From Desulfobacterales bacterium (GTDB lineage Bacteria; Desulfobacterota; Desulfobacteria; Desulfobacterales; UBA11574): DNA of 28,794 nt. A program made the position numbers and the translations under genes. The stretch is from NCBI GenBank assembly GCA_036447975.1, contig JAZFVY010000162.1, positions 1 through 28,794 on the forward strand, written 5' to 3'. Under the pieces are notes generated by a model that saw only the letters and a list, made by a program, of their open reading frames with translations, did not search any database and was not told where the DNA came from. How positions within the stretch are numbered: the first letter of the stretch is position 1; each line of letters starts with the position of its first letter. Positions 1 through 28,794 of the stretch are shown here, one piece after another.

Positions 1-1187
1 ATCTCCATGATCTGGCGGCCGCGGAACTTGCCCCGCATAATGACGTAGGCCAGCAGAGTTCCGACAATGGCTCCTACCAATCCTGCTCCCAGTGAGACTT
101 TGATGCTGTTAATAATGGCGATATTCGATTGGGTATTGAGAATATGATCGGTCACAAAAGTATTATCCACTCCCACAATTTTAACAAATGATCCCAGCAC
201 AATAACGCCGAAACTTAATAGTACCATCATGGCAACCGAGAGACTGATGATCAAAAAGGGGATTTTAATGGCAGGTGCCATCGGTTTGGGTTCGGTAGCC
301 ATTCCTTTACCGGTGATTGTGGCATATCCTTTACCTTTTAACACGTATTTATGGAGAAAAAATATGAGGATACACGGGGTGATGAGAACCACCGAAAGGA
401 CGCTTGCCATATTGAAATCGCCTTCGCCGGTAATCATTAAATAGGTGTCCGGTGCCAGAAAAGGTGTTCGACCGCCCAGAATGGCAGGATTTCCGAATTC
501 AGCGATGGTCATTACGAAAACCAGAAGTGCGGCCTTCAAGAGCCCGGGGGCAGCCAGAGGAATCGTGATTGAACGAACAATCCGCACCTCAGAGGCTCCC
601 ATATCGCTGGCGGTTTCTTCCAGGCTGGGGTTTAACGAATTTAGGACATTTTCAATCATCATGAAAGACAGAGGTAAAAATGCCAGGCACTGGGCCATAA
701 TAACTCCGGTCCAGCCATAAATATTGAAATCCAAATTAAACAGGTTGTTGATTAAACCGTTCCTACCCAAAAGGGTGATCGAAGAAATTGCAAAGATGTA
801 AGGCGGAGCTGCCAGAGGAAGCAATGCAACAATCTTCAAAGGTTTTCTAAGCCGCAGGGGACCACGTGTGGTCAGGTAGGCAAAACAGAAACCGACGATT
901 ACCAAAATCACCATGGTAACTGTTCCCAAAATGAGGGTGTTAATTAGGGACCAGTAGTAAAAATTATAGCTGAAAAACTCGACGTAAAAATCAAAGGTAA
1001 ATCCTTCATCGCCCCAAAAGCTTTTGATCAGGACAGTTGCAATCGGATAGATAAGGAAGATGGCCAAAAGGGCAAAAAGGCCGCCGGCAAAAATATTCAC
1101 CAGTTTGGCATTGAGAAATGCGCGGACTTTATACCACAAACTTCTAGCAGGCACTGGACCTATTACCACTTCGGCCATCTTTACCAT
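1..1187 (-). CDS. ABC transporter permease (FbpB / 2-AEP-type), 3' end runs off the window
   Basis: Hand translation from ATG at 1187 (RBS AGGAGA): MVKMAEVVIGPVPARSLWYKVRAFLNAKLVNIFAGGLFALLAIFLIYPIATVLIKSFWG... It has multiple TM segments, the motif LLPLAAPPYIFA and the EAA loop NPSLEETASDMGASEVRIVRSITIPLAAPG. It is absent from the ORF track because there is no stop in the window. Confidence 0.9.
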   Translation of the reverse strand, partial: MVKMAEVVIGPVPARSLWYKVRAFLNAKLVNIFAGGLFALLAIFLIYPIATVLIKSFWGDEGFTFDFYVEFFSYNFYYWSLINTLILGTVTMVILVIVGFCFAYLTTRGPLRLRKPLKIVALLPLAAPPYIFAISSITLLGRNGLINNLFNLDFNIYGWTGVIMAQCLAFLPLSFMMIENVLNSLNPSLEETASDMGASEVRIVRSITIPLAAPGLLKAALLVFVMTIAEFGNPAILGGRTPFLAPDTYLMITGEGDFNMASVLSVVLITPCILIFFLHKYVLKGKGYATITGKGMATEPKPMAPAIKIPFLIISLSVAMMVLLSFGVIVLGSFVKIVGVDNTFVTDHILNTQSNIAIINSIKVSLGAGLVGAIVGTLLAYVIMRGKFRGRQIME

Positions 1188-1212
1188 ATCTCCTATGCTC
1201 TTTTAACCGGTA

Positions 1213-2286
1213 TTATTGTTTTTGCTTTTTGGCCGCTTCGGCCGCTTTTTTCTCTTTTTCGTCACCAACTCTCTTGGCTTTGGCAGTTTCCTTCATCATG
1301 AACTTGATTTTCCAAGTTTTGATAATTTTGCTGCGGTTCTTGACGGCCCATCCGTGGTCGAGTTTGATGTAAGTCGGTTTAGCCGCGCCATAAAGGGCGC
1401 TGGCAATGCCCGGACGAGGTGGAAAGTATCCAAAAGAAGCAAGGAATTCACTGAATTGCTGAGTGCCAAAATAGTCCATAATCTTCTTGGACAGTTCAAG
1501 TTTCTTGGTCCCTTTGAGAATAACCGTATAGTTGCCCTCGTAACCGATACCCTCAACAGGGATTGTCCACTCGAGAGGATAGCCCTGTTGAATCCGGTTT
1601 AGGACATTCTCATCGGCAGTGATTCCCAGCAAATATTCGCCTCTGCCAACAAGATCGGTAGGGGCATTTCCGCTTTTGGTATAGAAGGCCATGTTCTGGT
1701 CAAGATCTTCAAGGAACTTCCAGCCTTCTTTTTCGCCGTAAAGCTGCAGAAAAGAATAGTTGAGCATAAAAGCGGTTCCCGACGTTCTGGGTGAAGGGGC
1801 AACGATTTGTCCCTTCCATTTGGGATCCAGCAGTTCCTTCCAGCTCATTGGCATGCCCCATCCTTTTTCGGCCAGTTTCTTTTTATTGCCCACCAGGACA
1901 AACGAAAAGGTCCCCAGGGCATACCAGCAACCATCTGGATCTTTGAACACAGGATCGATGTCTCCCCATGAGGGGGCTTGAAAGCACTCATAAATCCCCT
2001 GTTTCTTTCCGATGATCGCTTGGGCAGCTCCGTAGGAAATGACCATGTCGGCATTGAAATTTGGCTTTTCAGTCTGAACCCTGGCCCAACACTCTCCCCA
2101 GGAGAGGGTGATGTGTTTAATTTCGATTCCCAGGTTCTCTTCAACGTTCTTGGCGATGGCCTCATTCACCTCCCGGGAATACCCCATGTAGGCACTGATC
2201 GATTCCTTTGCCTGAAGCCCACTGGAAGCAATGCCAAATGTCAGAACCAACGCTAAAGCTGCAATGATAAAAAGTCTCTTTTTCAT
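1213..2286 (-). CDS. ABC transporter substrate-binding protein (Fe3+/thiamine/2-aminoethylphosphonate class)
   Basis: Sec-type signal peptide and the class motifs SWKELLDPKWKGQIVAPSPRTSGTA and GRGEYLLGI. Directly upstream of the permease. Substrate is inferred from context only. Confidence 0.88.
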   Translation of the reverse strand: MKKRLFIIAALALVLTFGIASSGLQAKESISAYMGYSREVNEAIAKNVEENLGIEIKHITLSWGECWARVQTEKPNFNADMVISYGAAQAIIGKKQGIYECFQAPSWGDIDPVFKDPDGCWYALGTFSFVLVGNKKKLAEKGWGMPMSWKELLDPKWKGQIVAPSPRTSGTAFMLNYSFLQLYGEKEGWKFLEDLDQNMAFYTKSGNAPTDLVGRGEYLLGITADENVLNRIQQGYPLEWTIPVEGIGYEGNYTVILKGTKKLELSKKIMDYFGTQQFSEFLASFGYFPPRPGIASALYGAAKPTYIKLDHGWAVKNRSKIIKTWKIKFMMKETAKAKRVGDEKEKKAAEAAKKQKQ

Positions 2287-2449
2287 CAGGTACCTCCTAT
2301 AATCAAGATTGTTTAACGGTTAATGACCTGAAACAAGGTCAGGCTTCCGTATTGGATGGAAGATCTATTTAGGTCGATATCACCCCCTTTCTTTTAAATT
2401 TGGTTATTGCTTGACGAAAGAGTAACTGATCTGAAGAATATATCTATAT

Positions 2450-2494
2450 ATAAGTCAAACTAAAAAAATCATACTATTAATAATATAAAGTTAT
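2450..2494 (-). promoter_or_regulatory. LysR-type box plus -35-like element for the ABC operon
   Basis: Minus strand ATAACtttatATTAT (2480-2494), 21 bp spacer, then TTGACTTAT (2450-2458). The spacer is one base shorter than in the other six copies. Confidence 0.6.
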
Positions 2495-2506
2495 TTGTGG
2501 ATTCGA

Positions 2507-3553
2507 TCACCGCACCATGTTTACTGGGTATTTTCCGAATCTTCTTGTCGCATCAATCATAGCCAAAAAATTTTCAGGCTTCACGCTTGAATGGATGCTG
2601 TTGCTGGAGGAAAGAATGTGGCCACCGCCTGGAGATGCCGTCGATATACACCTTTCCACTGCTTTGGTTACCTGGTCGGGAGTTCCGTTGGTCAGGAGAT
2701 TCCCGCAGTCTATGTTGCCGATGATGCAAACACTGCTTCCATACATTTTCTTGATCTTTTGAATGTCCATCCCTGCGATGGGGTCAATTGGATTGATTCC
2801 GTCTATCCCTGTTTCTATGATCATGTCCAAGATCTTCATGAGATTACCGTCACTATGTTTTATACAGTATGCACCCATTTCATGGACAACGTCAACTATC
2901 TTTTTTAGCCCAGGAAGGACAAATTCCTTGAAATGTTTTGGGGAAATCATCGGGCCGGTATTATAGGCGTAATCATCTCCAAACATCACTATCTCGGCCC
3001 CAGCTTTAATGGCCTTTTTAACAACCTCTATTTCATAACTCAGGGCCATTTCTGTGATCTCATGAGCAAATTTCGGATTCATTATATAATCGAGAAAAAG
3101 ATTCTCTGTTCCCCTGAGATACCTCGGATTGCTCAGGGCATCACGATTCTCCCAAATAATTGCTTTTTCCCCCTTGAACCTTTGAACTAGTTCGAGAAAA
3201 GGACCAAGAACATCAGGGTCTTCGGGGTCTGGAGGAATATATGACTTTAGATCCTCTTCGGACTCGATGATCCCTTCAACGGGGTATGCAATGGCTTCAC
3301 CGGTATAAACCCTGGTAATTCCCCATTTATCCTTGAATTTATACCCCGGTTGAACATCCCCATCATGACCCGACAATGTATGCTCATATCCCAAGGCGAC
3401 ACCATCCATCCCTATTTTCTCTAAGAAGTCAAAATAAGAACAGCCTGGATAGATGGCATTTCTTACTTTTGGATCGATACTCCACTCCAACATCGGAACC
3501 CGATCAGGTTCTCTCCGCTCAAGGGATACAAAGATCAGATCTCGTGAATTCAT
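2507..3553 (-). CDS. Uroporphyrinogen decarboxylase-like / methylcobalamide methyltransferase-family protein
   Basis: Motifs EPDRVP, DKWG, FGDDYA...GPMISP..FKEF, KHSDGN, IIGNID and PGGGHILSSSNSIH; 348 aa; RBS AAAGGAG. It lacks the HxC zinc motif of methanogen MtaA/MtbA. Confidence 0.85.
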   Translation of the reverse strand: MNSRDLIFVSLERREPDRVPMLEWSIDPKVRNAIYPGCSYFDFLEKIGMDGVALGYEHTLSGHDGDVQPGYKFKDKWGITRVYTGEAIAYPVEGIIESEEDLKSYIPPDPEDPDVLGPFLELVQRFKGEKAIIWENRDALSNPRYLRGTENLFLDYIMNPKFAHEITEMALSYEIEVVKKAIKAGAEIVMFGDDYAYNTGPMISPKHFKEFVLPGLKKIVDVVHEMGAYCIKHSDGNLMKILDMIIETGIDGINPIDPIAGMDIQKIKKMYGSSVCIIGNIDCGNLLTNGTPDQVTKAVERCISTASPGGGHILSSSNSIHSSVKPENFLAMIDATRRFGKYPVNMVR

Positions 3554-3788
3554 TATAGACTCCTTTGGATTTAGTTTCGTAAAAAGGCCTATCTGAATGT
3601 TTTCCTACAACTTCTTGCCAAGCTCGCTTGTCAGTGTCAGCGATGGTAATCGTCTGAAAACTAGTAATTCTGCGTGTGCCGCGCATACATTTATCGATTA
3701 AAGGATAAGCACCTTACCACCTCAATGTTCGTTCCTCCTCGAAATGGTGCTCGAATCTTTTTTGGACAAAGGTGATATAATTTAATAA

Positions 3789-3834
3789 ATAAGTCAAAAT
3801 AATTAATATTATATTTTTAATGATAAATTGTTAT
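3789..3834 (-). promoter_or_regulatory. LysR-type box plus -35-like element for the URO-D-like gene
   Basis: Minus strand ATAACaatttATCAT (3820-3834), 22 bp spacer, then TTGACTTAT (3789-3797). Confidence 0.65.
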
Positions 3835-4125
3835 AATATTGATCGATCGGGTTTGTTATAAATTATGCTGATAATACCCGAATTTTACTTGTTCTTAAAA
3901 ATATGTTCCGATTGAGTCGTTTCGTTCATATTTTAATAAGCCGCCGGATGATTTAGTTTATGTCGGGAAGCTGTCTGAATAAATTAGAGCGCATTAAAGA
4001 GAACATTTTCAAAGTGATTCAATTTGGAGAATAAAGTCATGTTGCCACACGATATATTTAAAGCCATAGATAGGCCCCAGCAGTAATAGCAGCCAATTGG
4101 CTTTCTGCTTTTAAAATGAAGCACT

Positions 4126-4767
4126 CTATTTTCTTGCAATGAGCATTCTTGCCTGTTTGACAGCTTCTGCGGCATCCTTCCCATAGCCGTCAGCACCAAT
4201 TTCTTCTGCAAATCTTGCGTCAATAGGCGCACCCCCAACCATAACTTTAACACTTTTTCGCAATCCATTATCCTTTAAAGCCTCGATCACATTTTCAATC
4301 TCAGGCATCGTTGTTGTTAACAATGCGGATAATCCAAGGATGTCAGGCTTAATCTCTTTTATTTTTTGGATCAATTTTTCAACAGTGAGGTCTACACCCA
4401 AATCGATTACAGCGTACCCTGCCCCTTCCAACATAATAATAACAAGGTTCTTGCCGATATCGTGCAAGTCACCTTTGACCGTACACATAATGATCGTGCC
4501 GTTTGCTTCAGTCTCTTCAGGTTTCAAGAGAGGCTTAATGAGAGATAGACCCTTTTTCATGGTAATGCCTGAAGCAAGCATCTCTGGTATGTATATCTCA
4601 TTGTCTACAAATTTCTGGCCAACAATATCCATCGCGGCAATCATGGCATTGTTTATTATTGCATTCAGGTTTGTGCCTTCATTGATCGATGCCTTGACCA
4701 AACTCTCTATCTCTTTATGCTTTCCACTGACAACTGCCTCTTTAATATCCCCTATATTATTACTCAT
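4126..4767 (-). CDS. Corrinoid (B12-binding) protein, MttC/MtbC/MetH-cap type
   Basis: N-terminal cap domain (AMIAAMDIVGQKF..NEIYIPEML), B12 motif TVKGDLHDIGKNLV (DxHxxG), LGLSALLTTT and VMVGGAP. Confidence 0.95.
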   Translation of the reverse strand: MSNNIGDIKEAVVSGKHKEIESLVKASINEGTNLNAIINNAMIAAMDIVGQKFVDNEIYIPEMLASGITMKKGLSLIKPLLKPEETEANGTIIMCTVKGDLHDIGKNLVIIMLEGAGYAVIDLGVDLTVEKLIQKIKEIKPDILGLSALLTTTMPEIENVIEALKDNGLRKSVKVMVGGAPIDARFAEEIGADGYGKDAAEAVKQARMLIARK

Positions 4768-4923
4768 TGCCTTTATCCTTTCTCGATATAATGCTAATAT
4801 CCTTCATGGAAGGCCAAAACAATTATCTGTCAAATTAATTATAACAAATCGGAGAGAGATTCAATTTGCTGGTCCAACTCCTTCCATTTCGGCATGAGCC
4901 CAACGCAATCGTCACGGGAAAGT

Positions 4924-6099
4924 TCATGCTCCATAAGCAGCTATATCCTCGATTTTTTTATGTATTATGATGCCGCGTTCGGCAAGTTCTGTGAATACCG
5001 CTGAGGGTTCAAAAGCCAGTTCAGGAGCCACGACACCAGACCCGCGAAACTGGCCATGGGCGATCATCTGGGCACCGATACTCATGGGGATGCCCACACA
5101 GCGTGTATAAGCACGCAGCTTTTTCCATCCTTTTACTGAGCCGTCCGAGGCGGGATGGGTGTGGGTGAGGATATGCCGGTACTTTTTCCCCTCACAACTG
5201 CCGGTAACCTCCACGTGCAGCGCGTAACCGTAAAGATCGGTAGTCTGCCCCTCTTTGGATTGCAGAAGATGGCCAGCGATGGCATCCATGATCCTCACCT
5301 GGGTGCCGTCCACTTCGATTTTGTCGTTACGCATAAAACCCCAGTCATATAGGGTGCGAATCAGCACCATGTTTTTGGGCGGCCAGGTACCGCGCACTTC
5401 GATCAGTTGAATCTGTTTATCTGCCAGCGACTTTGGAAGGGTCATGGTTTCAGCATGAGGAATGATGTACTGGGTATGGGTTCCGTATGGAAGCGGCAGT
5501 TCGATTTCTCTGGGACGAGCAAAGGGCGGCACCTGAACAAATTTTCCGTTTTCGTATACCACGCGAGAGGGCAGATCGGGATCGTACTCAATCCGTGTGG
5601 TCTCGGCGATTGCCGGTGAAAAAGCCACCGGCCGGAAGGCACCGTGACTGATACGAATGGTATCCACCGTCTCCAACTGATCGGCGACATGCTTGGCCAT
5701 CAGGTTCGTAATTCCAGGGGTCATCCCCATGCCGGGGACACAGACTTTGCCTTTGTCTGAAAATTGGCGATCAAATTCCCATTCCGCCCCACAACCGTTG
5801 ATGTTGATACCATGTACACCGGCGGCAGCAATACAGGCAGTGGAACGGTCATTGAGGGAGATGGTGGTACCGTCCATGACCAAATTATAGTCCTTAAAAC
5901 TGGCCACCGCCGCCTGATGATCGTTAACATCGATCTTGAGAAAATCCACGCGGGGGTCATCAAGCCACTTTACCACCTCCTGGCCCGCATCTTCATTATA
6001 GTCGGCGATAGTAATTTTCTCGAAATCTGAATATTCCACAAGATCATAGGCCGATTCTCGGCTGATTTTACCAGCGGCCCCTAAACATAAAATTTTCAT
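4924..6099 (-). CDS. Saccharopine dehydrogenase-family NAD(P)-dependent oxidoreductase
   Basis: Rossmann start MKILCLGAAGKIS...ITIAD, plus PGMGMTPGITN, HAETMTLP and a C-terminal TRCVGIPMSIGAQM..G...G.GV.APE; 391 aa. Confidence 0.88.
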   Translation of the reverse strand: MKILCLGAAGKISRESAYDLVEYSDFEKITIADYNEDAGQEVVKWLDDPRVDFLKIDVNDHQAAVASFKDYNLVMDGTTISLNDRSTACIAAAGVHGININGCGAEWEFDRQFSDKGKVCVPGMGMTPGITNLMAKHVADQLETVDTIRISHGAFRPVAFSPAIAETTRIEYDPDLPSRVVYENGKFVQVPPFARPREIELPLPYGTHTQYIIPHAETMTLPKSLADKQIQLIEVRGTWPPKNMVLIRTLYDWGFMRNDKIEVDGTQVRIMDAIAGHLLQSKEGQTTDLYGYALHVEVTGSCEGKKYRHILTHTHPASDGSVKGWKKLRAYTRCVGIPMSIGAQMIAHGQFRGSGVVAPELAFEPSAVFTELAERGIIIHKKIEDIAAYGA

Positions 6100-6134
6100 T
6101 CAATTCCCCTTTCGTTTTACAGAGAAATATTTAA

Positions 6135-6179
6135 TTGTATATACAAATGTCTTTATACTTCTTCGTATAACCAAGTCAA
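6135..6179 (-). promoter_or_regulatory. Promoter of the dehydrogenase-corrinoid operon with a GntR/HutC-type palindromic operator
   Basis: Minus strand -35 TTGACT (6174-6179), 16 bp spacer, -10 TATAAA (6152-6157). A perfect palindrome TTGTATATACAA lies at 6135-6146, just downstream. Confidence 0.7.
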
Positions 6180-6309
6180 GAATTATTTTAAGCATCACGT
6201 ATTCATGCTATGAAATTGCTATAATATCTTAAATATCAAATTGTTAATATAAATATAGAAAGATAAAATATGTAAAAGAAAAGAAACTATTACATGAATC
6301 AAACAACCA

Positions 6310-6338
6310 TTGACTTTGTATATATAATTAAGTATATG
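6310..6338 (+). promoter_or_regulatory. Promoter of the GntR gene with a second operator copy
   Basis: TTGACT (6310-6315), then TTGTATATATAA (6316-6327, one mismatch to the palindrome), then a weak -10 TATATG (6333-6338). Confidence 0.55.
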
Positions 6339-6431
6339 AATGTGAGATGATTTTTTAGGATTGATACATCAGGGTTCATCCGCCATCATGAATATTACAT
6401 AGAAAGCAAGTAACGTGAACGGGGGGAATAT

Positions 6432-7187
6432 ATGGGTTCAAATTATCGCAGGAAAATTCCAAAACATGTACAGATCTATCAGTGGTTGCGTGCTATGATC
6501 GCCAAGGGGGAAATCAAACGTGGCGACAAACTCCCCACCGAGATCGAACTGTCCCATATGTTTGCGGTTAACCGCATGACAGTACGCAAGGCTATGGATT
6601 CTCTGGTGTTTGATGCGATGGTCATCCGCCGGCCGGGTAAAGGAACTTTTCTGACCTCCGAGAAACCCAAGGATTTAATCTATACCCTGAAAAACATCAC
6701 CAGTTTTGGTAATGACATGCAAAGCGTCGGGATACAGCCTACCTATCAGGCCGTTGAGGTGAAAGTAATCCAGGCGGACGGCGAAGTAAGCAAGATGTTG
6801 AAACTGAAAAATGACAAGCGGGCCATTTATTCCCTGCGAGTGTTGCATGCCAACGATAAACCGGTACTCATCGAGAAAAGCTATCTTCCTTATTTCAAAT
6901 TCAAAGACATTCTAGATATGGATTTTAATACAACTCTTTATCAGATTATCACGGAAAAGTTCGGTATCGCATTGGATCATGCTACTCAGTGTTTGACGGC
7001 GGAGTTCCCAGGAGAAGAAGAGACCAGAATATTCGGCCTGCCCGAGCCCTGTCCCTGCATGAAGATGGAAACTGTGGTGTACGATCCCCACAACTCTCCG
7101 GTGGAGGCCCTTTTCGCCTACTATCGTGGAGATAAGTATAAATTCAAATTCAAGGCGGGGCACTATATTCGCCATTCGAACCAGTAA
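6432..7187 (+). CDS. GntR family transcriptional regulator, HutC/UTRA subfamily (PhnF/PhnR-like)
   Basis: wHTH IPKHVQIYQWL...GDKLPTEIELSHMFAVNRMTVRKA...RRPGKGTF and a UTRA C-terminus (LRVLHANDKPVLIEKSY, YRGDKYKF). Confidence 0.95.
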   Translation: MGSNYRRKIPKHVQIYQWLRAMIAKGEIKRGDKLPTEIELSHMFAVNRMTVRKAMDSLVFDAMVIRRPGKGTFLTSEKPKDLIYTLKNITSFGNDMQSVGIQPTYQAVEVKVIQADGEVSKMLKLKNDKRAIYSLRVLHANDKPVLIEKSYLPYFKFKDILDMDFNTTLYQIITEKFGIALDHATQCLTAEFPGEEETRIFGLPEPCPCMKMETVVYDPHNSPVEALFAYYRGDKYKFKFKAGHYIRHSNQ

Positions 7188-7290
7188 CCCGACTAACTTG
7201 GAATTTACAAAATCTTTTCAGCCAGTTGGAACTGATGTGAGAAAATCAATATAAATATACCTACTTACTGTTTTGCTCCGCTCTCGTGGG

Positions 7291-8163
7291 TTATCGCGCC
7301 AATCCGATAAAAACAACGCCCAAGGAAATCAAAGCCGCTCCGACAAGTTTTTGTTTACCGTGTTTTTCCTGCAGCAGGTAGATTCCGTAAAGGGTGGATA
7401 ACACGATACTCACTTCCCTGACGGCGACAACATAACTCACCTTGCTTATTTTGAAAGCAAAAAGAATCAGCATGTAAGTGAAAGGGGACAAAAATCCCAC
7501 CATTACAATGGCACCTTTGTTGAGGTGCCACTCTTGTTTCAACCAAATTCGTTCTTTGGCCAATACGTACGGAGTCAGGAGAAGCCAGGTAATGAATAGC
7601 ATCAGGTAGATGTATACCGGAGGAATGACAATGCCGACCCCGACCTTGTCAACTAAAGAATAGGCTGCGATAGTACCTCCGGTACACAGTGCCCAGATTG
7701 AGGCTCCGCTGCGCATGGCACGAAAGGGATCGAGAAAGGATTGACCGGAAAAGGAACGAAGATGAATGATATAGATACCGAATATGACCAGGGTAATGCC
7801 GGATATTCCAAGGAGAGAGAGTTGTTCATGCAATAAGCCAACGGCCAGAAAGGGTACAAGAAGGGGCCCCGACCCACGGGAAAGGGGATAAACAAGAGAA
7901 AGATCACCCCGTTCGTAGGCTCCCCCCATGAACCAGAAATAGAGCGCGTGCAAGATACCTGTGGCACCGATGCATATCCAACCGGTTTCGGAGATGCTCG
8001 CTTGAGGCCAGAAGAAAAGAAACATGGGCGAAAAAATTACCGGAGCAACCAGCAGAGCCAACCAGATAAAAGCGATCTTTCTCTGACTTTTTTTAAGAAG
8101 ATAATTCCAGCTGGCATGAAGAAAAGCGGACGCAAGCACAATTCCCAAAGCGATTCCGGTCAT
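7291..8163 (-). CDS. EamA/DMT family transporter
   Basis: About 10 hydrophobic segments with SAFLHASWNYLLK, AYERGDLSLVYPLSRG, YSLVDK and VSYVVAVREVSIV. Confidence 0.93.
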   Translation of the reverse strand: MTGIALGIVLASAFLHASWNYLLKKSQRKIAFIWLALLVAPVIFSPMFLFFWPQASISETGWICIGATGILHALYFWFMGGAYERGDLSLVYPLSRGSGPLLVPFLAVGLLHEQLSLLGISGITLVIFGIYIIHLRSFSGQSFLDPFRAMRSGASIWALCTGGTIAAYSLVDKVGVGIVIPPVYIYLMLFITWLLLTPYVLAKERIWLKQEWHLNKGAIVMVGFLSPFTYMLILFAFKISKVSYVVAVREVSIVLSTLYGIYLLQEKHGKQKLVGAALISLGVVFIGLAR

Positions 8164-8181
8164 ATATCTGATCCTCTTCGG

Positions 8182-9270
8182 CTATTTGAATATCCAGGCC
8201 GCTACCTCATGATTCGATATGGGTAAGATAGATGTCGGTCCCGGGCCATAGCCGACAATCGGGATCGCTCTTTCATGCAGCGAACCGTGGGACCGGACTT
8301 TGACCGTTTCCCTTGAGTTGGGCAAAGCCCCGAAAACCGTATCCCTGTCGGCCAACACAAAAAGATGCCCAATACGATGGGGATGGAGCCGGTATCTCTT
8401 TGCAGCTTCCGTGTTCGAGAAAACAGCTTCAATGCCCTGCTCCCAACGAAGGAGGGCCGAAGCTTCATCAATGGCAGACAGGTCATCCAGATAAATATAT
8501 GCAGCGCCGCCAAGATTCTGGTGATGGACGACATAACGATCTTTGATGATCGGGATGGCGTTTGCCGAAATCCCGGCATCTTTTAATATCCGGGTTAAAT
8601 CGAGTGCCAGGGTCTTTGGATTCATGCCATGGTCGGCCGTTACCACGATTTCAATATCCGATGCAACATTCAAGAGATCCCCGAGCAGACGATCAAGCCG
8701 GTTCATGTTCCATTGGGATTGGTCAGAATCAGGGGATAGCATATGATTGGCATAATCGGTTGTCGTTAAATAAAGCAGGTCGGGAGATTTTTCTGCAAGT
8801 ACTGTCCTGGCGGCACGGAACAGCCAATGATTAACCTCTATGGAATAGATATCCGGTGGCGCGCCGATTCGATCCACAAGCCAGGCCGAAGGCCTTTCCG
8901 CCGTCTCGGCAAGGGTTGCGCCGTCTTGGATTAAGGTTTTAAGTTTTTCTTTAGCGGTGAGAAGGGCCGATTTTCCGCCGGTTTCGCCAACCCGGCGAAA
9001 TATGGTCTCAGCCAGCAGAAATTCCGAGGATTCCATGTAAACTTCTTTTCCCGTTGACGGATCGAGAAAATAGTTGGAGGTAATGCCGTGGGTTTCCGGA
9101 AAACTTGCCGTGACAATCGTTGAGTTGTTGACATTGGTAACACTGGGAATGATCGCCTGGCCGGTTGTGCCAAATCCCTCCCGTGCGAGACTATCCATGT
9201 TCGGTGTTTCACTTTGGTCCAGATATTCGGGGCCGCAACCATCCAGACAGATAATGATCTTTTTTGTCAT
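8182..9270 (-). CDS. phnA: Phosphonoacetate hydrolase (alkaline phosphatase superfamily)
   Basis: PhnA signature motifs ICLDGCGPEY, PSVTNVNN (Thr nucleophile), TAKEKL, LYLTTTDY.NH, VTADHGMN, DRYVVHH and RSHGSLHE. Confidence 0.9.
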   Translation of the reverse strand: MTKKIIICLDGCGPEYLDQSETPNMDSLAREGFGTTGQAIIPSVTNVNNSTIVTASFPETHGITSNYFLDPSTGKEVYMESSEFLLAETIFRRVGETGGKSALLTAKEKLKTLIQDGATLAETAERPSAWLVDRIGAPPDIYSIEVNHWLFRAARTVLAEKSPDLLYLTTTDYANHMLSPDSDQSQWNMNRLDRLLGDLLNVASDIEIVVTADHGMNPKTLALDLTRILKDAGISANAIPIIKDRYVVHHQNLGGAAYIYLDDLSAIDEASALLRWEQGIEAVFSNTEAAKRYRLHPHRIGHLFVLADRDTVFGALPNSRETVKVRSHGSLHERAIPIVGYGPGPTSILPISNHEVAAWIFK

Positions 9271-9349
9271 GGTGTTTCTCCGGTTATTTTTCAGGCGAAA
9301 ACGTTTATTCTTTATAACTTAGCTAACAAACTTATTTCAAAGCCGGCTC

Positions 9350-10738
9350 CTAATAAAGCATGCCCTGTTCAACTTCACCGATTGTTTCATCCAAGATATC
9401 AAGCGCGCGGTCCATCTCCTCCCGGCTGATAACCAAGGCCGGTCTTAAGGTGATGATATTTCCTTCAATGGTCTTGAACGCAAGCCCTTTCTCCATGCAC
9501 TTATACATTATAATTTCCGCTTCATCAATAGCCCGTTCTTTCGTTTTTCTGTCCTTAACCAAGTCTATTCCTATGTGCAGGCCTACGCCTGACACGCTGC
9601 CGATAAGGGGGTGCGTTGCCTTCATATTATTCAATCTTTTGAGGGTATATTCTCCGAGTTCGGCGGCATGGGCATCTAGTCCGTTTTTTTCGATATACTC
9701 AATTTCAGCAAGGGCGGCAGCCGAACAAAGTGCGTTTTTCTCATGGGTGTAATGTCCGATTGATCGATCCTGGCACACATCATAGCATTGCCGAGTAACT
9801 ATCCCTGCAAAAGGAACAAGCCCGCCACCCATGGATTTCCCGAGAACGAGAATATCTGGTGTCAGGAAATGTTCACTGGCAAACATCTTTCCGGTTCGGC
9901 CGAATCCTTCAATGATCTCATCAAAGATCAGCAGTGTGCCATACTGCTCGCATAAGGTTTTTACACCCTCCCAATATCTTGCACTGGGGACCACCGGAGC
10001 CGCTGAGATGGGCTCCCCGACTATAGCGGCCACGCCCGGCTCCCTCTCCAGTATCAGCTCAATCTGCCTGAGGCACTCGGCATCCACATCTTCTTGTCTT
10101 TTAAAGCCCCAGGGATTTCGATAATAATTGGGAAATTCAACATGCAATGCACCCGGCATCATGGGCCCCATGCCGCCTTTGAAGTGCTCTTCCCCACCAA
10201 TGCTGGCGGCCGCGAACCCGGCACCATGGAATGAATCCCAAAATGAGATGGTTTTGAAATTTCCTGTTACCTGCTTTGCAAGCGCTAAGGCCATTTCAAC
10301 GGCCTCAGAACCTCCAGGGCAGAAAAGCGATTTACATAAATCTCCCGGAGTTATCTCTGCCAGTTTTTTAGCCAAACTGACAGTGGGTATATTTGTATAC
10401 CTTCTGGGGCAAAATGTCATCTTGGCATCCAACTGCCTTTTTACCGCTTGAATAACTTCGGGATTATTAAATCCTGCATTATGAACGCCGTTGCCGTGCA
10501 TATCGATATATTTATTCCCGTTAATATCTTCGATATATATGCCGTGGGCCCTGGACAACACATTTAATACCGGAGTCGACAGGCTCTGATGCAAAAAATA
10601 CTTGTTATCTTCGTTAAAAATGTCTCGGGTCTGGCCCAATAAATTCCTGTCCCAATATTTTTTCCTGTTCGGCGTTGTGTTTACATCTCCTTGCTCTCTT
10701 TCAATACGTTTTTCTTTTTTCATTTGTTGCATCCGCAT
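9350..10738 (-). CDS. Class-III PLP enzyme, PbfA-like paralogue
   Basis: EQGDVNTTPNR...HQSLSTP...GIYIED...MHGNGVH, SFHGAGF, FDEI, PLP lysine in LGKSMGGG, and GHYTHEKN. Same subfamily as 11026-12384 but divergent at several conserved positions. Confidence 0.85.
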   Translation of the reverse strand: MRMQQMKKEKRIEREQGDVNTTPNRKKYWDRNLLGQTRDIFNEDNKYFLHQSLSTPVLNVLSRAHGIYIEDINGNKYIDMHGNGVHNAGFNNPEVIQAVKRQLDAKMTFCPRRYTNIPTVSLAKKLAEITPGDLCKSLFCPGGSEAVEMALALAKQVTGNFKTISFWDSFHGAGFAAASIGGEEHFKGGMGPMMPGALHVEFPNYYRNPWGFKRQEDVDAECLRQIELILEREPGVAAIVGEPISAAPVVPSARYWEGVKTLCEQYGTLLIFDEIIEGFGRTGKMFASEHFLTPDILVLGKSMGGGLVPFAGIVTRQCYDVCQDRSIGHYTHEKNALCSAAALAEIEYIEKNGLDAHAAELGEYTLKRLNNMKATHPLIGSVSGVGLHIGIDLVKDRKTKERAIDEAEIIMYKCMEKGLAFKTIEGNIITLRPALVISREEMDRALDILDETIGEVEQGMLY

Positions 10739-10829
10739 TTAAGCCTCCTTTATATCTATATCCATAATCGAAAGAATGGCATGATTTTCTTATATTTCCG
10801 TCGCATTAAGGATAATTTAGGAGGAATAC

Positions 10830-10875
10830 CTAAATCAAGCTAAATTATTTAATAGATTTTATAACCGCAGGTGAT
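10830..10875 (-). promoter_or_regulatory. LysR-type box plus -35-like element for the pbfA-like/phnA/EamA operon
   Basis: Minus strand ATCACctgcgGTTAT (10861-10875), 22 bp spacer, then TTGATTTAG (10830-10838). Confidence 0.6.
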
Positions 10876-10902
10876 ACGAATTTTTCCGATGTTGACCTGG
10901 AG

Positions 10903-10948
10903 ATAACTTTTCGTTATTAATGACATGATAATTATTTCTTTGACTTAT
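10903..10948 (+). promoter_or_regulatory. LysR-type box plus -35-like element for pbfA
   Basis: ATAACttttcGTTAT (10903-10917), 22 bp spacer, then TTGACTTAT (10940-10948). Confidence 0.7.
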
Positions 10949-11025
10949 ATTATATAGGGTATAAAAATATAAATTTAAGGATACACGACAAAATCTTCAT
11001 AATATTAGAGTAATGGGGTTGGATT

Positions 11026-12384
11026 ATGGATAAGTTGCACAAATCCGAAGGCGATATTAACATTTCCCACAGGCGGGACAGATGGCAGGCAGAGAACCTC
11101 GTCGACGAGACTCGATCTCTTTTGGCGGAAGACACCCGCTACTTTCTTAAACAATCACTTTCAACACCATGCCTGAACGCCATACGAAAGTGCGAGGGCA
11201 TCTATATAGAAGACATACAGGGCCGGCGATACATGGACTTTCACGGAAACAATGTCCATCAAGTCGGCTTTGCCAACCCGGACGTCATTGAAGCCGTCAA
11301 AAAACAGCTCGATGAACTTTCCTTTTGTACCCGGCGGTATACCAACCGCATTGCCGTGGATCTGGCCGGGAAGCTGGTCAATATCGCTCCCGGCGATTTG
11401 AACAAGGTGTTATTGTGTCCGGGAGGAACGGGGGCTGTAGGCATAGCCCTGAAGCTCGCACGGATTGTTACCGGCAGACACAAAACGATATCCATGTGGG
11501 ATTCGTTCCACGGGGCTTCCCTGGACGCCATCTCCATCGGCGGCGAGGCTGTTTTTCGTCAGAACATTGGCCCCCTGCTTCCCGGCACCGAGCATGCGCC
11601 GCCGCCTGACGAGTATCGCTGCGTTTTTGGTTGCCAAAGCCGCGGCGGCTGCGATCTGACGTGCGCAAAATACGTTGAGTACATCCTCGAAAAGGAAGGA
11701 GACATTGCCGCGGTGATATCCGAACCGGTTCGCAGCACGCCTTTTATTCCCAAGCCCGAATACTGGCAAGCAATCCGCCGCGCCTGCGATCGACATGGCG
11801 CTTTGCTCATCTTCGATGAAATCCCCCATGCATTGGGTCGTACCGGCAAAATGTTTACGTTTGAAAACTTTGGCGTGGTGCCGGATATGGTCGTTATCGG
11901 CAAAGGCTTGGGCGGAGGTATTATCCCCCTGGCCGCGTTAATTGCCCGTGAAGACCTGGACGTGGCCGGCAACCGGGCATTAGGACATTATACCCACGAA
12001 AAAAACCCGGTGGCCTGTGCAGCGGCCCTGGCCACCATTGAATATATCGAAAGGCACGAGCTGGCGGCCCATGCTCGTAAACTGGGACAATACGCGCTGA
12101 TGCACATGAAGGAAATGATGAAGCGGCATCCGTTGATCGGGGACGTACGCGGACTCGGTCTTCTTATGGGGATAGAACTGGTGAAAGACAGGATAACCCG
12201 CGAGCGGGCCAGTGACGAAGCCGAGGCTGTTATGTATGCCGCTCTTTCAAAAGGCCTGAGTTTTAAACTGACCATGGGGAACATCATTACACTAACACCG
12301 GCCCTGACCATTACACATGATGAGATGGATACCGCTCTTAACATCATCGATAACTGTATCACCACAGTCGAGAAGGGGGCATGA
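11026..12384 (+). CDS. pbfA: (R)-1-hydroxy-2-aminoethylphosphonate ammonia-lyase (class-III PLP fold)
   Basis: Matches recalled PbfA motifs: SEGDIN, QSLSTPCL, EGIYIED..G..YMDFHGNNVHQ, WDSFHGASLDAISIGGE, IGKGLGGG, LGHYTHEKNP and EAEAVMY..L..GLSFK. Phosphonate gene context agrees. Confidence 0.85.
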   Translation: MDKLHKSEGDINISHRRDRWQAENLVDETRSLLAEDTRYFLKQSLSTPCLNAIRKCEGIYIEDIQGRRYMDFHGNNVHQVGFANPDVIEAVKKQLDELSFCTRRYTNRIAVDLAGKLVNIAPGDLNKVLLCPGGTGAVGIALKLARIVTGRHKTISMWDSFHGASLDAISIGGEAVFRQNIGPLLPGTEHAPPPDEYRCVFGCQSRGGCDLTCAKYVEYILEKEGDIAAVISEPVRSTPFIPKPEYWQAIRRACDRHGALLIFDEIPHALGRTGKMFTFENFGVVPDMVVIGKGLGGGIIPLAALIAREDLDVAGNRALGHYTHEKNPVACAAALATIEYIERHELAAHARKLGQYALMHMKEMMKRHPLIGDVRGLGLLMGIELVKDRITRERASDEAEAVMYAALSKGLSFKLTMGNIITLTPALTITHDEMDTALNIIDNCITTVEKGA

Positions 12385-12526
12385 GGCGCTTGCTGTTTAA
12401 AGGCTGGATCAAAGGCTTGAAACAATAATGCGAAGCGTTTTCTATCTTATTGAAGAATGAGCTTTATTCTAATATATTGTCTGCGAACTATCAGCCAACT
12501 CTTACAAAAACCGAAGGAGCACGAAC

Positions 12527-12936
12527 ATTATTAACCTTAGTGTCAACGTCAACAGGGTCGCCACTTTGCGTAACGCCCGAGGGGGGGGACGAGCCGAGCG
12601 TTGTCCGGGCCGCTCGCACCTGCATTGAGGCCGGATGCCAGGGAATTACCGTTCATCCCCGAGAGGATCAGCGCCACATCCGTACCGGTGAGTTCACGAT
12701 ATCGCCGCCATGTTATCTTCGAGTATAACATCGAGGGGGATCCTATGCCCGATCTGCTTGATTTGGCCATGGAAATCCGTCCTGCTCAGTTCACACTCGT
12801 TCCAGTCGAACCGGGAGAGATTACCTCGCACCACGGCTGGAACATCCAAAAGGACGAGAAAATTCTGAGTTTCGCTATCGAGCGCTTAAAAAAAGAAGGC
12901 ATCCGTGTGAGCCTTTTCATGGATGCAGATGCCAGC
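12527..12936 (+). pseudogene. pdxJ: Pyridoxine 5'-phosphate synthase remnant
   Basis: Three frames join to give (I)[19 protein letters not shown] / [32 protein letters not shown] / EYNIEGDP...QFTLVP...TSHHGW...GIRVSLFMDAD. The start codon reads ATT after RBS GAAGGAG. Frameshifts lie at the G8 run 12581-12588 and near 12690-12720. The C-terminal part is missing. Confidence 0.9.
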
Positions 12937-13180
12937 TGTTTACGCTCATTTAGGGTACAATATCTTTGTCCCTTGGAATGTGGACTTCCAACGACGCTAT
13001 CTGTTGTATGGGTAATTCCGGGCTAGTTACCGGTTTTTATGAGAGATCTATATAAGGAAAAGGGAGGTTACGTCAATTCTAATCCACACTATTAATAATA
13101 GTTTTGTAAAAGCAGGTGATATGTATTTAAAAAGAAAAAATGTGAAGAAAAATAGACAATTTTACATTGGAAGTTATAAA

Positions 13181-13381
13181 ATGAACGAGCCGGTCAATGA
13201 AGTTGAAATAATTCTTCGCTCAATGAAAGGAATTCTGGATATCGCCTGGCTTTTCAAAGAAGACCGACATCAGGTCATGCACCTGGAAAAACAGATCGAC
13301 AGTACGGCACCTCGGGACCTGGGTGAATATATTAATGAGGGTATCAAAAGCGTCTTCGGCAATATTCAGTCTGTCGTCTGA
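13181..13381 (+). CDS. Hypothetical protein or gene fragment colliding with the truncated acsE
   Basis: MNEPVNEVEIILRSMKGILDIAWLFKEDRH...NEGIKSVF has protein-like composition. Its 3' end overlaps the acsE remnant tail to tail. No family recognised. Confidence 0.35.
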   Translation: MNEPVNEVEIILRSMKGILDIAWLFKEDRHQVMHLEKQIDSTAPRDLGEYINEGIKSVFGNIQSVV

Positions 13382-13770
13382 GGCATACCTTTATCACTCA
13401 TGCACAGGGAGACTATCTTGAAGTCAGTGCCTGCAACCAGGAGCAAAAGAGCATTGTAGCGCTCCTTCTCAAGGGAGATAGAGTTGATCATAGGTGTACC
13501 TCGGTGGACCGTCAATACAGCTTCAATGGCCTTGGGATCGGGGCTGTCAATGCAACACGGCGCGTCAACGACCTCCTGGATCGTGACGACGAGCCACTTT
13601 AAGTCCTCGGCCTCCTTTCCGACAAAAATTCCCGCGTTTGCGTCGATGAAGTCTGCTCCGGCCTCCCTTTGACCTTTAGCCACTTTCTGAATGGCTTCAG
13701 CATCTTGAGCTTCAATTGCATCGGAAATGACTTTACGGCTGGCATTGATGAGCTCTCCTACGATAAGCAT
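13366..13770 (-). pseudogene. acsE: Methyltetrahydrofolate:corrinoid methyltransferase (AcsE/MeTr, pterin-binding), N-terminal half only
   Basis: MLIVGELINASRK, GADFIDANAG, CIDSPDPKAIEA, MINSISLE and LCMSDKGMP. It stops at 134 aa, about half the usual length. The shifted frame continues RLNIAED, then homology is lost. Confidence 0.85.
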
Positions 13771-13854
13771 TCTTAATTCCTCATAGGTTTATCTTTGTTG
13801 TTAGAAGCCAAATGGGGTTTTTTTCTTTTTGGCATTGTATCTGGTAAACCCACG

Positions 13855-14511
13855 TCAGTCTCGTTGACTCAGCAGCCTCTTGATAAGATCAACCGCGTCA
13901 ACAGCGGTCTTCCCGAATCCATCGGCTCCGATTTCATCAGCCCACTGCTGGCTGACCGGCCCACCGCCTACAATCACAAAATACTCATTGCGCAAGTTTT
14001 TCTCCTCAAGTATTTCAATGATCTCCTTCTGGGACGGCATGGTTGTAGTCATCAACGACGACAAGGCGATAACGTCGGCCTTAACCTTTCTGGCCTCTTC
14101 GATAAAATTCAGAGAAGGAACATCAACGCCGATGTCGACCACGGAAAAGCCGTTGGTCTTCAAAACCATGGATACGATGTTTTTGCCAAGGTTATGAACA
14201 TCACCCTTAACAGTCCCGATGAGCACCGTACCGGCCTTGGGGATCTCTTTGTTCTGGGCTTCAATTTCAGGCATCAGGATTTCCATGGCCGCGTTGAAGG
14301 TTGCGGCTGCCATCAAAAGTTCAGGCAAAAAGGATTCGCCCTGCTCAAAACTTTCGCCAACAATTGCCATTCCTTTGGAAAGCCCCAGTTCCACTACCTC
14401 TAAAGGATCAATATTGGCCTTAAGTGCGTCTCTGGCACTCTCCTGGATCTTATCCTGATCTCCATCGATAATGGATATGACTATATTTTTCATGAATTGT
14501 TTCTTACTCAT
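13855..14511 (-). CDS. Corrinoid protein, MtmC/MttC-like
   Basis: GLSKGMAIVGESFE.GE.FLPEL, GTVKGDVHNLGKNIV (DxHxxG), ALSSLMTTT, VGGGPV and IGADG. Directly downstream of the MtmB homologue. Confidence 0.95.
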   Translation of the reverse strand: MSKKQFMKNIVISIIDGDQDKIQESARDALKANIDPLEVVELGLSKGMAIVGESFEQGESFLPELLMAAATFNAAMEILMPEIEAQNKEIPKAGTVLIGTVKGDVHNLGKNIVSMVLKTNGFSVVDIGVDVPSLNFIEEARKVKADVIALSSLMTTTMPSQKEIIEILEEKNLRNEYFVIVGGGPVSQQWADEIGADGFGKTAVDAVDLIKRLLSQRD

Positions 14512-14543
14512 ACGTTTTCACCCCTCAACAGTCTTTTTTGATA

Positions 14544-15917
14544 TTATTCAAAAGGAATTCCCATTTCAGCCAGCTCTTCTTTTATCTCATGGTACAGCCG
14601 TACATAGGATTCGCCGGGTTTTCCCGTAACGACGTCGTAGCATTCCTGGTAACGGTTCCCGTCCGGGGCGGTTTCAATCTGGGATTCGTATTTTTCAAGA
14701 AGTTTGATGACCAGTGCGTTGGCTTCTTCCCGATTGAGCTGACAGGCAGCCTTGCCCATCTCCACACCGAATTTCGCTTCCATTGGAGTGATGCCGTCAA
14801 TCTTTACGGCCTTAAAGGGATGGGGTGTCTGAACCGCCGGGGCTCCGGATGTAACCGCACAAAGCAGGTGCGCAGCAGCTTCATAGAAATAGGTTTTTGT
14901 GTTGGGACCGCTTGCCATATATCCCAGCCAAATCACCGGCATGGGAATGTTCCGGCTGGCAGCCTGGCAGCTTGTCGATACTACCCAAAGGACATCTCTA
15001 TTTATAGAACAACCGTTTTTGAAATGGACCGGGAAACTGAGTTGGTAATTGCCCTTTTGCACTAAAAGACCCATGAGGATATAGGCCGTGCTCACCACCG
15101 CCGTTCCGGCCGGGCCGCCGCAGTAACCTCCCAACACGGGTGCTGTCTCCGCTCCCACATTTGCTCCCCAACTATGCAGGTAAGCGACCTTGTTCAGGGC
15201 TCCAAAATCTATCTTCATCTCGGAAAGTGCCCCGCACAACCAGCCATCTGTAGTACGGAGTCCAAACTGGGGGGCGCTTGCCGCAATGGTTGTTATAGCT
15301 GCTGCTGCCGTTGAAATAAGATTCATGATCGGAAGGCCCGGTCGCCCGGCCCGCCTGAGCGCTTCCCGGCCGATTTTGATCCCCCGGATGGCTGCATAAA
15401 ATTCCGCCGGAGAACCTGCCATGGCCGGAATTCCGCGGATGCTTTCCAAAGCTGAAATGCTGATGGAGTTGGCCTCGGAGATCGATCCGTATGCCTCTAT
15501 CAGATTCGTTGCCATTTCTTCGGATGTGGCCACGATTCCCGATCCCACATGAAACCAGGGGCGTTTCTTCTCATCAGGCCGCCGCATCCCAAACACGCAG
15601 GCCTCTTTGCCCTCGCCGGCAAAACAGCGGCCGGGAGCCTCCCTCAACACCTCTAGTATTTCCTCCCGGCTGAACTGGATTATCCGGTAAGTATCCTGGC
15701 AGTAAACCCCTACTTGACTCATGAAATCAACGGCAGCCTCGAACAAATTATCGGCCGCCATGTCATCTGAGGGAACCGGGTTCTCTTTGTTATAGTGAAT
15801 TCCGTAACGCTTAACCACCTCGTTGAGCCGGGGAATAAATACCTTGATGTCGAATTCCTCTTCGCTCATGATAGGCCCTTTCAACGCTCTCTCGTAAACA
15901 TCCAGAAAATTCAGCAT
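14544..15917 (-). CDS. Monomethylamine methyltransferase MtmB-family protein without pyrrolysine
   Basis: MtmB-like N-terminus (DVYERALKGP...FD...YGI), AGRPG, EMKID, P..GGY.GG, AGP.T and C-terminus A.DG..YQECYDV.T..P..Y..Y...KEEL..MG..F. The true start is probably ATG 15917 (RBS AAGGAGG), not 15944. The frame has no amber codon. Confidence 0.9.
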   Translation of the reverse strand: MLNFLDVYERALKGPIMSEEEFDIKVFIPRLNEVVKRYGIHYNKENPVPSDDMAADNLFEAAVDFMSQVGVYCQDTYRIIQFSREEILEVLREAPGRCFAGEGKEACVFGMRRPDEKKRPWFHVGSGIVATSEEMATNLIEAYGSISEANSISISALESIRGIPAMAGSPAEFYAAIRGIKIGREALRRAGRPGLPIMNLISTAAAAITTIAASAPQFGLRTTDGWLCGALSEMKIDFGALNKVAYLHSWGANVGAETAPVLGGYCGGPAGTAVVSTAYILMGLLVQKGNYQLSFPVHFKNGCSINRDVLWVVSTSCQAASRNIPMPVIWLGYMASGPNTKTYFYEAAAHLLCAVTSGAPAVQTPHPFKAVKIDGITPMEAKFGVEMGKAACQLNREEANALVIKLLEKYESQIETAPDGNRYQECYDVVTGKPGESYVRLYHEIKEELAEMGIPFE

Positions 15918-16089
15918 ACCTGTTCCTCCTTGACAATATGGCACTAAGATCCTGACCTTTCAGGTAACATCTCCCCTCTGGTACATTTTCAACCTCTTTA
16001 TTATGGCTTTCCAGTTGAAAGCCCTTTGCAATGCGAAAATAATTTCTCCTCAGAAAAAAACTTGTATTAACATTAATTTTATGAAAAAT

Positions 16090-16135
16090 ATAAATCAAAT
16101 TAAAAAATATCAGTTTTTCCATAACAACAGGTTAT
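16090..16135 (-). promoter_or_regulatory. LysR-type box plus -35-like element for the mtmB-like operon, abutting the LysR start
   Basis: Minus strand ATAACctgttGTTAT (16121-16135), 22 bp spacer, then TTGATTTAT (16090-16098). The box ends 5 bp before the LysR GTG. Confidence 0.75.
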
Positions 16136-16140
16136 GATTT

Positions 16141-17046
16141 GTGAATCTTAATCAGCTTAAAATCTTTTATCTGGCTGCCAAGCACGGTAACCTCAGCGCT
16201 GCGGCTGAAAAACTCAATATTACCCAGCCGGCCATGACAAAGGGAATCCAGCGACTCCAAGAACATTATGAAATTAAATTTTTCAACCGCTTTGGCAAAA
16301 AAATGGCCTTGACCGATGCGGGGGAGGTTCTTTATGAAATCGCTGAAAAAATCTTTGAAATGGAAAATCAGGCTGAAGAAAGTATCCGTGATTTCCAGCA
16401 ACAAAAAAGAGGACATATCCGGATCCATGCAAGTGAAAGCTTTGGTGCGTACTATCTTCCGGATATCATCGTTTCCTTCAGCAAATCAAACCCTAATATT
16501 CGTATCTCTGCAAACATCCTGCCCACCAACCAGGTCGCGGAAAACACCGCTATGCTCAAAAACGATCTGGGATTTATCTCCTATCCCGTTGAAAACGAAA
16601 AATTGGTGGTCAGAGAGGTCATAGAGGACCTTCTGGTGATCATTGTTCCGCCGGACCACCCTCTGGCGCAAAAGAAGTTAATTGAGCCCCAGTATCTGCA
16701 AGGCCAGCCCCTGATTATGCATGAAAAGGGCTCAGCCACCGAAGAGGCCTTTACCGCATATAAGCAAAAGAACAACGTGACCGCCACCGCCCGGTTGGAA
16801 CTTTCAAGCAACAGGTCTATTAAAACGGCAGTGGAAGGGGGAATAGGTATTGCCTTGATATCCCGACGGATCGCAAACAGTGAAATTCAAACGGGAAGAT
16901 TAGTTGCCGTCCCATTGTCCGATCAATCTATGAAGCATAAATATTACATGGTCCACCACAAAGATAAATATATTTCAGGGATGCTGAAGAAACTCATCGA
17001 AACGGCAGATCATTGGGTCTCGGAATATGCCAAAAGCCTTCCTTGA
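16141..17046 (+). CDS. LysR family transcriptional regulator
   Basis: MNLNQLKIF...GNLSAAAEKLNITQPAMTKGIQRLQEHY...FNRFGKKMALTDAGE, followed by a LysR substrate-binding domain; 301 aa. Confidence 0.97.
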   Translation: MNLNQLKIFYLAAKHGNLSAAAEKLNITQPAMTKGIQRLQEHYEIKFFNRFGKKMALTDAGEVLYEIAEKIFEMENQAEESIRDFQQQKRGHIRIHASESFGAYYLPDIIVSFSKSNPNIRISANILPTNQVAENTAMLKNDLGFISYPVENEKLVVREVIEDLLVIIVPPDHPLAQKKLIEPQYLQGQPLIMHEKGSATEEAFTAYKQKNNVTATARLELSSNRSIKTAVEGGIGIALISRRIANSEIQTGRLVAVPLSDQSMKHKYYMVHHKDKYISGMLKKLIETADHWVSEYAKSLP

Positions 17047-17110
17047 AAGTAATTGCAGTCTTAAAAAAAATAATAATCCTCAATCTTCAGTCGCATGCCC
17101 GCAAAACTGC

Positions 17111-17946
17111 TTAAGGATAAATTCCCCTCAGTTCGGTAGCCTTGGCAACGCGGCCAACCCCCAAGATATGGGCAGCAGTGCGCATATGCCCTTTCTTTTC
17201 CCGGGAAATTCTCAATACTTCATCAAAAGCCTGTGTCATAATCTTGTGCAGACTCTCGGAAACTTCTTCCTCAGGCCACAGGAGTTCCTGGAGATTTTGT
17301 ACCCATTCAAAGTAGGAAACCGTTACGCCGCCGGCGTTGGCCAGGATGTCCGGCACCACGAAAATTCCTCACTCAAAAAGGATGTCGTCCGCTTCCGGGG
17401 TTGTGGGGCCGTTGGCTCCTTCTACAACCATACGGCACTTTAACCCGGGTGCGTTCTCAGCCGTGATCTGATTCTCCAGGGCAGCCGGGACTAGAATATC
17501 ACAATCCAGTGCCAGCAGTTCTTCATTGCTAATCTCATCTCCTTCCGCTTCGTGGCTTAAAAAGCACTTATAGCGGTCTTTGCAGGCCGAGGCTTTTTCA
17601 ATGTCGAGTCCGTTTGGATTAAAAAGCCCCCCTTTGGCCTCTCCGAAGGGAATATTGACCACCGCTGCTTTCCAGCTCATCCGCATGGCAAGCGCCTTAA
17701 TTTCGTCTAAATCCACGTCAGGATGATACCGAATTCCTCCCTTGGCCGGTCCGCGAATATCGCTATGAACCACACGATAACCCGTAAACATTTTTAGACT
17801 CCCGTCATCCATTTTACGGGGAAATGAACGATCAGTTCCCGTTTTGTCTGGCTGAGTTTTTCCAGGAGTCCTTCGTCACAAGCCAAATATTGGCTAGCAA
17901 TGTTGCCCTGCTGCCTGGCCATTTGAAACGGATTCATCTTTTCCAT
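17111..17946 (-). pseudogene. Glu/Leu/Phe/Val dehydrogenase (glutamate dehydrogenase) remnant
   Basis: Start ATG 17946 (RBS AAGGAGG): MEKMNPFQMA...[11 protein letters not shown] -1 frameshift lies in the A-run at about 17813. Then MDDGS...GYRVVH...[12 protein letters not shown]...AKGG is joined in frame to LFNPNGLD, so the central region is deleted. An in-frame TGA at 17369-17371 falls in [19 protein letters not shown]. Confidence 0.92.
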
Positions 17947-18006
17947 TCCTACCTCCTTTTTTATGTCGATTAACTATTATCAAACATCAGTAGGAACTTT
18001 TTAAAT

Positions 18007-18052
18007 ATAAATCAAATTAATCTTTATCATATTTTTAATAACCATATGTTAT
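18007..18052 (-). promoter_or_regulatory. LysR-type box plus -35-like element upstream of the gdh remnant
   Basis: Minus strand ATAACatatgGTTAT (18038-18052), 22 bp spacer, then TTGATTTAT (18007-18015). Confidence 0.75.
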
Positions 18053-18200
18053 CTTTGCGGGGAAAGGTCTAACCCGAATATTTCATCCGGGTTAAACTTT
18101 TCGAGTGGTAGGGATGAGGGTTTGGAGATGCTGGGATATATACCGAATGTTAAGGGCAGGATCAGAGGTGCCTCTGCTTTTTAGCCACGCAGCAGCACCT

Positions 18201-18767
18201 CTAACCTGGTTTTTTCATCTGAAGATGCATCCAGGTTCGTTGGATTGACAGGATCGTTAGGGCATCTGTGATGCGGCCTTTATCAATCATTTGCATCACT
18301 TCGTCCAGGGGGTATTCGACTACGTCAAGTATCTCATCCTGGTCAAGATTCTGTTCGGATGCAGTCAAGTCCCTGGCCAGATACACGTAGATTTTTTCGT
18401 TAGAATAGGCCGGAAGGATGTGGATTTGAGCAAGTTCGATGAATTCATTTGCCTTCAGCCCTGTCTCTTCTTCCAGTTCCCGCCTTGCGCACGTTCCCGG
18501 AGATTCACCTGGTTCCATGGTCCCTGCAGGAATTTCCAGTATGTAATCTTCGACAGCATGTCTGTATTGCAATGTCATGACAACGGTTTTATTATCCCGC
18601 AACGGGACAATCGCTGTTGAACCCGGATGGCGTACCATGGCCATCTTCGACCTTATTCCGTTTGGAAGCGTTACATCTTCAGTTACAAAGGAAAAAAGCT
18701 TACCCCTGTAAATTTCTTCCGATTTGTTGACTTTTGCTTTTGGCCAAAGCGTTTCTTTTGCAGTCAT
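18201..18767 (-). CDS. NUDIX hydrolase, ADP-ribose pyrophosphatase (NudF-like)
   Basis: IYRGKLF...DVTLPNG...VRHPG, QYRHAV...LEIPAG, Nudix box GTMEPGESPGTCARRELEEETG, and NLDQDE. Confidence 0.92.
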   Translation of the reverse strand: MTAKETLWPKAKVNKSEEIYRGKLFSFVTEDVTLPNGIRSKMAMVRHPGSTAIVPLRDNKTVVMTLQYRHAVEDYILEIPAGTMEPGESPGTCARRELEEETGLKANEFIELAQIHILPAYSNEKIYVYLARDLTASEQNLDQDEILDVVEYPLDEVMQMIDKGRITDALTILSIQRTWMHLQMKKPG

Positions 18768-18781
18768 TACCTATTGTCTAC

Positions 18782-19726
18782 CTATTCCCACTCCATACCC
18801 TTGCTGTAACCGTAAGGTGCCCGGGTAAGGGGTGTAACAATGCGTTCTTCAGGGAGCTTACGGTCCGGCGGACCGTCATAGTATTCGGGCTTCTGTAATG
18901 AAAGATCCAGGGGTTGTACGATCTTTGCCGTTGAAGAGGCCCTCCATCCCTTCTCTCGTGTTTGTTCTTCGTAAGCATGAGCGACGATGCTCACAGATCT
19001 CGAAATCGCACAAAAAGCCAGGCACTCCACCGGCTCAAACCCCATGTCAACCAAACTGGCTGCTATCGCACCGGCAATATTCATGTAAATAGTTCGCCCC
19101 CAATATTTCTTGGTGGCCGCCTCGATGGCCTCTACCATTCTGACATGCTCCCCGGCGATACCGAATTGTTCAGCCAACTCGATCACCCTTGGGGCTCTAA
19201 GATCTTTCATATGTTGAGGATGGTGCCATCCCGGAAGGACTCTTCGCTCCCCAAATAACTTCACGAATTCCAGGTCCTTCTCCTCCTTAGTTCTGATGTT
19301 CCTGCAGATAAAATCCGCACCTTCCTCATTACTCCACCCTTTATCTTTTGTAAGTTTTACAATCTTAATCCAGACCTCAGCCGCCTCATGGGCATCCACA
19401 TGAGTGAAGCCGATGCTAAGGAGTCCCCCTGCCATTGCAGGCATGATATAACCTGCCCCGGACATCACGAAACGAGCAGAAGCCGATGAGGGGGACATGG
19501 CGTGTTCTGCAAAGATCACTAATAATGCATCGATCATTTTGGCCACGTTTGTGGGAGGGATTTCCCCCTTCCAAACCAGAGAAAGCATCTCGGCAAAACT
19601 GATGTTACCCGCAAGCTCGTTCACGTCATACCCCCTAACGACGATTCGATCCAGAACCTTGTATGAGATAGCTGTCTGCCAGTGAAATGGCTCTCTCTCC
19701 TCTGCTGTCTTCTTCTCTTTAGTCAT
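18782..19726 (-). CDS. Citryl-CoA lyase / small citrate-synthase-fold protein (copy C)
   Basis: WQTAIS...IVVRGY...L.GNISFAE...KGE.P, AEH, GFTH, PGWHHP...D.R, MNIAGAIAA...MGF, SR...AH.YEE and Y.GP.DR.LP. The start is probably ATG 19726 (RBS AAAGGAG). Confidence 0.88.
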   Translation of the reverse strand: MTKEKKTAEEREPFHWQTAISYKVLDRIVVRGYDVNELAGNISFAEMLSLVWKGEIPPTNVAKMIDALLVIFAEHAMSPSSASARFVMSGAGYIMPAMAGGLLSIGFTHVDAHEAAEVWIKIVKLTKDKGWSNEEGADFICRNIRTKEEKDLEFVKLFGERRVLPGWHHPQHMKDLRAPRVIELAEQFGIAGEHVRMVEAIEAATKKYWGRTIYMNIAGAIAASLVDMGFEPVECLAFCAISRSVSIVAHAYEEQTREKGWRASSTAKIVQPLDLSLQKPEYYDGPPDRKLPEERIVTPLTRAPYGYSKGMEWE

Positions 19727-20140
19727 TGGTAACTCCTTTCTCGACATTCAGGGTCACTTTAAAGGTTTTTTTCTGTCTTTTAAATTTACACGTTTGGGAT
19801 TCACTTCCTCCTAAAAATTCGATACGTCTTATCAGTTGGTATCCTGTTCCTGAACAAAATGAACATGGCATCCAAAAACTGTACTGTGAGATTTGTTATT
19901 ATTCTGCCGAACTTTTTGAAAAATTACAAGGTCAAAAAAAATGATCATCCCCAAAGGAAAAATGATTTAATTGTTTTCTTGAAAGCGTAGATGAAAATAT
20001 ATGCTAATTGAATTGAGTAAAGAGAGCTTTAGTGGCAAAGCACAACAACCCATTACTGTATATCATGGTAATGAGATAGTAATGGGTTATATTTTTTCTG
20101 AGAGTTCACGCTTTGTTCAATGAGGCGGGCTAGATCACAA

Positions 20141-20530
20141 CTATATTTTCAAATCCCACAAACCGCGATGGCCGCGTGACGGTAAAGGATCGTGAATACA
20201 CTTAATATCCGTCAGCTTCCAGGCATACCAGCCCGGCTTAAAGTCGCCAAAAGCATACTCTGGATAGCACGGACAATTCTCACTCGTAATTACCCGGCAA
20301 TCCACCAAGCTGCATGTTGCTACGATAACACCTTGAGGCAGTTCATCATAAGCCAAACCGGCAGATGCAAGAACACTGCGGTAATATGGGTCATCTACCG
20401 GCACCGCTTTTTTGGCCGCATGGATTGCCAAAGGCCCCCGGTACCTTGTGGACCATGATTTCGTTTCAATTGTCTTTGCTCCTATGGACACCAAAGAGGC
20501 CCAGGGTTGATATAACGTGATAGCTTTCAT
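20141..20530 (-). CDS. ASCH (PUA-like) domain protein
   Basis: MKAITLYQPWASLV..GAKTIETKSW.T.YRGPLAIHAAK, P.GVIVA...L.D and RGHRGLW. Confidence 0.93.
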   Translation of the reverse strand: MKAITLYQPWASLVSIGAKTIETKSWSTRYRGPLAIHAAKKAVPVDDPYYRSVLASAGLAYDELPQGVIVATCSLVDCRVITSENCPCYPEYAFGDFKPGWYAWKLTDIKCIHDPLPSRGHRGLWDLKI

Positions 20531-20536
20531 TAGGAT

Positions 20537-21169
20537 CTATTTGCGGGTCAAAATTGTTCTTCCCGGAAATGCTTTACTGATCAGTTCTGCGGCGATTTCC
20601 TTATCACAGACTCCAAAATCATCACTTGTTCCCGAAACAATTATATTGCCGTTAGCCTTAAACTGAACAAAGGCCCCGCCCGCCGGAGTGACGTGAGAAT
20701 TGACAAACCCCAGGTCCCGAATTTCCTCTTCGGTGTTTTTTAATATCTCGCGATGCCAGTCGTCTCCTGAGCGAAGGCAAACCATTCCCTCGATCACACC
20801 ACCTGAAAATGAAACCAGAAGAATCTTCCCCCTGTACCCTTCAGGCAGTTCGACTAGAGGAATCAATTTCTCCAGGTCAAGCCCATGGACTCGAAAAATC
20901 TTCAGTGCCCGAATCCGGCGGCTTAATCGATTTGCCGACCTTATTTCGCCTTTAGAGTGATCATAACGGGTTTTTTCCTTCAAAGAATCAATAATGGGCT
21001 CGAAGTCTGATTCCTGAAGCGACACCTGACATTCATTCATGGCAGTCATTGCCAATTCCAGCTTGACGGCCCTCAAGTAAGCAAGCACATGTTCTTTGCC
21101 CTCATGAACCTCTCGGCATATTGATGCGATATCACTACTTTCAGTATGATTCATTTGTTGCCACGCCAC
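20537..21169 (-). CDS. Hypothetical protein with a C-terminal Janus/Ocnus (phosphohistidine phosphatase PHPT1-like) domain
   Basis: The C-terminal 100 aa align by eye with PHPT1: GKILLV / LRSGDDWHREI / AGGAFV / IIVSGTSDDFG / IAAELISKAFP. The N-terminal half is helical and unrecognised. Confidence 0.6.
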   Translation of the reverse strand: MAWQQMNHTESSDIASICREVHEGKEHVLAYLRAVKLELAMTAMNECQVSLQESDFEPIIDSLKEKTRYDHSKGEIRSANRLSRRIRALKIFRVHGLDLEKLIPLVELPEGYRGKILLVSFSGGVIEGMVCLRSGDDWHREILKNTEEEIRDLGFVNSHVTPAGGAFVQFKANGNIIVSGTSDDFGVCDKEIAAELISKAFPGRTILTRK

Positions 21170-21248
21170 TTTTCGATTTTAATTCAAGCCGTGATCCGTC
21201 AACGAACCAGACTGACGGGTTTTCTGCTCCCCGGGTGTAAAAGACTGC

Positions 21249-21974
21249 CTAAAAGGTTTTCAAATCAGTACGAATCAGGCCGCGCAGTTGGTTCAGACTG
21301 GTTATGACAGGTGCTGTTGTTTCCACCTCCGGCCATGAGCGGCGTACTGAATAGTGTTTTATCCAGATGGGACGAATACCGGCATCACTTGCCCCGCAAA
21401 TGTCAATGCGCCAGTCGTCACCCACGAAAACCGCTTCAGCAGGGCCAACCCCAAGTCTTTCCAGACATAAACGAAAAGGAGCGGCGTCGGGTTTGGGCGG
21501 CACACCCGATTCACCGGCCACGATAATGACCTTGAAAAACCTTTCGAGTTCCGGGAACGAACTGATACGGTGGTTATCTGAAGCCCTTTGACCCTGGGTG
21601 TTGGTAATCAGGGCCAGCTGATATTCAACGGCAAGATCCCCCAACACCTGCACCGCTTCGGGAAATGGAGTCGTATGTGCCTTAACCGTATCCCAGTACC
21701 CGTTTTCCCACTTTTCAGTGCACCCCAAGTCGGGTTTACGGTTGAAATGAAGATAAACCGCCTGCCAGATGGCTTTCCGTGATAATATGGACTTTTCGTG
21801 ACATTCTCTTCGAATCCTTCGATAGCTTGAAATAAAGGTTTCCCATGATGTGAGGCTGAGATTCGAATAGATCTTAATCTGCGCCTCTTTTTCTGCGGCA
21901 CGGAACCCGTTGGCCGAATTCGCCAAGGTTTGACCAAAATCAAAAAGTACGGCCTTTATCACGGCATCATCCAA
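21249..21974 (-). CDS. HAD-superfamily hydrolase, subfamily IA
   Basis: Motif I VLFDFGQTL, motif II LITNTQG, motif III PKPD and motif IV FVGDDWRIDI.GA..AGI. Confidence 0.92.
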   Translation of the reverse strand: MDDAVIKAVLFDFGQTLANSANGFRAAEKEAQIKIYSNLSLTSWETFISSYRRIRRECHEKSILSRKAIWQAVYLHFNRKPDLGCTEKWENGYWDTVKAHTTPFPEAVQVLGDLAVEYQLALITNTQGQRASDNHRISSFPELERFFKVIIVAGESGVPPKPDAAPFRLCLERLGVGPAEAVFVGDDWRIDICGASDAGIRPIWIKHYSVRRSWPEVETTAPVITSLNQLRGLIRTDLKTF

Positions 21975-22061
21975 CTTTATTGACGATTTTGGATTGAAAA
22001 TTGTCTGTCTTGGGGTAAAGCGTGCAACGGTTATTCTTCAACAGACAATCTTCAATTCTGA

Positions 22062-23453
22062 TCAATCCCTTCCCCATTTCTTCAGATAATCTCCAAAAAG
22101 CTCCTCGTCTGTAGATATATGCTCTGGGATGGGGACAGAAAGCCAGGTATAGTTTAAAAAATGCCGCCAGTTGATGTTATCCGTGGTCATGTTGCCGGCC
22201 CAGGTGCCGCCGCCTAGCGTATCGGTGACCGGTTGGCCGTTAAACCAGCTTCCGCTGTTGGCCATGGCATGAGGCATGTTGCAGTTGACGCGGCCTACAT
22301 TGGCTTTTATGGAAAGTTCTATCTGGCGATCTTCTCTCGTGCTGTGGAGGGATGCGGAATGACCTTCCCCTGAATATTTGTGCATCTGTTTCATGCGTTC
22401 GATCATCTCGCTGAAATCCGTCCATTTCCACACGGTCAGAACCGGACTGATTTTCTCGCCGGAGAATTGGTCTTCAGGCCCGGGTTTTGTCCCGAGAACC
22501 ATGAGGAACCGCGTATTTTCGGGAACGTCAAGGCCCGCGTTTTTGGCAATAAAGGGTGCTGGTTTGGCCACGATATCACGGTTGAGCATGTTCCCGTCCG
22601 GCCACATGTAATTTCCAAGCTTTTCCCGCTCCTGCGTACTGCACATGTAGCCACCTTCGGCCTCAAACAGGCCGATCATTTTGTCAAAGACAGATTCTTC
22701 AATGGCAACGGCGTTTTCCGAAGAACAGGATGCGGAGTTGTTAGCGCACTTGGACATCACGATTTTTTTGGCTGCCCCGGCATGATCGGCGGTTTCATCA
22801 ATGATCGATACCACGTTTCCTGCGCTGACCGTTTGTGCCGGCTTGCCCGCAGCATAAACCACCTTCACCAGCGCCGCGCCGCCCGTGGCCACGGCAAAAT
22901 CACAATTGGCCATCAATTCGGATGTCTTGGAGTGGCTTGTATTTTTGATACACTGCATCAGGTCCACCGGCGCATCGATCTTTTTGAGCGCCTTTCTGGC
23001 ATGCTGAACAGTAAGATAGGAACTCCCCTGGGTTCTTGGGTGGGGGGTTACAATCATGGCGTTTCTTGTTTTCAAAGTGCTGAGCCCGAGACAACAGATG
23101 GTCGATTCGGGGTTGGTACAGGGCACCACGTTGGCAATGACGCCTATCGGTTTGGCAAATATTTTCAGCCCCTTTTCTTCGTCTACCTTGATAAGGCCGC
23201 AGGTCTTAACACCGATTTGGTCCCGCATGGTGCCGCGTGTCTTGCTTTGTATCTTTGCCACCTTGTCTTCGTAAACACCGATTCCGGATTCATCAACGGC
23301 CAGTCCGGCCAGAGCCTTGGCCGTCTCGGGTTTCTGAAGTTCCCAGCCCACTGCGGCCACCATCTCGTCGACTTTCTCCTGGGGCCAGAATTCAATTACT
23401 TCAAAAGCTTTTCTGGCTTTTTTATACATTTCCTGAATGTTGTCTTCTTCCAT
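22062..23453 (-). CDS. CoA-acylating aldehyde dehydrogenase, SauS (sulfoacetaldehyde dehydrogenase)-like clade
   Basis: QEKVDEMVAAVGW, DKVAK...KTRG, PIGVIA...PCTNP, ATGG, GNV.SIIDE, catalytic SCSSEN, FSGEKISPVL, GHS.SLHS and the SauS-like tail GTWAGN..TDNINWRHFLN.T....PI.E......LFGDY. RBS GGAGG. Confidence 0.85.
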   Translation of the reverse strand: MEEDNIQEMYKKARKAFEVIEFWPQEKVDEMVAAVGWELQKPETAKALAGLAVDESGIGVYEDKVAKIQSKTRGTMRDQIGVKTCGLIKVDEEKGLKIFAKPIGVIANVVPCTNPESTICCLGLSTLKTRNAMIVTPHPRTQGSSYLTVQHARKALKKIDAPVDLMQCIKNTSHSKTSELMANCDFAVATGGAALVKVVYAAGKPAQTVSAGNVVSIIDETADHAGAAKKIVMSKCANNSASCSSENAVAIEESVFDKMIGLFEAEGGYMCSTQEREKLGNYMWPDGNMLNRDIVAKPAPFIAKNAGLDVPENTRFLMVLGTKPGPEDQFSGEKISPVLTVWKWTDFSEMIERMKQMHKYSGEGHSASLHSTREDRQIELSIKANVGRVNCNMPHAMANSGSWFNGQPVTDTLGGGTWAGNMTTDNINWRHFLNYTWLSVPIPEHISTDEELFGDYLKKWGRD

Positions 23454-23637
23454 AACCTTTTTTCTCCTCCATTTTGTAAAAAATTATATGAGTTAAGAAA
23501 ATTAATTGTGAATCAGGGCCGGCAATCAAGGGCATTTCGTCGACAATAATTGTTTTTGAGACCTGTAACCGGAACAAAGGTCCTCCGTTTACAGTGGTCT
23601 TAACAGTTGTTCAACCTTTTTTGGGGTAAAAGTACCT

Positions 23638-24774
23638 CTATTTTTTAATGGGAATCGTGTAGCCCATCTCTTTGAAGGCATCTTTTGCCACAACAAAAAA
23701 GTCCTCAATATCCTTGTAGGTGATCTGGCCCAAATTGCATAACCTGAACGTTTTGACCCCGAACATTTTACCCGGATAGATGGTAAACCCTCGATCATAA
23801 CAATAGTCATGAAGCTTAAAAAAATCGAATTTATCATCTTCAGGCGCCTTGACCGTTACGACAAGACGCCCCTGAATCTTCTTGTCGATGACGGATTCCA
23901 GACCGATCTCTTTCAAGCCTTTATGAATTGCCTCCCAACATTTAGTCAAACGGTCCCAGCGGGCCTGTTCGCCTTCTTCCCAATACTCCTCTATGGCTTG
24001 CCGTAAAGCATAGATGGTCTGGACCGGCGGGGTAAAATGCATCTCTCCCACTCTTTCAAGAAAATCGTATTGCATGTAAAGGTTACAGTAGTAGGAACGT
24101 GTGGGATAATCTTTGGACTTTTTTATTTCTTCTATGTTGCCGACCAGCCATGAAGCACCGGTCATGGCGGCAAGTCCTTTCTGGGCGGAAGACATCAGAA
24201 AATCGATATTCTCCTTTTCAATATCAATAGGCATTAACCCGTAAGTAGAGATGGTGTCGACAATGAAAACACATCCGTTGTCATGGGCGATTTTACCGAT
24301 CTCTCTGACCGGATTTAAGACACCGGTACCGGTTTCATGATGAACCGTTGCCACCACGACGATGTCTTTATCTTTTTGCAATGTTTCTTGGACGACATCC
24401 AAATCGGGCAGACCTGTGGTTGGAAATTCAAGGTTCACACAGGGGATATGGTAATAATCAGCGATTTCCGCCATCCTGGCCGAATAGGCGCCGTTGTTTA
24501 CAATACATATTTTTTTATTTTCAGGAACAAGCGAATTGACACAAACATCCTGTATGATCGTGCCGGACCCGGTAAAGATGACTGCCGTATATTTTTCGGG
24601 ATCAGCGTTGCCAATCTTGACCAGCTCTTTGCGAATATCGATCATTATATCGACAAACTCTTGCTCTCTGGGGCAAATATCCGGCACGACCTGGGCATAT
24701 TTTACCGAATCGCTGGTTGTCGCCGGACCGGGGTTCAACAAAATGTTTCGCTTAACAGGTTTGACCACCTCCAT
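23638..24774 (-). CDS. phnW: 2-aminoethylphosphonate-pyruvate transaminase (class V PLP)
   Basis: LLNPGPATTS.SVK.AQVVPDICPRE.EF, GSGT, NNGAY..RM, VHHETGTG.LNP, VDTIS, SSAQKG (PLP lysine), FTPP and FTIYPGK. The true start is ATG 24774 (RBS GAGGAGG); the tracked ORF is 31 codons too long. Confidence 0.92.
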   Translation of the reverse strand: MEVVKPVKRNILLNPGPATTSDSVKYAQVVPDICPREQEFVDIMIDIRKELVKIGNADPEKYTAVIFTGSGTIIQDVCVNSLVPENKKICIVNNGAYSARMAEIADYYHIPCVNLEFPTTGLPDLDVVQETLQKDKDIVVVATVHHETGTGVLNPVREIGKIAHDNGCVFIVDTISTYGLMPIDIEKENIDFLMSSAQKGLAAMTGASWLVGNIEEIKKSKDYPTRSYYCNLYMQYDFLERVGEMHFTPPVQTIYALRQAIEEYWEEGEQARWDRLTKCWEAIHKGLKEIGLESVIDKKIQGRLVVTVKAPEDDKFDFFKLHDYCYDRGFTIYPGKMFGVKTFRLCNLGQITYKDIEDFFVVAKDAFKEMGYTIPIKK

Positions 24775-24817
24775 TTTAATTCCTCCTCTAAATTCAAATT
24801 CAAGCAAAACCGACAGG

Positions 24818-25864
24818 CTACATCCTTCCCACTTTCTTGATTCCCGACTTTTTACTGGGATCTTCAACTTCTTCTACAATGCCAAACCCGCTGCCGTAGA
24901 GTTTCTGTCTTTCGGTAAAGGCCTTCTTCCATTCATCAGGCGTTCGAGTGAGTGCCGGTTTTGCATTTTTATTCCGATCTTTCATTGGAGGAACCTGCCT
25001 GTCGGAAGGTCCGTCGTAATCTTCTTTAGGTGTTAATTCCTGTCCCTGCCGCGTATACGCTCCTCTTTCAATTTCTTCGATATAATGGGCTCCGGCAGCA
25101 AAAGAGCGGGTAACCGCCAGGATGACCCAAGTCGCCTCCGGGGTAAAACCCAGATCCATCATGGTGGCACCGGTGGCGCCGAGCATGTCTAGATCCACGG
25201 GTTCGGCGCTTGCTCTTTGGGCCGCCTTGACGATTGCTTTAGTGAATGCGATGTATTTGCCTGCCAGGCCGAGCTTTTCCGCACGTGCAAACATGCGTTT
25301 GGCTGCCTGGTCTTTTAGCATCAGACTGGAAACCCCCAGGGCTTCATCATTCAAGTTCTCCTTGACCAATAGTTCGGCCGCTTCTTCAAGGGACATGCTT
25401 TCTTCTTCAGCATTTTTTAAATACTTCTCGAGTCTGTTTCCAAATGCCGAGTACGCTCCGTAGGCATGTCCGAAGGCCAATATGGATGCGCCGCAAGCCT
25501 GAGTTAAAAAGGTTTTAGATCTGGCAACGATCCTTGACATTACCGCCGGCATGGACAGTCCGTCTTCCAAGGCCAGAATCATAACGTAATTCAACATCTT
25601 TTCTTCTTCGATTAATGGTATTCTGGCCTGTAAATCCACGAAAAGAACGTCAACCATACCATAGCCTTCTTCCATGAGTTCAGTGGTATCGAATCCCCGG
25701 GCAACGATCCGGTGAACGTTCTTGTAAGCGACTTCGGAAACCCACTGAAAAGGCGCCCTTGTGGTGTCAAGAGATACAGTACCGTACTCTCTTTTACTAT
25801 AGTCATAAGGCATTTTATCACTATCTAAATTCCCAATGCCTTTTTTATCACCTATATCACCCAT
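24818..25864 (-). CDS. Citryl-CoA lyase / citrate-synthase-fold protein (copy B, degenerate active site)
   Basis: WVSEV...IVARGF...L, LEDG, FGHAYG, DMLGA.GA.MMDLGF, TRSF..GAH.IEE and YDGPSDR.VP. The start overlaps the upstream paralogue by 13 nt. Confidence 0.85.
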   Translation of the reverse strand: MGDIGDKKGIGNLDSDKMPYDYSKREYGTVSLDTTRAPFQWVSEVAYKNVHRIVARGFDTTELMEEGYGMVDVLFVDLQARIPLIEEEKMLNYVMILALEDGLSMPAVMSRIVARSKTFLTQACGASILAFGHAYGAYSAFGNRLEKYLKNAEEESMSLEEAAELLVKENLNDEALGVSSLMLKDQAAKRMFARAEKLGLAGKYIAFTKAIVKAAQRASAEPVDLDMLGATGATMMDLGFTPEATWVILAVTRSFAAGAHYIEEIERGAYTRQGQELTPKEDYDGPSDRQVPPMKDRNKNAKPALTRTPDEWKKAFTERQKLYGSGFGIVEEVEDPSKKSGIKKVGRM

Positions 25865-26748
25865 TTTTTGTATTCTCCTTCCTCTTTTTGTTTCATGGCG
25901 TATTCCTGGCGTTCTTCCTGCTTCGGTACGACCCGGTCTTCGGGTCCGATATATTTTATCATGGAAAGATCAATCATCTGCACCATGGGCTCATTTCGCG
26001 ATGCCCCCCAGGCACGCCCTTTTTTCATGGTGTACAATGCATGGGTGGCACAACTGAAGCCACGGGTGACACTGCCGATACACCAGCCTGCATTCGGTGA
26101 AAAGCCGATCTCCATTAACGCGGTGTTACCTGCCCCCACCACGTTCACACCCACATAGGATTTTCCCTCTCTCTTTCGCCTGGCGTGAAAGTGCTTTTCG
26201 AGTGCTCTTTGGAACTCCAGATAGACACCTTCCAGCTCTAATTCTTCCTGCTTAACATGAATCGGTTCGGCCCTGGGGTCGCTGTTGATGTGCTGCGGCT
26301 GTCCCATGCCCATTACCGGTTTTCCGGCATCCAAATATTCATCGACTAGAATTTTGGCTATTTCGTCGAGGGTTTTCCCCTCCTCATGCGCCTTCGCGAT
26401 GTATTTGTTGACCATGTATCCATGGGCGGCCCCTGGCCCATGAACACCGCCAAATGTCATAATTGATGCTGCCACGGCGCAGGGAAGATTCGGTCTTCCG
26501 GCACTGACTCCGATGGCACCCACCGCCGAAGGCGACATCGAGTGCTCCAAAAAGACACCCATCTCGTACTTGAGCATTTTTTCTTCCTTTTCAGCGGGAA
26601 TTCGATTTTGGAAAAGGACAAAGAGTGCGTCATAAAACGAATAACCTTCCTCTGCCAGTTCACTCAGATTGTAACCTCTCATGACAGTCTTTTCTTCTGT
26701 CTTGTAGGAAATCGACGTCTTTCTTCGGAACAATGGTTCTCTGTCCAT
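25852..26748 (-). CDS. Citryl-CoA lyase / citrate-synthase-fold protein (copy A)
   Basis: KTSIS...VMRGY.L.EL...SF.DA, LEHSMSPS, FGGVHGPG, GMGQP...DPR, VNVVGA, MEIGF, TRG...H and Y.GPEDR.VP. RBS AGGAGG. Confidence 0.88.
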   Translation of the reverse strand: MDREPLFRRKTSISYKTEEKTVMRGYNLSELAEEGYSFYDALFVLFQNRIPAEKEEKMLKYEMGVFLEHSMSPSAVGAIGVSAGRPNLPCAVAASIMTFGGVHGPGAAHGYMVNKYIAKAHEEGKTLDEIAKILVDEYLDAGKPVMGMGQPQHINSDPRAEPIHVKQEELELEGVYLEFQRALEKHFHARRKREGKSYVGVNVVGAGNTALMEIGFSPNAGWCIGSVTRGFSCATHALYTMKKGRAWGASRNEPMVQMIDLSMIKYIGPEDRVVPKQEERQEYAMKQKEEGEYKKWVI

Positions 26749-26949
26749 TATTTTCCTCCTGTTTTAAGTTATATAATAATTGTAGCCTAACTTTTCAATT
26801 TGTATGAATTTCGCAGAGCCTTTTGCGGCTCTCCAACCATTTGTTTCCAGGATTCGTGTCGTACCGTTAAATGCCTTTTATTCCGTAACTTAAGCCTAAA
26901 GCGGCTCTCTTTGAAATATTAATTTTAACAATTAATACCTAATAAAAAC

Positions 26950-26995
26950 ATAAGTCAAATTAATTAAAATTATAACTTGTATGATAATATGTTAT
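26950..26995 (-). promoter_or_regulatory. LysR-type box plus -35-like element for the cclA-cclB-phnW operon
   Basis: Minus strand ATAACatattATCAT (26981-26995), 22 bp spacer, then TTGACTTAT (26950-26958). Confidence 0.7.
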
Positions 26996-27121
26996 TCTTT
27001 GGAAGAAACGTTCAGGTGGATGGAGTGTTTGGATACATTATATTGAATATCATATCTGAAGTTTATTGGACTTCAAATTTATTTGTTTCCCCAATTTTTT
27101 AGGTCTAATAATAATCGTTCG

Positions 27122-27625
27122 TCAGGTCTTTATATTTGATTCCCTTACAGAGAAAATGGGTGGTGTGGGTAGTAAAACCAAAACAATTAATAAATCTACT
27201 ATATTAATATCCTTTTTAGGGGCTTTGGATGAAACTTTTGGTGATATTGCTGGTTCAGTTTTTTTGTTTTTGATATCTGAGACCATATCTATAAACCCTT
27301 TCACGATACTTCCAGTTGGGCCAGCGCCTGCACCAATAGCTTTACCTAATCCTTGAGCTACACCCATTAATAAAAAATATGCGACAATTGGAATAGAAAA
27401 AAAGAATATGACAAAAGGCATTACAAAAATTATATAAAGAATTTTAATAGCGTTTCTATATAATGGTGAAAAAGCATCTGGAAAAAATAATACGCAAACA
27501 ATAAAGGGACATAAAAATAATCCCAAAGATACCATAATAATTAACGCTATTTTTATAATTCTTTTACCTATTGATTTCTTATTACGCACGTGCTTACTCT
27601 TAATTAACTGACGATTATCTATCAT
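27122..27625 (-). CDS. Hypothetical membrane protein, AT-rich
   Basis: 167 aa ORF with a basic N-terminus, two long hydrophobic segments and a Gly/Ala-rich stretch. Visibly lower GC than the island. Confidence 0.55.
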   Translation of the reverse strand: MIDNRQLIKSKHVRNKKSIGKRIIKIALIIMVSLGLFLCPFIVCVLFFPDAFSPLYRNAIKILYIIFVMPFVIFFFSIPIVAYFLLMGVAQGLGKAIGAGAGPTGSIVKGFIDMVSDIKNKKTEPAISPKVSSKAPKKDINIVDLLIVLVLLPTPPIFSVRESNIKT

Positions 27626-27895
27626 TTATTATTGATCTTTTTAAAAAACACTAAAAAGTACATCTCAGCTTTATCAAAACTTCTGAGCAACGAGAAAATC
27701 ATAATAGATAATGAGGTGCGTATCGAGAATGAGGTCTGCAGAACAAGAGAGGTTTTAGTGTGAGAGCTGATTAGAGATCGAGGACAGATTTCGTAGGAGA
27801 ATCTTCATTTGGTACGGTAAAATAAAAAAGGTTGAATGTCAAAGGAAAGATTGTTCGGGAATACAATATATTGACATAGGAAAATGGGGTGGCTG

Positions 27896-27977
27896 AAAAT
27901 GCTTGATTTGTTGCCTGATGTTACACCTACAACTTATTTGAATCTATTGCTGATTTAGTTTGTAAATCAAGCATTTT
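27896..27977. repeat. 14-bp perfect inverted repeat
   Basis: AAAATGCTTGATTT (27896-27909) and AAATCAAGCATTTT (27964-27977), 54 bp apart. Confidence 0.7.
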
Positions 27978-28166
27978 TGGGGCTTCAATTTTTCCAGGTT
28001 CAGGGCAGAAATCGCGCATCCCAGCATTATTACCCCAAAAACACAAGATATGAGTATTCTGACTAAAAAGGCGGGGCTATTTCTGACCCTGCCTCAAGTA
28101 TTTTGTGATTTTTGGTTATCTTCTGAATTTTCTCCTGACTCTAACAAGACTGACTATCCCAATAAC

Positions 28167-28330
28167 AAAAAAGAGCATGAGCGCCATTGTAAATACAGGT
28201 CCATACAGGGCTCCGTACAGTCTGGGGTGTCTTGACATTGTGTAAAACACGTGAGGATTGCAAGCGGCTTACCAATCCAGATTCTGTGAGATAAACTGTT
28301 CGACCCACGCCTGAAGTGATCACGTCATGC
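28167..28330 (-). ncRNA. Candidate structured RNA, family not recognised
   Basis: Nested complementary segments (GCATGA/TCATGC, CAGG/CCTG, GGG/CCC, ACAGT/ACTGT) enclose two hairpins (GGATTG/CAATCC and GTGTTTT/AAGACAC), followed by a U6 tract. G-U pairs favour the minus strand. Confidence 0.4.
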
Positions 28331-28537
28331 CTAGGCAGTAGCTAATTCTTTTCTTTGGTTGTTTACCTGCTCGCTGATCATTTGACGCCTCTCGCCTTCG
28401 TACCTTCCAACAAAGAACATTGCCACCATACAGAATAAGGGCACGAGTAAGTGGTAGTTGATAATATTTTCAAGCATTGCGTATATGGCAAAAATGGACA
28501 ATAAAAACTGAAACAAAAATAGAGTGTTTGGTCTCAT
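28331..28537 (-). CDS. Small membrane protein (68 aa)
   Basis: RBS AGGAGG before ATG 28537. MRPNTLFLFQFLLSIFAIYAML...LLVPLFCMVAMFFVG gives two hydrophobic segments and a charged tail. Confidence 0.65.
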   Translation of the reverse strand: MRPNTLFLFQFLLSIFAIYAMLENIINYHLLVPLFCMVAMFFVGRYEGERRQMISEQVNNQRKELATA

Positions 28538-28609
28538 GGTGCACCTCCTGCGCTGAATATTAGATAGATTCAAAAACTTGGCACAAAATACGATGTTTTC
28601 TTAACGAGA

Positions 28610-28624
28610 GCATGTAGCATGCCA
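28610..28624 (-). promoter_or_regulatory. Possible sigma54 (-24/-12) promoter
   Basis: Minus strand TGGCATGCTACATGC has GG and GC at the canonical spacing (consensus TGGCACG-N4-TTGC), about 70 bp upstream of the small membrane protein. Confidence 0.45.
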
Positions 28625-28794
28625 AAGGGCAGAATAACTCCAAAGCTGACTAACATAGCAAATCAACAGGCAAAATCAGATTTTTGAATATGCAGTTTTG
28701 ACTTGATGTTATATTTATGAGATTCCACGGTCTTGGCTCTTTAAAGTTGAGAATGCGTGATTCCTAATGTCGCTCCCGCCTTCAGATCAATTCC

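Follow-up and report, generated by a model that had tools for sequence, protein, structure and literature searches.

The window, that is the whole stretch of 28,794 nucleotides that was analysed, is the longest contig of a Desulfobacteraceae-like MAG (525 contigs, 83% complete). Every gene of the set that a preliminary description of this DNA had placed in one island was located (Table 1), and the window is best explained as a composite island for aminophosphonate catabolism in an anaerobic, Desulfobacteraceae-like sediment bacterium. The PhnU2-like permease gene runs off the window end and is incomplete; a second copy of the importer, with 79% and 90% identity, lies on contig C245. The gene that had been named phnA encodes a hydrolase that matches the PhnA structures PDB 1ei6 (E 4.5e-54) and 3szy (both about 5e-54) and whose TN-NN, TAK-KL and DHGM motifs align with them, but as its TIGR02335 score is under the cut-off we call it PhnA-like.

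Table 1. Genes and other features of the window, with profile scores where given.
Feature	Position	Strand	Score or remark
PhnU2-like permease and PhnS2-like binding protein, AEP-type ABC importer	3..2286	-	below cut-off
MtaA/URO-D-family methyltransferase	2507-3553	-	
Second corrinoid protein	4126-4767	-	
Saccharopine-dehydrogenase-like oxidoreductase	4924..6099	-	
GntR/UTRA regulator, resembles PhnR and PhnF	6432..7187	+	
EamA transporter, resembles phosphonate-associated membrane family phn_DUF6	7291..8163	-	below cut-off
PhnA-like hydrolase, alkaline-phosphatase superfamily	8182..9270	-	TIGR02335 206 bits, cut-off 407.6
Second PbfA-family gene, more divergent	9350..10738	-	NF049939 655 bits vs 525
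PbfA	11026..12384	+	NF049939 716 bits vs 525
Truncated pterin-binding (methyl-corrinoid:THF) methyltransferase	13366..13788	-	
Corrinoid protein, cognate of MtmB-like gene	13855..14511	-	TIGR02370 220.7 bits vs 215.3
MtmB-family methyltransferase, pyrrolysine-free	14544..15944	-	PF05369 300 bits; full-length
LysR-type regulator	16141..17046	+	
NUDIX hydrolase (NudE-like)	18201..18767	-	last gene of operon
Ccl3, citryl-CoA-lyase-fold	18782..19747	-	single gene, 321 aa
ASCH-domain protein	20141..20530	-	
Janus/Ocnus protein (PHPT1-like phosphohistidine phosphatase family)	20537..21169	-	
HAD-IA hydrolase	21249..21974	-	
CoA-acylating aldehyde dehydrogenase (ALDH), SucD/SauS type	22062..23453	-	SauS model NF047625 475 bits vs 600
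PhnW, 2-aminoethylphosphonate (AEP):pyruvate aminotransferase	23638..24867	-	TIGR03301 428 bits vs cut-off 361
Ccl2, citryl-CoA-lyase-fold paralogue	24818..25864	-	348 aa
Ccl1, citryl-CoA-lyase-fold	25852..26748	-	298 aa

The island encodes three citrate-synthase-fold proteins, which do lack the catalytic Asp, as had been stated: the residue at Asp375 of citrate synthase is Val in Ccl1, Leu in Ccl2 and Ala in Ccl3. Ccl1 retains the His equivalent to H274 (HGPGA) and the Arg equivalents of R329 and R401, and its H320 equivalent is a Gln inside a conserved GQPQH motif; Ccl3 has an HHPQH motif. The family of Ccl1 is narrow: a threshold of E<=1e-30 retains 27 representatives out of 1.84 billion. 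Ccl2, in which all three catalytic residues are replaced (Tyr, Ser, Leu), is likely from complex prediction to be the non-catalytic partner of Ccl1 in a heterodimer. The two genes overlap by 13 nt, and the predicted Ccl1-Ccl2 complex has an ipSAE of 0.73 (best control 0.00), a value that 51 of 78 solved complexes attain, against two of 108 mismatched pairs. Such a prediction may partly recall the solved dimers of citrate synthase and CCL.

The ALDH has its catalytic Cys within SCSSEN, and its Lys71 and Ser244 align with Lys70 and Ser243 of CkSucD. In CkSucD these two residues bind the distal carboxylate, and propionaldehyde enzymes have Leu and Val in their place (PMC10249356). Orthologues of the ALDH occur in 29 loci at 67–77% identity, and none of the 29 deviates at Lys71 or at the Ser that follows the catalytic Cys. 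These residues fit an anionic aldehyde, and we suggest that the protein is a putative acylating phosphonoacetaldehyde dehydrogenase.

The core of the cassette recurs in 27 or more other genomes, and the co-location of its genes is therefore not due to chance. Ccl1-Ccl2-ALDH, often followed by the HAD gene and usually next to true PhnW or PbfA, is found in MAGs of Planctomycetota, Chloroflexota, Thermodesulfobacteriota, Nitrospirota and others, at least five phyla in all, at 67–86% amino-acid identity, with Ccl1 orthologues at 73–86% identity in 20 loci. As RpoB identity across such distances is only about 55–60%, the cassette moves laterally as a unit. The class-V transaminases that adjoin it are canonical PhnW (462–495 bits, TIGR02326/NF010006), PbfA orthologues occur in many of the loci, and PhnW lies within the cassette operon itself in this window and in loci L026 and L037. 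PhnW is over cut-off in 17 of the 27 carrier genomes and was not found in eight, which as MAGs may be incomplete. Thus, the expectation that Ccl-like and acylating ALDH genes recur together was borne out in many anaerobe MAGs, beside bona fide PhnW or PbfA. LysR genes (53–55% identity) flank the cassette in L026 and L029, Janus/Ocnus homologues and the NUDIX hydrolase recur in L029 and L037, and a URO-D gene adjoins it in L037. In two Pirellulales loci (L015 and L023) a Ccl3-ALDH pair is instead accompanied by a Zn-ADH (Pfam pf00107) and an MFS transporter. By analogy with PbfG-type enzymes, which oxidise hydroxyethylphosphonate to phosphonoacetaldehyde (PMC13576164), these loci would fit the same oxidation.

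No known C-P enzyme was found over cut-off in these genomes. The window was described as free of phnX and phnY, and we agree, the HAD hydrolase at 21249-21974 having no significant match to the PhnX model. A profile search of the 83%-complete MAG likewise returned no PhnX, PhnY, PhnJ or PEP mutase over cut-off. Among the 27 carrier genomes PhnX, PhnA and PhnJ were each over cut-off in none, while in a control genome the PhnX model did detect a true PhnX, at 311 bits. Sub-threshold PhnX-like HADs (97–116 bits) are present in four of the carriers, two of them mapping by coordinates inside loci L010 and L018. As PhnX is rare in the host phylum anyway (none in 121 genomes sampled), its absence alone is weak evidence.

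A sister clade of the Ccl-like proteins, with 51–54% identity to Ccl3 and the same Asp-less HHxQH signature, is found in two canonical AEP operons (L132 and L133). Here the order is PbfA, LysR, then CoA-transferase A and B, Ccl-like, a non-acylating ALDH, PhnS2, ABC ATPase, PhnU2 and PhnW, with PbfA, PhnS2, PhnU2 and PhnW each over cut-off. In both architectures the preceding enzymes would give an acyl-CoA from phosphonoacetaldehyde, and the Ccl-like protein is the sole unknown that they have in common. Judged from gene content, the CoA-transferase variant points to an independent second way to phosphonoacetyl-CoA as the Ccl substrate.

We therefore favor, with a probability of roughly 55% and on the basis of sequence comparison, a route in which phosphonoacetaldehyde is converted to phosphonoacetyl-CoA and this to acetyl-CoA and phosphate, the Ccl proteins cleaving the C-P bond. 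Import of AEP-type compounds by the PhnS2/PhnU2-like ABC system, and the feeding of AEP by PhnW and of hydroxy-AEP by PbfA into phosphonoacetaldehyde, are assigned by membership of curated families. The ALDH would then use NAD(P)+ and CoA to form phosphonoacetyl-CoA. The Ccl1/Ccl2 heterodimer, a putative phosphonoacetyl-CoA C-P hydrolase with catalysis tentatively assigned to Ccl1, and Ccl3 singly, which probably has the same function, would bind this thioester in the way that citryl-CoA lyase holds its own substrate, citryl-CoA. The retained His would stabilise the acetyl-CoA enolate leaving group, and the phosphonate may be held at the former oxaloacetate place by the retained Arg residues and the (G/H)QPQH / HHxQH motif. 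The C-P bond would break with transfer of the phosphoryl group to water, either directly or by way of an enzyme His, releasing acetyl-CoA and phosphate. Loss of Asp375 agrees with such a mechanism, since a methyl proton does not have to be abstracted. The HAD, the PHPT1-like protein and the NUDIX hydrolase would be accessory; the last could possibly free phosphonate from nucleotide-linked forms.

The HAD hydrolase could itself be the real C-P cleaver, either as a PhnX analogue on phosphonoacetaldehyde, with the ALDH then taking acetaldehyde to acetyl-CoA, or by acting on phosphonoacetyl-CoA, and the Ccl proteins would then serve otherwise, for example in regulation or scaffolding. Its motif I reads D-F-G-Q-T, so that the general acid at Asp+2 is gone (Gly in 17 of 19 sequences, Ser in one, Asp in one) with the Mg and Lys motifs retained, its cap domain is Arg-rich with several Arg invariant among orthologues, and its gene directly follows that of the ALDH in most loci. 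PhnX likewise lacks Asp+2 and has Ala there. This conserved HAD with its lost Asp+2, a competing candidate for C-P cleavage, was missed in the preliminary description. On the other hand, the PhnX model gives the protein no significant score, the folds closest to it are those of NANP/HDHD4, YfnB and haloacid dehalogenases with no PhnX among the top 50, and an orthologue is present in 18 of the 27 carriers but was not found in nine, nor in either CoA-transferase-type locus. A HAD cleaver would also leave Ccl1 and Ccl2, the most conserved genes, unexplained, and the ALDH has anion-binding residues that acetaldehyde and propionaldehyde enzymes are missing. We thus consider it unlikely that the HAD is the cleaver, and read it as catalysing an accessory phosphoryl-transfer step, or else as a rival C-P hydrolase.

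That the Ccl-ALDH unit has a different anionic aldehyde as its substrate (for example sulfoacetaldehyde, malonate semialdehyde or succinate semialdehyde) and is merely co-located with phosphonate genes could explain why SauS is the best family match of the ALDH (475 bits) and SucD its best PDB match, and why PhnW was not found in eight carrier genomes and in the two Ccl3-type loci. Such a reading appears improbable as the cassette is closely and repeatedly embedded among cut-off-passing PhnW, PbfA and PhnS2/PhnU2, with PhnW inside the operon in three loci, sulfonate genes were not seen nearby, and the chemistry of an enolate leaving group favors the departure of an electrophilic phosphoryl group but not that of sulfite. 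Citrate synthases also hydrolyse a thioester, citryl-CoA, and use Asp375 to do so. The Ccl-like proteins could by this known activity be thioesterases on phosphonoacetyl-CoA, leaving phosphonoacetate to be cleaved by the PhnA-like hydrolase, whose gene is in the window and directly 3′ of the HAD gene in L029. We find this more doubtful still: the Asp is missing here, a PhnA-like gene is present in only one of the 27 other carriers, and a thioesterase beside the CoA-transferase of L132 and L133 would make a futile cycle. The supply of phosphonoacetate to PhnA, which the preliminary description had offered as one outcome of the route, is thus not general, and we read the PhnA-like hydrolase as a local side branch that would take phosphonoacetate or some similar phosphonate. 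The other outcome, cleavage of phosphonoacetyl-CoA, stands on the co-occurrence, the absence of known C-P enzymes, the ALDH residues and the CoA-transferase variant. Finally, PhnW-type transaminases and citrate-synthase-like condensing enzymes also occur in phosphonate biosynthesis, and the cluster could make a natural product or a cell-surface phosphonate. We give this very little credence, since PEP mutase was not found in the 83%-complete genome, the cluster has importer genes, PbfA and GntR and LysR regulators of a catabolic type, and the Ccl proteins are without the base needed for condensation.

A corrinoid capture of N-methyl groups had also been proposed, and this is plausible but weaker than the phosphonoacetyl-CoA route; we hold it tentatively. 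The MtmB homologue has Met at the pyrrolysine position (alignment to 1l2q), and its orthologues (65–81% identity), with a corrinoid protein gene coming after them, often adjoin PhnW, PbfA or Ccl genes (L010, L018, L040, L042, L043, L046 and L049). This recurrent linkage and the analogy with MtqB (PMC13044021) speak for the proposal. Against it, the pterin-binding methyltransferase is here a truncated remnant covering profile positions 2–130 of 244, which leaves the methyl-transfer chain in the window incomplete; an intact homologue (54%) lies on contig C165. By its sequence the MtmB-like protein is a candidate N-methyl-aminophosphonate:corrinoid methyltransferase, which together with the corrinoid protein would probably strip N-methyl groups from methylated AEPs and so enable PhnW, and this is the least secure part of the scheme. 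The saccharopine-dehydrogenase-like enzyme, whose gene adjoins the cassette in L038 and MtmB-like genes in L046, is a candidate for NAD-dependent cleavage of N-alkylated aminophosphonates.

To our knowledge, there is no precedent for a citrate-synthase fold that cleaves C-P bonds. The claim that the system has no characterised precedent agrees with the literature consulted, where we found no described system like this CoA-dependent C-P cleavage, and where phosphonoacetyl-CoA is not a known metabolite and is named only in one 2026 preprint, as the product of a hypothetical step. If true, the proposal represents an undescribed way of breaking the C-P bond, in which altered citrate-synthase-like proteins hold the substrate as a CoA thioester. 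With the PhnW-PhnX and PhnW-PhnY-PhnA pathways and their ancillary PbfA (Zangelmi et al., 2021, PMC8154272; 2023, PMC10590968), the island shares an AEP-type importer, PhnW and PbfA converging on phosphonoacetaldehyde, and the proposed net chemistry also gives a C2 unit and phosphate. The net products equal those of PhnX plus acetaldehyde dehydrogenase, with no evident advantage. Unlike these pathways the island is without PhnX and PhnY, the proposed oxidation is CoA-acylating and does not give the free acid, and the proposed cleavage takes place on a thioester in a citrate-synthase fold, not in a HAD or alkaline-phosphatase-fold hydrolase.

The Ccl proteins resemble citryl-CoA lyase (Hydrogenobacter thermophilus Ccl, PDB 6hxp) and the CCL module of ATP-citrate lyase in fold and length (E 5e-19 to 1.5e-29), in the His that stabilises the acetyl-CoA enolate and the two oxaloacetate-binding Arg, and in the dimeric architecture predicted for Ccl1/Ccl2. 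They differ in that all three are without the catalytic Asp (citrate synthase D375), Ccl1 and Ccl2 have another residue in place of the H320 equivalent, a conserved QPQH / HxQH motif is new, one subunit of the predicted Ccl1/Ccl2 pair is degenerate, and all are under every NCBIfam citryl-CoA lyase cut-off. The ALDH belongs to the acylating subfamily of SauS (acylating sulfoacetaldehyde dehydrogenase) and SucD (succinyl-CoA reductase, PDB 8cei), with the catalytic Cys-Ser pair and the distal-anion-binding Lys, but it is under the SauS equivalog cut-off (475 vs 600) and its gene surroundings are of phosphonate, neither of sulfonate nor of succinate. MtqB, the first characterised non-pyrrolysine MtmB homologue, acts on tetramethylammonium and choline (Kashyap et al., 2026, PMC13044021); the window protein is likewise a pyrrolysine-free MtmB-family member with an adjoining cognate corrinoid gene, but is bacterial and phosphonate-linked, and N-methylated AEPs would be its substrate by inference only. 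N-methyl-AEP is not usable by PhnW, and the FAD-dependent N-methyl-AEP oxidoreductases PbfB, PbfC and PbfD (PMC10590968) solve the same problem that the corrinoid system would solve here. Unlike them, the island holds no FAD enzyme, and its candidates are the corrinoid methyltransferase system and the saccharopine-dehydrogenase-like NAD enzyme, both of which are compatible with anoxia.

We propose that the window encodes a route in which phosphonoacetaldehyde would be oxidised to phosphonoacetyl-CoA and this in turn cleaved to acetyl-CoA and phosphate, and we give this core route a probability of about 0.55; beyond family membership, each of its steps is inferred. The estimate is supported by the anion-binding residues of an acylating aldehyde dehydrogenase (ALDH), by a census of 27 other genomes with an orthologue of this enzyme (the carriers), and by a different gene arrangement built around a CoA-transferase.

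ORF listing together with Pfam and NCBIfam scans divides the window into three modules, with most genes on the minus strand. Module C is a single 8.5-kb run of nine genes in which Ccl1 and Ccl2, two of the three genes of citryl-CoA-lyase fold, overlap by 13 nt. The island looks mosaic, because remnants of pdxJ, a pterin-binding methyltransferase and glutamate dehydrogenase separate the modules, or else these remnants are assembly errors in the MAG contig. The AT-rich tail may be the edge of the island. Rfam and tRNA scans of the window gave no matches. The window is the longest of the 525 contigs of the host MAG, which is 83% complete and whose RpoB is 85% identical to that of an uncultured Desulfobacteraceae MAG and about 60% identical to those of other Desulfobacterota. 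A second PhnS2-like binding protein (90% identity) and PhnU2-like permease (79%) are encoded on contig C245 of the same genome.

Features of the window and of loci in the host and other genomes
Feature	Position	Strand	Content or state
Module A	3-12384		PhnU2-like permease (cut by window end), PhnS2-like binding protein, MtaA/URO-D-family methyltransferase, corrinoid protein, saccharopine-dehydrogenase-like oxidoreductase, GntR/UTRA regulator, EamA transporter, PhnA-like hydrolase, two divergent PbfA genes
Corrinoid protein, module A	4126-4767
pdxJ remnant	12429-13381	+	frameshifted; profile positions 17-136 of 234
Module B	13366-17046		truncated pterin-binding methyltransferase, corrinoid protein, MtmB-family gene, LysR regulator
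Pterin-binding methyltransferase remnant	13366-13788	-	ends after profile position 130 of 244
Corrinoid protein, module B	13855-14511
Glutamate dehydrogenase remnant	17111-17875	-	internal deletion and stop
Module C	18201-26748		Ccl1, Ccl2, PhnW, acylating ALDH, HAD, Janus/Ocnus-like, ASCH, Ccl3, NUDIX
Ccl3	18782-19747	-
HAD	21249-21974	-
ALDH	22062-23453	-
PhnW	23638-24867	-
Ccl2	24818-25864	-
Ccl1	25852-26748	-
Window tail	27000-28794		AT-rich; GC 32% vs 46% for contig
Predicted membrane protein	27122-27625		sole gene in tail; no family match
Second PhnS2-like and PhnU2-like genes	C245:1566-3713
CoA-transferase loci	L132:6295-15487; L133:6257-15567
Pirellulales loci	L015:4795-11049; L023:2535-6311
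Decayed cassette copy	L034:8574-11739
Sub-threshold PhnX-like HAD genes	G012:C74:13006-13629; G004:C22:25279-25902		end of L010; L018, between PhnW and PbfA by coordinates

The preliminary description had assigned phnW, two pbfA-family genes, phnA, an importer, a SauS-like ALDH and three Ccl genes. PhnW and both PbfA proteins pass curated equivalog cut-offs: PhnW scores 427.9 bits against TIGR03301 (cut-off 360.8) and 298.2 against NF010006 (cut-off 296), and the PbfA proteins, putative ammonia-lyases of (R)-hydroxy-2-aminoethylphosphonate (HAEP), score 655 and 716 bits against NF049939 (cut-off 525). The remaining genes are present but fall below their curated cut-offs, and can be given a "like" name only. 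The hydrolase is homologous to the PhnA structures 1ei6 and 3szy in the PDB (E ~5e-54), with nucleophile and metal motifs aligned, and scores 206 bits against TIGR02335 (cut-off 407.55); judged by its sequence, it is PhnA-like only.

For the ALDH of module C the nearest NCBIfam family is the SauS model NF047625, of which it is not an equivalog (475 bits; cut-off 600). It is of the acylating (AdhE-N/EutE/SucD) type, its SCSSEN and GEGHS motifs aligning to Cys242 and His364-Thr365 of Clostridium kluyveri SucD, the closest solved structure. SucD holds the distal carboxylate of its acyl group with Lys70 and Ser243, where propionaldehyde dehydrogenase carries Leu and Val (PMC10249356). The aligned residues of the window ALDH, Lys71 and Ser244, do not vary among the 29 orthologues compared. 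As the anion-binding residues are kept and SauS is the best NCBIfam match, the substrate is very probably an anionic substituted aldehyde and not acetaldehyde, and from the phosphonate gene context we infer that this aldehyde is phosphonoacetaldehyde.

The three citrate-synthase-fold proteins do lack the catalytic Asp, as had been noticed at the outset. None has the full citrate synthase triad (H274, H320, D375), D375 being replaced by Val in Ccl1, Leu in Ccl2 and Ala in Ccl3. Ccl1 keeps the equivalents of H274, R329 and R401 and has Gln for H320 within an invariant GQPQH motif, Ccl3 keeps both His residues (HHPQH), and Ccl2 has lost all three catalytic residues, with Tyr for H274 and Ser for H320. 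These patterns are conserved in the orthologues (21 of Ccl1, 24 of Ccl2 and 3 of Ccl3). Only Ccl1 and Ccl3 match Pfam PF00285, and the PRK06224 subfamily cut-offs are missed by Ccl3 (185 bits vs 245) and by Ccl2 (91 vs 212). The degenerate Ccl2 is predicted to pair with Ccl1: the modelled complex has an ipSAE of 0.73 (best control 0.00). Of the solved complexes, 51 of 78 attain this mark, as do 2 of 108 mismatched pairs; known citrate synthase and citryl-CoA lyase dimers may inflate the score.

With the ALDH as probe, orthologues of 67-77% identity were found in 27 other species genomes, in MAGs labelled Pirellulales, Sedimentisphaerales, Anaerolineales, Thermodesulfobacteriota, Desulfohalobiaceae, Nitrospirota and others. 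Wherever the contig is long enough, Ccl1-Ccl2 or Ccl3 lies directly upstream of the ALDH, and a HAD protein 50-60% identical to that of the window (found in 18/27) usually lies downstream. The suggested co-occurrence of ccl-like genes, acylating ALDH and phnW is thereby borne out, with canonical PhnW (over cut-off in 17/27) among the recurrent neighbours, which further include PbfA, GntR and LysR regulators, EamA, saccharopine-dehydrogenase-like, URO-D, NUDIX and Ocnus proteins, MtmB-like pairs with a corrinoid protein and, once, a PhnA-like gene. Since the identity of the cassette exceeds that of RpoB over the same host distances, we judge the cassette to be laterally mobile. A copy in L034, on the closed chromosome of a Nitrospirota MAG, has intact Ccl2 and ALDH flanked by fragments of PhnW (29 aa), Ccl1 (its last 56 aa) and HAD (its first 102 aa); as a decayed remnant, it was set aside as a guide to essential genes.

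Homologues of Ccl3 at 51-54% identity, with the same Asp-less HHxQH signature, are housed in canonical 2-aminoethylphosphonate (AEP) operons at two loci, L132 and L133. Here PbfA and a LysR regulator are divergent from CoA-transferase A, CoA-transferase B, the Ccl-like protein, a non-acylating ALDH, PhnS2, an ABC ATPase, PhnU2 and PhnW, and PbfA, PhnS2, PhnU2 and PhnW all score above curated cut-offs. Upstream are PbfA, a His_Phos_1 phosphatase and a GCS2-family ligase. Neither PhnX nor PhnA is found in these loci, and the CoA-transferase, Ccl-like and non-acylating ALDH genes stand in their place. The two enzyme sets, acylating ALDH or ordinary ALDH plus CoA-transferase, can each make an acyl-CoA from phosphonoacetaldehyde, and both are accompanied by a Ccl-like protein of the same kind in an architecture that holds no known C-P hydrolase, which argues that the Ccl-like protein would act on phosphonoacetyl-CoA. 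The arrangement speaks against a thioesterase as well, because hydrolysis beside a CoA-transferase would be futile; if the product of the Ccl-like protein is acetyl-CoA, this could be the CoA donor for the next CoA-transferase round. In two Pirellulales loci, L015 and L023, an HTH-cupin regulator, Ccl3, acylating ALDH, a pf00107 Zn-dehydrogenase and an MFS transporter occur together, with PhnW and HAD both absent from the locus. PbfG, a recently described hydroxyethylphosphonate dehydrogenase, is of the pf00107 family (PMC13576164), and by this shared family only, L015 and L023 may represent a hydroxyethylphosphonate version of the route with a third entry to phosphonoacetaldehyde.

To our knowledge, the enzymes that break C-P bonds are few, namely PhnX, PhnA, PalA, PhnY*/PhnZ-type oxygenases and C-P lyase. 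The preliminary description had seen no phnX or phnY in the window, and this extends to the whole 83% complete MAG, where profile searches found no PhnX, PhnY, PhnJ or PEP mutase over cut-off; the best match to the PhnY model TIGR03250 scored 313 bits on another contig (cut-off 635.65; window ALDH 24 bits), and the PhnX model picked out a bona fide PhnX in a control genome, scoring 311 bits. C-P lyase is rejected for the lack of PhnJ in the host and all 27 carriers, and a biosynthetic cluster for the lack of PEP mutase in the host. PhnX as the explanation is likewise rejected for the host and the carriers (0/27 over cut-off), a count to be read with the caveat that its absence is the norm in the phylum (0/121 sampled genomes) and that most carriers are MAGs. 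Four sub-threshold PhnX-like HADs (97-116 bits; cut-off 220) remain in the carriers, and since two of them, in the 114-116 bits range, fall inside L010 and L018, a PhnX-type step may run in parallel in some carriers. Release of phosphonoacetate for PhnA, which had been offered as an alternative fate, fails as a general outlet, as no carrier has PhnA over cut-off and only one has a PhnA-like gene (203 bits).

The main rival for C-P cleavage is the HAD of the cassette. With PhnX it shares only the loss of the general acid Asp+2 (D-F-G-Q-T); its Mg, Lys and Asp motifs are kept, its cap is Arg-rich, and it has no match to TIGR01422 that would make it a PhnX. A PhnX-like fold is not supported by a Foldseek comparison of its predicted model (pLDDT 92.5) with the PDB, in which the nearest folds are sugar-phosphate phosphatases (NANP/HDHD4) and dehalogenases, with no PhnX among the best 50. 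Because no orthologue was found in 9/27 carriers or in the CoA-transferase loci, we regard it as quite improbable that the HAD breaks the C-P bond, and would otherwise assign it an accessory role.

If a Ccl-like protein instead cleaves phosphonoacetyl-CoA, its substrate would resemble citryl-CoA with phosphorus replacing the oxaloacetate-derived carbon. Citryl-CoA lyase cleaves the bond to the alpha-carbon and leaves an acetyl-CoA enolate, which the H274-equivalent His stabilises. This His is retained in Ccl1 and Ccl3, the kept Arg residues that once held the oxaloacetate carboxylate could grip the phosphonate, and the Asp that abstracts or returns the methyl proton would be dispensable if phosphoryl loss generates the enolate. 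Either water or the invariant QPQH His could accept the phosphoryl group. The boldest version has this His, in QPQH or HxQH, take it up as phosphohistidine, which would explain the three unrelated phosphatase families alongside Ccl-like genes (HAD, the PHPT1-like Janus/Ocnus protein, and His_Phos_1 in L132 and L133) from which the idea stems. Taken together, the claims that the Asp-less proteins are a new C-P-cleaving class acting on phosphonoacetyl-CoA and that, with phosphohistidine and MtmB/corrinoid demethylation, they form a full oxygen-free route for methylated aminophosphonates in sediments seem to us less likely than not.

Phosphonates account for a large organic phosphorus pool in both oceans and sediments. 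In the literature covered, outside which subscription journals lay, we found no description of the core route and nothing relevant linking phosphonoacetaldehyde or AEP with citryl-CoA lyase, citrate synthase, acylating ALDH, SauS or CoA-transferase; the one mention of phosphonoacetyl-CoA was as a hypothetical product, in a 2026 preprint on flavophos biosynthesis, and citrate, citryl or acylating genes are not named in context papers of the Peracchi group. If the core route is true, phosphonoacetyl-CoA becomes a real metabolite and thioester-level cleavage by a citrate-synthase fold a new enzyme class, in which the citryl-CoA lyase scaffold is re-used for phosphoryl instead of carbon transfer. 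The route would further account for AEP mineralisation by strict anaerobes from several phyla that have no known C-P enzyme, with the carbon kept as acetyl-CoA.

The MtmB-like gene of module B matches PF05369 (300 bits) and is full-length, with no internal stop and no in-frame TAG; a Met aligns with the pyrrolysine (Pyl, position 202) of Methanosarcina MtmB. The corrinoid protein of module B passes TIGR02370 (220.7 bits; cut-off 215.3), and that of module A lies under it (186.9 bits) with both B12-binding Pfam domains present. The truncated pterin-binding methyltransferase has an intact homologue elsewhere in the genome. The MtmB-like gene has orthologues of 65-81% identity, which nearly always come as a paralogue pair followed by a corrinoid protein; the window has one gene of this pair, the second paralogue only. 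Loci L040, L041, L043-L045 and L047-L050 carry the two paralogues in tandem, with identities to the window gene of about 50% and about 78%. PhnW, PbfA or Ccl genes are found no more than 10 kb from MtmB-like genes in at least seven loci. PhnW cannot use N-methyl-AEP, a compound common in nature (PMC10590968). The one non-Pyl MtmB characterised so far is MtqB, which removes methyl groups from tetramethylammonium and choline (PMC13044021). Given this gene linkage, precedent and abundance, demethylation of methylated AEPs by the MtmB-like/corrinoid system is a reasonable reading, which we hold as possible, with the odds somewhat against it. The linked pyrrolysine-free homologues could supply the family's first bacterial function, and an anoxic solution to the N-methyl-AEP problem, which aerobes handle with FAD oxidases. 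The likeness of the window protein to MtqB of Methanococcoides is by analogy only, as a non-Pyl MtmB.

Follow-up and report, generated by a model that had tools for sequence, protein, structure and literature searches.

The reaction common to carboxyspermidine dehydrogenase, lysine dehydrogenase, saccharopine reductase and homospermidine synthase is the oxidation of -CH2-N to an aldehyde or imine. N-methylated 2-aminoethylphosphonates (AEPs) are abundant head groups in the lipids and glycans of marine invertebrates, and trimethyl-AEP is the phosphonate analogue of phosphocholine. To our knowledge, the only enzymes that open N-methylated AEPs are PbfB, PbfC and PbfD, flavoproteins that depend on oxygen or another, unidentified acceptor. 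The FAD oxidoreductases PbfC and PbfD, rightly named in the original prediction as cleaving N-methyl-AEP, convert N-methyl- and dimethyl-AEP to phosphonoacetaldehyde and methylamines; PbfC does not accept NAD(P)+, and the published hydrolytic routes compatible with anoxia are unable to process N-methyl-AEP (Zangelmi et al. 2023, PMC10590968). PbfF is a nicotinamide-dependent accessory enzyme that recurs in AEP clusters, belongs to PF02826, is confined to the Alphaproteobacteria and has a C-OH centre as its target (Ruffolo et al. 2025, PMC12366243). Described corrinoid systems include MtqB/MtqC, in which MtqB is a non-Pyl MtmB homologue (PMC13044021), the MthB/MthC/MthA/MthK system for phosphocholine (PMC12155760) and pairs of a URO-D-type methyltransferase and a corrinoid protein; no corrinoid methyltransferase system described so far involves an enzyme of the saccharopine dehydrogenase family or acts on a phosphonate.

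We analysed a stretch of 28,794 nucleotides from a Desulfobacterales bacterium (contig JAZFVY010000162.1), here called the window, in which a dehydrogenase of the saccharopine dehydrogenase family (SDHL) is encoded with a corrinoid protein (CorrA). SDHL is an uncharacterised dehydrogenase, and its orthogroup has no described role in phosphonate metabolism in the literature searched; full-text searches found no relevant paper tying saccharopine dehydrogenase to aminoethylphosphonate, to phnW, phnX or phosphonatase, or to the MttB superfamily. Like PbfC and PbfD, SDHL is a putative accessory enzyme that recurs in AEP hydrolytic clusters, and the reaction proposed for it below is theirs. PbfC and PbfD, however, are DAO-family flavoproteins with an unrelated fold and cofactor, which need O2 or an unknown acceptor, whereas SDHL would be a nicotinamide-dependent, oxygen-independent analogue, so that the resemblance is functional at most. 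PbfF would share with SDHL its cofactor type and its recurrence in AEP clusters, but not its family, host range or type of target atom.

The predicted SDHL operon and its putative operators

The features considered are as follows.

3..1187, minus strand: PhnU2-like fused permease, clipped at the window end (TIGR03262 E = 8e-57, below cut-off)
1213..2286, minus strand: PhnS2-like solute-binding protein of an AEP-type ABC importer (TIGR03261 E = 1e-53, below cut-off)
2507..3553, minus strand: URO-D/MtaA-CmuA-family protein (PF01208; TIGR01463 E = 7e-29, below cut-off)
4126..4767, minus strand: CorrA, methyltransferase-cognate corrinoid protein, 213 aa, with the His-on DxHxxG motif (PF02607 and PF02310)
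4768..4923, minus strand: SDHL-CorrA spacer, 156 nt, of which about 125 nt are an insertion according to the alignment
4924..6099, minus strand: SDHL, saccharopine-dehydrogenase-family NAD(P) oxidoreductase, 391 aa, first gene of the predicted operon (PF03435 and PF16653)
6135..6146: putative operator O1, perfect palindrome TTGTATATACAA (pattern search and alignment)
6316..6327: putative operator O2, TTGTATATATAA, within the invariant block TATATATACAAAGTCAA on the regulator-proximal side (pattern search and alignment)
6432..7187, plus strand: divergent GntR/UTRA regulator, HutC/PhnR-like (PF00392 and PF07702)
21249-21974: HAD/PhnX-like gene, further along the window
22062-23453: acylating aldehyde dehydrogenase gene, further along the window

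The window also carries two PbfA-like genes.

The dehydrogenase and corrinoid reading frames, both on the minus strand, fill 4126-6099 exactly, as originally read. The operon strand of the spacer between them has no terminator-like site, its RNA fold is nothing unusual (z = 0.13), and an Rfam scan of the entire window gave no match, so that the long spacers are without a riboswitch. The SDHL-CorrA gap is 31 nt in a close relative (L102), which lacks the insertion of about 125 nt common to the window and another relative (L101). We infer that SDHL and CorrA are co-transcribed.

The putative GntR-type operator originally read ahead of the two genes was also found, as two conserved TGTATATACA elements beside the divergent GntR/UTRA gene. 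O1 is perfect and O2 has one mismatch. Both elements and a TTGAC -35 box are kept upstream of SDHL in L010, L003 and L011, so that TGTATATACA is conserved in four loci including the window. The TA-rich operator was missed by the repeat finder and was recovered by direct pattern search and alignment. The number of TGTATATACA matches in the window is not above chance (17 of 100 shuffles reach 3 matches), and the putative operator is therefore proposed from its position and conservation, not from its count. O1 begins 5 nt downstream of TTGACT (6179-6174), 16 nt and TATAAA (6157-6152), a pair that we ourselves read as promoter-like. It escaped the consensus promoter scan, because the rule of that scan demands T at the last -10 position. 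Orthologues of the regulator adjoin SDHL in L010, L003 and L011 (72-77% identity) and also in L101 and L102. The arrangement has the features of a GntR/HutC-type repressor with a palindromic putative operator overlapping its target promoter.

Fold, residues and phosphonate neighbourhood of SDHL

SDHL has an N-terminal Rossmann NAD(P)-binding domain (PF03435, 52.6 bits against a gathering cut-off of 25.1) and a C-terminal Sacchrp_dh_C domain (PF16653, 69.6 bits against 31), and no FAD-binding DAO-family domain was matched in Pfam. The AF2 model (pLDDT 96.3) matched the two-domain fold of solved members in Foldseek with probability 1.00 and TM 0.73-0.82. The matches are carboxyspermidine and carboxynorspermidine dehydrogenases (8deb, 8h4z/8h52 and 4ina; TM about 0.8, with the same Pfam domains as SDHL), L-lysine dehydrogenase (3abi), saccharopine reductases (1ff9, 1e5l and 2axq) and homospermidine synthases. 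These matches bear out the C-N chemistry originally assigned to the fold family, in which -CH2-NH-R is oxidised to an aldehyde. In the carboxy(nor)spermidine dehydrogenases this is an NAD(P)-linked interconversion of the amine with an aldehyde and a free amine, to which we liken the proposed SDHL reaction, and in the lysine and saccharopine enzymes of the same superfamily and fold a terminal -CH2-N is converted to an aldehyde.

In the alignment, the glycine motif of SDHL reads GAAGKIS and Asp33 stands at the end of beta-2, giving Asp33-Tyr where carboxyspermidine dehydrogenase has the Ser-Arg 2'-phosphate site. Since Asp33 replaces Ser-Arg at this position, the sequence suggests a preference for NAD+. 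The identity of SDHL to the characterised enzymes is only 17-19%, which makes residue-level transfer unreliable. SDHL further differs from the carboxy(nor)spermidine dehydrogenases in its lack of polyamine context and in its catabolic, phosphonate-linked setting, and from L-lysine 6-dehydrogenase and saccharopine reductase, which are structural matches at 13-19% identity, in its own invariant Arg/His/Ser set and, as proposed here, in substrate. Automatic annotation names such proteins "lysine 6-dehydrogenase" or "saccharopine dehydrogenase", and there is a weak match to the carboxynorspermidine synthase/dehydrogenase equivalog NF043000. That match reaches only 34.9 bits against a cut-off of 800, no lysine or polyamine gene is present among the window ORFs, and the phosphonate linkage described below recurs in at least six phyla with differing gene orders and regulators. 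We thus disfavour as extremely improbable the view that SDHL serves ordinary lysine or polyamine metabolism and lies near phosphonate genes by chance.

The SDHL orthogroup is tight, with 61-94% identity across at least six phyla (Desulfobacterota, Planctomycetota, Bacillota, Acidobacteriota, Verrucomicrobiota and Bacteroidota), and the next full-length relatives outside it have at most 38% identity. The gene contexts of these nearest non-orthologous relatives were not phosphonate-related and were uninformative. The family is not restricted to anaerobes, with members also in Brevibacillus, Aneurinibacillus and Terracidiphilus. Across every clade, 48 polar residues are the same in 85/85 SDHL sequences; among these invariant residues, Arg149, His152, Arg195, His313, Ser318 and Arg329 are specific to the orthogroup and missing from the wider family. 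The invariant polar residues would be compatible with an anionic substrate.

Of 82 SDHL-related loci, 52 had phosphonate markers, counted as an AEP-type ABC importer, PhnW, PhnX or PbfA. Among the 45 long-flank loci, which extend at least 5 kb to either side, 31 had a marker and the other 14 had none within 10 kb. The linkage of orthologues to phosphonate genes therefore stands, and the unlinked orthologues that would have spoken against it are not the rule. The operons include SBP-ATPase-permease-PhnX-PhnW-SDHL-DeoR in Brevibacillus, PhnX-MFS-PhnW-SDHL in Terracidiphilus, PbfA-SDHL-ABC, and PhnX-PbfA-PbfA-ABC-SDHL, the last without PhnW within 10 kb and compatible with an SDHL product that would pass straight to PhnX. 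The PhnS2-like solute-binding gene is kept downstream of SDHL in L101, L010 and L003. No recurrent DAO-type gene was found in the SDHL loci.

PhnW shares an operon with SDHL in 25 loci, often directly upstream, and is fused to PhnX in Brevibacillus. PhnX and SDHL occur with no PhnW within 10 kb in Syntrophaceae (L004/L017/L024/L025) and Anaerovoracaceae (L046/L047/L055/L069). These latter operons, the fold match to 3abi and the oxidation of AEP by PbfD enzymes (PMC10590968) would suit a deaminating AEP dehydrogenase (AEP + NAD+ + H2O -> phosphonoacetaldehyde + NH4+ + NADH) analogous to L-lysine 6-dehydrogenase, a route without PLP or an amino acceptor that would duplicate or replace PhnW. We consider this unlikely, as PhnW is present in the same operon at the 25 loci and a PhnW-like gene in the source genome of the window, 61-94% identity across phyla is unexpected for a purely redundant enzyme, and the methyltransferase neighbours of SDHL would be left without explanation.

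Within the class, PbfA was present in 9 of the 10 genomes with SDHL and in 39 of the other 391. PbfA-like genes adjoin SDHL in 18 loci, and with the two in the window they could indicate that SDHL breaks no C-N bond and instead oxidises or epimerises a hydroxylated phosphonate that feeds PbfA or PhnX, as a 2-hydroxyethylphosphonate dehydrogenase or as an enzyme functionally analogous to PbfF, the NAD-dependent HAEP racemase, which is a precedent for an NAD enzyme recruited to serve PbfA (PMC12366243). SDHL is nevertheless common in operons of Bacillota and Acidobacteriota without PbfA, and among the structural matches no alcohol dehydrogenase or racemase ranks ahead of the C-N oxidoreductases. 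This role is highly improbable in our judgement. That SDHL is PbfF itself was rejected on the unrelated PF02826 family of the latter.

CorrA, its probable partner and the methyltransferase genes

CorrA contains both B12-related domains (PF02607, 58.7 bits; PF02310, 100.7 bits) and retains the DxHxxG cobalamin motif, read GDLHDIG. It scored 186.9 bits against TIGR02370 (cut-off 215.3) and 205.7 against the MtgC model (cut-off 370), and by these scores it is a relative of MtgC/MtbC, not an assigned member. An operon of SDHL and CorrA was found only in the closest relatives, L101 and L102, and a CorrA-type gene is absent at nearly all orthologous SDHL loci, including the relatives of 86-87% identity (L010 and L003). 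Of the neighbourhood conservation originally put forward as a check, the phosphonate link is thus borne out and the corrinoid link is narrow. A direct service of CorrA to SDHL was rejected, as about 95% of SDHL loci are without any corrinoid gene.

A URO-D-family gene is located downstream of CorrA in the window and in L101, and a CorrA homologue of 71% identity is located in a URO-D/URO-D/corrinoid methyltransferase cluster; CorrA probably serves the URO-D methyltransferase. Orthologues of the protein at 2507..3553 directly follow SDHL in L010, L094/L095 and L101, and this protein is the probable methyltransferase partner of CorrA. The window further contains a non-Pyl MtmB homologue with a separate corrinoid protein of its own. 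In these respects, namely the two B12 domains and motif of CorrA, the URO-D gene that follows it and the second pair, the locus resembles the described corrinoid systems. The window has a single pterin-binding methyltransferase, truncated so that just its N-terminal half remains. The proposal that methylamine is handed to CorrA was not supported: nearly every orthologous locus lacks the corrinoid gene, CorrA is of the URO-D-pairing type, and the MtmB homologue of the window lacks pyrrolysine, the sole characterised non-Pyl MtmB using quaternary amines (PMC13044021).

The SDHL tree was a quick IQ-TREE reconstruction that excluded duplicates (L005-L007), loci lacking SDHL and matches of fewer than 330 residues. 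In one clade, with 100% support, 10 of the 22 members have a gene of the MttB, MtmB-like or URO-D type beside SDHL, against 1 of 63 outside it. SDHL position 103 is occupied by Cys in this methyltransferase-linked clade and by Phe in the other sequences. MtmB-like genes are present in 6/10 SDHL-positive genomes of the class and 20/391 others, and among PbfA-positive genomes only in 6/9 and 9/39, respectively. The recurrence of methylamine-type methyltransferase neighbours points to N-methylated substrates of SDHL.

Some loci depart from the phosphonate setting. SDHL is paired with a non-Pyl MttB and no phosphonate marker in L014 and L019. In L021 it adjoins a choline/ethanolamine-kinase-like gene instead of phosphonate genes, and that locus also holds an MtmB-like/corrinoid/pterin-methyltransferase module, so that it mirrors the MthK/MthB phosphocholine pathway (PMC12155760). 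Together with the bulky amine partners taken by the nearest folds, saccharopine reductase and carboxy(nor)spermidine dehydrogenase, these loci would agree with cleavage of another 2-aminoethyl-phosph(on)ate conjugate, such as N-(2-hydroxyethyl)-AEP, an opine-like N-(carboxyalkyl)-AEP or N,N-dimethyl-phosphoethanolamine, the product of phosphocholine demethylation. We regard such a substrate as quite unlikely, since PhnW, PhnX, PbfA and AEP-type importers dominate the SDHL contexts and the 48 invariant polar residues common to all clades favour a single substrate class. A free, opine-type conjugate of AEP is not known to us as a natural compound.

Proposed role of SDHL in AEP catabolism

We propose, with the odds evenly balanced, that SDHL is an NAD+-dependent C-N dehydrogenase that converts N-alkyl-AEP, perhaps AEP, to phosphonoacetaldehyde and an amine. 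As an NAD+-preferring accessory enzyme of AEP catabolism, it would abstract a hydride at C2 of its substrate. This substrate would be an N-substituted AEP, with N-methyl- and N,N-dimethyl-AEP the likeliest, or perhaps unsubstituted AEP. Hydrolysis of the imine or iminium so formed would yield phosphonoacetaldehyde and the free amine, and the former may pass to the C-P-cleaving enzymes of the window (HAD/PhnX-like and acylating aldehyde dehydrogenase). In this lineage, SDHL, the corrinoid protein, the URO-D-type methyltransferase and the AEP-type ABC importer would form one GntR-repressed operon, in which CorrA would serve not SDHL but the URO-D methyltransferase, stripping a methyl group from a methylated substrate. 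The two activities may be alternative or successive means of handling N-methylated AEP under anoxia.

Several observations touch on the identity of the substrate. Most SDHL operons have PhnW and no methyl-handling gene, which counts against the proposal; plain AEP or another N-substituted AEP therefore fits equally well. An N-methyl-AEP dehydrogenase would be redundant in the window if the corrinoid methyltransferases demethylate all the way to AEP. In three Desulfohalobiaceae loci the partner of SDHL is an MttB of the pyrrolysine type, an enzyme known to act on trimethylamine. This also counts against the proposal, as the release of trimethylamine from a quaternary amine is beyond the chemistry of a dehydrogenase. 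The same holds for the long-flank loci without a phosphonate marker and for the kinase-like neighbour in L021.

If the proposed nicotinamide-dependent reaction is true, it would explain the recovery of P and N by anaerobes of sediment, gut and soil and by aerobic Bacillota, and the saccharopine dehydrogenase superfamily would gain a new substrate class. SDHL is a good and easily tested candidate for an oxygen-free step on N-methylated AEP, and Brevibacillus and Aneurinibacillus, as culturable carriers, make the test simple. More tentatively, and with the chances against it, SDHL as an oxygen-independent, NAD+-linked N-alkyl-AEP dehydrogenase and the corrinoid methyltransferases may together constitute the first anaerobic pathway for N-methylated phosphonates. 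Trimethyl-AEP would be demethylated to a tertiary or secondary amine by the non-Pyl MtmB homologue, MttB-family members or the URO-D-type methyltransferase with CorrA, after which SDHL would cleave the C-N bond and release phosphonoacetaldehyde. Anaerobic trimethyl-AEP catabolism can be approached by experiment through the pairing of SDHL with corrinoid methyltransferases in the one clade. The source genome of the window also encodes a second SDH-family paralogue, which pairs with a non-Pyl MttB both there and in 4-5 of 6 further genomes, and this pair may play the same role for another quaternary amine.

The predicted SDHL–corrinoid operon and its regulator

Exactly two ORFs, both on the minus strand, fill 4126-6099, and their domains bear out a dehydrogenase gene followed by a corrinoid gene on the same strand. 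They encode SDHL, the saccharopine-dehydrogenase-family protein, and CorrA, a corrinoid protein.

2507-3553, downstream of CorrA: URO-D gene (MtaA/CmuA family), followed by genes for a PhnS2-like binding protein and then a PhnU2-like permease
4126-4767, minus strand: CorrA, 213 aa, both B12-binding domains matched, DxHxxG motif kept
4924-6099, minus strand: SDHL, 391 aa, both saccharopine-dehydrogenase domains above the Pfam cut-offs
6135-6146: perfect palindrome TTGTATATACAA
6316-6327: copy of the palindrome with one mismatch
6432-7187, divergent from SDHL: regulator with GntR and UTRA domain matches

We infer that SDHL and CorrA are co-transcribed. No terminator-like site was found on the coding strand of their spacer, and the fold of the spacer RNA was unremarkable. 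Locus L101 has the same gene order as the window (GntR divergent from SDHL, then corrinoid, URO-D, SBP, permease, and ATPase), with 96% identity in SDHL (tree alignment) and 92% in the corrinoid protein. The two share an insertion of approximately 125 nt between the SDHL and corrinoid genes relative to L102, in which the distance is 31 nt. Between the corrinoid and URO-D genes of the window lies a 572-nt AT-rich non-coding gap (3554-4125) with several AT-rich palindromes, in which neither an Rfam match nor an ORF with a Pfam domain was found.

Both palindromes are located in the 332-nt divergent region between SDHL and the regulator. The first begins 5 nt after a TTGACT-16-TATAAA pair read from the sequence, and is a putative operator at which the repressor would block initiation. 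Both palindromes and the TTGAC -35 box are kept upstream of the SDHL orthologue in L010, L003, and L011, the other loci of the genome collection with an orthologous regulator (72-77% identity). The GntR/UTRA gene and these conserved palindromes agree with the original prediction of a GntR-type operator before the dehydrogenase.

The corrinoid protein had also been proposed to receive methylamine from SDHL. The neighbourhood link itself is real in the window, L101, and L102, and probably in two further short contigs, but it is narrow, being confined to the closest relatives: in L010 (86%) and L094/L095, a URO-D orthologue directly follows SDHL without a corrinoid gene, and in L003 (87%) neither gene follows. 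Since a 71% homologue of CorrA is located in a URO-D/URO-D/corrinoid methyltransferase cluster, the assignment is corrected here: CorrA is predicted to serve the URO-D enzyme, rather than SDHL, as its carrier. This assignment and the lineage-specific SDHL–corrinoid–URO-D operon under a conserved GntR operator are new from the window.

Phosphonate context of the SDHL family

SDHL has more than 1,200 relatives in the protein collection, the best 120 being at least 65% identical. The next full-length relatives (50%-identity library) are at most 38% identical and lie in gene neighbourhoods with no relation to phosphonates. Stretches encoding relatives number 344 in the species-level genome collection; the best 80 (61-94% identical) belong to Desulfobacterota, SAR324, Planctomycetota, Verrucomicrobiota, Acidobacteriota, Bacteroidota, and Bacillota, and include the aerobic Brevibacillus and Aneurinibacillus.

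ORFs were called in 82 non-redundant loci and clustered, and recurrent clusters were annotated. A phosphonate marker was present near SDHL in 52 of the 82 loci, and in 31 of the 45 flanked by 5 kb or more on each side. Among the 82 loci, an importer of the 2-aminoethylphosphonate (AEP) ABC type was present in 34, a PhnX-type HAD in 28, PhnW in 25 (including a PhnX-PhnW fusion), and PbfA in 18. DeoR and LysR regulators were found in 21 and 17 of the 82 loci, respectively. Approximately one-third of the long-flank loci lacked a marker, which speaks against the phosphonate reading. SDHL stays inside the operon though gene order varies between phyla (SBP-ATPase-permease-PhnX-PhnW-SDHL-DeoR, PhnX-MFS-PhnW-SDHL, PbfA-SDHL-ABC, and PhnX-PbfA-PbfA-ABC-SDHL). 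In the window's class, SDHL is rare and patchy (10/401 genomes, 10 genera), and PbfA occurs in nine of the ten SDHL-positive genomes versus 39 of the 391 others. These locus and genome counts clearly tie the orthologues to phosphonate genes, as the original prediction required. The known AEP accessory enzymes are PbfA, PbfB/C/D, and PbfF; our literature search found no paper connecting the saccharopine-dehydrogenase family with phosphonates, and the SDHL family is an unstudied, phosphonate-linked dehydrogenase.

In Brevibacillus, the gene immediately upstream of SDHL encodes the fusion protein (648 aa, HAD plus class-V aminotransferase; L059:8032-9978, also L075, L076, and L083). Several loci from Brevibacillus and Bacillus continue with BMC shell proteins, aldehyde dehydrogenase, and PduL, which looks like a microcompartment-style set for PhnX-made acetaldehyde.

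The remainder of the window forms a phosphonate island. It encodes two PbfA-type lyases that exceed the NCBIfam cut-off, an EamA protein, a PhnA-like hydrolase, a HAD/PhnX-like protein, an aldehyde dehydrogenase, a PhnW-like protein, and citrate-synthase-like proteins, together with the following.

12601-13026, plus strand: PdxJ fragment
13366-13770, minus strand: N-terminal half of a pterin-binding methyltransferase (residues 5-140 of about 269), abutting the PdxJ fragment
14544-15944, minus strand: non-Pyl MtmB homologue, with the second corrinoid protein, CorrB
17369-17812, minus strand: glutamate-dehydrogenase fragment

Each of the three fragments is either the remnant of a gene or the result of an assembly break in this MAG of 525 contigs.

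Fold and proposed reaction of SDHL

The AlphaFold model of SDHL was confident (pLDDT 96.3). Its best structural matches were carboxyspermidine dehydrogenases (TM about 0.8), followed by L-lysine dehydrogenase, saccharopine reductases, and homospermidine synthases, at only 13-19% sequence identity; the carboxynorspermidine model scored 34.9 bits, below its cut-off of 800. These enzymes all use a nicotinamide cofactor to turn -CH2-NH-R into an aldehyde or imine. SDHL is predicted to prefer NAD+, because Asp33 at the end of beta-2 replaces the Ser-Arg of NADP-dependent carboxyspermidine dehydrogenase.

We propose that SDHL would transfer a hydride to NAD+ from the C2 position of an N-substituted AEP, and that the imine or iminium would then be hydrolysed to phosphonoacetaldehyde and an amine. 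The same reaction has been shown for two flavoproteins, PbfC and PbfD, whose substrates also include dimethyl-AEP and AEP (PMC10590968); SDHL is unrelated to them, although the proposed reaction is alike. Operons with PhnX and SDHL but without PhnW fit a product entering at phosphonoacetaldehyde, and those with PhnW and SDHL fit a substrate closed to the transaminase, which would be a secondary or tertiary amine.

In the window, the URO-D enzyme with CorrA, and likewise the MtmB homologue with CorrB, would strip methyl groups off more highly methylated forms; the SDHL substrate may be the mono- or the dimethyl compound. Trimethyl-AEP is the phosphonate analogue of phosphocholine. By analogy, it is a reasonable candidate substrate of both modules, because MtqB, the first characterised non-Pyl MtmB homologue (2026 paper), demethylates the quaternary amines tetramethylammonium and choline (PMC13044021), and MthB of the MttB family demethylates phosphocholine (PMC12155760). 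For the MtmB homologue, a quaternary amine such as trimethyl-AEP would be at least as likely a substrate as monomethyl-AEP. The pterin-binding methyltransferase gene, the sole one in the window, is a misfit with the proposed methyl-transfer role, as it is truncated and its second half was not found anywhere in the window.

Links to methylamine-type methyltransferases

Methyltransferase-linked loci fall in one SDHL clade with 100% SH-aLRT in a quick tree (10 of 22 members, versus 1 of 63 outside); this clade-restricted link to methylamine-type methyltransferases is also new. Across the whole SDHL set, 48 polar residues are invariant, and only three fixed differences, including Cys103 for Phe, separate the clade from the others. 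Residue 103 (window about 5791-5793) is Cys in 19/22 clade members and Phe in 63/63 other orthologues, and may be a specificity switch, because it lies within the invariant N99-x-N101...E106 loop.

The window, L021, L084, and L077 have an MtmB-like/corrinoid module close to SDHL. MtmB-like genes are present in 6/10 SDHL-positive genomes versus 20/391 others, counts in which related genomes are not independent, and, within PbfA-positive genomes, in 6/9 versus 9/39, likewise dependent on kinship. In L077, a 71%-identical fragment of the window's MtmB homologue and a CorrB-like gene adjoin LysR-SDHL. In L021 (Planctomycetota; 459-4133 and 8238-14140), a B12-activation-like protein, a corrinoid protein, an MtmB-like gene, and a pterin methyltransferase are joined with SDHL, beside a choline/ethanolamine-kinase-like gene, a GlpA-like DAO/BFD protein, and a HAD phosphatase. 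The make-up of this locus is closer to the phosphocholine logic of MthK/MthB than to a phosphonate cluster, which suggests a phosphoethanolamine-type substrate and is a misfit with the phosphonate reading.

In five loci, SDHL has an MttB-family gene as its immediate neighbour; this gene carries the in-frame TAG typical of pyrrolysine enzymes in three of them and is non-Pyl in the other two. In three Desulfohalobiaceae phosphonate-transporter operons, MttB lies directly downstream of SDHL (L031:7406-8965, L033:11211-12680, L084:5328-6437) and has a single in-frame TAG at codon 355, where pyrrolysine would be expected. The known substrate of pyrrolysine-type MttB is trimethylamine, a compound that no dehydrogenase can liberate from a quaternary amine; such a gene in a PhnDCE-SDHL operon does not fit the proposed mechanism. 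The window's own genome carries an MttB with one in-frame TAG (L091, contig C244: 200-1582), 53% identical to the L031 enzyme, and the organism probably uses pyrrolysine.

The same genome also holds a parallel pair (L002, contig C392), new from this analysis.

2-1411, minus strand: non-Pyl MttB-family gene, 76 nt downstream of the paralogue
1488-2633, minus strand: second SDH-family paralogue, 381 aa, 25% identical to SDHL

The pair is found again in 4-5 of 6 other genomes of the class; PbfA and an MtmB-like gene are also present in each of the seven genomes with it (7/7).

Follow-up and report, generated by a model that had tools for sequence, protein, structure and literature searches.

The window, that is, the whole 28,794-nucleotide stretch of DNA that was analysed, carries the gene of a pyrrolysine-free MtmB-family methyltransferase, which we interpret as the MT1 of a corrinoid-dependent demethylase most likely converting N-methyl-2-aminoethylphosphonate (M1AEP) to 2-aminoethylphosphonate (AEP). 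We give this reading a probability of roughly 55%; the substrate is inferred, and neither biochemical nor expression evidence for it is available.

The MtmB homologue and its fold

The gene lies on the minus strand at 14544..15917 and encodes 457 aa. The longest ORF spans 14544-15944 (-), with a GTG start at 15944 and no internal stops. The ATG at 15917 is likely the real start, since all 120 of the 120 closest homologues are about 457 aa long. The MtmB profile PF05369 covers the whole protein (E 4.6e-89, 299.7 bits against a cut-off of 25, profile positions 3-450 of 450), and a phmmer search of the PDB matched it to MtmB of Methanosarcina barkeri (1L2Q/1NTH, E 9e-56). An AF2 model (pLDDT 97) superimposes on 1L2Q in Foldseek with a TM score of 0.95 and an rmsd of 1.6 A over 452 columns, and the TIM-barrel fold of the M. 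barkeri enzyme is thus present.

The intact frame, the full-length PF05369 match and the structural agreement bear out the first-pass annotation, which had called the gene a pyrrolysine-free MtmB homologue. Its remark that no substrate had been assigned to any such homologue is outdated, as tetramethylammonium and choline are known substrates of MtqB from Methanococcoides methylutens (PMC13044021). The PF05369 relatives are diverse and form 237 clusters (50% identity) at E<=1e-30.

The pyrrolysine position

In the phmmer alignment, GRPGLPI-M-NLIS of the window protein stands opposite GRPGMGV-X-GPETS of M. barkeri MtmB, where X is Pyl202. The Met is residue 198 from the ATG start (residue 207 in the GTG-started ORF), and its ATG codon occupies 15324..15326 (-), in agreement with the earlier placement. 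An in-frame UAG or Pyl at position 202 is absent, there being an ATG and no internal stop, and PylB was not found in the organism's own genome, an 83%-complete assembly. Met198 is kept in 96% of 135 orthologues and is mostly Leu in the sister paralogue, and the family as a whole varies in this column. Glu229 of the M. barkeri enzyme faces Leu in the window protein, and Glu259 remains Glu.

Clade-specific conserved positions fall on the eight barrel strands in 24 of 86 cases, against 6 of 179 for the family-shared ones (p 1.7e-8). On these strands, the orthologues carry W330, F295 and E257 where the paralogue has Ala, Gly and Thr, respectively, i.e., bulkier residues and one carboxylate in place of small side chains. 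The comparison rests on DSSP strands and clade-specific conservation and included no three-dimensional contact distances or docking. Conserved His, Ser, Thr, Lys and Arg residues have not been placed in the predicted structure, and a phosphonate-binding cluster is therefore not shown.

Corrinoid protein and methyl transfer

The gene of the cognate corrinoid (B12-binding) protein (13855..14511, minus strand, 218 aa, PF02310 and PF02607) begins 32 bases downstream of the MtmB homologue, and in most related loci a corrinoid gene likewise comes after the orthologue. The protein scores 220.7 bits to TIGR02370 (cut-off 215.3), and its D-V-H-N-L-G sequence fits the DxHxxG motif.

Next to it lies a remnant of an MT2 (methyl-THF:corrinoid methyltransferase; 13366..13770, minus strand, PF00809) comprising the N-terminal 134 of about 268 residues (NF005719 positions 1-134 of 268), with no recognisable continuation beyond it in any frame. 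The corrinoid gene and an acsE remnant had both been noted to follow the MtmB homologue, and both observations hold. The remnant is present and 100% identical in L032, an independent assembly, and so is not an artefact of the window MAG; it is absent from L031.

No intact MT2 was found in the window operon beyond this 134-aa fragment. Possible substitutes are a URO-D/MtaA-CmuA-family protein (2507..3553, minus strand; PF01208, TIGR01463 below cut-off), which may act as a methylcobamide MT2, and pterin-binding paralogues on contigs C165 and C11. The C165 paralogue is a short ORF (166 aa) close to a contig end. The URO-D gene is fronted by a separate copy of the promoter module described below; in L018 and L007 a URO-D gene follows the corrinoid gene, but with just 22% identity to that of the window. 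A second corrinoid protein (4126..4767, minus strand; PF02310 and PF02607) is 33% identical to the first. Elsewhere in the genome, a RACo-type activator (PF14574, 358 bits, contig C13) and acetyl-CoA synthase are encoded.

The phosphonate island

The MtmB homologue sits in an island of phosphonate genes that is reproduced in two other assemblies (L031 and L032). PhnW-AepZ, a 2-aminoethylphosphonate aminotransferase and the proposed consumer of the demethylated product, is encoded at 23638..24867 (-) (TIGR03301, 427.9 bits against 360.8). Two PbfA-family lyases are found at 9350..10738 (-) and 11026..12384 (+), with 655 and 715.8 bits to NF049939 (against 525); in L003, L006 and L012, the methyltransferase operon has an orthologue of the second copy (73-79% identity) at its flank. 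A PhnA-like protein of the phosphonoacetate hydrolase family (8182..9270, minus strand) reaches 206 bits to TIGR02335, below the cut-off of 407, and its 54% orthologue adjoins PhnW and PhnX in L018. No PhnX turned up in the 83%-complete genome itself. Fragments of a PdxJ pseudogene (12450..13026, plus strand; partial PF03740 matches in two frames) abut the MT2 remnant; the relative L031 has an unbroken PdxJ of 240 aa.

Upstream of the MtmB homologue, at 16088..16135 (-), we predict a promoter module consisting of a LysR-type dyad, ATAAC-N5-GTTAT (16121-16135), followed by TTGATTTATAT (16098-16088). The dyad pattern has six matches where 0.79 are expected and TTGAYTTAKNT seven where 0.39 are expected. 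Every match to the module fronts an island operon, its seven copies preceding the MtmB homologue, phnW/CS, NUDIX/CS1, each of the two pbfA genes, the URO-D gene and an ABC importer. This common module of the MtmB homologue, phnW and the pbfA genes supports the first-pass view that the gene lies inside a phosphonate regulon. A scan of 12300-16300 for sigma-70 promoters and terminators gave nothing above shuffled sequence.

The probable island regulator is a divergent LysR-family gene (16141..17046, plus strand; PF00126 and PF03466), which is kept beside the MtmB homologue in L031 and L032 and has a counterpart of 60% identity in L019.

Orthologue loci

Orthologues 65-92% identical to the window protein occur in Chloroflexota, Spirochaetota and one deltaproteobacterial MAG; none was found in 401 sampled genomes of the organism's own phylum. 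They adjoin PhnW and PhnX genes scoring above curated cut-offs, and PbfA orthologues or PhnA-like genes. L018 carries on one strand GntR, PhnW (513 bits against 296), PhnA-like, PhnX (328 against 220), MttB, MtmB, ADH, MtmB and corrinoid genes, of which the MttB and MtmB-paralogue genes are each broken by one frameshift in this long-read assembly. PhnW and PhnX lie directly upstream in L005, and L007 has PhnX. In L003, L006, L012 and the P0018 locus, PhnW and a PbfA orthologue lie across a divergent GntR gene. The L009 contig contains the CS, SauS-like, HAD and SacDH genes of the island, with PhnW about 16 kb away.

Of 13 informative orthologue loci, 7 have canonical AEP genes no further than 10 kb away, whereas none of seven out-clade loci does. 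At the genome level, PhnW above cut-off occurs in at least 10 of 14 orthologue genomes, compared with 8 of 297 other Anaerolineae. The compared genomes are few and related, and p-values therefore overstate the case. The proposal was to be refuted if close homologues lacked an association with phosphonate genes, which is not what the loci and genomes reveal, and the clade-wide co-occurrence check suggested alongside it places PhnW far above its base rate.

The association is incomplete. One orthologue genome (G404) has no PhnW above cut-off, L013 and L014 have no AEP gene within 10 kb and carry PLP decarboxylase, FGGY, PfkB and NUDIX genes instead, and in L010 no gene of the search panel, including the AEP genes, was found within 10 kb of the orthologue. 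Out-clade MtmB homologues show no phosphonate-gene link and reside in other contexts, with a PhnS2-like type of ABC importer in common.

Proposed substrate and mechanism

M1AEP, yielding AEP for PhnW, is the best-supported substrate because of the neighbouring genes, the genome-level co-occurrence with PhnW and the common promoter module. The first-pass annotation had arrived at the same substrate, which gains support here from the orthologue neighbourhoods and remains an inference.

In the proposed mechanism, M1AEP would bind in the axial pocket of the TIM barrel, where Met198 would take the place of Pyl. The neighbouring corrinoid protein, in its Co(I) state, would accept the methyl group, setting AEP free, and PhnW of the same LysR-controlled island would convert AEP to phosphonoacetaldehyde. 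The methyl-Co(III) group would be taken over by a second methyltransferase, with tetrahydrofolate and the Wood-Ljungdahl pathway of this Desulfobacterales-like anaerobe as its probable destination, and a RACo-type activator would mend oxidised cofactor. The methyl acceptor is inferred, and catalysis is without assay data.

Most relatives have an operon with three methyltransferases. The usual order of the Anaerolineae operon is a non-Pyl MttB homologue, an MtmB paralogue, the MtmB orthologue and one corrinoid protein, which suggests stepwise conversion of trimethyl- through dimethyl- and monomethyl-AEP to AEP; the order of the steps is likewise inferred. In the window lineage, L009 and L019, the orthologue is the sole methyltransferase beside AEP genes. 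A lone enzyme feeding PhnW must itself release AEP, so the orthologue most likely makes AEP from N-methyl-AEP.

More tentatively, and with less than even confidence, we propose that an O2-independent B12 pathway strips all three N-methyl groups from trimethyl-AEP, the MttB homologue acting first and the two MtmB sister clades second and third, with one corrinoid protein passing the methyl groups to folate and AEP entering PhnW-based C-P cleavage. The MtmB paralogue was not found in the organism's own 83%-complete genome. An MttB homologue on contig C368, next to a MetH-activation-like fragment and a corrinoid gene, is 56% identical to the operon MttB and was not counted as the missing first enzyme.

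Alternative explanations

The substrate might instead be a methylated phosphate ester, namely N-methyl-phosphoethanolamine, with dimethyl-phosphoethanolamine and phosphocholine serving the paralogue and MttB, and with phosphoethanolamine then broken by the PbfA-annotated class-III PLP enzymes. Ethanolamine-phosphate phospho-lyase is a PLP enzyme of that class too, and an acylating aldehyde dehydrogenase encoded in the island could take acetaldehyde. Demethylation of phosphocholine by MthB of the MttB superfamily (PMC12155760) and use of choline by the non-Pyl MtmB MtqB (PMC13044021) fit such a route, as do PiT-type PHO4/PhoU_div genes in or beside the operon at the P0018 locus, L019 and L031, and HAD and PHP phosphoesterase genes downstream in L018, L007 and L008. 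We nevertheless regard it as unlikely, given that it would need none of PhnW, PhnX and PbfA, while precisely these AEP-specific neighbours recur (PhnW, TIGR02326, 504 against 401; PhnX, TIGR01422, 328 against 220; PbfA, 716 against 525), and that no MthK-like choline kinase recurs by the operon, a single APH-family gene lying about 8 kb off in L014 only. Also improbable is an N-methylated 1-hydroxy-2-aminoethylphosphonate, whose demethylation would supply the two PbfA lyases with (R)-HAEP instead of supplying PhnW with AEP. Both pbfA genes are found no more than 5 kb beyond the corrinoid gene and a PbfA orthologue accompanies the operon in L003, L006, L012 and the P0018 locus, but L018, L005 and L007 have the methyltransferases with PhnW and/or PhnX and without PbfA; nothing was found on natural abundance of such compounds, which served as synthetic test substrates in PMC10590968. 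It is similarly doubtful that some unrelated small methylated amine is the substrate, be it N-methyltaurine, sarcosine, choline or, as for MtqB, tetramethylammonium; the gene would then have its neighbourhood and regulator in common with the phosphonate genes merely because both scavenge organic N or P. The link to PhnW, PhnX and PbfA is specific to the orthologue clade and recurs across three or more phyla and in several operon layouts, the genes often abutting and running in the same direction. A gene specific to taurine was not identified, even though the SauS-like dehydrogenase of the island (475 bits against a cut-off of 600 for the sulfoacetaldehyde enzyme model) would fit a taurine route too. 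The importer type shared with out-clade homologues, the diversity of the family and its variable Pyl column leave some room for this explanation.

Free monomethylamine, released from N-methyl-AEP by another enzyme, had been offered earlier as an alternative substrate and is poorly supported. The window protein is homologous to monomethylamine methyltransferase, and MtqB has a small monomethylamine activity without Pyl (PMC13044021), yet Pyl202 is replaced by Met and Glu229 faces Leu, and the methylamine-releasing PbfC and PbfD are FAD-dependent, with PbfD oxidase-like (PMC10590968). Neither is in the window of this acetyl-CoA-synthase anaerobe, in which enzymes of this type would not be expected, although the genome was not searched for them. 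Free methylamine would also leave the tandem paralogues and the MttB homologue beside PhnW and PhnX unexplained, and we find the idea hardly credible. Very improbable, too, is that the gene is a decaying, non-working relic of a horizontally acquired operon with a truncated MT2. Such decay could be read into the MT2 remnant and the PdxJ and glutamate dehydrogenase fragments that flank the gene, and into the lack of an orthologue in the sampled genomes of its phylum. Against this, the ORF is intact, full length and 97-100% identical in three assemblies; the gene keeps its own copy of the island promoter module; L031 has the MtmB-corrinoid pair without the MT2 remnant; and both genes are under purifying selection, with dN/dS values of 0.19 (against L031) and 0.06 (against L003) for the MtmB homologue and 0.31 for the corrinoid gene.

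Implications

N-methylated AEPs, M1AEP among them, occur commonly in nature, and PhnW does not accept them (PMC10590968). Only FAD-dependent routes for mono- and dimethyl-AEP and an iron-oxygenase route for trimethyl-AEP have been described (PMC10590968), and recycling of this P and N under anoxic conditions, as in anoxic sediments and waters, is therefore open. The most likely route, a non-oxidative, B12-dependent N-demethylation of methylated AEP, was found in no paper, and nothing relevant was found in the literature on corrinoid- or MttB/MtmB-dependent demethylation of aminophosphonates.

If M1AEP is indeed the substrate, the phosphorus redox cycle would be linked to methylotrophic one-carbon metabolism, and the enzyme would show what a non-Pyl MtmB pocket recognises, helping to explain why Pyl is needed only for bare methylamines. 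The full trimethyl-AEP pathway, if true, would be the first anaerobic route for methylated aminophosphonates and would give a function to a large orphan MtmB branch horizontally spread among Chloroflexota, Desulfobacterota, Spirochaetota and Planctomycetota. The clade now has a concrete substrate prediction, and the candidate compounds have already been synthesised.

Comparison with known systems

The closest structural relative is Pyl-MtmB of M. barkeri (1L2Q, 1NTH, 1TV2; EC 2.1.1.248), with which the window protein shares full-length PF05369, a TM score of 0.95 (rmsd 1.5-1.6 A) at 27% identity, the GRPG motif before the Pyl position, Glu259 and an adjacent cognate corrinoid gene. In contrast to the archetype, it is bacterial, lies in a phosphonate island without mtbA or CoM context, has Met198 for Pyl202 and Leu for Glu229, and its barrel-strand residues are largely clade-specific.

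More than 1000 pyrrolysine-free members of the MtmB family are on record, with one assigned function, published in 2026 (PMC13044021). It belongs to MtqB of M. methylutens Q3c; no other non-Pyl MtmB homologue has had its function demonstrated. MtqB was placed near the Pyl-MtmBs, and the remaining non-Pyl MtmBs were left without a function (PMC13044021). MtqB and the window protein are both Pyl-free MtmB members with a cognate corrinoid protein and a substituted methylammonium substrate, inferred for the window protein, and the MtqB substrate choline resembles an N-methylated aminoethylphosphonate in shape. MtqB, however, is archaeal and methanogenic and feeds CoM in an mtqC/mtbA context, whereas the window derives from a Desulfobacterales-like MAG with phosphonate neighbours.

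Within the non-Pyl MttB superfamily, MtgB uses glycine betaine and MthB of Eubacterium limosum uses phosphocholine (PMC12155760, PMC13080624). These systems share the logic of MT1, corrinoid protein, MT2 to THF and activator, and MthB provides a precedent for a phosphorylated aminoethyl compound as substrate, but they belong to another Pfam family (PF06253) with a fold match of only TM ~0.5.

In terms of the proposed role, N-methyl-AEP leading into AEP hydrolytic pathways, the counterparts are PbfB, PbfC and PbfD, the described M1AEP catabolic enzymes, which were also found through their recurrence in AEP clusters. These are FAD-dependent oxidoreductases of unrelated fold and chemistry that oxidatively deaminate their substrate to phosphonoacetaldehyde and methylamine, PbfD behaving as an oxidase with O2, and trimethyl-AEP degradation is known only via oxygenases (PMC10590968). 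The window enzyme, by contrast, would take the methyl group off without oxidation and keep it as methyl-corrinoid.

The MtmB homologue and its corrinoid partner

The open reading frame at 14544-15944 (-) is uninterrupted, and its start was placed at the ATG at 15917 because almost all of the 120 closest homologues are 457 aa long. The protein matches the MtmB profile PF05369 end to end (E = 4.6e-89) and the solved MtmB of M. barkeri at E = 9e-56, with GRPGLPI-M-NLIS lying opposite GRPGMGV-Pyl202-GPETS. This alignment agrees with the first-pass annotation, in which an ATG codon (Met198, 15326-15324) had been read at the position equivalent to Pyl202. An AlphaFold2 model (pLDDT 97, alignment of 146 sequences) superimposes on 1L2Q, 1NTH and 1TV2 with a TM-score of 0.95 and an rmsd of 1.5-1.6 Å at 27% identity, and the enzyme class is near certain. 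The pyrrolysine column is variable across the family (L, I, V, G, T, M, S, C) next to a conserved GRPG, and Met198 is kept in 96% of the 135 sequences of the orthologue clade. The MtmB homologue is under purifying selection, with dN/dS values of 0.19 against L031, another assembly carrying the island, and 0.06 against the related locus L003.

The corrinoid protein gene lies 32 bases downstream of the MtmB homologue; its product scores above the TIGR02370 cut-off and includes the stretch D-V-H-N-L-G, consistent with a DxHxxG motif. Further downstream, at 13366-13770 (-), half of a methyl-THF:corrinoid methyltransferase, a methylcorrinoid:acceptor methyltransferase (MT2), is left, and nothing recognizable of its remainder was found beyond the remnant in any frame. 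Both a corrinoid protein and an acsE remnant, as had been proposed, are thus present, the latter being the N-terminal 134 residues.

Relatives and origin

Close homologues are many (72-97% identical), few of them carry an organism name, and these come mostly from MAGs of Anaerolineae or other Chloroflexota; the wider family is large and varied, with 237 clusters at 50% identity reaching E ≤ 1e-30. Nearly every related locus has another MtmB homologue (about 52% identical) immediately upstream, and the orthologue and this paralogue form sister clades with 100% support each. The full Anaerolineae layout consists of a divergent GntR gene, optional PHO4 and PhoU_div genes, a non-Pyl MttB homologue, the MtmB paralogue, the MtmB orthologue, an optional MFS transporter and a corrinoid protein. 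Sampling of 401 genomes from the phylum of the window gave no orthologue, the best match reaching 48% identity, and in the tree the window protein nests among Anaerolineae sequences; horizontal acquisition is therefore likely.

Several features recur around the methyltransferases. PiT-family PHO4 and PhoU_div genes occur inside or beside the operon in three lineages (the P0018 locus, L031 18693-20466 and L019 4488-6082) and may export released phosphate or import a phosphorus-containing substrate. One Anaerolineae contig (L007) has two paralogue-orthologue tandems (189-3636 and 6102-8839); PhnX and a corrinoid gene accompany one of them, and the other has a trio of a PHP-domain metallohydrolase of the CehA/McbA family, a URO-D-family protein and a HAD hydrolase. 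This trio lies downstream of the methyltransferases at L007 8850-11614 and L018 12315-15048 (at L008 5905-7583 only PHP and HAD were detected), and possibly represents an MT2 and phosphoesterases freeing the head group from phosphonolipids.

Association with aminoethylphosphonate genes

Genes for 2-aminoethylphosphonate (AEP) metabolism adjoin the orthologue in several related loci. In L018, GntR, PhnW (513 bits against a cut-off of 296), a PhnA-like gene (54% identical to the window's) and PhnX (328 against 220) lie directly upstream on the same strand; L005 carries PhnW and PhnX, and L007 PhnX. Across the GntR gene of L003, L006, L012 and the P0018 locus are PhnW, a PbfA orthologue (73-79% identity) and a further class-III enzyme, the PLP enzyme class of PbfA, and L006 additionally has the island's two citrate-synthase-like genes. 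A Spirochaetota locus (L009) has CS2, one of these genes, together with SauS-like, HAD and saccharopine-dehydrogenase-like genes, and its PhnW gene lies some 16 kb off, apparently on the same contig; in a deltaproteobacterial MAG (L019) LysR, HAD and class-III aminotransferase genes precede the orthologue beside phosphate transporters. No AEP gene was found within 10 kb in L013/L014 or L010, and PhnW is located elsewhere in both genomes.

Clade co-occurrence with phn genes had been set by the first-pass annotation as a test, and a lack of phosphonate genes around close homologues would have told against it. Among 301 sampled Anaerolineae genomes, the orthologue was present in 4, PhnW in 10 and both in 2 (p = 0.006), and PhnW occurs in at least 10 of the 14 pooled orthologue genomes versus 8 of 297 others. 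These p-values overstate independence, as the genomes are related, but the direction of the association is clear, and the refuting condition set beforehand is not fulfilled. PhnW, PhnX and PbfA are absent from all seven loci with MtmB homologues outside the orthologue clade (30-48% identity), one of which adjoins acetyl-CoA synthase.

At L039 7012-19711, L038 and L033, the non-Pyl MtmB homologues from outside the clade (44-48% identity) are arranged in divergent MtmB-corrinoid pairs; the neighbours in L039 include AcsE, CdhD, RACo and acetyl-CoA synthase. Such out-clade pairs frequently adjoin an ABC importer, with a binding protein that shares 31-42% identity with the window's PhnS2-like one.

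The phosphonate island and its promoters

Read from the window's low end, the island starts with an ABC importer, whose binding protein is PhnS2-like, and a URO-D-family protein. Next come a second corrinoid protein and a saccharopine-dehydrogenase-like protein, then a GntR regulator with an EamA transporter, a PhnA-like hydrolase and two PbfA lyases (655 and 716 bits, cut-off 525). Beyond the PdxJ fragments and MT2 remnant lie the genes for the corrinoid protein and the MtmB homologue, with LysR divergent. Fragments of a glutamate dehydrogenase precede NUDIX and citrate-synthase-like proteins and an acylating aldehyde dehydrogenase of SauS-like type, and PhnW-AepZ (428 bits, cut-off 361) stands at the high end. 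The saccharopine-dehydrogenase-like gene (4924-6099 (-)) is directly upstream of a corrinoid gene (4126-4767 (-)), and in a Spirochaetota MAG a 47% identical homologue (L009 8611-9732) immediately precedes the MtmB orthologue; this recurrent pairing with corrinoid or MtmB genes has no obvious role in a methyl-transfer system.

A LysR-type dyad, ATRAY-N5-RTYAT, occurs six times in the window (0.79 expected) and TTGAYTTAKNT seven times (0.39 expected). On the coding strand, a TTGAYTTA lies about 22 bases downstream of every dyad, and the remaining, seventh TTGAYTTA is preceded by a degenerate dyad at 10861. All seven modules (2448-2494, 3787-3834, 10828-10875, 10903-10950, 16088-16135, 18005-18052 and 26948-26995) face a gene start, and that at 16088-16135 fronts the MtmB homologue and abuts the LysR start. 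Through this module the importer, URO-D and both pbfA genes probably belong to the same regulon as the MtmB homologue and the NUDIX/CS1 and CS/phnW blocks. The repeated gene-facing modules therefore lend sequence support, without binding data, to the earlier placement of the MtmB homologue inside a phosphonate regulon.

The window belongs to an 83% complete MAG (2.68 Mb, 525 contigs) whose ribosomal proteins L2 and S19 cluster with Desulfobacterales MAGs at 90% identity. Two further assemblies carry the island. One (L032, 100% identical) reproduces the MT2 remnant, the PdxJ remnant in two frames (12450-13026 (+)) and the dehydrogenase fragments, including that at 17369-17812 (-). In the other (L031, 97% identical) PdxJ is intact and both remnants are missing, and the genes for LysR, the MtmB homologue and the corrinoid protein keep their positions. 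The decay surrounding the conserved MtmB-corrinoid pair is therefore real but recent.

Methyl acceptor and other methyltransferases of the genome

The step from the corrinoid protein to a methyl acceptor is inferred. The island's URO-D-family gene, which carries its own promoter module, is one candidate, although its identity to the URO-D gene behind the corrinoid gene in L018 and L007 is only 22%. Other candidates are the pterin-binding paralogues on contigs C165 and C11 of the same genome, the latter adjoining acetyl-CoA synthase. Acetyl-CoA synthase and a RACo activator were both found in this genome.

Elsewhere in the genome, an MttB-family gene (L022, contig C244, about 107-1615 (+)) has just one in-frame TAG, located at residue 343 of the stretch that was translated (GGG-TAG-VDS), which by position looks close to the pyrrolysine site of MttB, and is followed by a corrinoid gene (about 1708-2337). 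Given this TAG, the Desulfobacterales-like organism may decode pyrrolysine in MttB although its MtmB homologue is pyrrolysine-free; neither PylB nor PhnX was found above cut-off in the 83% complete genome. A second locus (L023, contig C368, 1-2822 (-)) encodes a non-Pyl MttB homologue of 480 aa, a small ORF with a weak match to the MetH activation domain and a corrinoid protein cut at the contig end, a layout that resembles the split clusters for methionine synthase and betaine demethylation reported in 2022-2025.

Substrate

Given the specificity of PhnW and PhnX for AEP and phosphonoacetaldehyde, a demethylase wired to them should release AEP. N-methyl-AEP is common in nature and cannot be used by PhnW (PMC10590968). 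The enzymes described for its catabolism, PbfB, PbfC and PbfD, depend on FAD, and PbfD behaves as an oxidase. According to the authors, PhnWYA is a route that anaerobes could use but that cannot process monomethyl-AEP; degradation of trimethyl-AEP is known only via two oxygenases (PMC10590968).

Three methyltransferases with one corrinoid protein, as in the Anaerolineae, would fit three successive demethylations. The last step, from monomethyl-AEP to AEP, would fall to the orthologue, since this is the methyltransferase found alone beside AEP genes (the window lineage, L009 and L019). The eight barrel strands hold 24 of 86 clade-specific conserved positions versus 6 of 179 family-shared ones (p = 1.7e-8), and W330, F295 and E257 of the orthologue, on these strands, are Ala, Gly and Thr in the paralogue. 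A tighter pocket for a less methylated amine bearing N-H would look like this, with the side-chain orientation unverified. His123, Ser151, Ser153, Thr364 and His366, common to both clades and rare elsewhere, are candidates for a phosphonate site and remain unplaced in three dimensions.

The main rival reading is that methylated phosphoethanolamines are the substrate. It is founded on MthB of E. limosum, an MttB-family enzyme for which phosphocholine is a substrate (PMC12155760). The first-pass annotation had taken the context to indicate N-methyl-AEP, giving AEP for PhnW, or methylamine released from it. With the phosphonate association borne out, N-methyl-AEP demethylation remains the best-supported explanation, at somewhat better than even odds (about 0.55); the substrate itself is inferred. 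This proposal can be tested with existing compounds.

Comparison with known systems

No paper connecting MtmB or MttB homologues with aminophosphonates was found in the literature. Non-Pyl MtmB homologues have long been noticed, and a function was first assigned to one of them, MtqB (tetramethylammonium and choline), in a paper of March 2026, the others in the authors' tree of 1,061 sequences being "of unknown function" (PMC13044021). Demethylation of N-methyl-AEP by an MtmB homologue would extend a known type of system to a new class of substrate, with a pathway logic that is also new.

Follow-up and report, generated by a model that had tools for sequence, protein, structure and literature searches.

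A candidate CoA-acylating phosphonoacetaldehyde dehydrogenase encoded with degenerate citryl-CoA-lyase-like proteins in phosphonate-breakdown clusters of anaerobes

Phosphonates make up a major pool of organic phosphorus. A 2023 review gives PhnX and PhnY as the only enzymes that consume phosphonoacetaldehyde. In the literature that we searched, phosphonoacetaldehyde and hydrolytic C-P cleavage are handled only by PhnX, by PhnY with PhnA, and by PalA/PalB and relatives, all of them from aerobes or facultative organisms. No paper found there describes a route from phosphonoacetaldehyde through phosphonoacetyl-CoA to acetyl-CoA and phosphate, and phosphonoacetyl-CoA is mentioned there only for flavophos biosynthesis, as a postulated product that was not observed. 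Both characterized SauS enzymes run reductively in vivo, converting sulfoacetyl-CoA to sulfoacetaldehyde during sulfoacetate degradation (PMC10413351); the original prediction for the present locus had SauS acting oxidatively after taurine transamination, which is not the case. In SucD, Lys70 and Ser243 bind the distal carboxylate (PMC10249356).

The window analyzed here is the whole 28,794-nucleotide stretch of contig JAZFVY010000162.1 from a Desulfobacterales bacterium, to which all coordinates refer. The gene under study, ALDH-X (22062..23453, minus strand), begins with ATG, is preceded by the ribosome-binding site GGAGGAG and encodes 463 amino acids; its product is the proposed phosphonoacetaldehyde dehydrogenase (phosphonoacetyl-CoA-forming), with Cys243, Ser244, Lys71, Arg73 and His365-Ser366. 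The protein matches the Pfam family Aldedh (PF00171). Its top NCBIfam match, NF047625 (AcylSulfactDhSauS), aligns end to end (residues 4-462 to model 4-464) with 475 bits, below the 600-bit cut-off; this alone says little, because a SauS group of Desulfovibrionaceae, whose genes neighbour those of SauCD and a TTT transporter, also falls below it with 483 bits, and the score failed as a discriminator between SauS and ALDH-X. The next-best scores were obtained for AdhE (NF010378, 352 bits against a cut-off of 951) and EutE (TIGR02518, 279 against 620), and the PhnY model TIGR03250 was not passed (24 bits, cut-off 635.65). ALDH-X aligns over its full length with Clostridium kluyveri SucD (8CEI; 266 bits over residues 3-438), compared to 240-245 bits for AdhE. 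Cys243, His365 and Ser366, which align with SucD Cys242, His364 and Thr365, are invariant in 32 clade members. By its sequence ALDH-X is a member of the CoA-acylating aldehyde dehydrogenases (the AdhE-N/EutE/PduP/SucD/SauS group), with the activity predicted accordingly. The motifs named originally are present, SCSSEN with Cys243 and GEKISPVL at residues 332-339. The claim of a SauS-type C-terminus holds in that the alignment reaches the end of the SauS model, but EKISPVL does not mark SauS, because EKxxPVL is general to acylating enzymes, with counterparts KEKMCPVL in SucD and HEKLCPVL in AdhE.

In the phylogenetic tree, ALDH-X and its relatives form a branch of their own with 100% support and a long stem, whose members are 70-80% identical across at least seven phyla. 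The sister is an unlinked clade at 46-48% identity. The Desulfovibrionaceae SauS group, which sits with SauCD and the TTT transporter, is a neighbour two nodes apart. The phylogeny keeps ALDH-X separate from both characterized SauS types, and the only protein above the SauS cut-off (P0129, 799 bits) belongs to another subclade. A search of 400 genomes of the same phylum found no bona fide SauS at the cut-off; it gave three comparison clades, at 46-48%, ~40% and ~34% identity, none of which carries the cassette described below. The positions of SucD Lys70 and Ser243 are occupied by Lys71 and Ser244 throughout the clade (32 members) and likewise in the two SauS types, whereas AdhE and a second, uncharacterized group (g34, 33-35% identity) have Ala at both. 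Therefore the retention of Lys71 and Ser244 argues for an anionic substrate, not for succinate semialdehyde in particular. The clade has Ser/Asn70 where SauS has Arg70 and Arg/Lys73 where SauS is hydrophobic, and is further distinguished by Asn108, Glu116, Ala237-Asn238, His395 and Asp411; alignment to SucD would place these clade-specific residues in the substrate pocket. Glu116, two residues past the TNP asparagine, and Asp411 are both invariant and clade-specific. Such acidic residues are unexpected beside a dianionic phosphonate and may indicate extra chemistry or another substrate.

ALDH-X is part of a conserved cassette that the original prediction had not described. Besides ALDH-X, it encodes two (or one) degenerate citryl-CoA-lyase-like (Ccl) proteins, which lack the catalytic Asp, and in most cases a HAD hydrolase. 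In 30 of 31 informative loci the gene immediately upstream of ALDH-X is of the Ccl type, and in 21 of the 31 the HAD gene follows ALDH-X; at locus L029 the 10 kb upstream of ALDH-X contain no Ccl gene. These loci come from Planctomycetota, Chloroflexota, Thermodesulfobacteriota, Bacteroidota, Nitrospirota and others. Unbiased clustering of the neighbours in the 31 loci recovered PhnW in 13, PbfA in 9, a zinc dehydrogenase passing TIGR03366 ('phosphonate catabolism associated', HpnZ-type) in 9 and organophosphate-antiporter-like MFS transporters in 7. The same clustering recovered no sulfonate genes (SauT, SauCD, Xsc or TauF, a TTT transporter and sulfite genes were all absent); by contrast, SauCD and TctA/C are present at L066, a true SauS locus. 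A context of succinate or 4-hydroxybutyrate metabolism was not seen in any ALDH-X locus. The clade is found almost only in phosphonate-breakdown clusters of anaerobes. The phosphonate genes neighbouring ALDH-X also include phnS2. An apparent decay of CclA and HAD at L036 was rejected, as that locus holds 700 masked N bases.

Within the window, CclB (24818..25864, minus strand) has the citryl-CoA-lyase fold with all three canonical catalytic residues absent and is probably a non-catalytic partner. It overlaps by 13 nt with CclA (25852..26748, minus strand), of the same fold; in CclA the counterpart of His274 is retained, His320 and Asp375 are replaced by Gln and Val, respectively, and a PQH motif is present. 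Ccl3 (18782..19747, minus strand), a single-gene form of the same subfamily with Ala for Asp375 and an HHPQH motif, stands in for CclA/B beside ALDH-X at L017 and L025. The HAD-family hydrolase (21249..21974, minus strand) has motif I DFGQT, which is without the Asp+2 general acid, and keeps motif IV GDD. It was rejected as a PhnX, with no phosphonatase-model match at E 1e-3 and no PhnX among 43 PDB hits, though it may be an analogous enzyme. Three further genes lie in this part of the window on the minus strand: a NUDIX hydrolase (NudE-like, 18201..18767) that follows Ccl3 and has a counterpart in the L031 cluster; an ASCH-domain protein (20141..20530) in the same gene string; and a Janus/Ocnus-like protein of the phosphohistidine-phosphatase family (20537..21169), which recurs at L031.

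Genes for a supply of phosphonoacetaldehyde are also present. As originally described, ALDH-X lies downstream of phnW, 184 nt after a gene (23638..24774, minus strand) for a PhnW/AepZ-type 2-aminoethylphosphonate (AEP) aminotransferase of 378 residues; this gene order recurs at L028. The protein passes TIGR03301 (PhnW-AepZ, 428 bits against 360.8) and NF010006 (299 against 296) and fails TIGR02326 (295 against 400.8). A biosynthetic role for this AepZ-type enzyme was rejected: the genome has no PEP mutase, and the partner elsewhere is of the catabolic TIGR02326 type. The spacer contains a sigma-70-like promoter match (23483..23512, minus strand; TTCACA-18-TATAAT, 11 of 12), which is only a lead because such sites are no more frequent in the region than in shuffles. 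A second source would be two PbfA-type (R)-1-hydroxy-2-aminoethylphosphonate ammonia-lyases (9350..10738, minus strand, and 11026..12384, plus strand), with 655 and 716 bits on NF049939 (cut-off 525). The window further encodes a PhnA-like hydrolase of the alkaline phosphatase superfamily (8182..9270, minus strand; 206 bits, below the phosphonoacetate-hydrolase cut-off of 407.55), a 70% identical copy of which adjoins HAD at L031, a phnS2-like solute-binding protein of an ABC importer (1213..2286, minus strand; below cut-off) and a regulator resembling the LysR family of AEP catabolism (16141..17046, plus strand; below cut-off).

Most genomes with the cassette are incomplete MAGs, and known phosphonoacetaldehyde consumers were sought in six. 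PhnX and PhnY were absent above cut-off from all six, which are the window's genome (83% complete) and five other carriers; the five also gave no PhnA match at a threshold as loose as E 1e-20. PEP mutase and Xsc were likewise not found above cut-off in the window's genome. However, some carriers may use phosphonoacetate or acetaldehyde routes, since the window has its PhnA-like hydrolase and carrier genome G404 has a 114-bit PhnX-like HAD beside phnW. A second type of cluster, at L069 and L070, combines PhnW, PbfA and phnS2 (all above cut-off) with a non-acylating aldehyde dehydrogenase, CoA-transferase A/B and a Ccl3 homologue (52-54% identity, same motifs). HAD is absent from this variant, as from about a third of the ALDH-X loci. 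The simplest intermediate common to both cluster types would be phosphonoacetyl-CoA, with L069 and L070 having a second route to that CoA ester.

The best-fitting reading, which we hold to be reasonably probable, is that ALDH-X is a CoA-acylating phosphonoacetaldehyde dehydrogenase making phosphonoacetyl-CoA. This candidate activity was the core of the original prediction, and it gains support from the clade, the anion-pocket residues, the phosphonate context in 31 loci, the lack of PhnX and PhnY in six genomes and the CoA-transferase cluster. We infer the substrate, the product and the later steps from what the analysis gives directly, namely family membership, clade, residues, synteny and PhnX/PhnY absence. 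Phosphonoacetaldehyde would be supplied by PhnW from AEP and by the two PbfA lyases from hydroxy-AEP. Cys243 would add to the aldehyde, hydride would pass to NAD(P)+ and the phosphonoacetyl group to CoA, with the phosphonate held by Lys71, Ser244 and the clade-specific Arg/Lys73.

The cassette Ccl proteins and HAD probably carry out C-P cleavage. More specifically, we tentatively propose, as something just short of an even call, a CoA-dependent reaction in which phosphonoacetyl-CoA, from either ALDH-X or an ordinary aldehyde dehydrogenase with CoA-transferase, is split by Asp-less proteins of the citryl-CoA-lyase fold with an enolate as leaving group. The thioester would serve as electron sink, and CclA/CclB or Ccl3 would be the most likely to cut the C-P bond, so that the enolate of acetyl-CoA departs and the products are acetyl-CoA and phosphate; at L069 and L070 this acetyl-CoA would recharge the CoA-transferase. 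HAD could assist phosphoryl transfer to water, or alternatively perform it. The reaction may parallel citryl-CoA cleavage, but at a C-P bond, and the phosphoryl group may pass through an enzyme-bound intermediate, as suggested by the recurrence of a HAD without Asp+2 and of a Janus/Ocnus-like protein.

An alternative that we consider unlikely is that HAD is a divergent phosphonatase, yielding acetaldehyde and phosphate, and that ALDH-X is an acetylating acetaldehyde dehydrogenase producing acetyl-CoA. The DFGQT motif would fit, given that motif I of PhnX presumably lacks the Asp+2 acid too; so would the position of HAD after ALDH-X in two thirds of the loci. A MAG paper (PMC9324843) reportedly drew such a PhnW-PhnX-dehydrogenase route to acetyl-CoA. 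However, HAD resembles no phosphonatase in the searches above and is missing from about one third of the loci and from L069/L070, while ALDH-X has Lys71 and Ser244 in place of the Ala pair of AdhE and g34 and scores far under the EutE and AdhE cut-offs. Moreover, the near-universal Ccl genes and the CoA-transferase variant would be left unexplained.

We judge it equally improbable that ALDH-X by itself both oxidizes and dephosphonylates its substrate to acetyl-CoA and phosphate, the Ccl proteins doing other work. A parallel is methylmalonate-semialdehyde dehydrogenase, where decarboxylation takes place on the thioacyl-enzyme, and the invariant Glu116, Asp411 and His395, together with the enlarged motif before Cys243 (Ala-Asn for Phe-Asp), could add catalytic groups. 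Nevertheless, we know of no precedent for dephosphonylation in this class of aldehyde dehydrogenases, and this reading explains neither the coupling of Ccl to ALDH-X in nearly every locus nor the association of the same Ccl subfamily with a CoA-transferase and an ordinary aldehyde dehydrogenase at L069 and L070.

It is very unlikely that ALDH-X is a genuine SauS, with taurine- or isethionate-derived sulfoacetaldehyde as substrate, or that its substrate is some other anionic aldehyde, for example malonate semialdehyde or succinate semialdehyde. SauS is the top NCBIfam match, the score is on par with that of the SauCD/TTT-linked group, and the pocket Lys and Ser are common to ALDH-X, SauS and SucD. 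Against this stand the separate clade with its own invariant residues at positions 70 and 73, the lack of sulfonate genes in all 31 loci as opposed to L066, and the lack of Xsc above cut-off in the window's genome. Finally, hydrolysis or transfer of the thioester by the Ccl proteins to give phosphonoacetate for a PhnA-like cleavage is the least credible course: citrate synthase does hydrolyse citryl-CoA and a PhnA-like gene is present in the window and beside HAD at L031, but the five other carriers have no PhnA-like match at E 1e-20, a thioester would be built only to be wasted, and the CoA-transferase of L069/L070 runs in the opposite direction, from acid to thioester.

If the preferred reading, with phosphonoacetyl-CoA made by ALDH-X and cleaved by the Ccl proteins, is true, this CoA ester is a new catabolic metabolite, and a substrate is found for a very conserved, unannotated protein pair of the citrate-synthase fold. 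It would also explain how sediment anaerobes that have phnW and pbfA but lack both phnX and phnY complete the pathway, and would constitute a third hydrolytic-type mechanism of C-P cleavage, in which carbon is kept as acetyl-CoA for anaerobes.

Compared to known systems, ALDH-X is close to SauS (Cupriavidus necator H16; Bilophila wadsworthia E5Y8P9; NF047625), with which it shares the aldehyde dehydrogenase subclass, the superclade, a full-length alignment, Cys-Ser-Ser-Glu-Asn and Lys71/Ser244; like SauS, it would presumably take a two-carbon aldehyde with a tetrahedral anion. It differs in its ~40% identity and fully supported clade below the family cut-off, in the replacement of Arg70 and the clade-specific Arg/Lys73, Asn108, Glu116, Ala237-Asn238 and Asp411, and in its almost constant location in phosphonate clusters with Ccl-like genes, never beside SauT, SauCD, Xsc or a TTT transporter. 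ALDH-X is moreover expected to run oxidatively, unlike the characterized SauS. The closest solved structure is that of C. kluyveri SucD (8CEI/8CEJ/8CEK; 266 bits, ~41% identity), which has in common the catalytic Cys, the His-Thr/Ser dyad and the distal-anion Lys and Ser. However, ALDH-X has Ala for SucD Thr395, its gene context is different and without 4-hydroxybutyrate genes, and the substrate that it presumably takes is a shorter one carrying phosphonate in place of carboxylate. The NAD-dependent PhnY (TIGR03250), from the PhnW-PhnY-PhnA pathway, acts on the substrate, and at the position directly after PhnW and PbfA, that are presumed for ALDH-X, but is a hydrolytic, non-acylating enzyme of another class that releases free phosphonoacetate, whereas ALDH-X occurs without PhnA in most genomes. 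Like the PhnW-PhnX pathway, the cassette would take in AEP or hydroxy-AEP and presumably end in phosphate and a C2 unit; where PhnX uses a lysine Schiff base as electron sink, a thioester would serve instead.

The region 22062-24774 comprises two minus-strand genes. The downstream gene (22062-23453) encodes a 463-residue CoA-acylating aldehyde dehydrogenase with a Pfam Aldedh match, hereafter ALDH-X. The upstream gene (23638-24774, 378 residues) exceeds the cut-off of the PhnW-AepZ model (428 against 360.8) and is the phnW of the original prediction. The top NCBIfam model for ALDH-X is SauS, the acylating sulfoacetaldehyde dehydrogenase (475 bits for a cut-off of 600, aligned over the whole length), followed by AdhE (352 bits) and EutE (279). 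The model of PhnY, the known phosphonoacetaldehyde dehydrogenase, gives only 24 bits. Among solved structures, the nearest is that of SucD, a CoA-dependent succinate-semialdehyde dehydrogenase from Clostridium kluyveri (8CEI, 266 bits). The sequence motifs initially noted are indeed found in ALDH-X; EKxxPVL is common to SucD and AdhE and is therefore a marker of the enzyme class, not of SauS. The 184-nt spacer between the two genes carries an imperfect inverted repeat, CTGTAAACGGA...TCCGGTTACAG (23562-23594, minus strand), followed by an 11-of-12 sigma-70-like site (23483-23512, minus strand). Judged from sequence, these may constitute an internal promoter/operator or an RNA hairpin.

ALDH-X is 75-99% identical to more than 100 database clusters, those with a named source being MAGs of Desulfobacteraceae, Acidobacteria, Bacteroidetes and Planctomycetota. 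The next full-length relatives are at most 42% identical, in a library clustered at 50% identity. In a maximum likelihood tree of 80 sequences, the ALDH-X clade has 100% support and a long stem. Its sister clade (91% support, 46-48% identity) is devoid of any gene of the ALDH-X cassette, which consists of ALDH-X and genes for citryl-CoA-lyase-fold (Ccl) proteins, usually with a HAD hydrolase. The following branch is a Desulfovibrionaceae group; its locus contains succinyl-CoA-synthetase-like genes and TctA/TctC and so matches the sulfoacetate cluster type published for Bilophila (PMC10413351). The sole protein above the SauS cut-off (P0129, 799 bits) falls within the same superclade, but in a different subclade. 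ALDH-X is thus SauS-related, as had been proposed, yet belongs to neither characterised SauS group, because it forms its own clade separate from both. Members of the sister clade (L039-L048, L060-L065) reach 505-539 bits with the SauS model, above ALDH-X; the vicinity of L060 contains a FabD-like acyltransferase, a multihaem cytochrome and DsrK-like and NrfD-like genes.

In C. kluyveri SucD, the distal carboxylate is bound by Lys70 and Ser243, which, like Thr395, stand where PduP has hydrophobic residues (PMC10249356). The equivalent residues of ALDH-X are Lys71, Ser244 and Ala396. This Lys and this Ser occur without exception in 32 clade members and both SauS groups, whereas AdhE and g34, a second, uncharacterised group (33-35% identity), have Ala at both positions. 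The difference favours an anionic substrate over acetaldehyde. Invariant residues specific to the clade are, by alignment position, Ile68, Arg/Lys73 (hydrophobic elsewhere), Asn108, Glu116, Ala237-Asn238 (Phe-Asp elsewhere), Ser240, Ala241, Asp411 and Ala419, and include two new acidic residues; the SauS-typical Arg70 is replaced by Ser or Asn. We consider it reasonably probable that ALDH-X converts phosphonoacetaldehyde, CoA and NAD(P)+ to phosphonoacetyl-CoA.

The window as a whole makes up a phosphonate-utilisation island, which encodes a phnS2-like binding protein with an ABC permease, two PbfA lyases above cut-off, a PhnA-like hydrolase under cut-off, a phn_DUF6-type EamA protein, and regulators of the GntR and LysR families. 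Also in the island, at 14544-15944, 2507-3553 and 4126-6099 (all minus strand), are a pyrrolysine-free MtmB, an MtaA-like methyltransferase, corrinoid proteins and a saccharopine-dehydrogenase-like gene; MtmB pairs and the saccharopine-dehydrogenase-like gene again adjoin the cassette in L002, L005, L012 and L020. Short ORFs with partial matches to PdxJ, a pterin-binding methyltransferase and glutamate dehydrogenase (12601-13026, 13366-13770, 17369-17812) are likely gene fragments or pseudogenes. The minus-strand order is CclA (25852-26748), CclB (24818-25864, overlapping CclA by 13 nt), PhnW, ALDH-X, the HAD hydrolase (21249-21974), a Janus/Ocnus-like protein, an ASCH protein, the third Ccl-like protein Ccl3 (18782-19747) and a NUDIX hydrolase. 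The Janus/Ocnus-like protein, of the phosphohistidine-phosphatase family (20537-21169, minus strand), is also present in L031 (L031:15991-16593), hence in two cassette loci; speculatively, it would fit a phospho-enzyme intermediate. The NudE-like NUDIX hydrolase is found beside Ccl3 (18201-18767, minus strand) and beside a PhnA-like gene (L031:13380-13898), and might remove a by-product linked to CoA or ADP.

The catalytic residues of the Ccl proteins were read against Hydrogenobacter citryl-CoA lyase (6HXP). The His274 equivalent is present in CclA, where His320 is replaced by Gln and Asp375 by Val; Ccl3 keeps both His, with Asp375 replaced by Ala, whereas CclB has lost all three residues. 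That Ccl proteins cleave the C-P bond of phosphonoacetyl-CoA is a tentative but serious possibility. In the HAD protein, Asp12 and Phe13 of motif I (DFGQT) are invariant and Gly14 is found in at least 90% of 20 orthologues; motif IV (GDD) is kept, so the protein resembles a Mg-dependent phosphotransferase that lacks the Asp+2 general acid. Asp+2 is likewise absent from phosphonatase and dehalogenases, which is compatible with an acetaldehyde route where HAD acts as phosphonatase. However, HAD has no match to the phosphonatase model and this route does not account for Lys71 and Ser244; we regard it as unlikely.

Synteny was analyzed at 33 loci (5 metagenome contigs and 28 GTDB species genomes; 31 informative) from Pirellulales, Sedimentisphaerales, Anaerolineales, Thermodesulfobacteriota, Nitrospirota, Bacteroidota and others. 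Immediately upstream of ALDH-X, 30 of the 31 informative loci have a gene of Ccl type, either as a CclA/CclB pair (28 loci) or as a single Ccl3-type gene (L017, L025); L029 is the lone exception. Identity across phyla is about 80% for CclA, 72% for CclB and 55% for HAD. An ALDH-X that itself both oxidises and dephosphonylates would agree with the clade-specific residues but not account for this association, and seems just as improbable as the acetaldehyde route. Unbiased clustering of all ORFs recovered as recurrent neighbours HAD (21 loci), PhnW (13), PbfA (9), a zinc alcohol dehydrogenase (9), an MFS transporter (7) and GntR (6). In NCBIfam spot checks, PhnW copies were above the catabolic TIGR02326 model, the zinc dehydrogenase was above TIGR03366 ('putative phosphonate catabolism associated alcohol dehydrogenase') and the transporter was similar to organophosphate:phosphate antiporters. 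The same clustering revealed no recurrent sulfonate-related gene at cassette loci. A true sulfoacetaldehyde or semialdehyde dehydrogenase would be consistent with the SauS and SucD matches but not with these neighbours, and is very unlikely. The Bacteroidota form of the cluster (L003:12119-17915) lacks the transaminase, and its cassette is flanked by an HpnZ-type zinc dehydrogenase, an organophosphate-antiporter-like MFS protein, a Phosphodiest-family protein and a CehA/McbA-type metallohydrolase, which suggests 2-hydroxyethylphosphonate or phosphonate esters as entry substrate.

In the MAG of the window (2.68 Mb, 83% complete), PhnX (best 29 bits), PhnY (313 against 636), PEP mutase and Xsc have no match above cut-off. 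PhnX and PhnY are equally missing above cut-off from five further carrier genomes, one of them a complete 2.5-Mb chromosome; four of the five encode PhnW, always at the cassette locus. These carriers therefore produce phosphonoacetaldehyde without either known consuming enzyme, and ALDH-X is the obvious candidate consumer. A thioesterase and PhnA-like route could draw on the sub-threshold hydrolase of the window, but no PhnA-like match at E 1e-20 exists in the five other genomes; this is the least likely alternative. In one of them, G404, a HAD protein below the phosphonatase cut-off (114 against 220 bits; L020:2769-3392, G404:C22:25279-25902) sits between phnW and pbfA at a locus where the complete cassette is present too; it may be a divergent PhnX acting in parallel.

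Ccl3 homologues (52-54% identity) occur in a second AEP cluster type (L069:6257-15567; L070:6295-15487), whose operon encodes CoA-transferases A and B, a Ccl-like protein, a non-acylating, BADH-like aldehyde dehydrogenase (PhnY model 247 against 636), a phnS2 ABC importer and PhnW. Divergent genes encode PbfA, a His_Phos_1 phosphatase, a GCS2-family protein and an SDR. PhnW, PbfA and phnS2 are each above cut-off, and neither PhnX nor PhnA was found at the two loci. Like Ccl3 and CclA, the Ccl-like protein retains the His274 equivalent, has an HHxQH/PQH motif and a characteristic C-terminal motif, and carries Ala, Pro or Val in place of the catalytic Asp. The two cluster types, one with an acylating dehydrogenase, the other with an ordinary dehydrogenase and CoA-transferase, would be two routes to phosphonoacetyl-CoA. 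If the Ccl-like enzyme releases acetyl-CoA, this would recharge the transferase, and the second type would be a self-contained phosphonoacetate-cleaving cycle.

The searchable literature, which covers few subscription-journal papers and may miss a recent description, describes neither a catabolic phosphonoacetyl-CoA nor an acylating phosphonoacetaldehyde dehydrogenase; a 2023 review gives PhnX and PhnY as the only fates of phosphonoacetaldehyde. In the mechanism that we propose, HAD may accept the phosphoryl group or hydrolyse it, or may be the hydrolase itself. The Ccl proteins would hold phosphonoacetyl-CoA the way citryl-CoA lyase holds citryl-CoA and cut the bond to C2, C-P here and C-C in citryl-CoA. 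The leaving group would be the acetyl-CoA enolate, stabilised by the retained His, and the lost Asp, which normally deprotonates acetyl-CoA, would be dispensable for forming that enolate.
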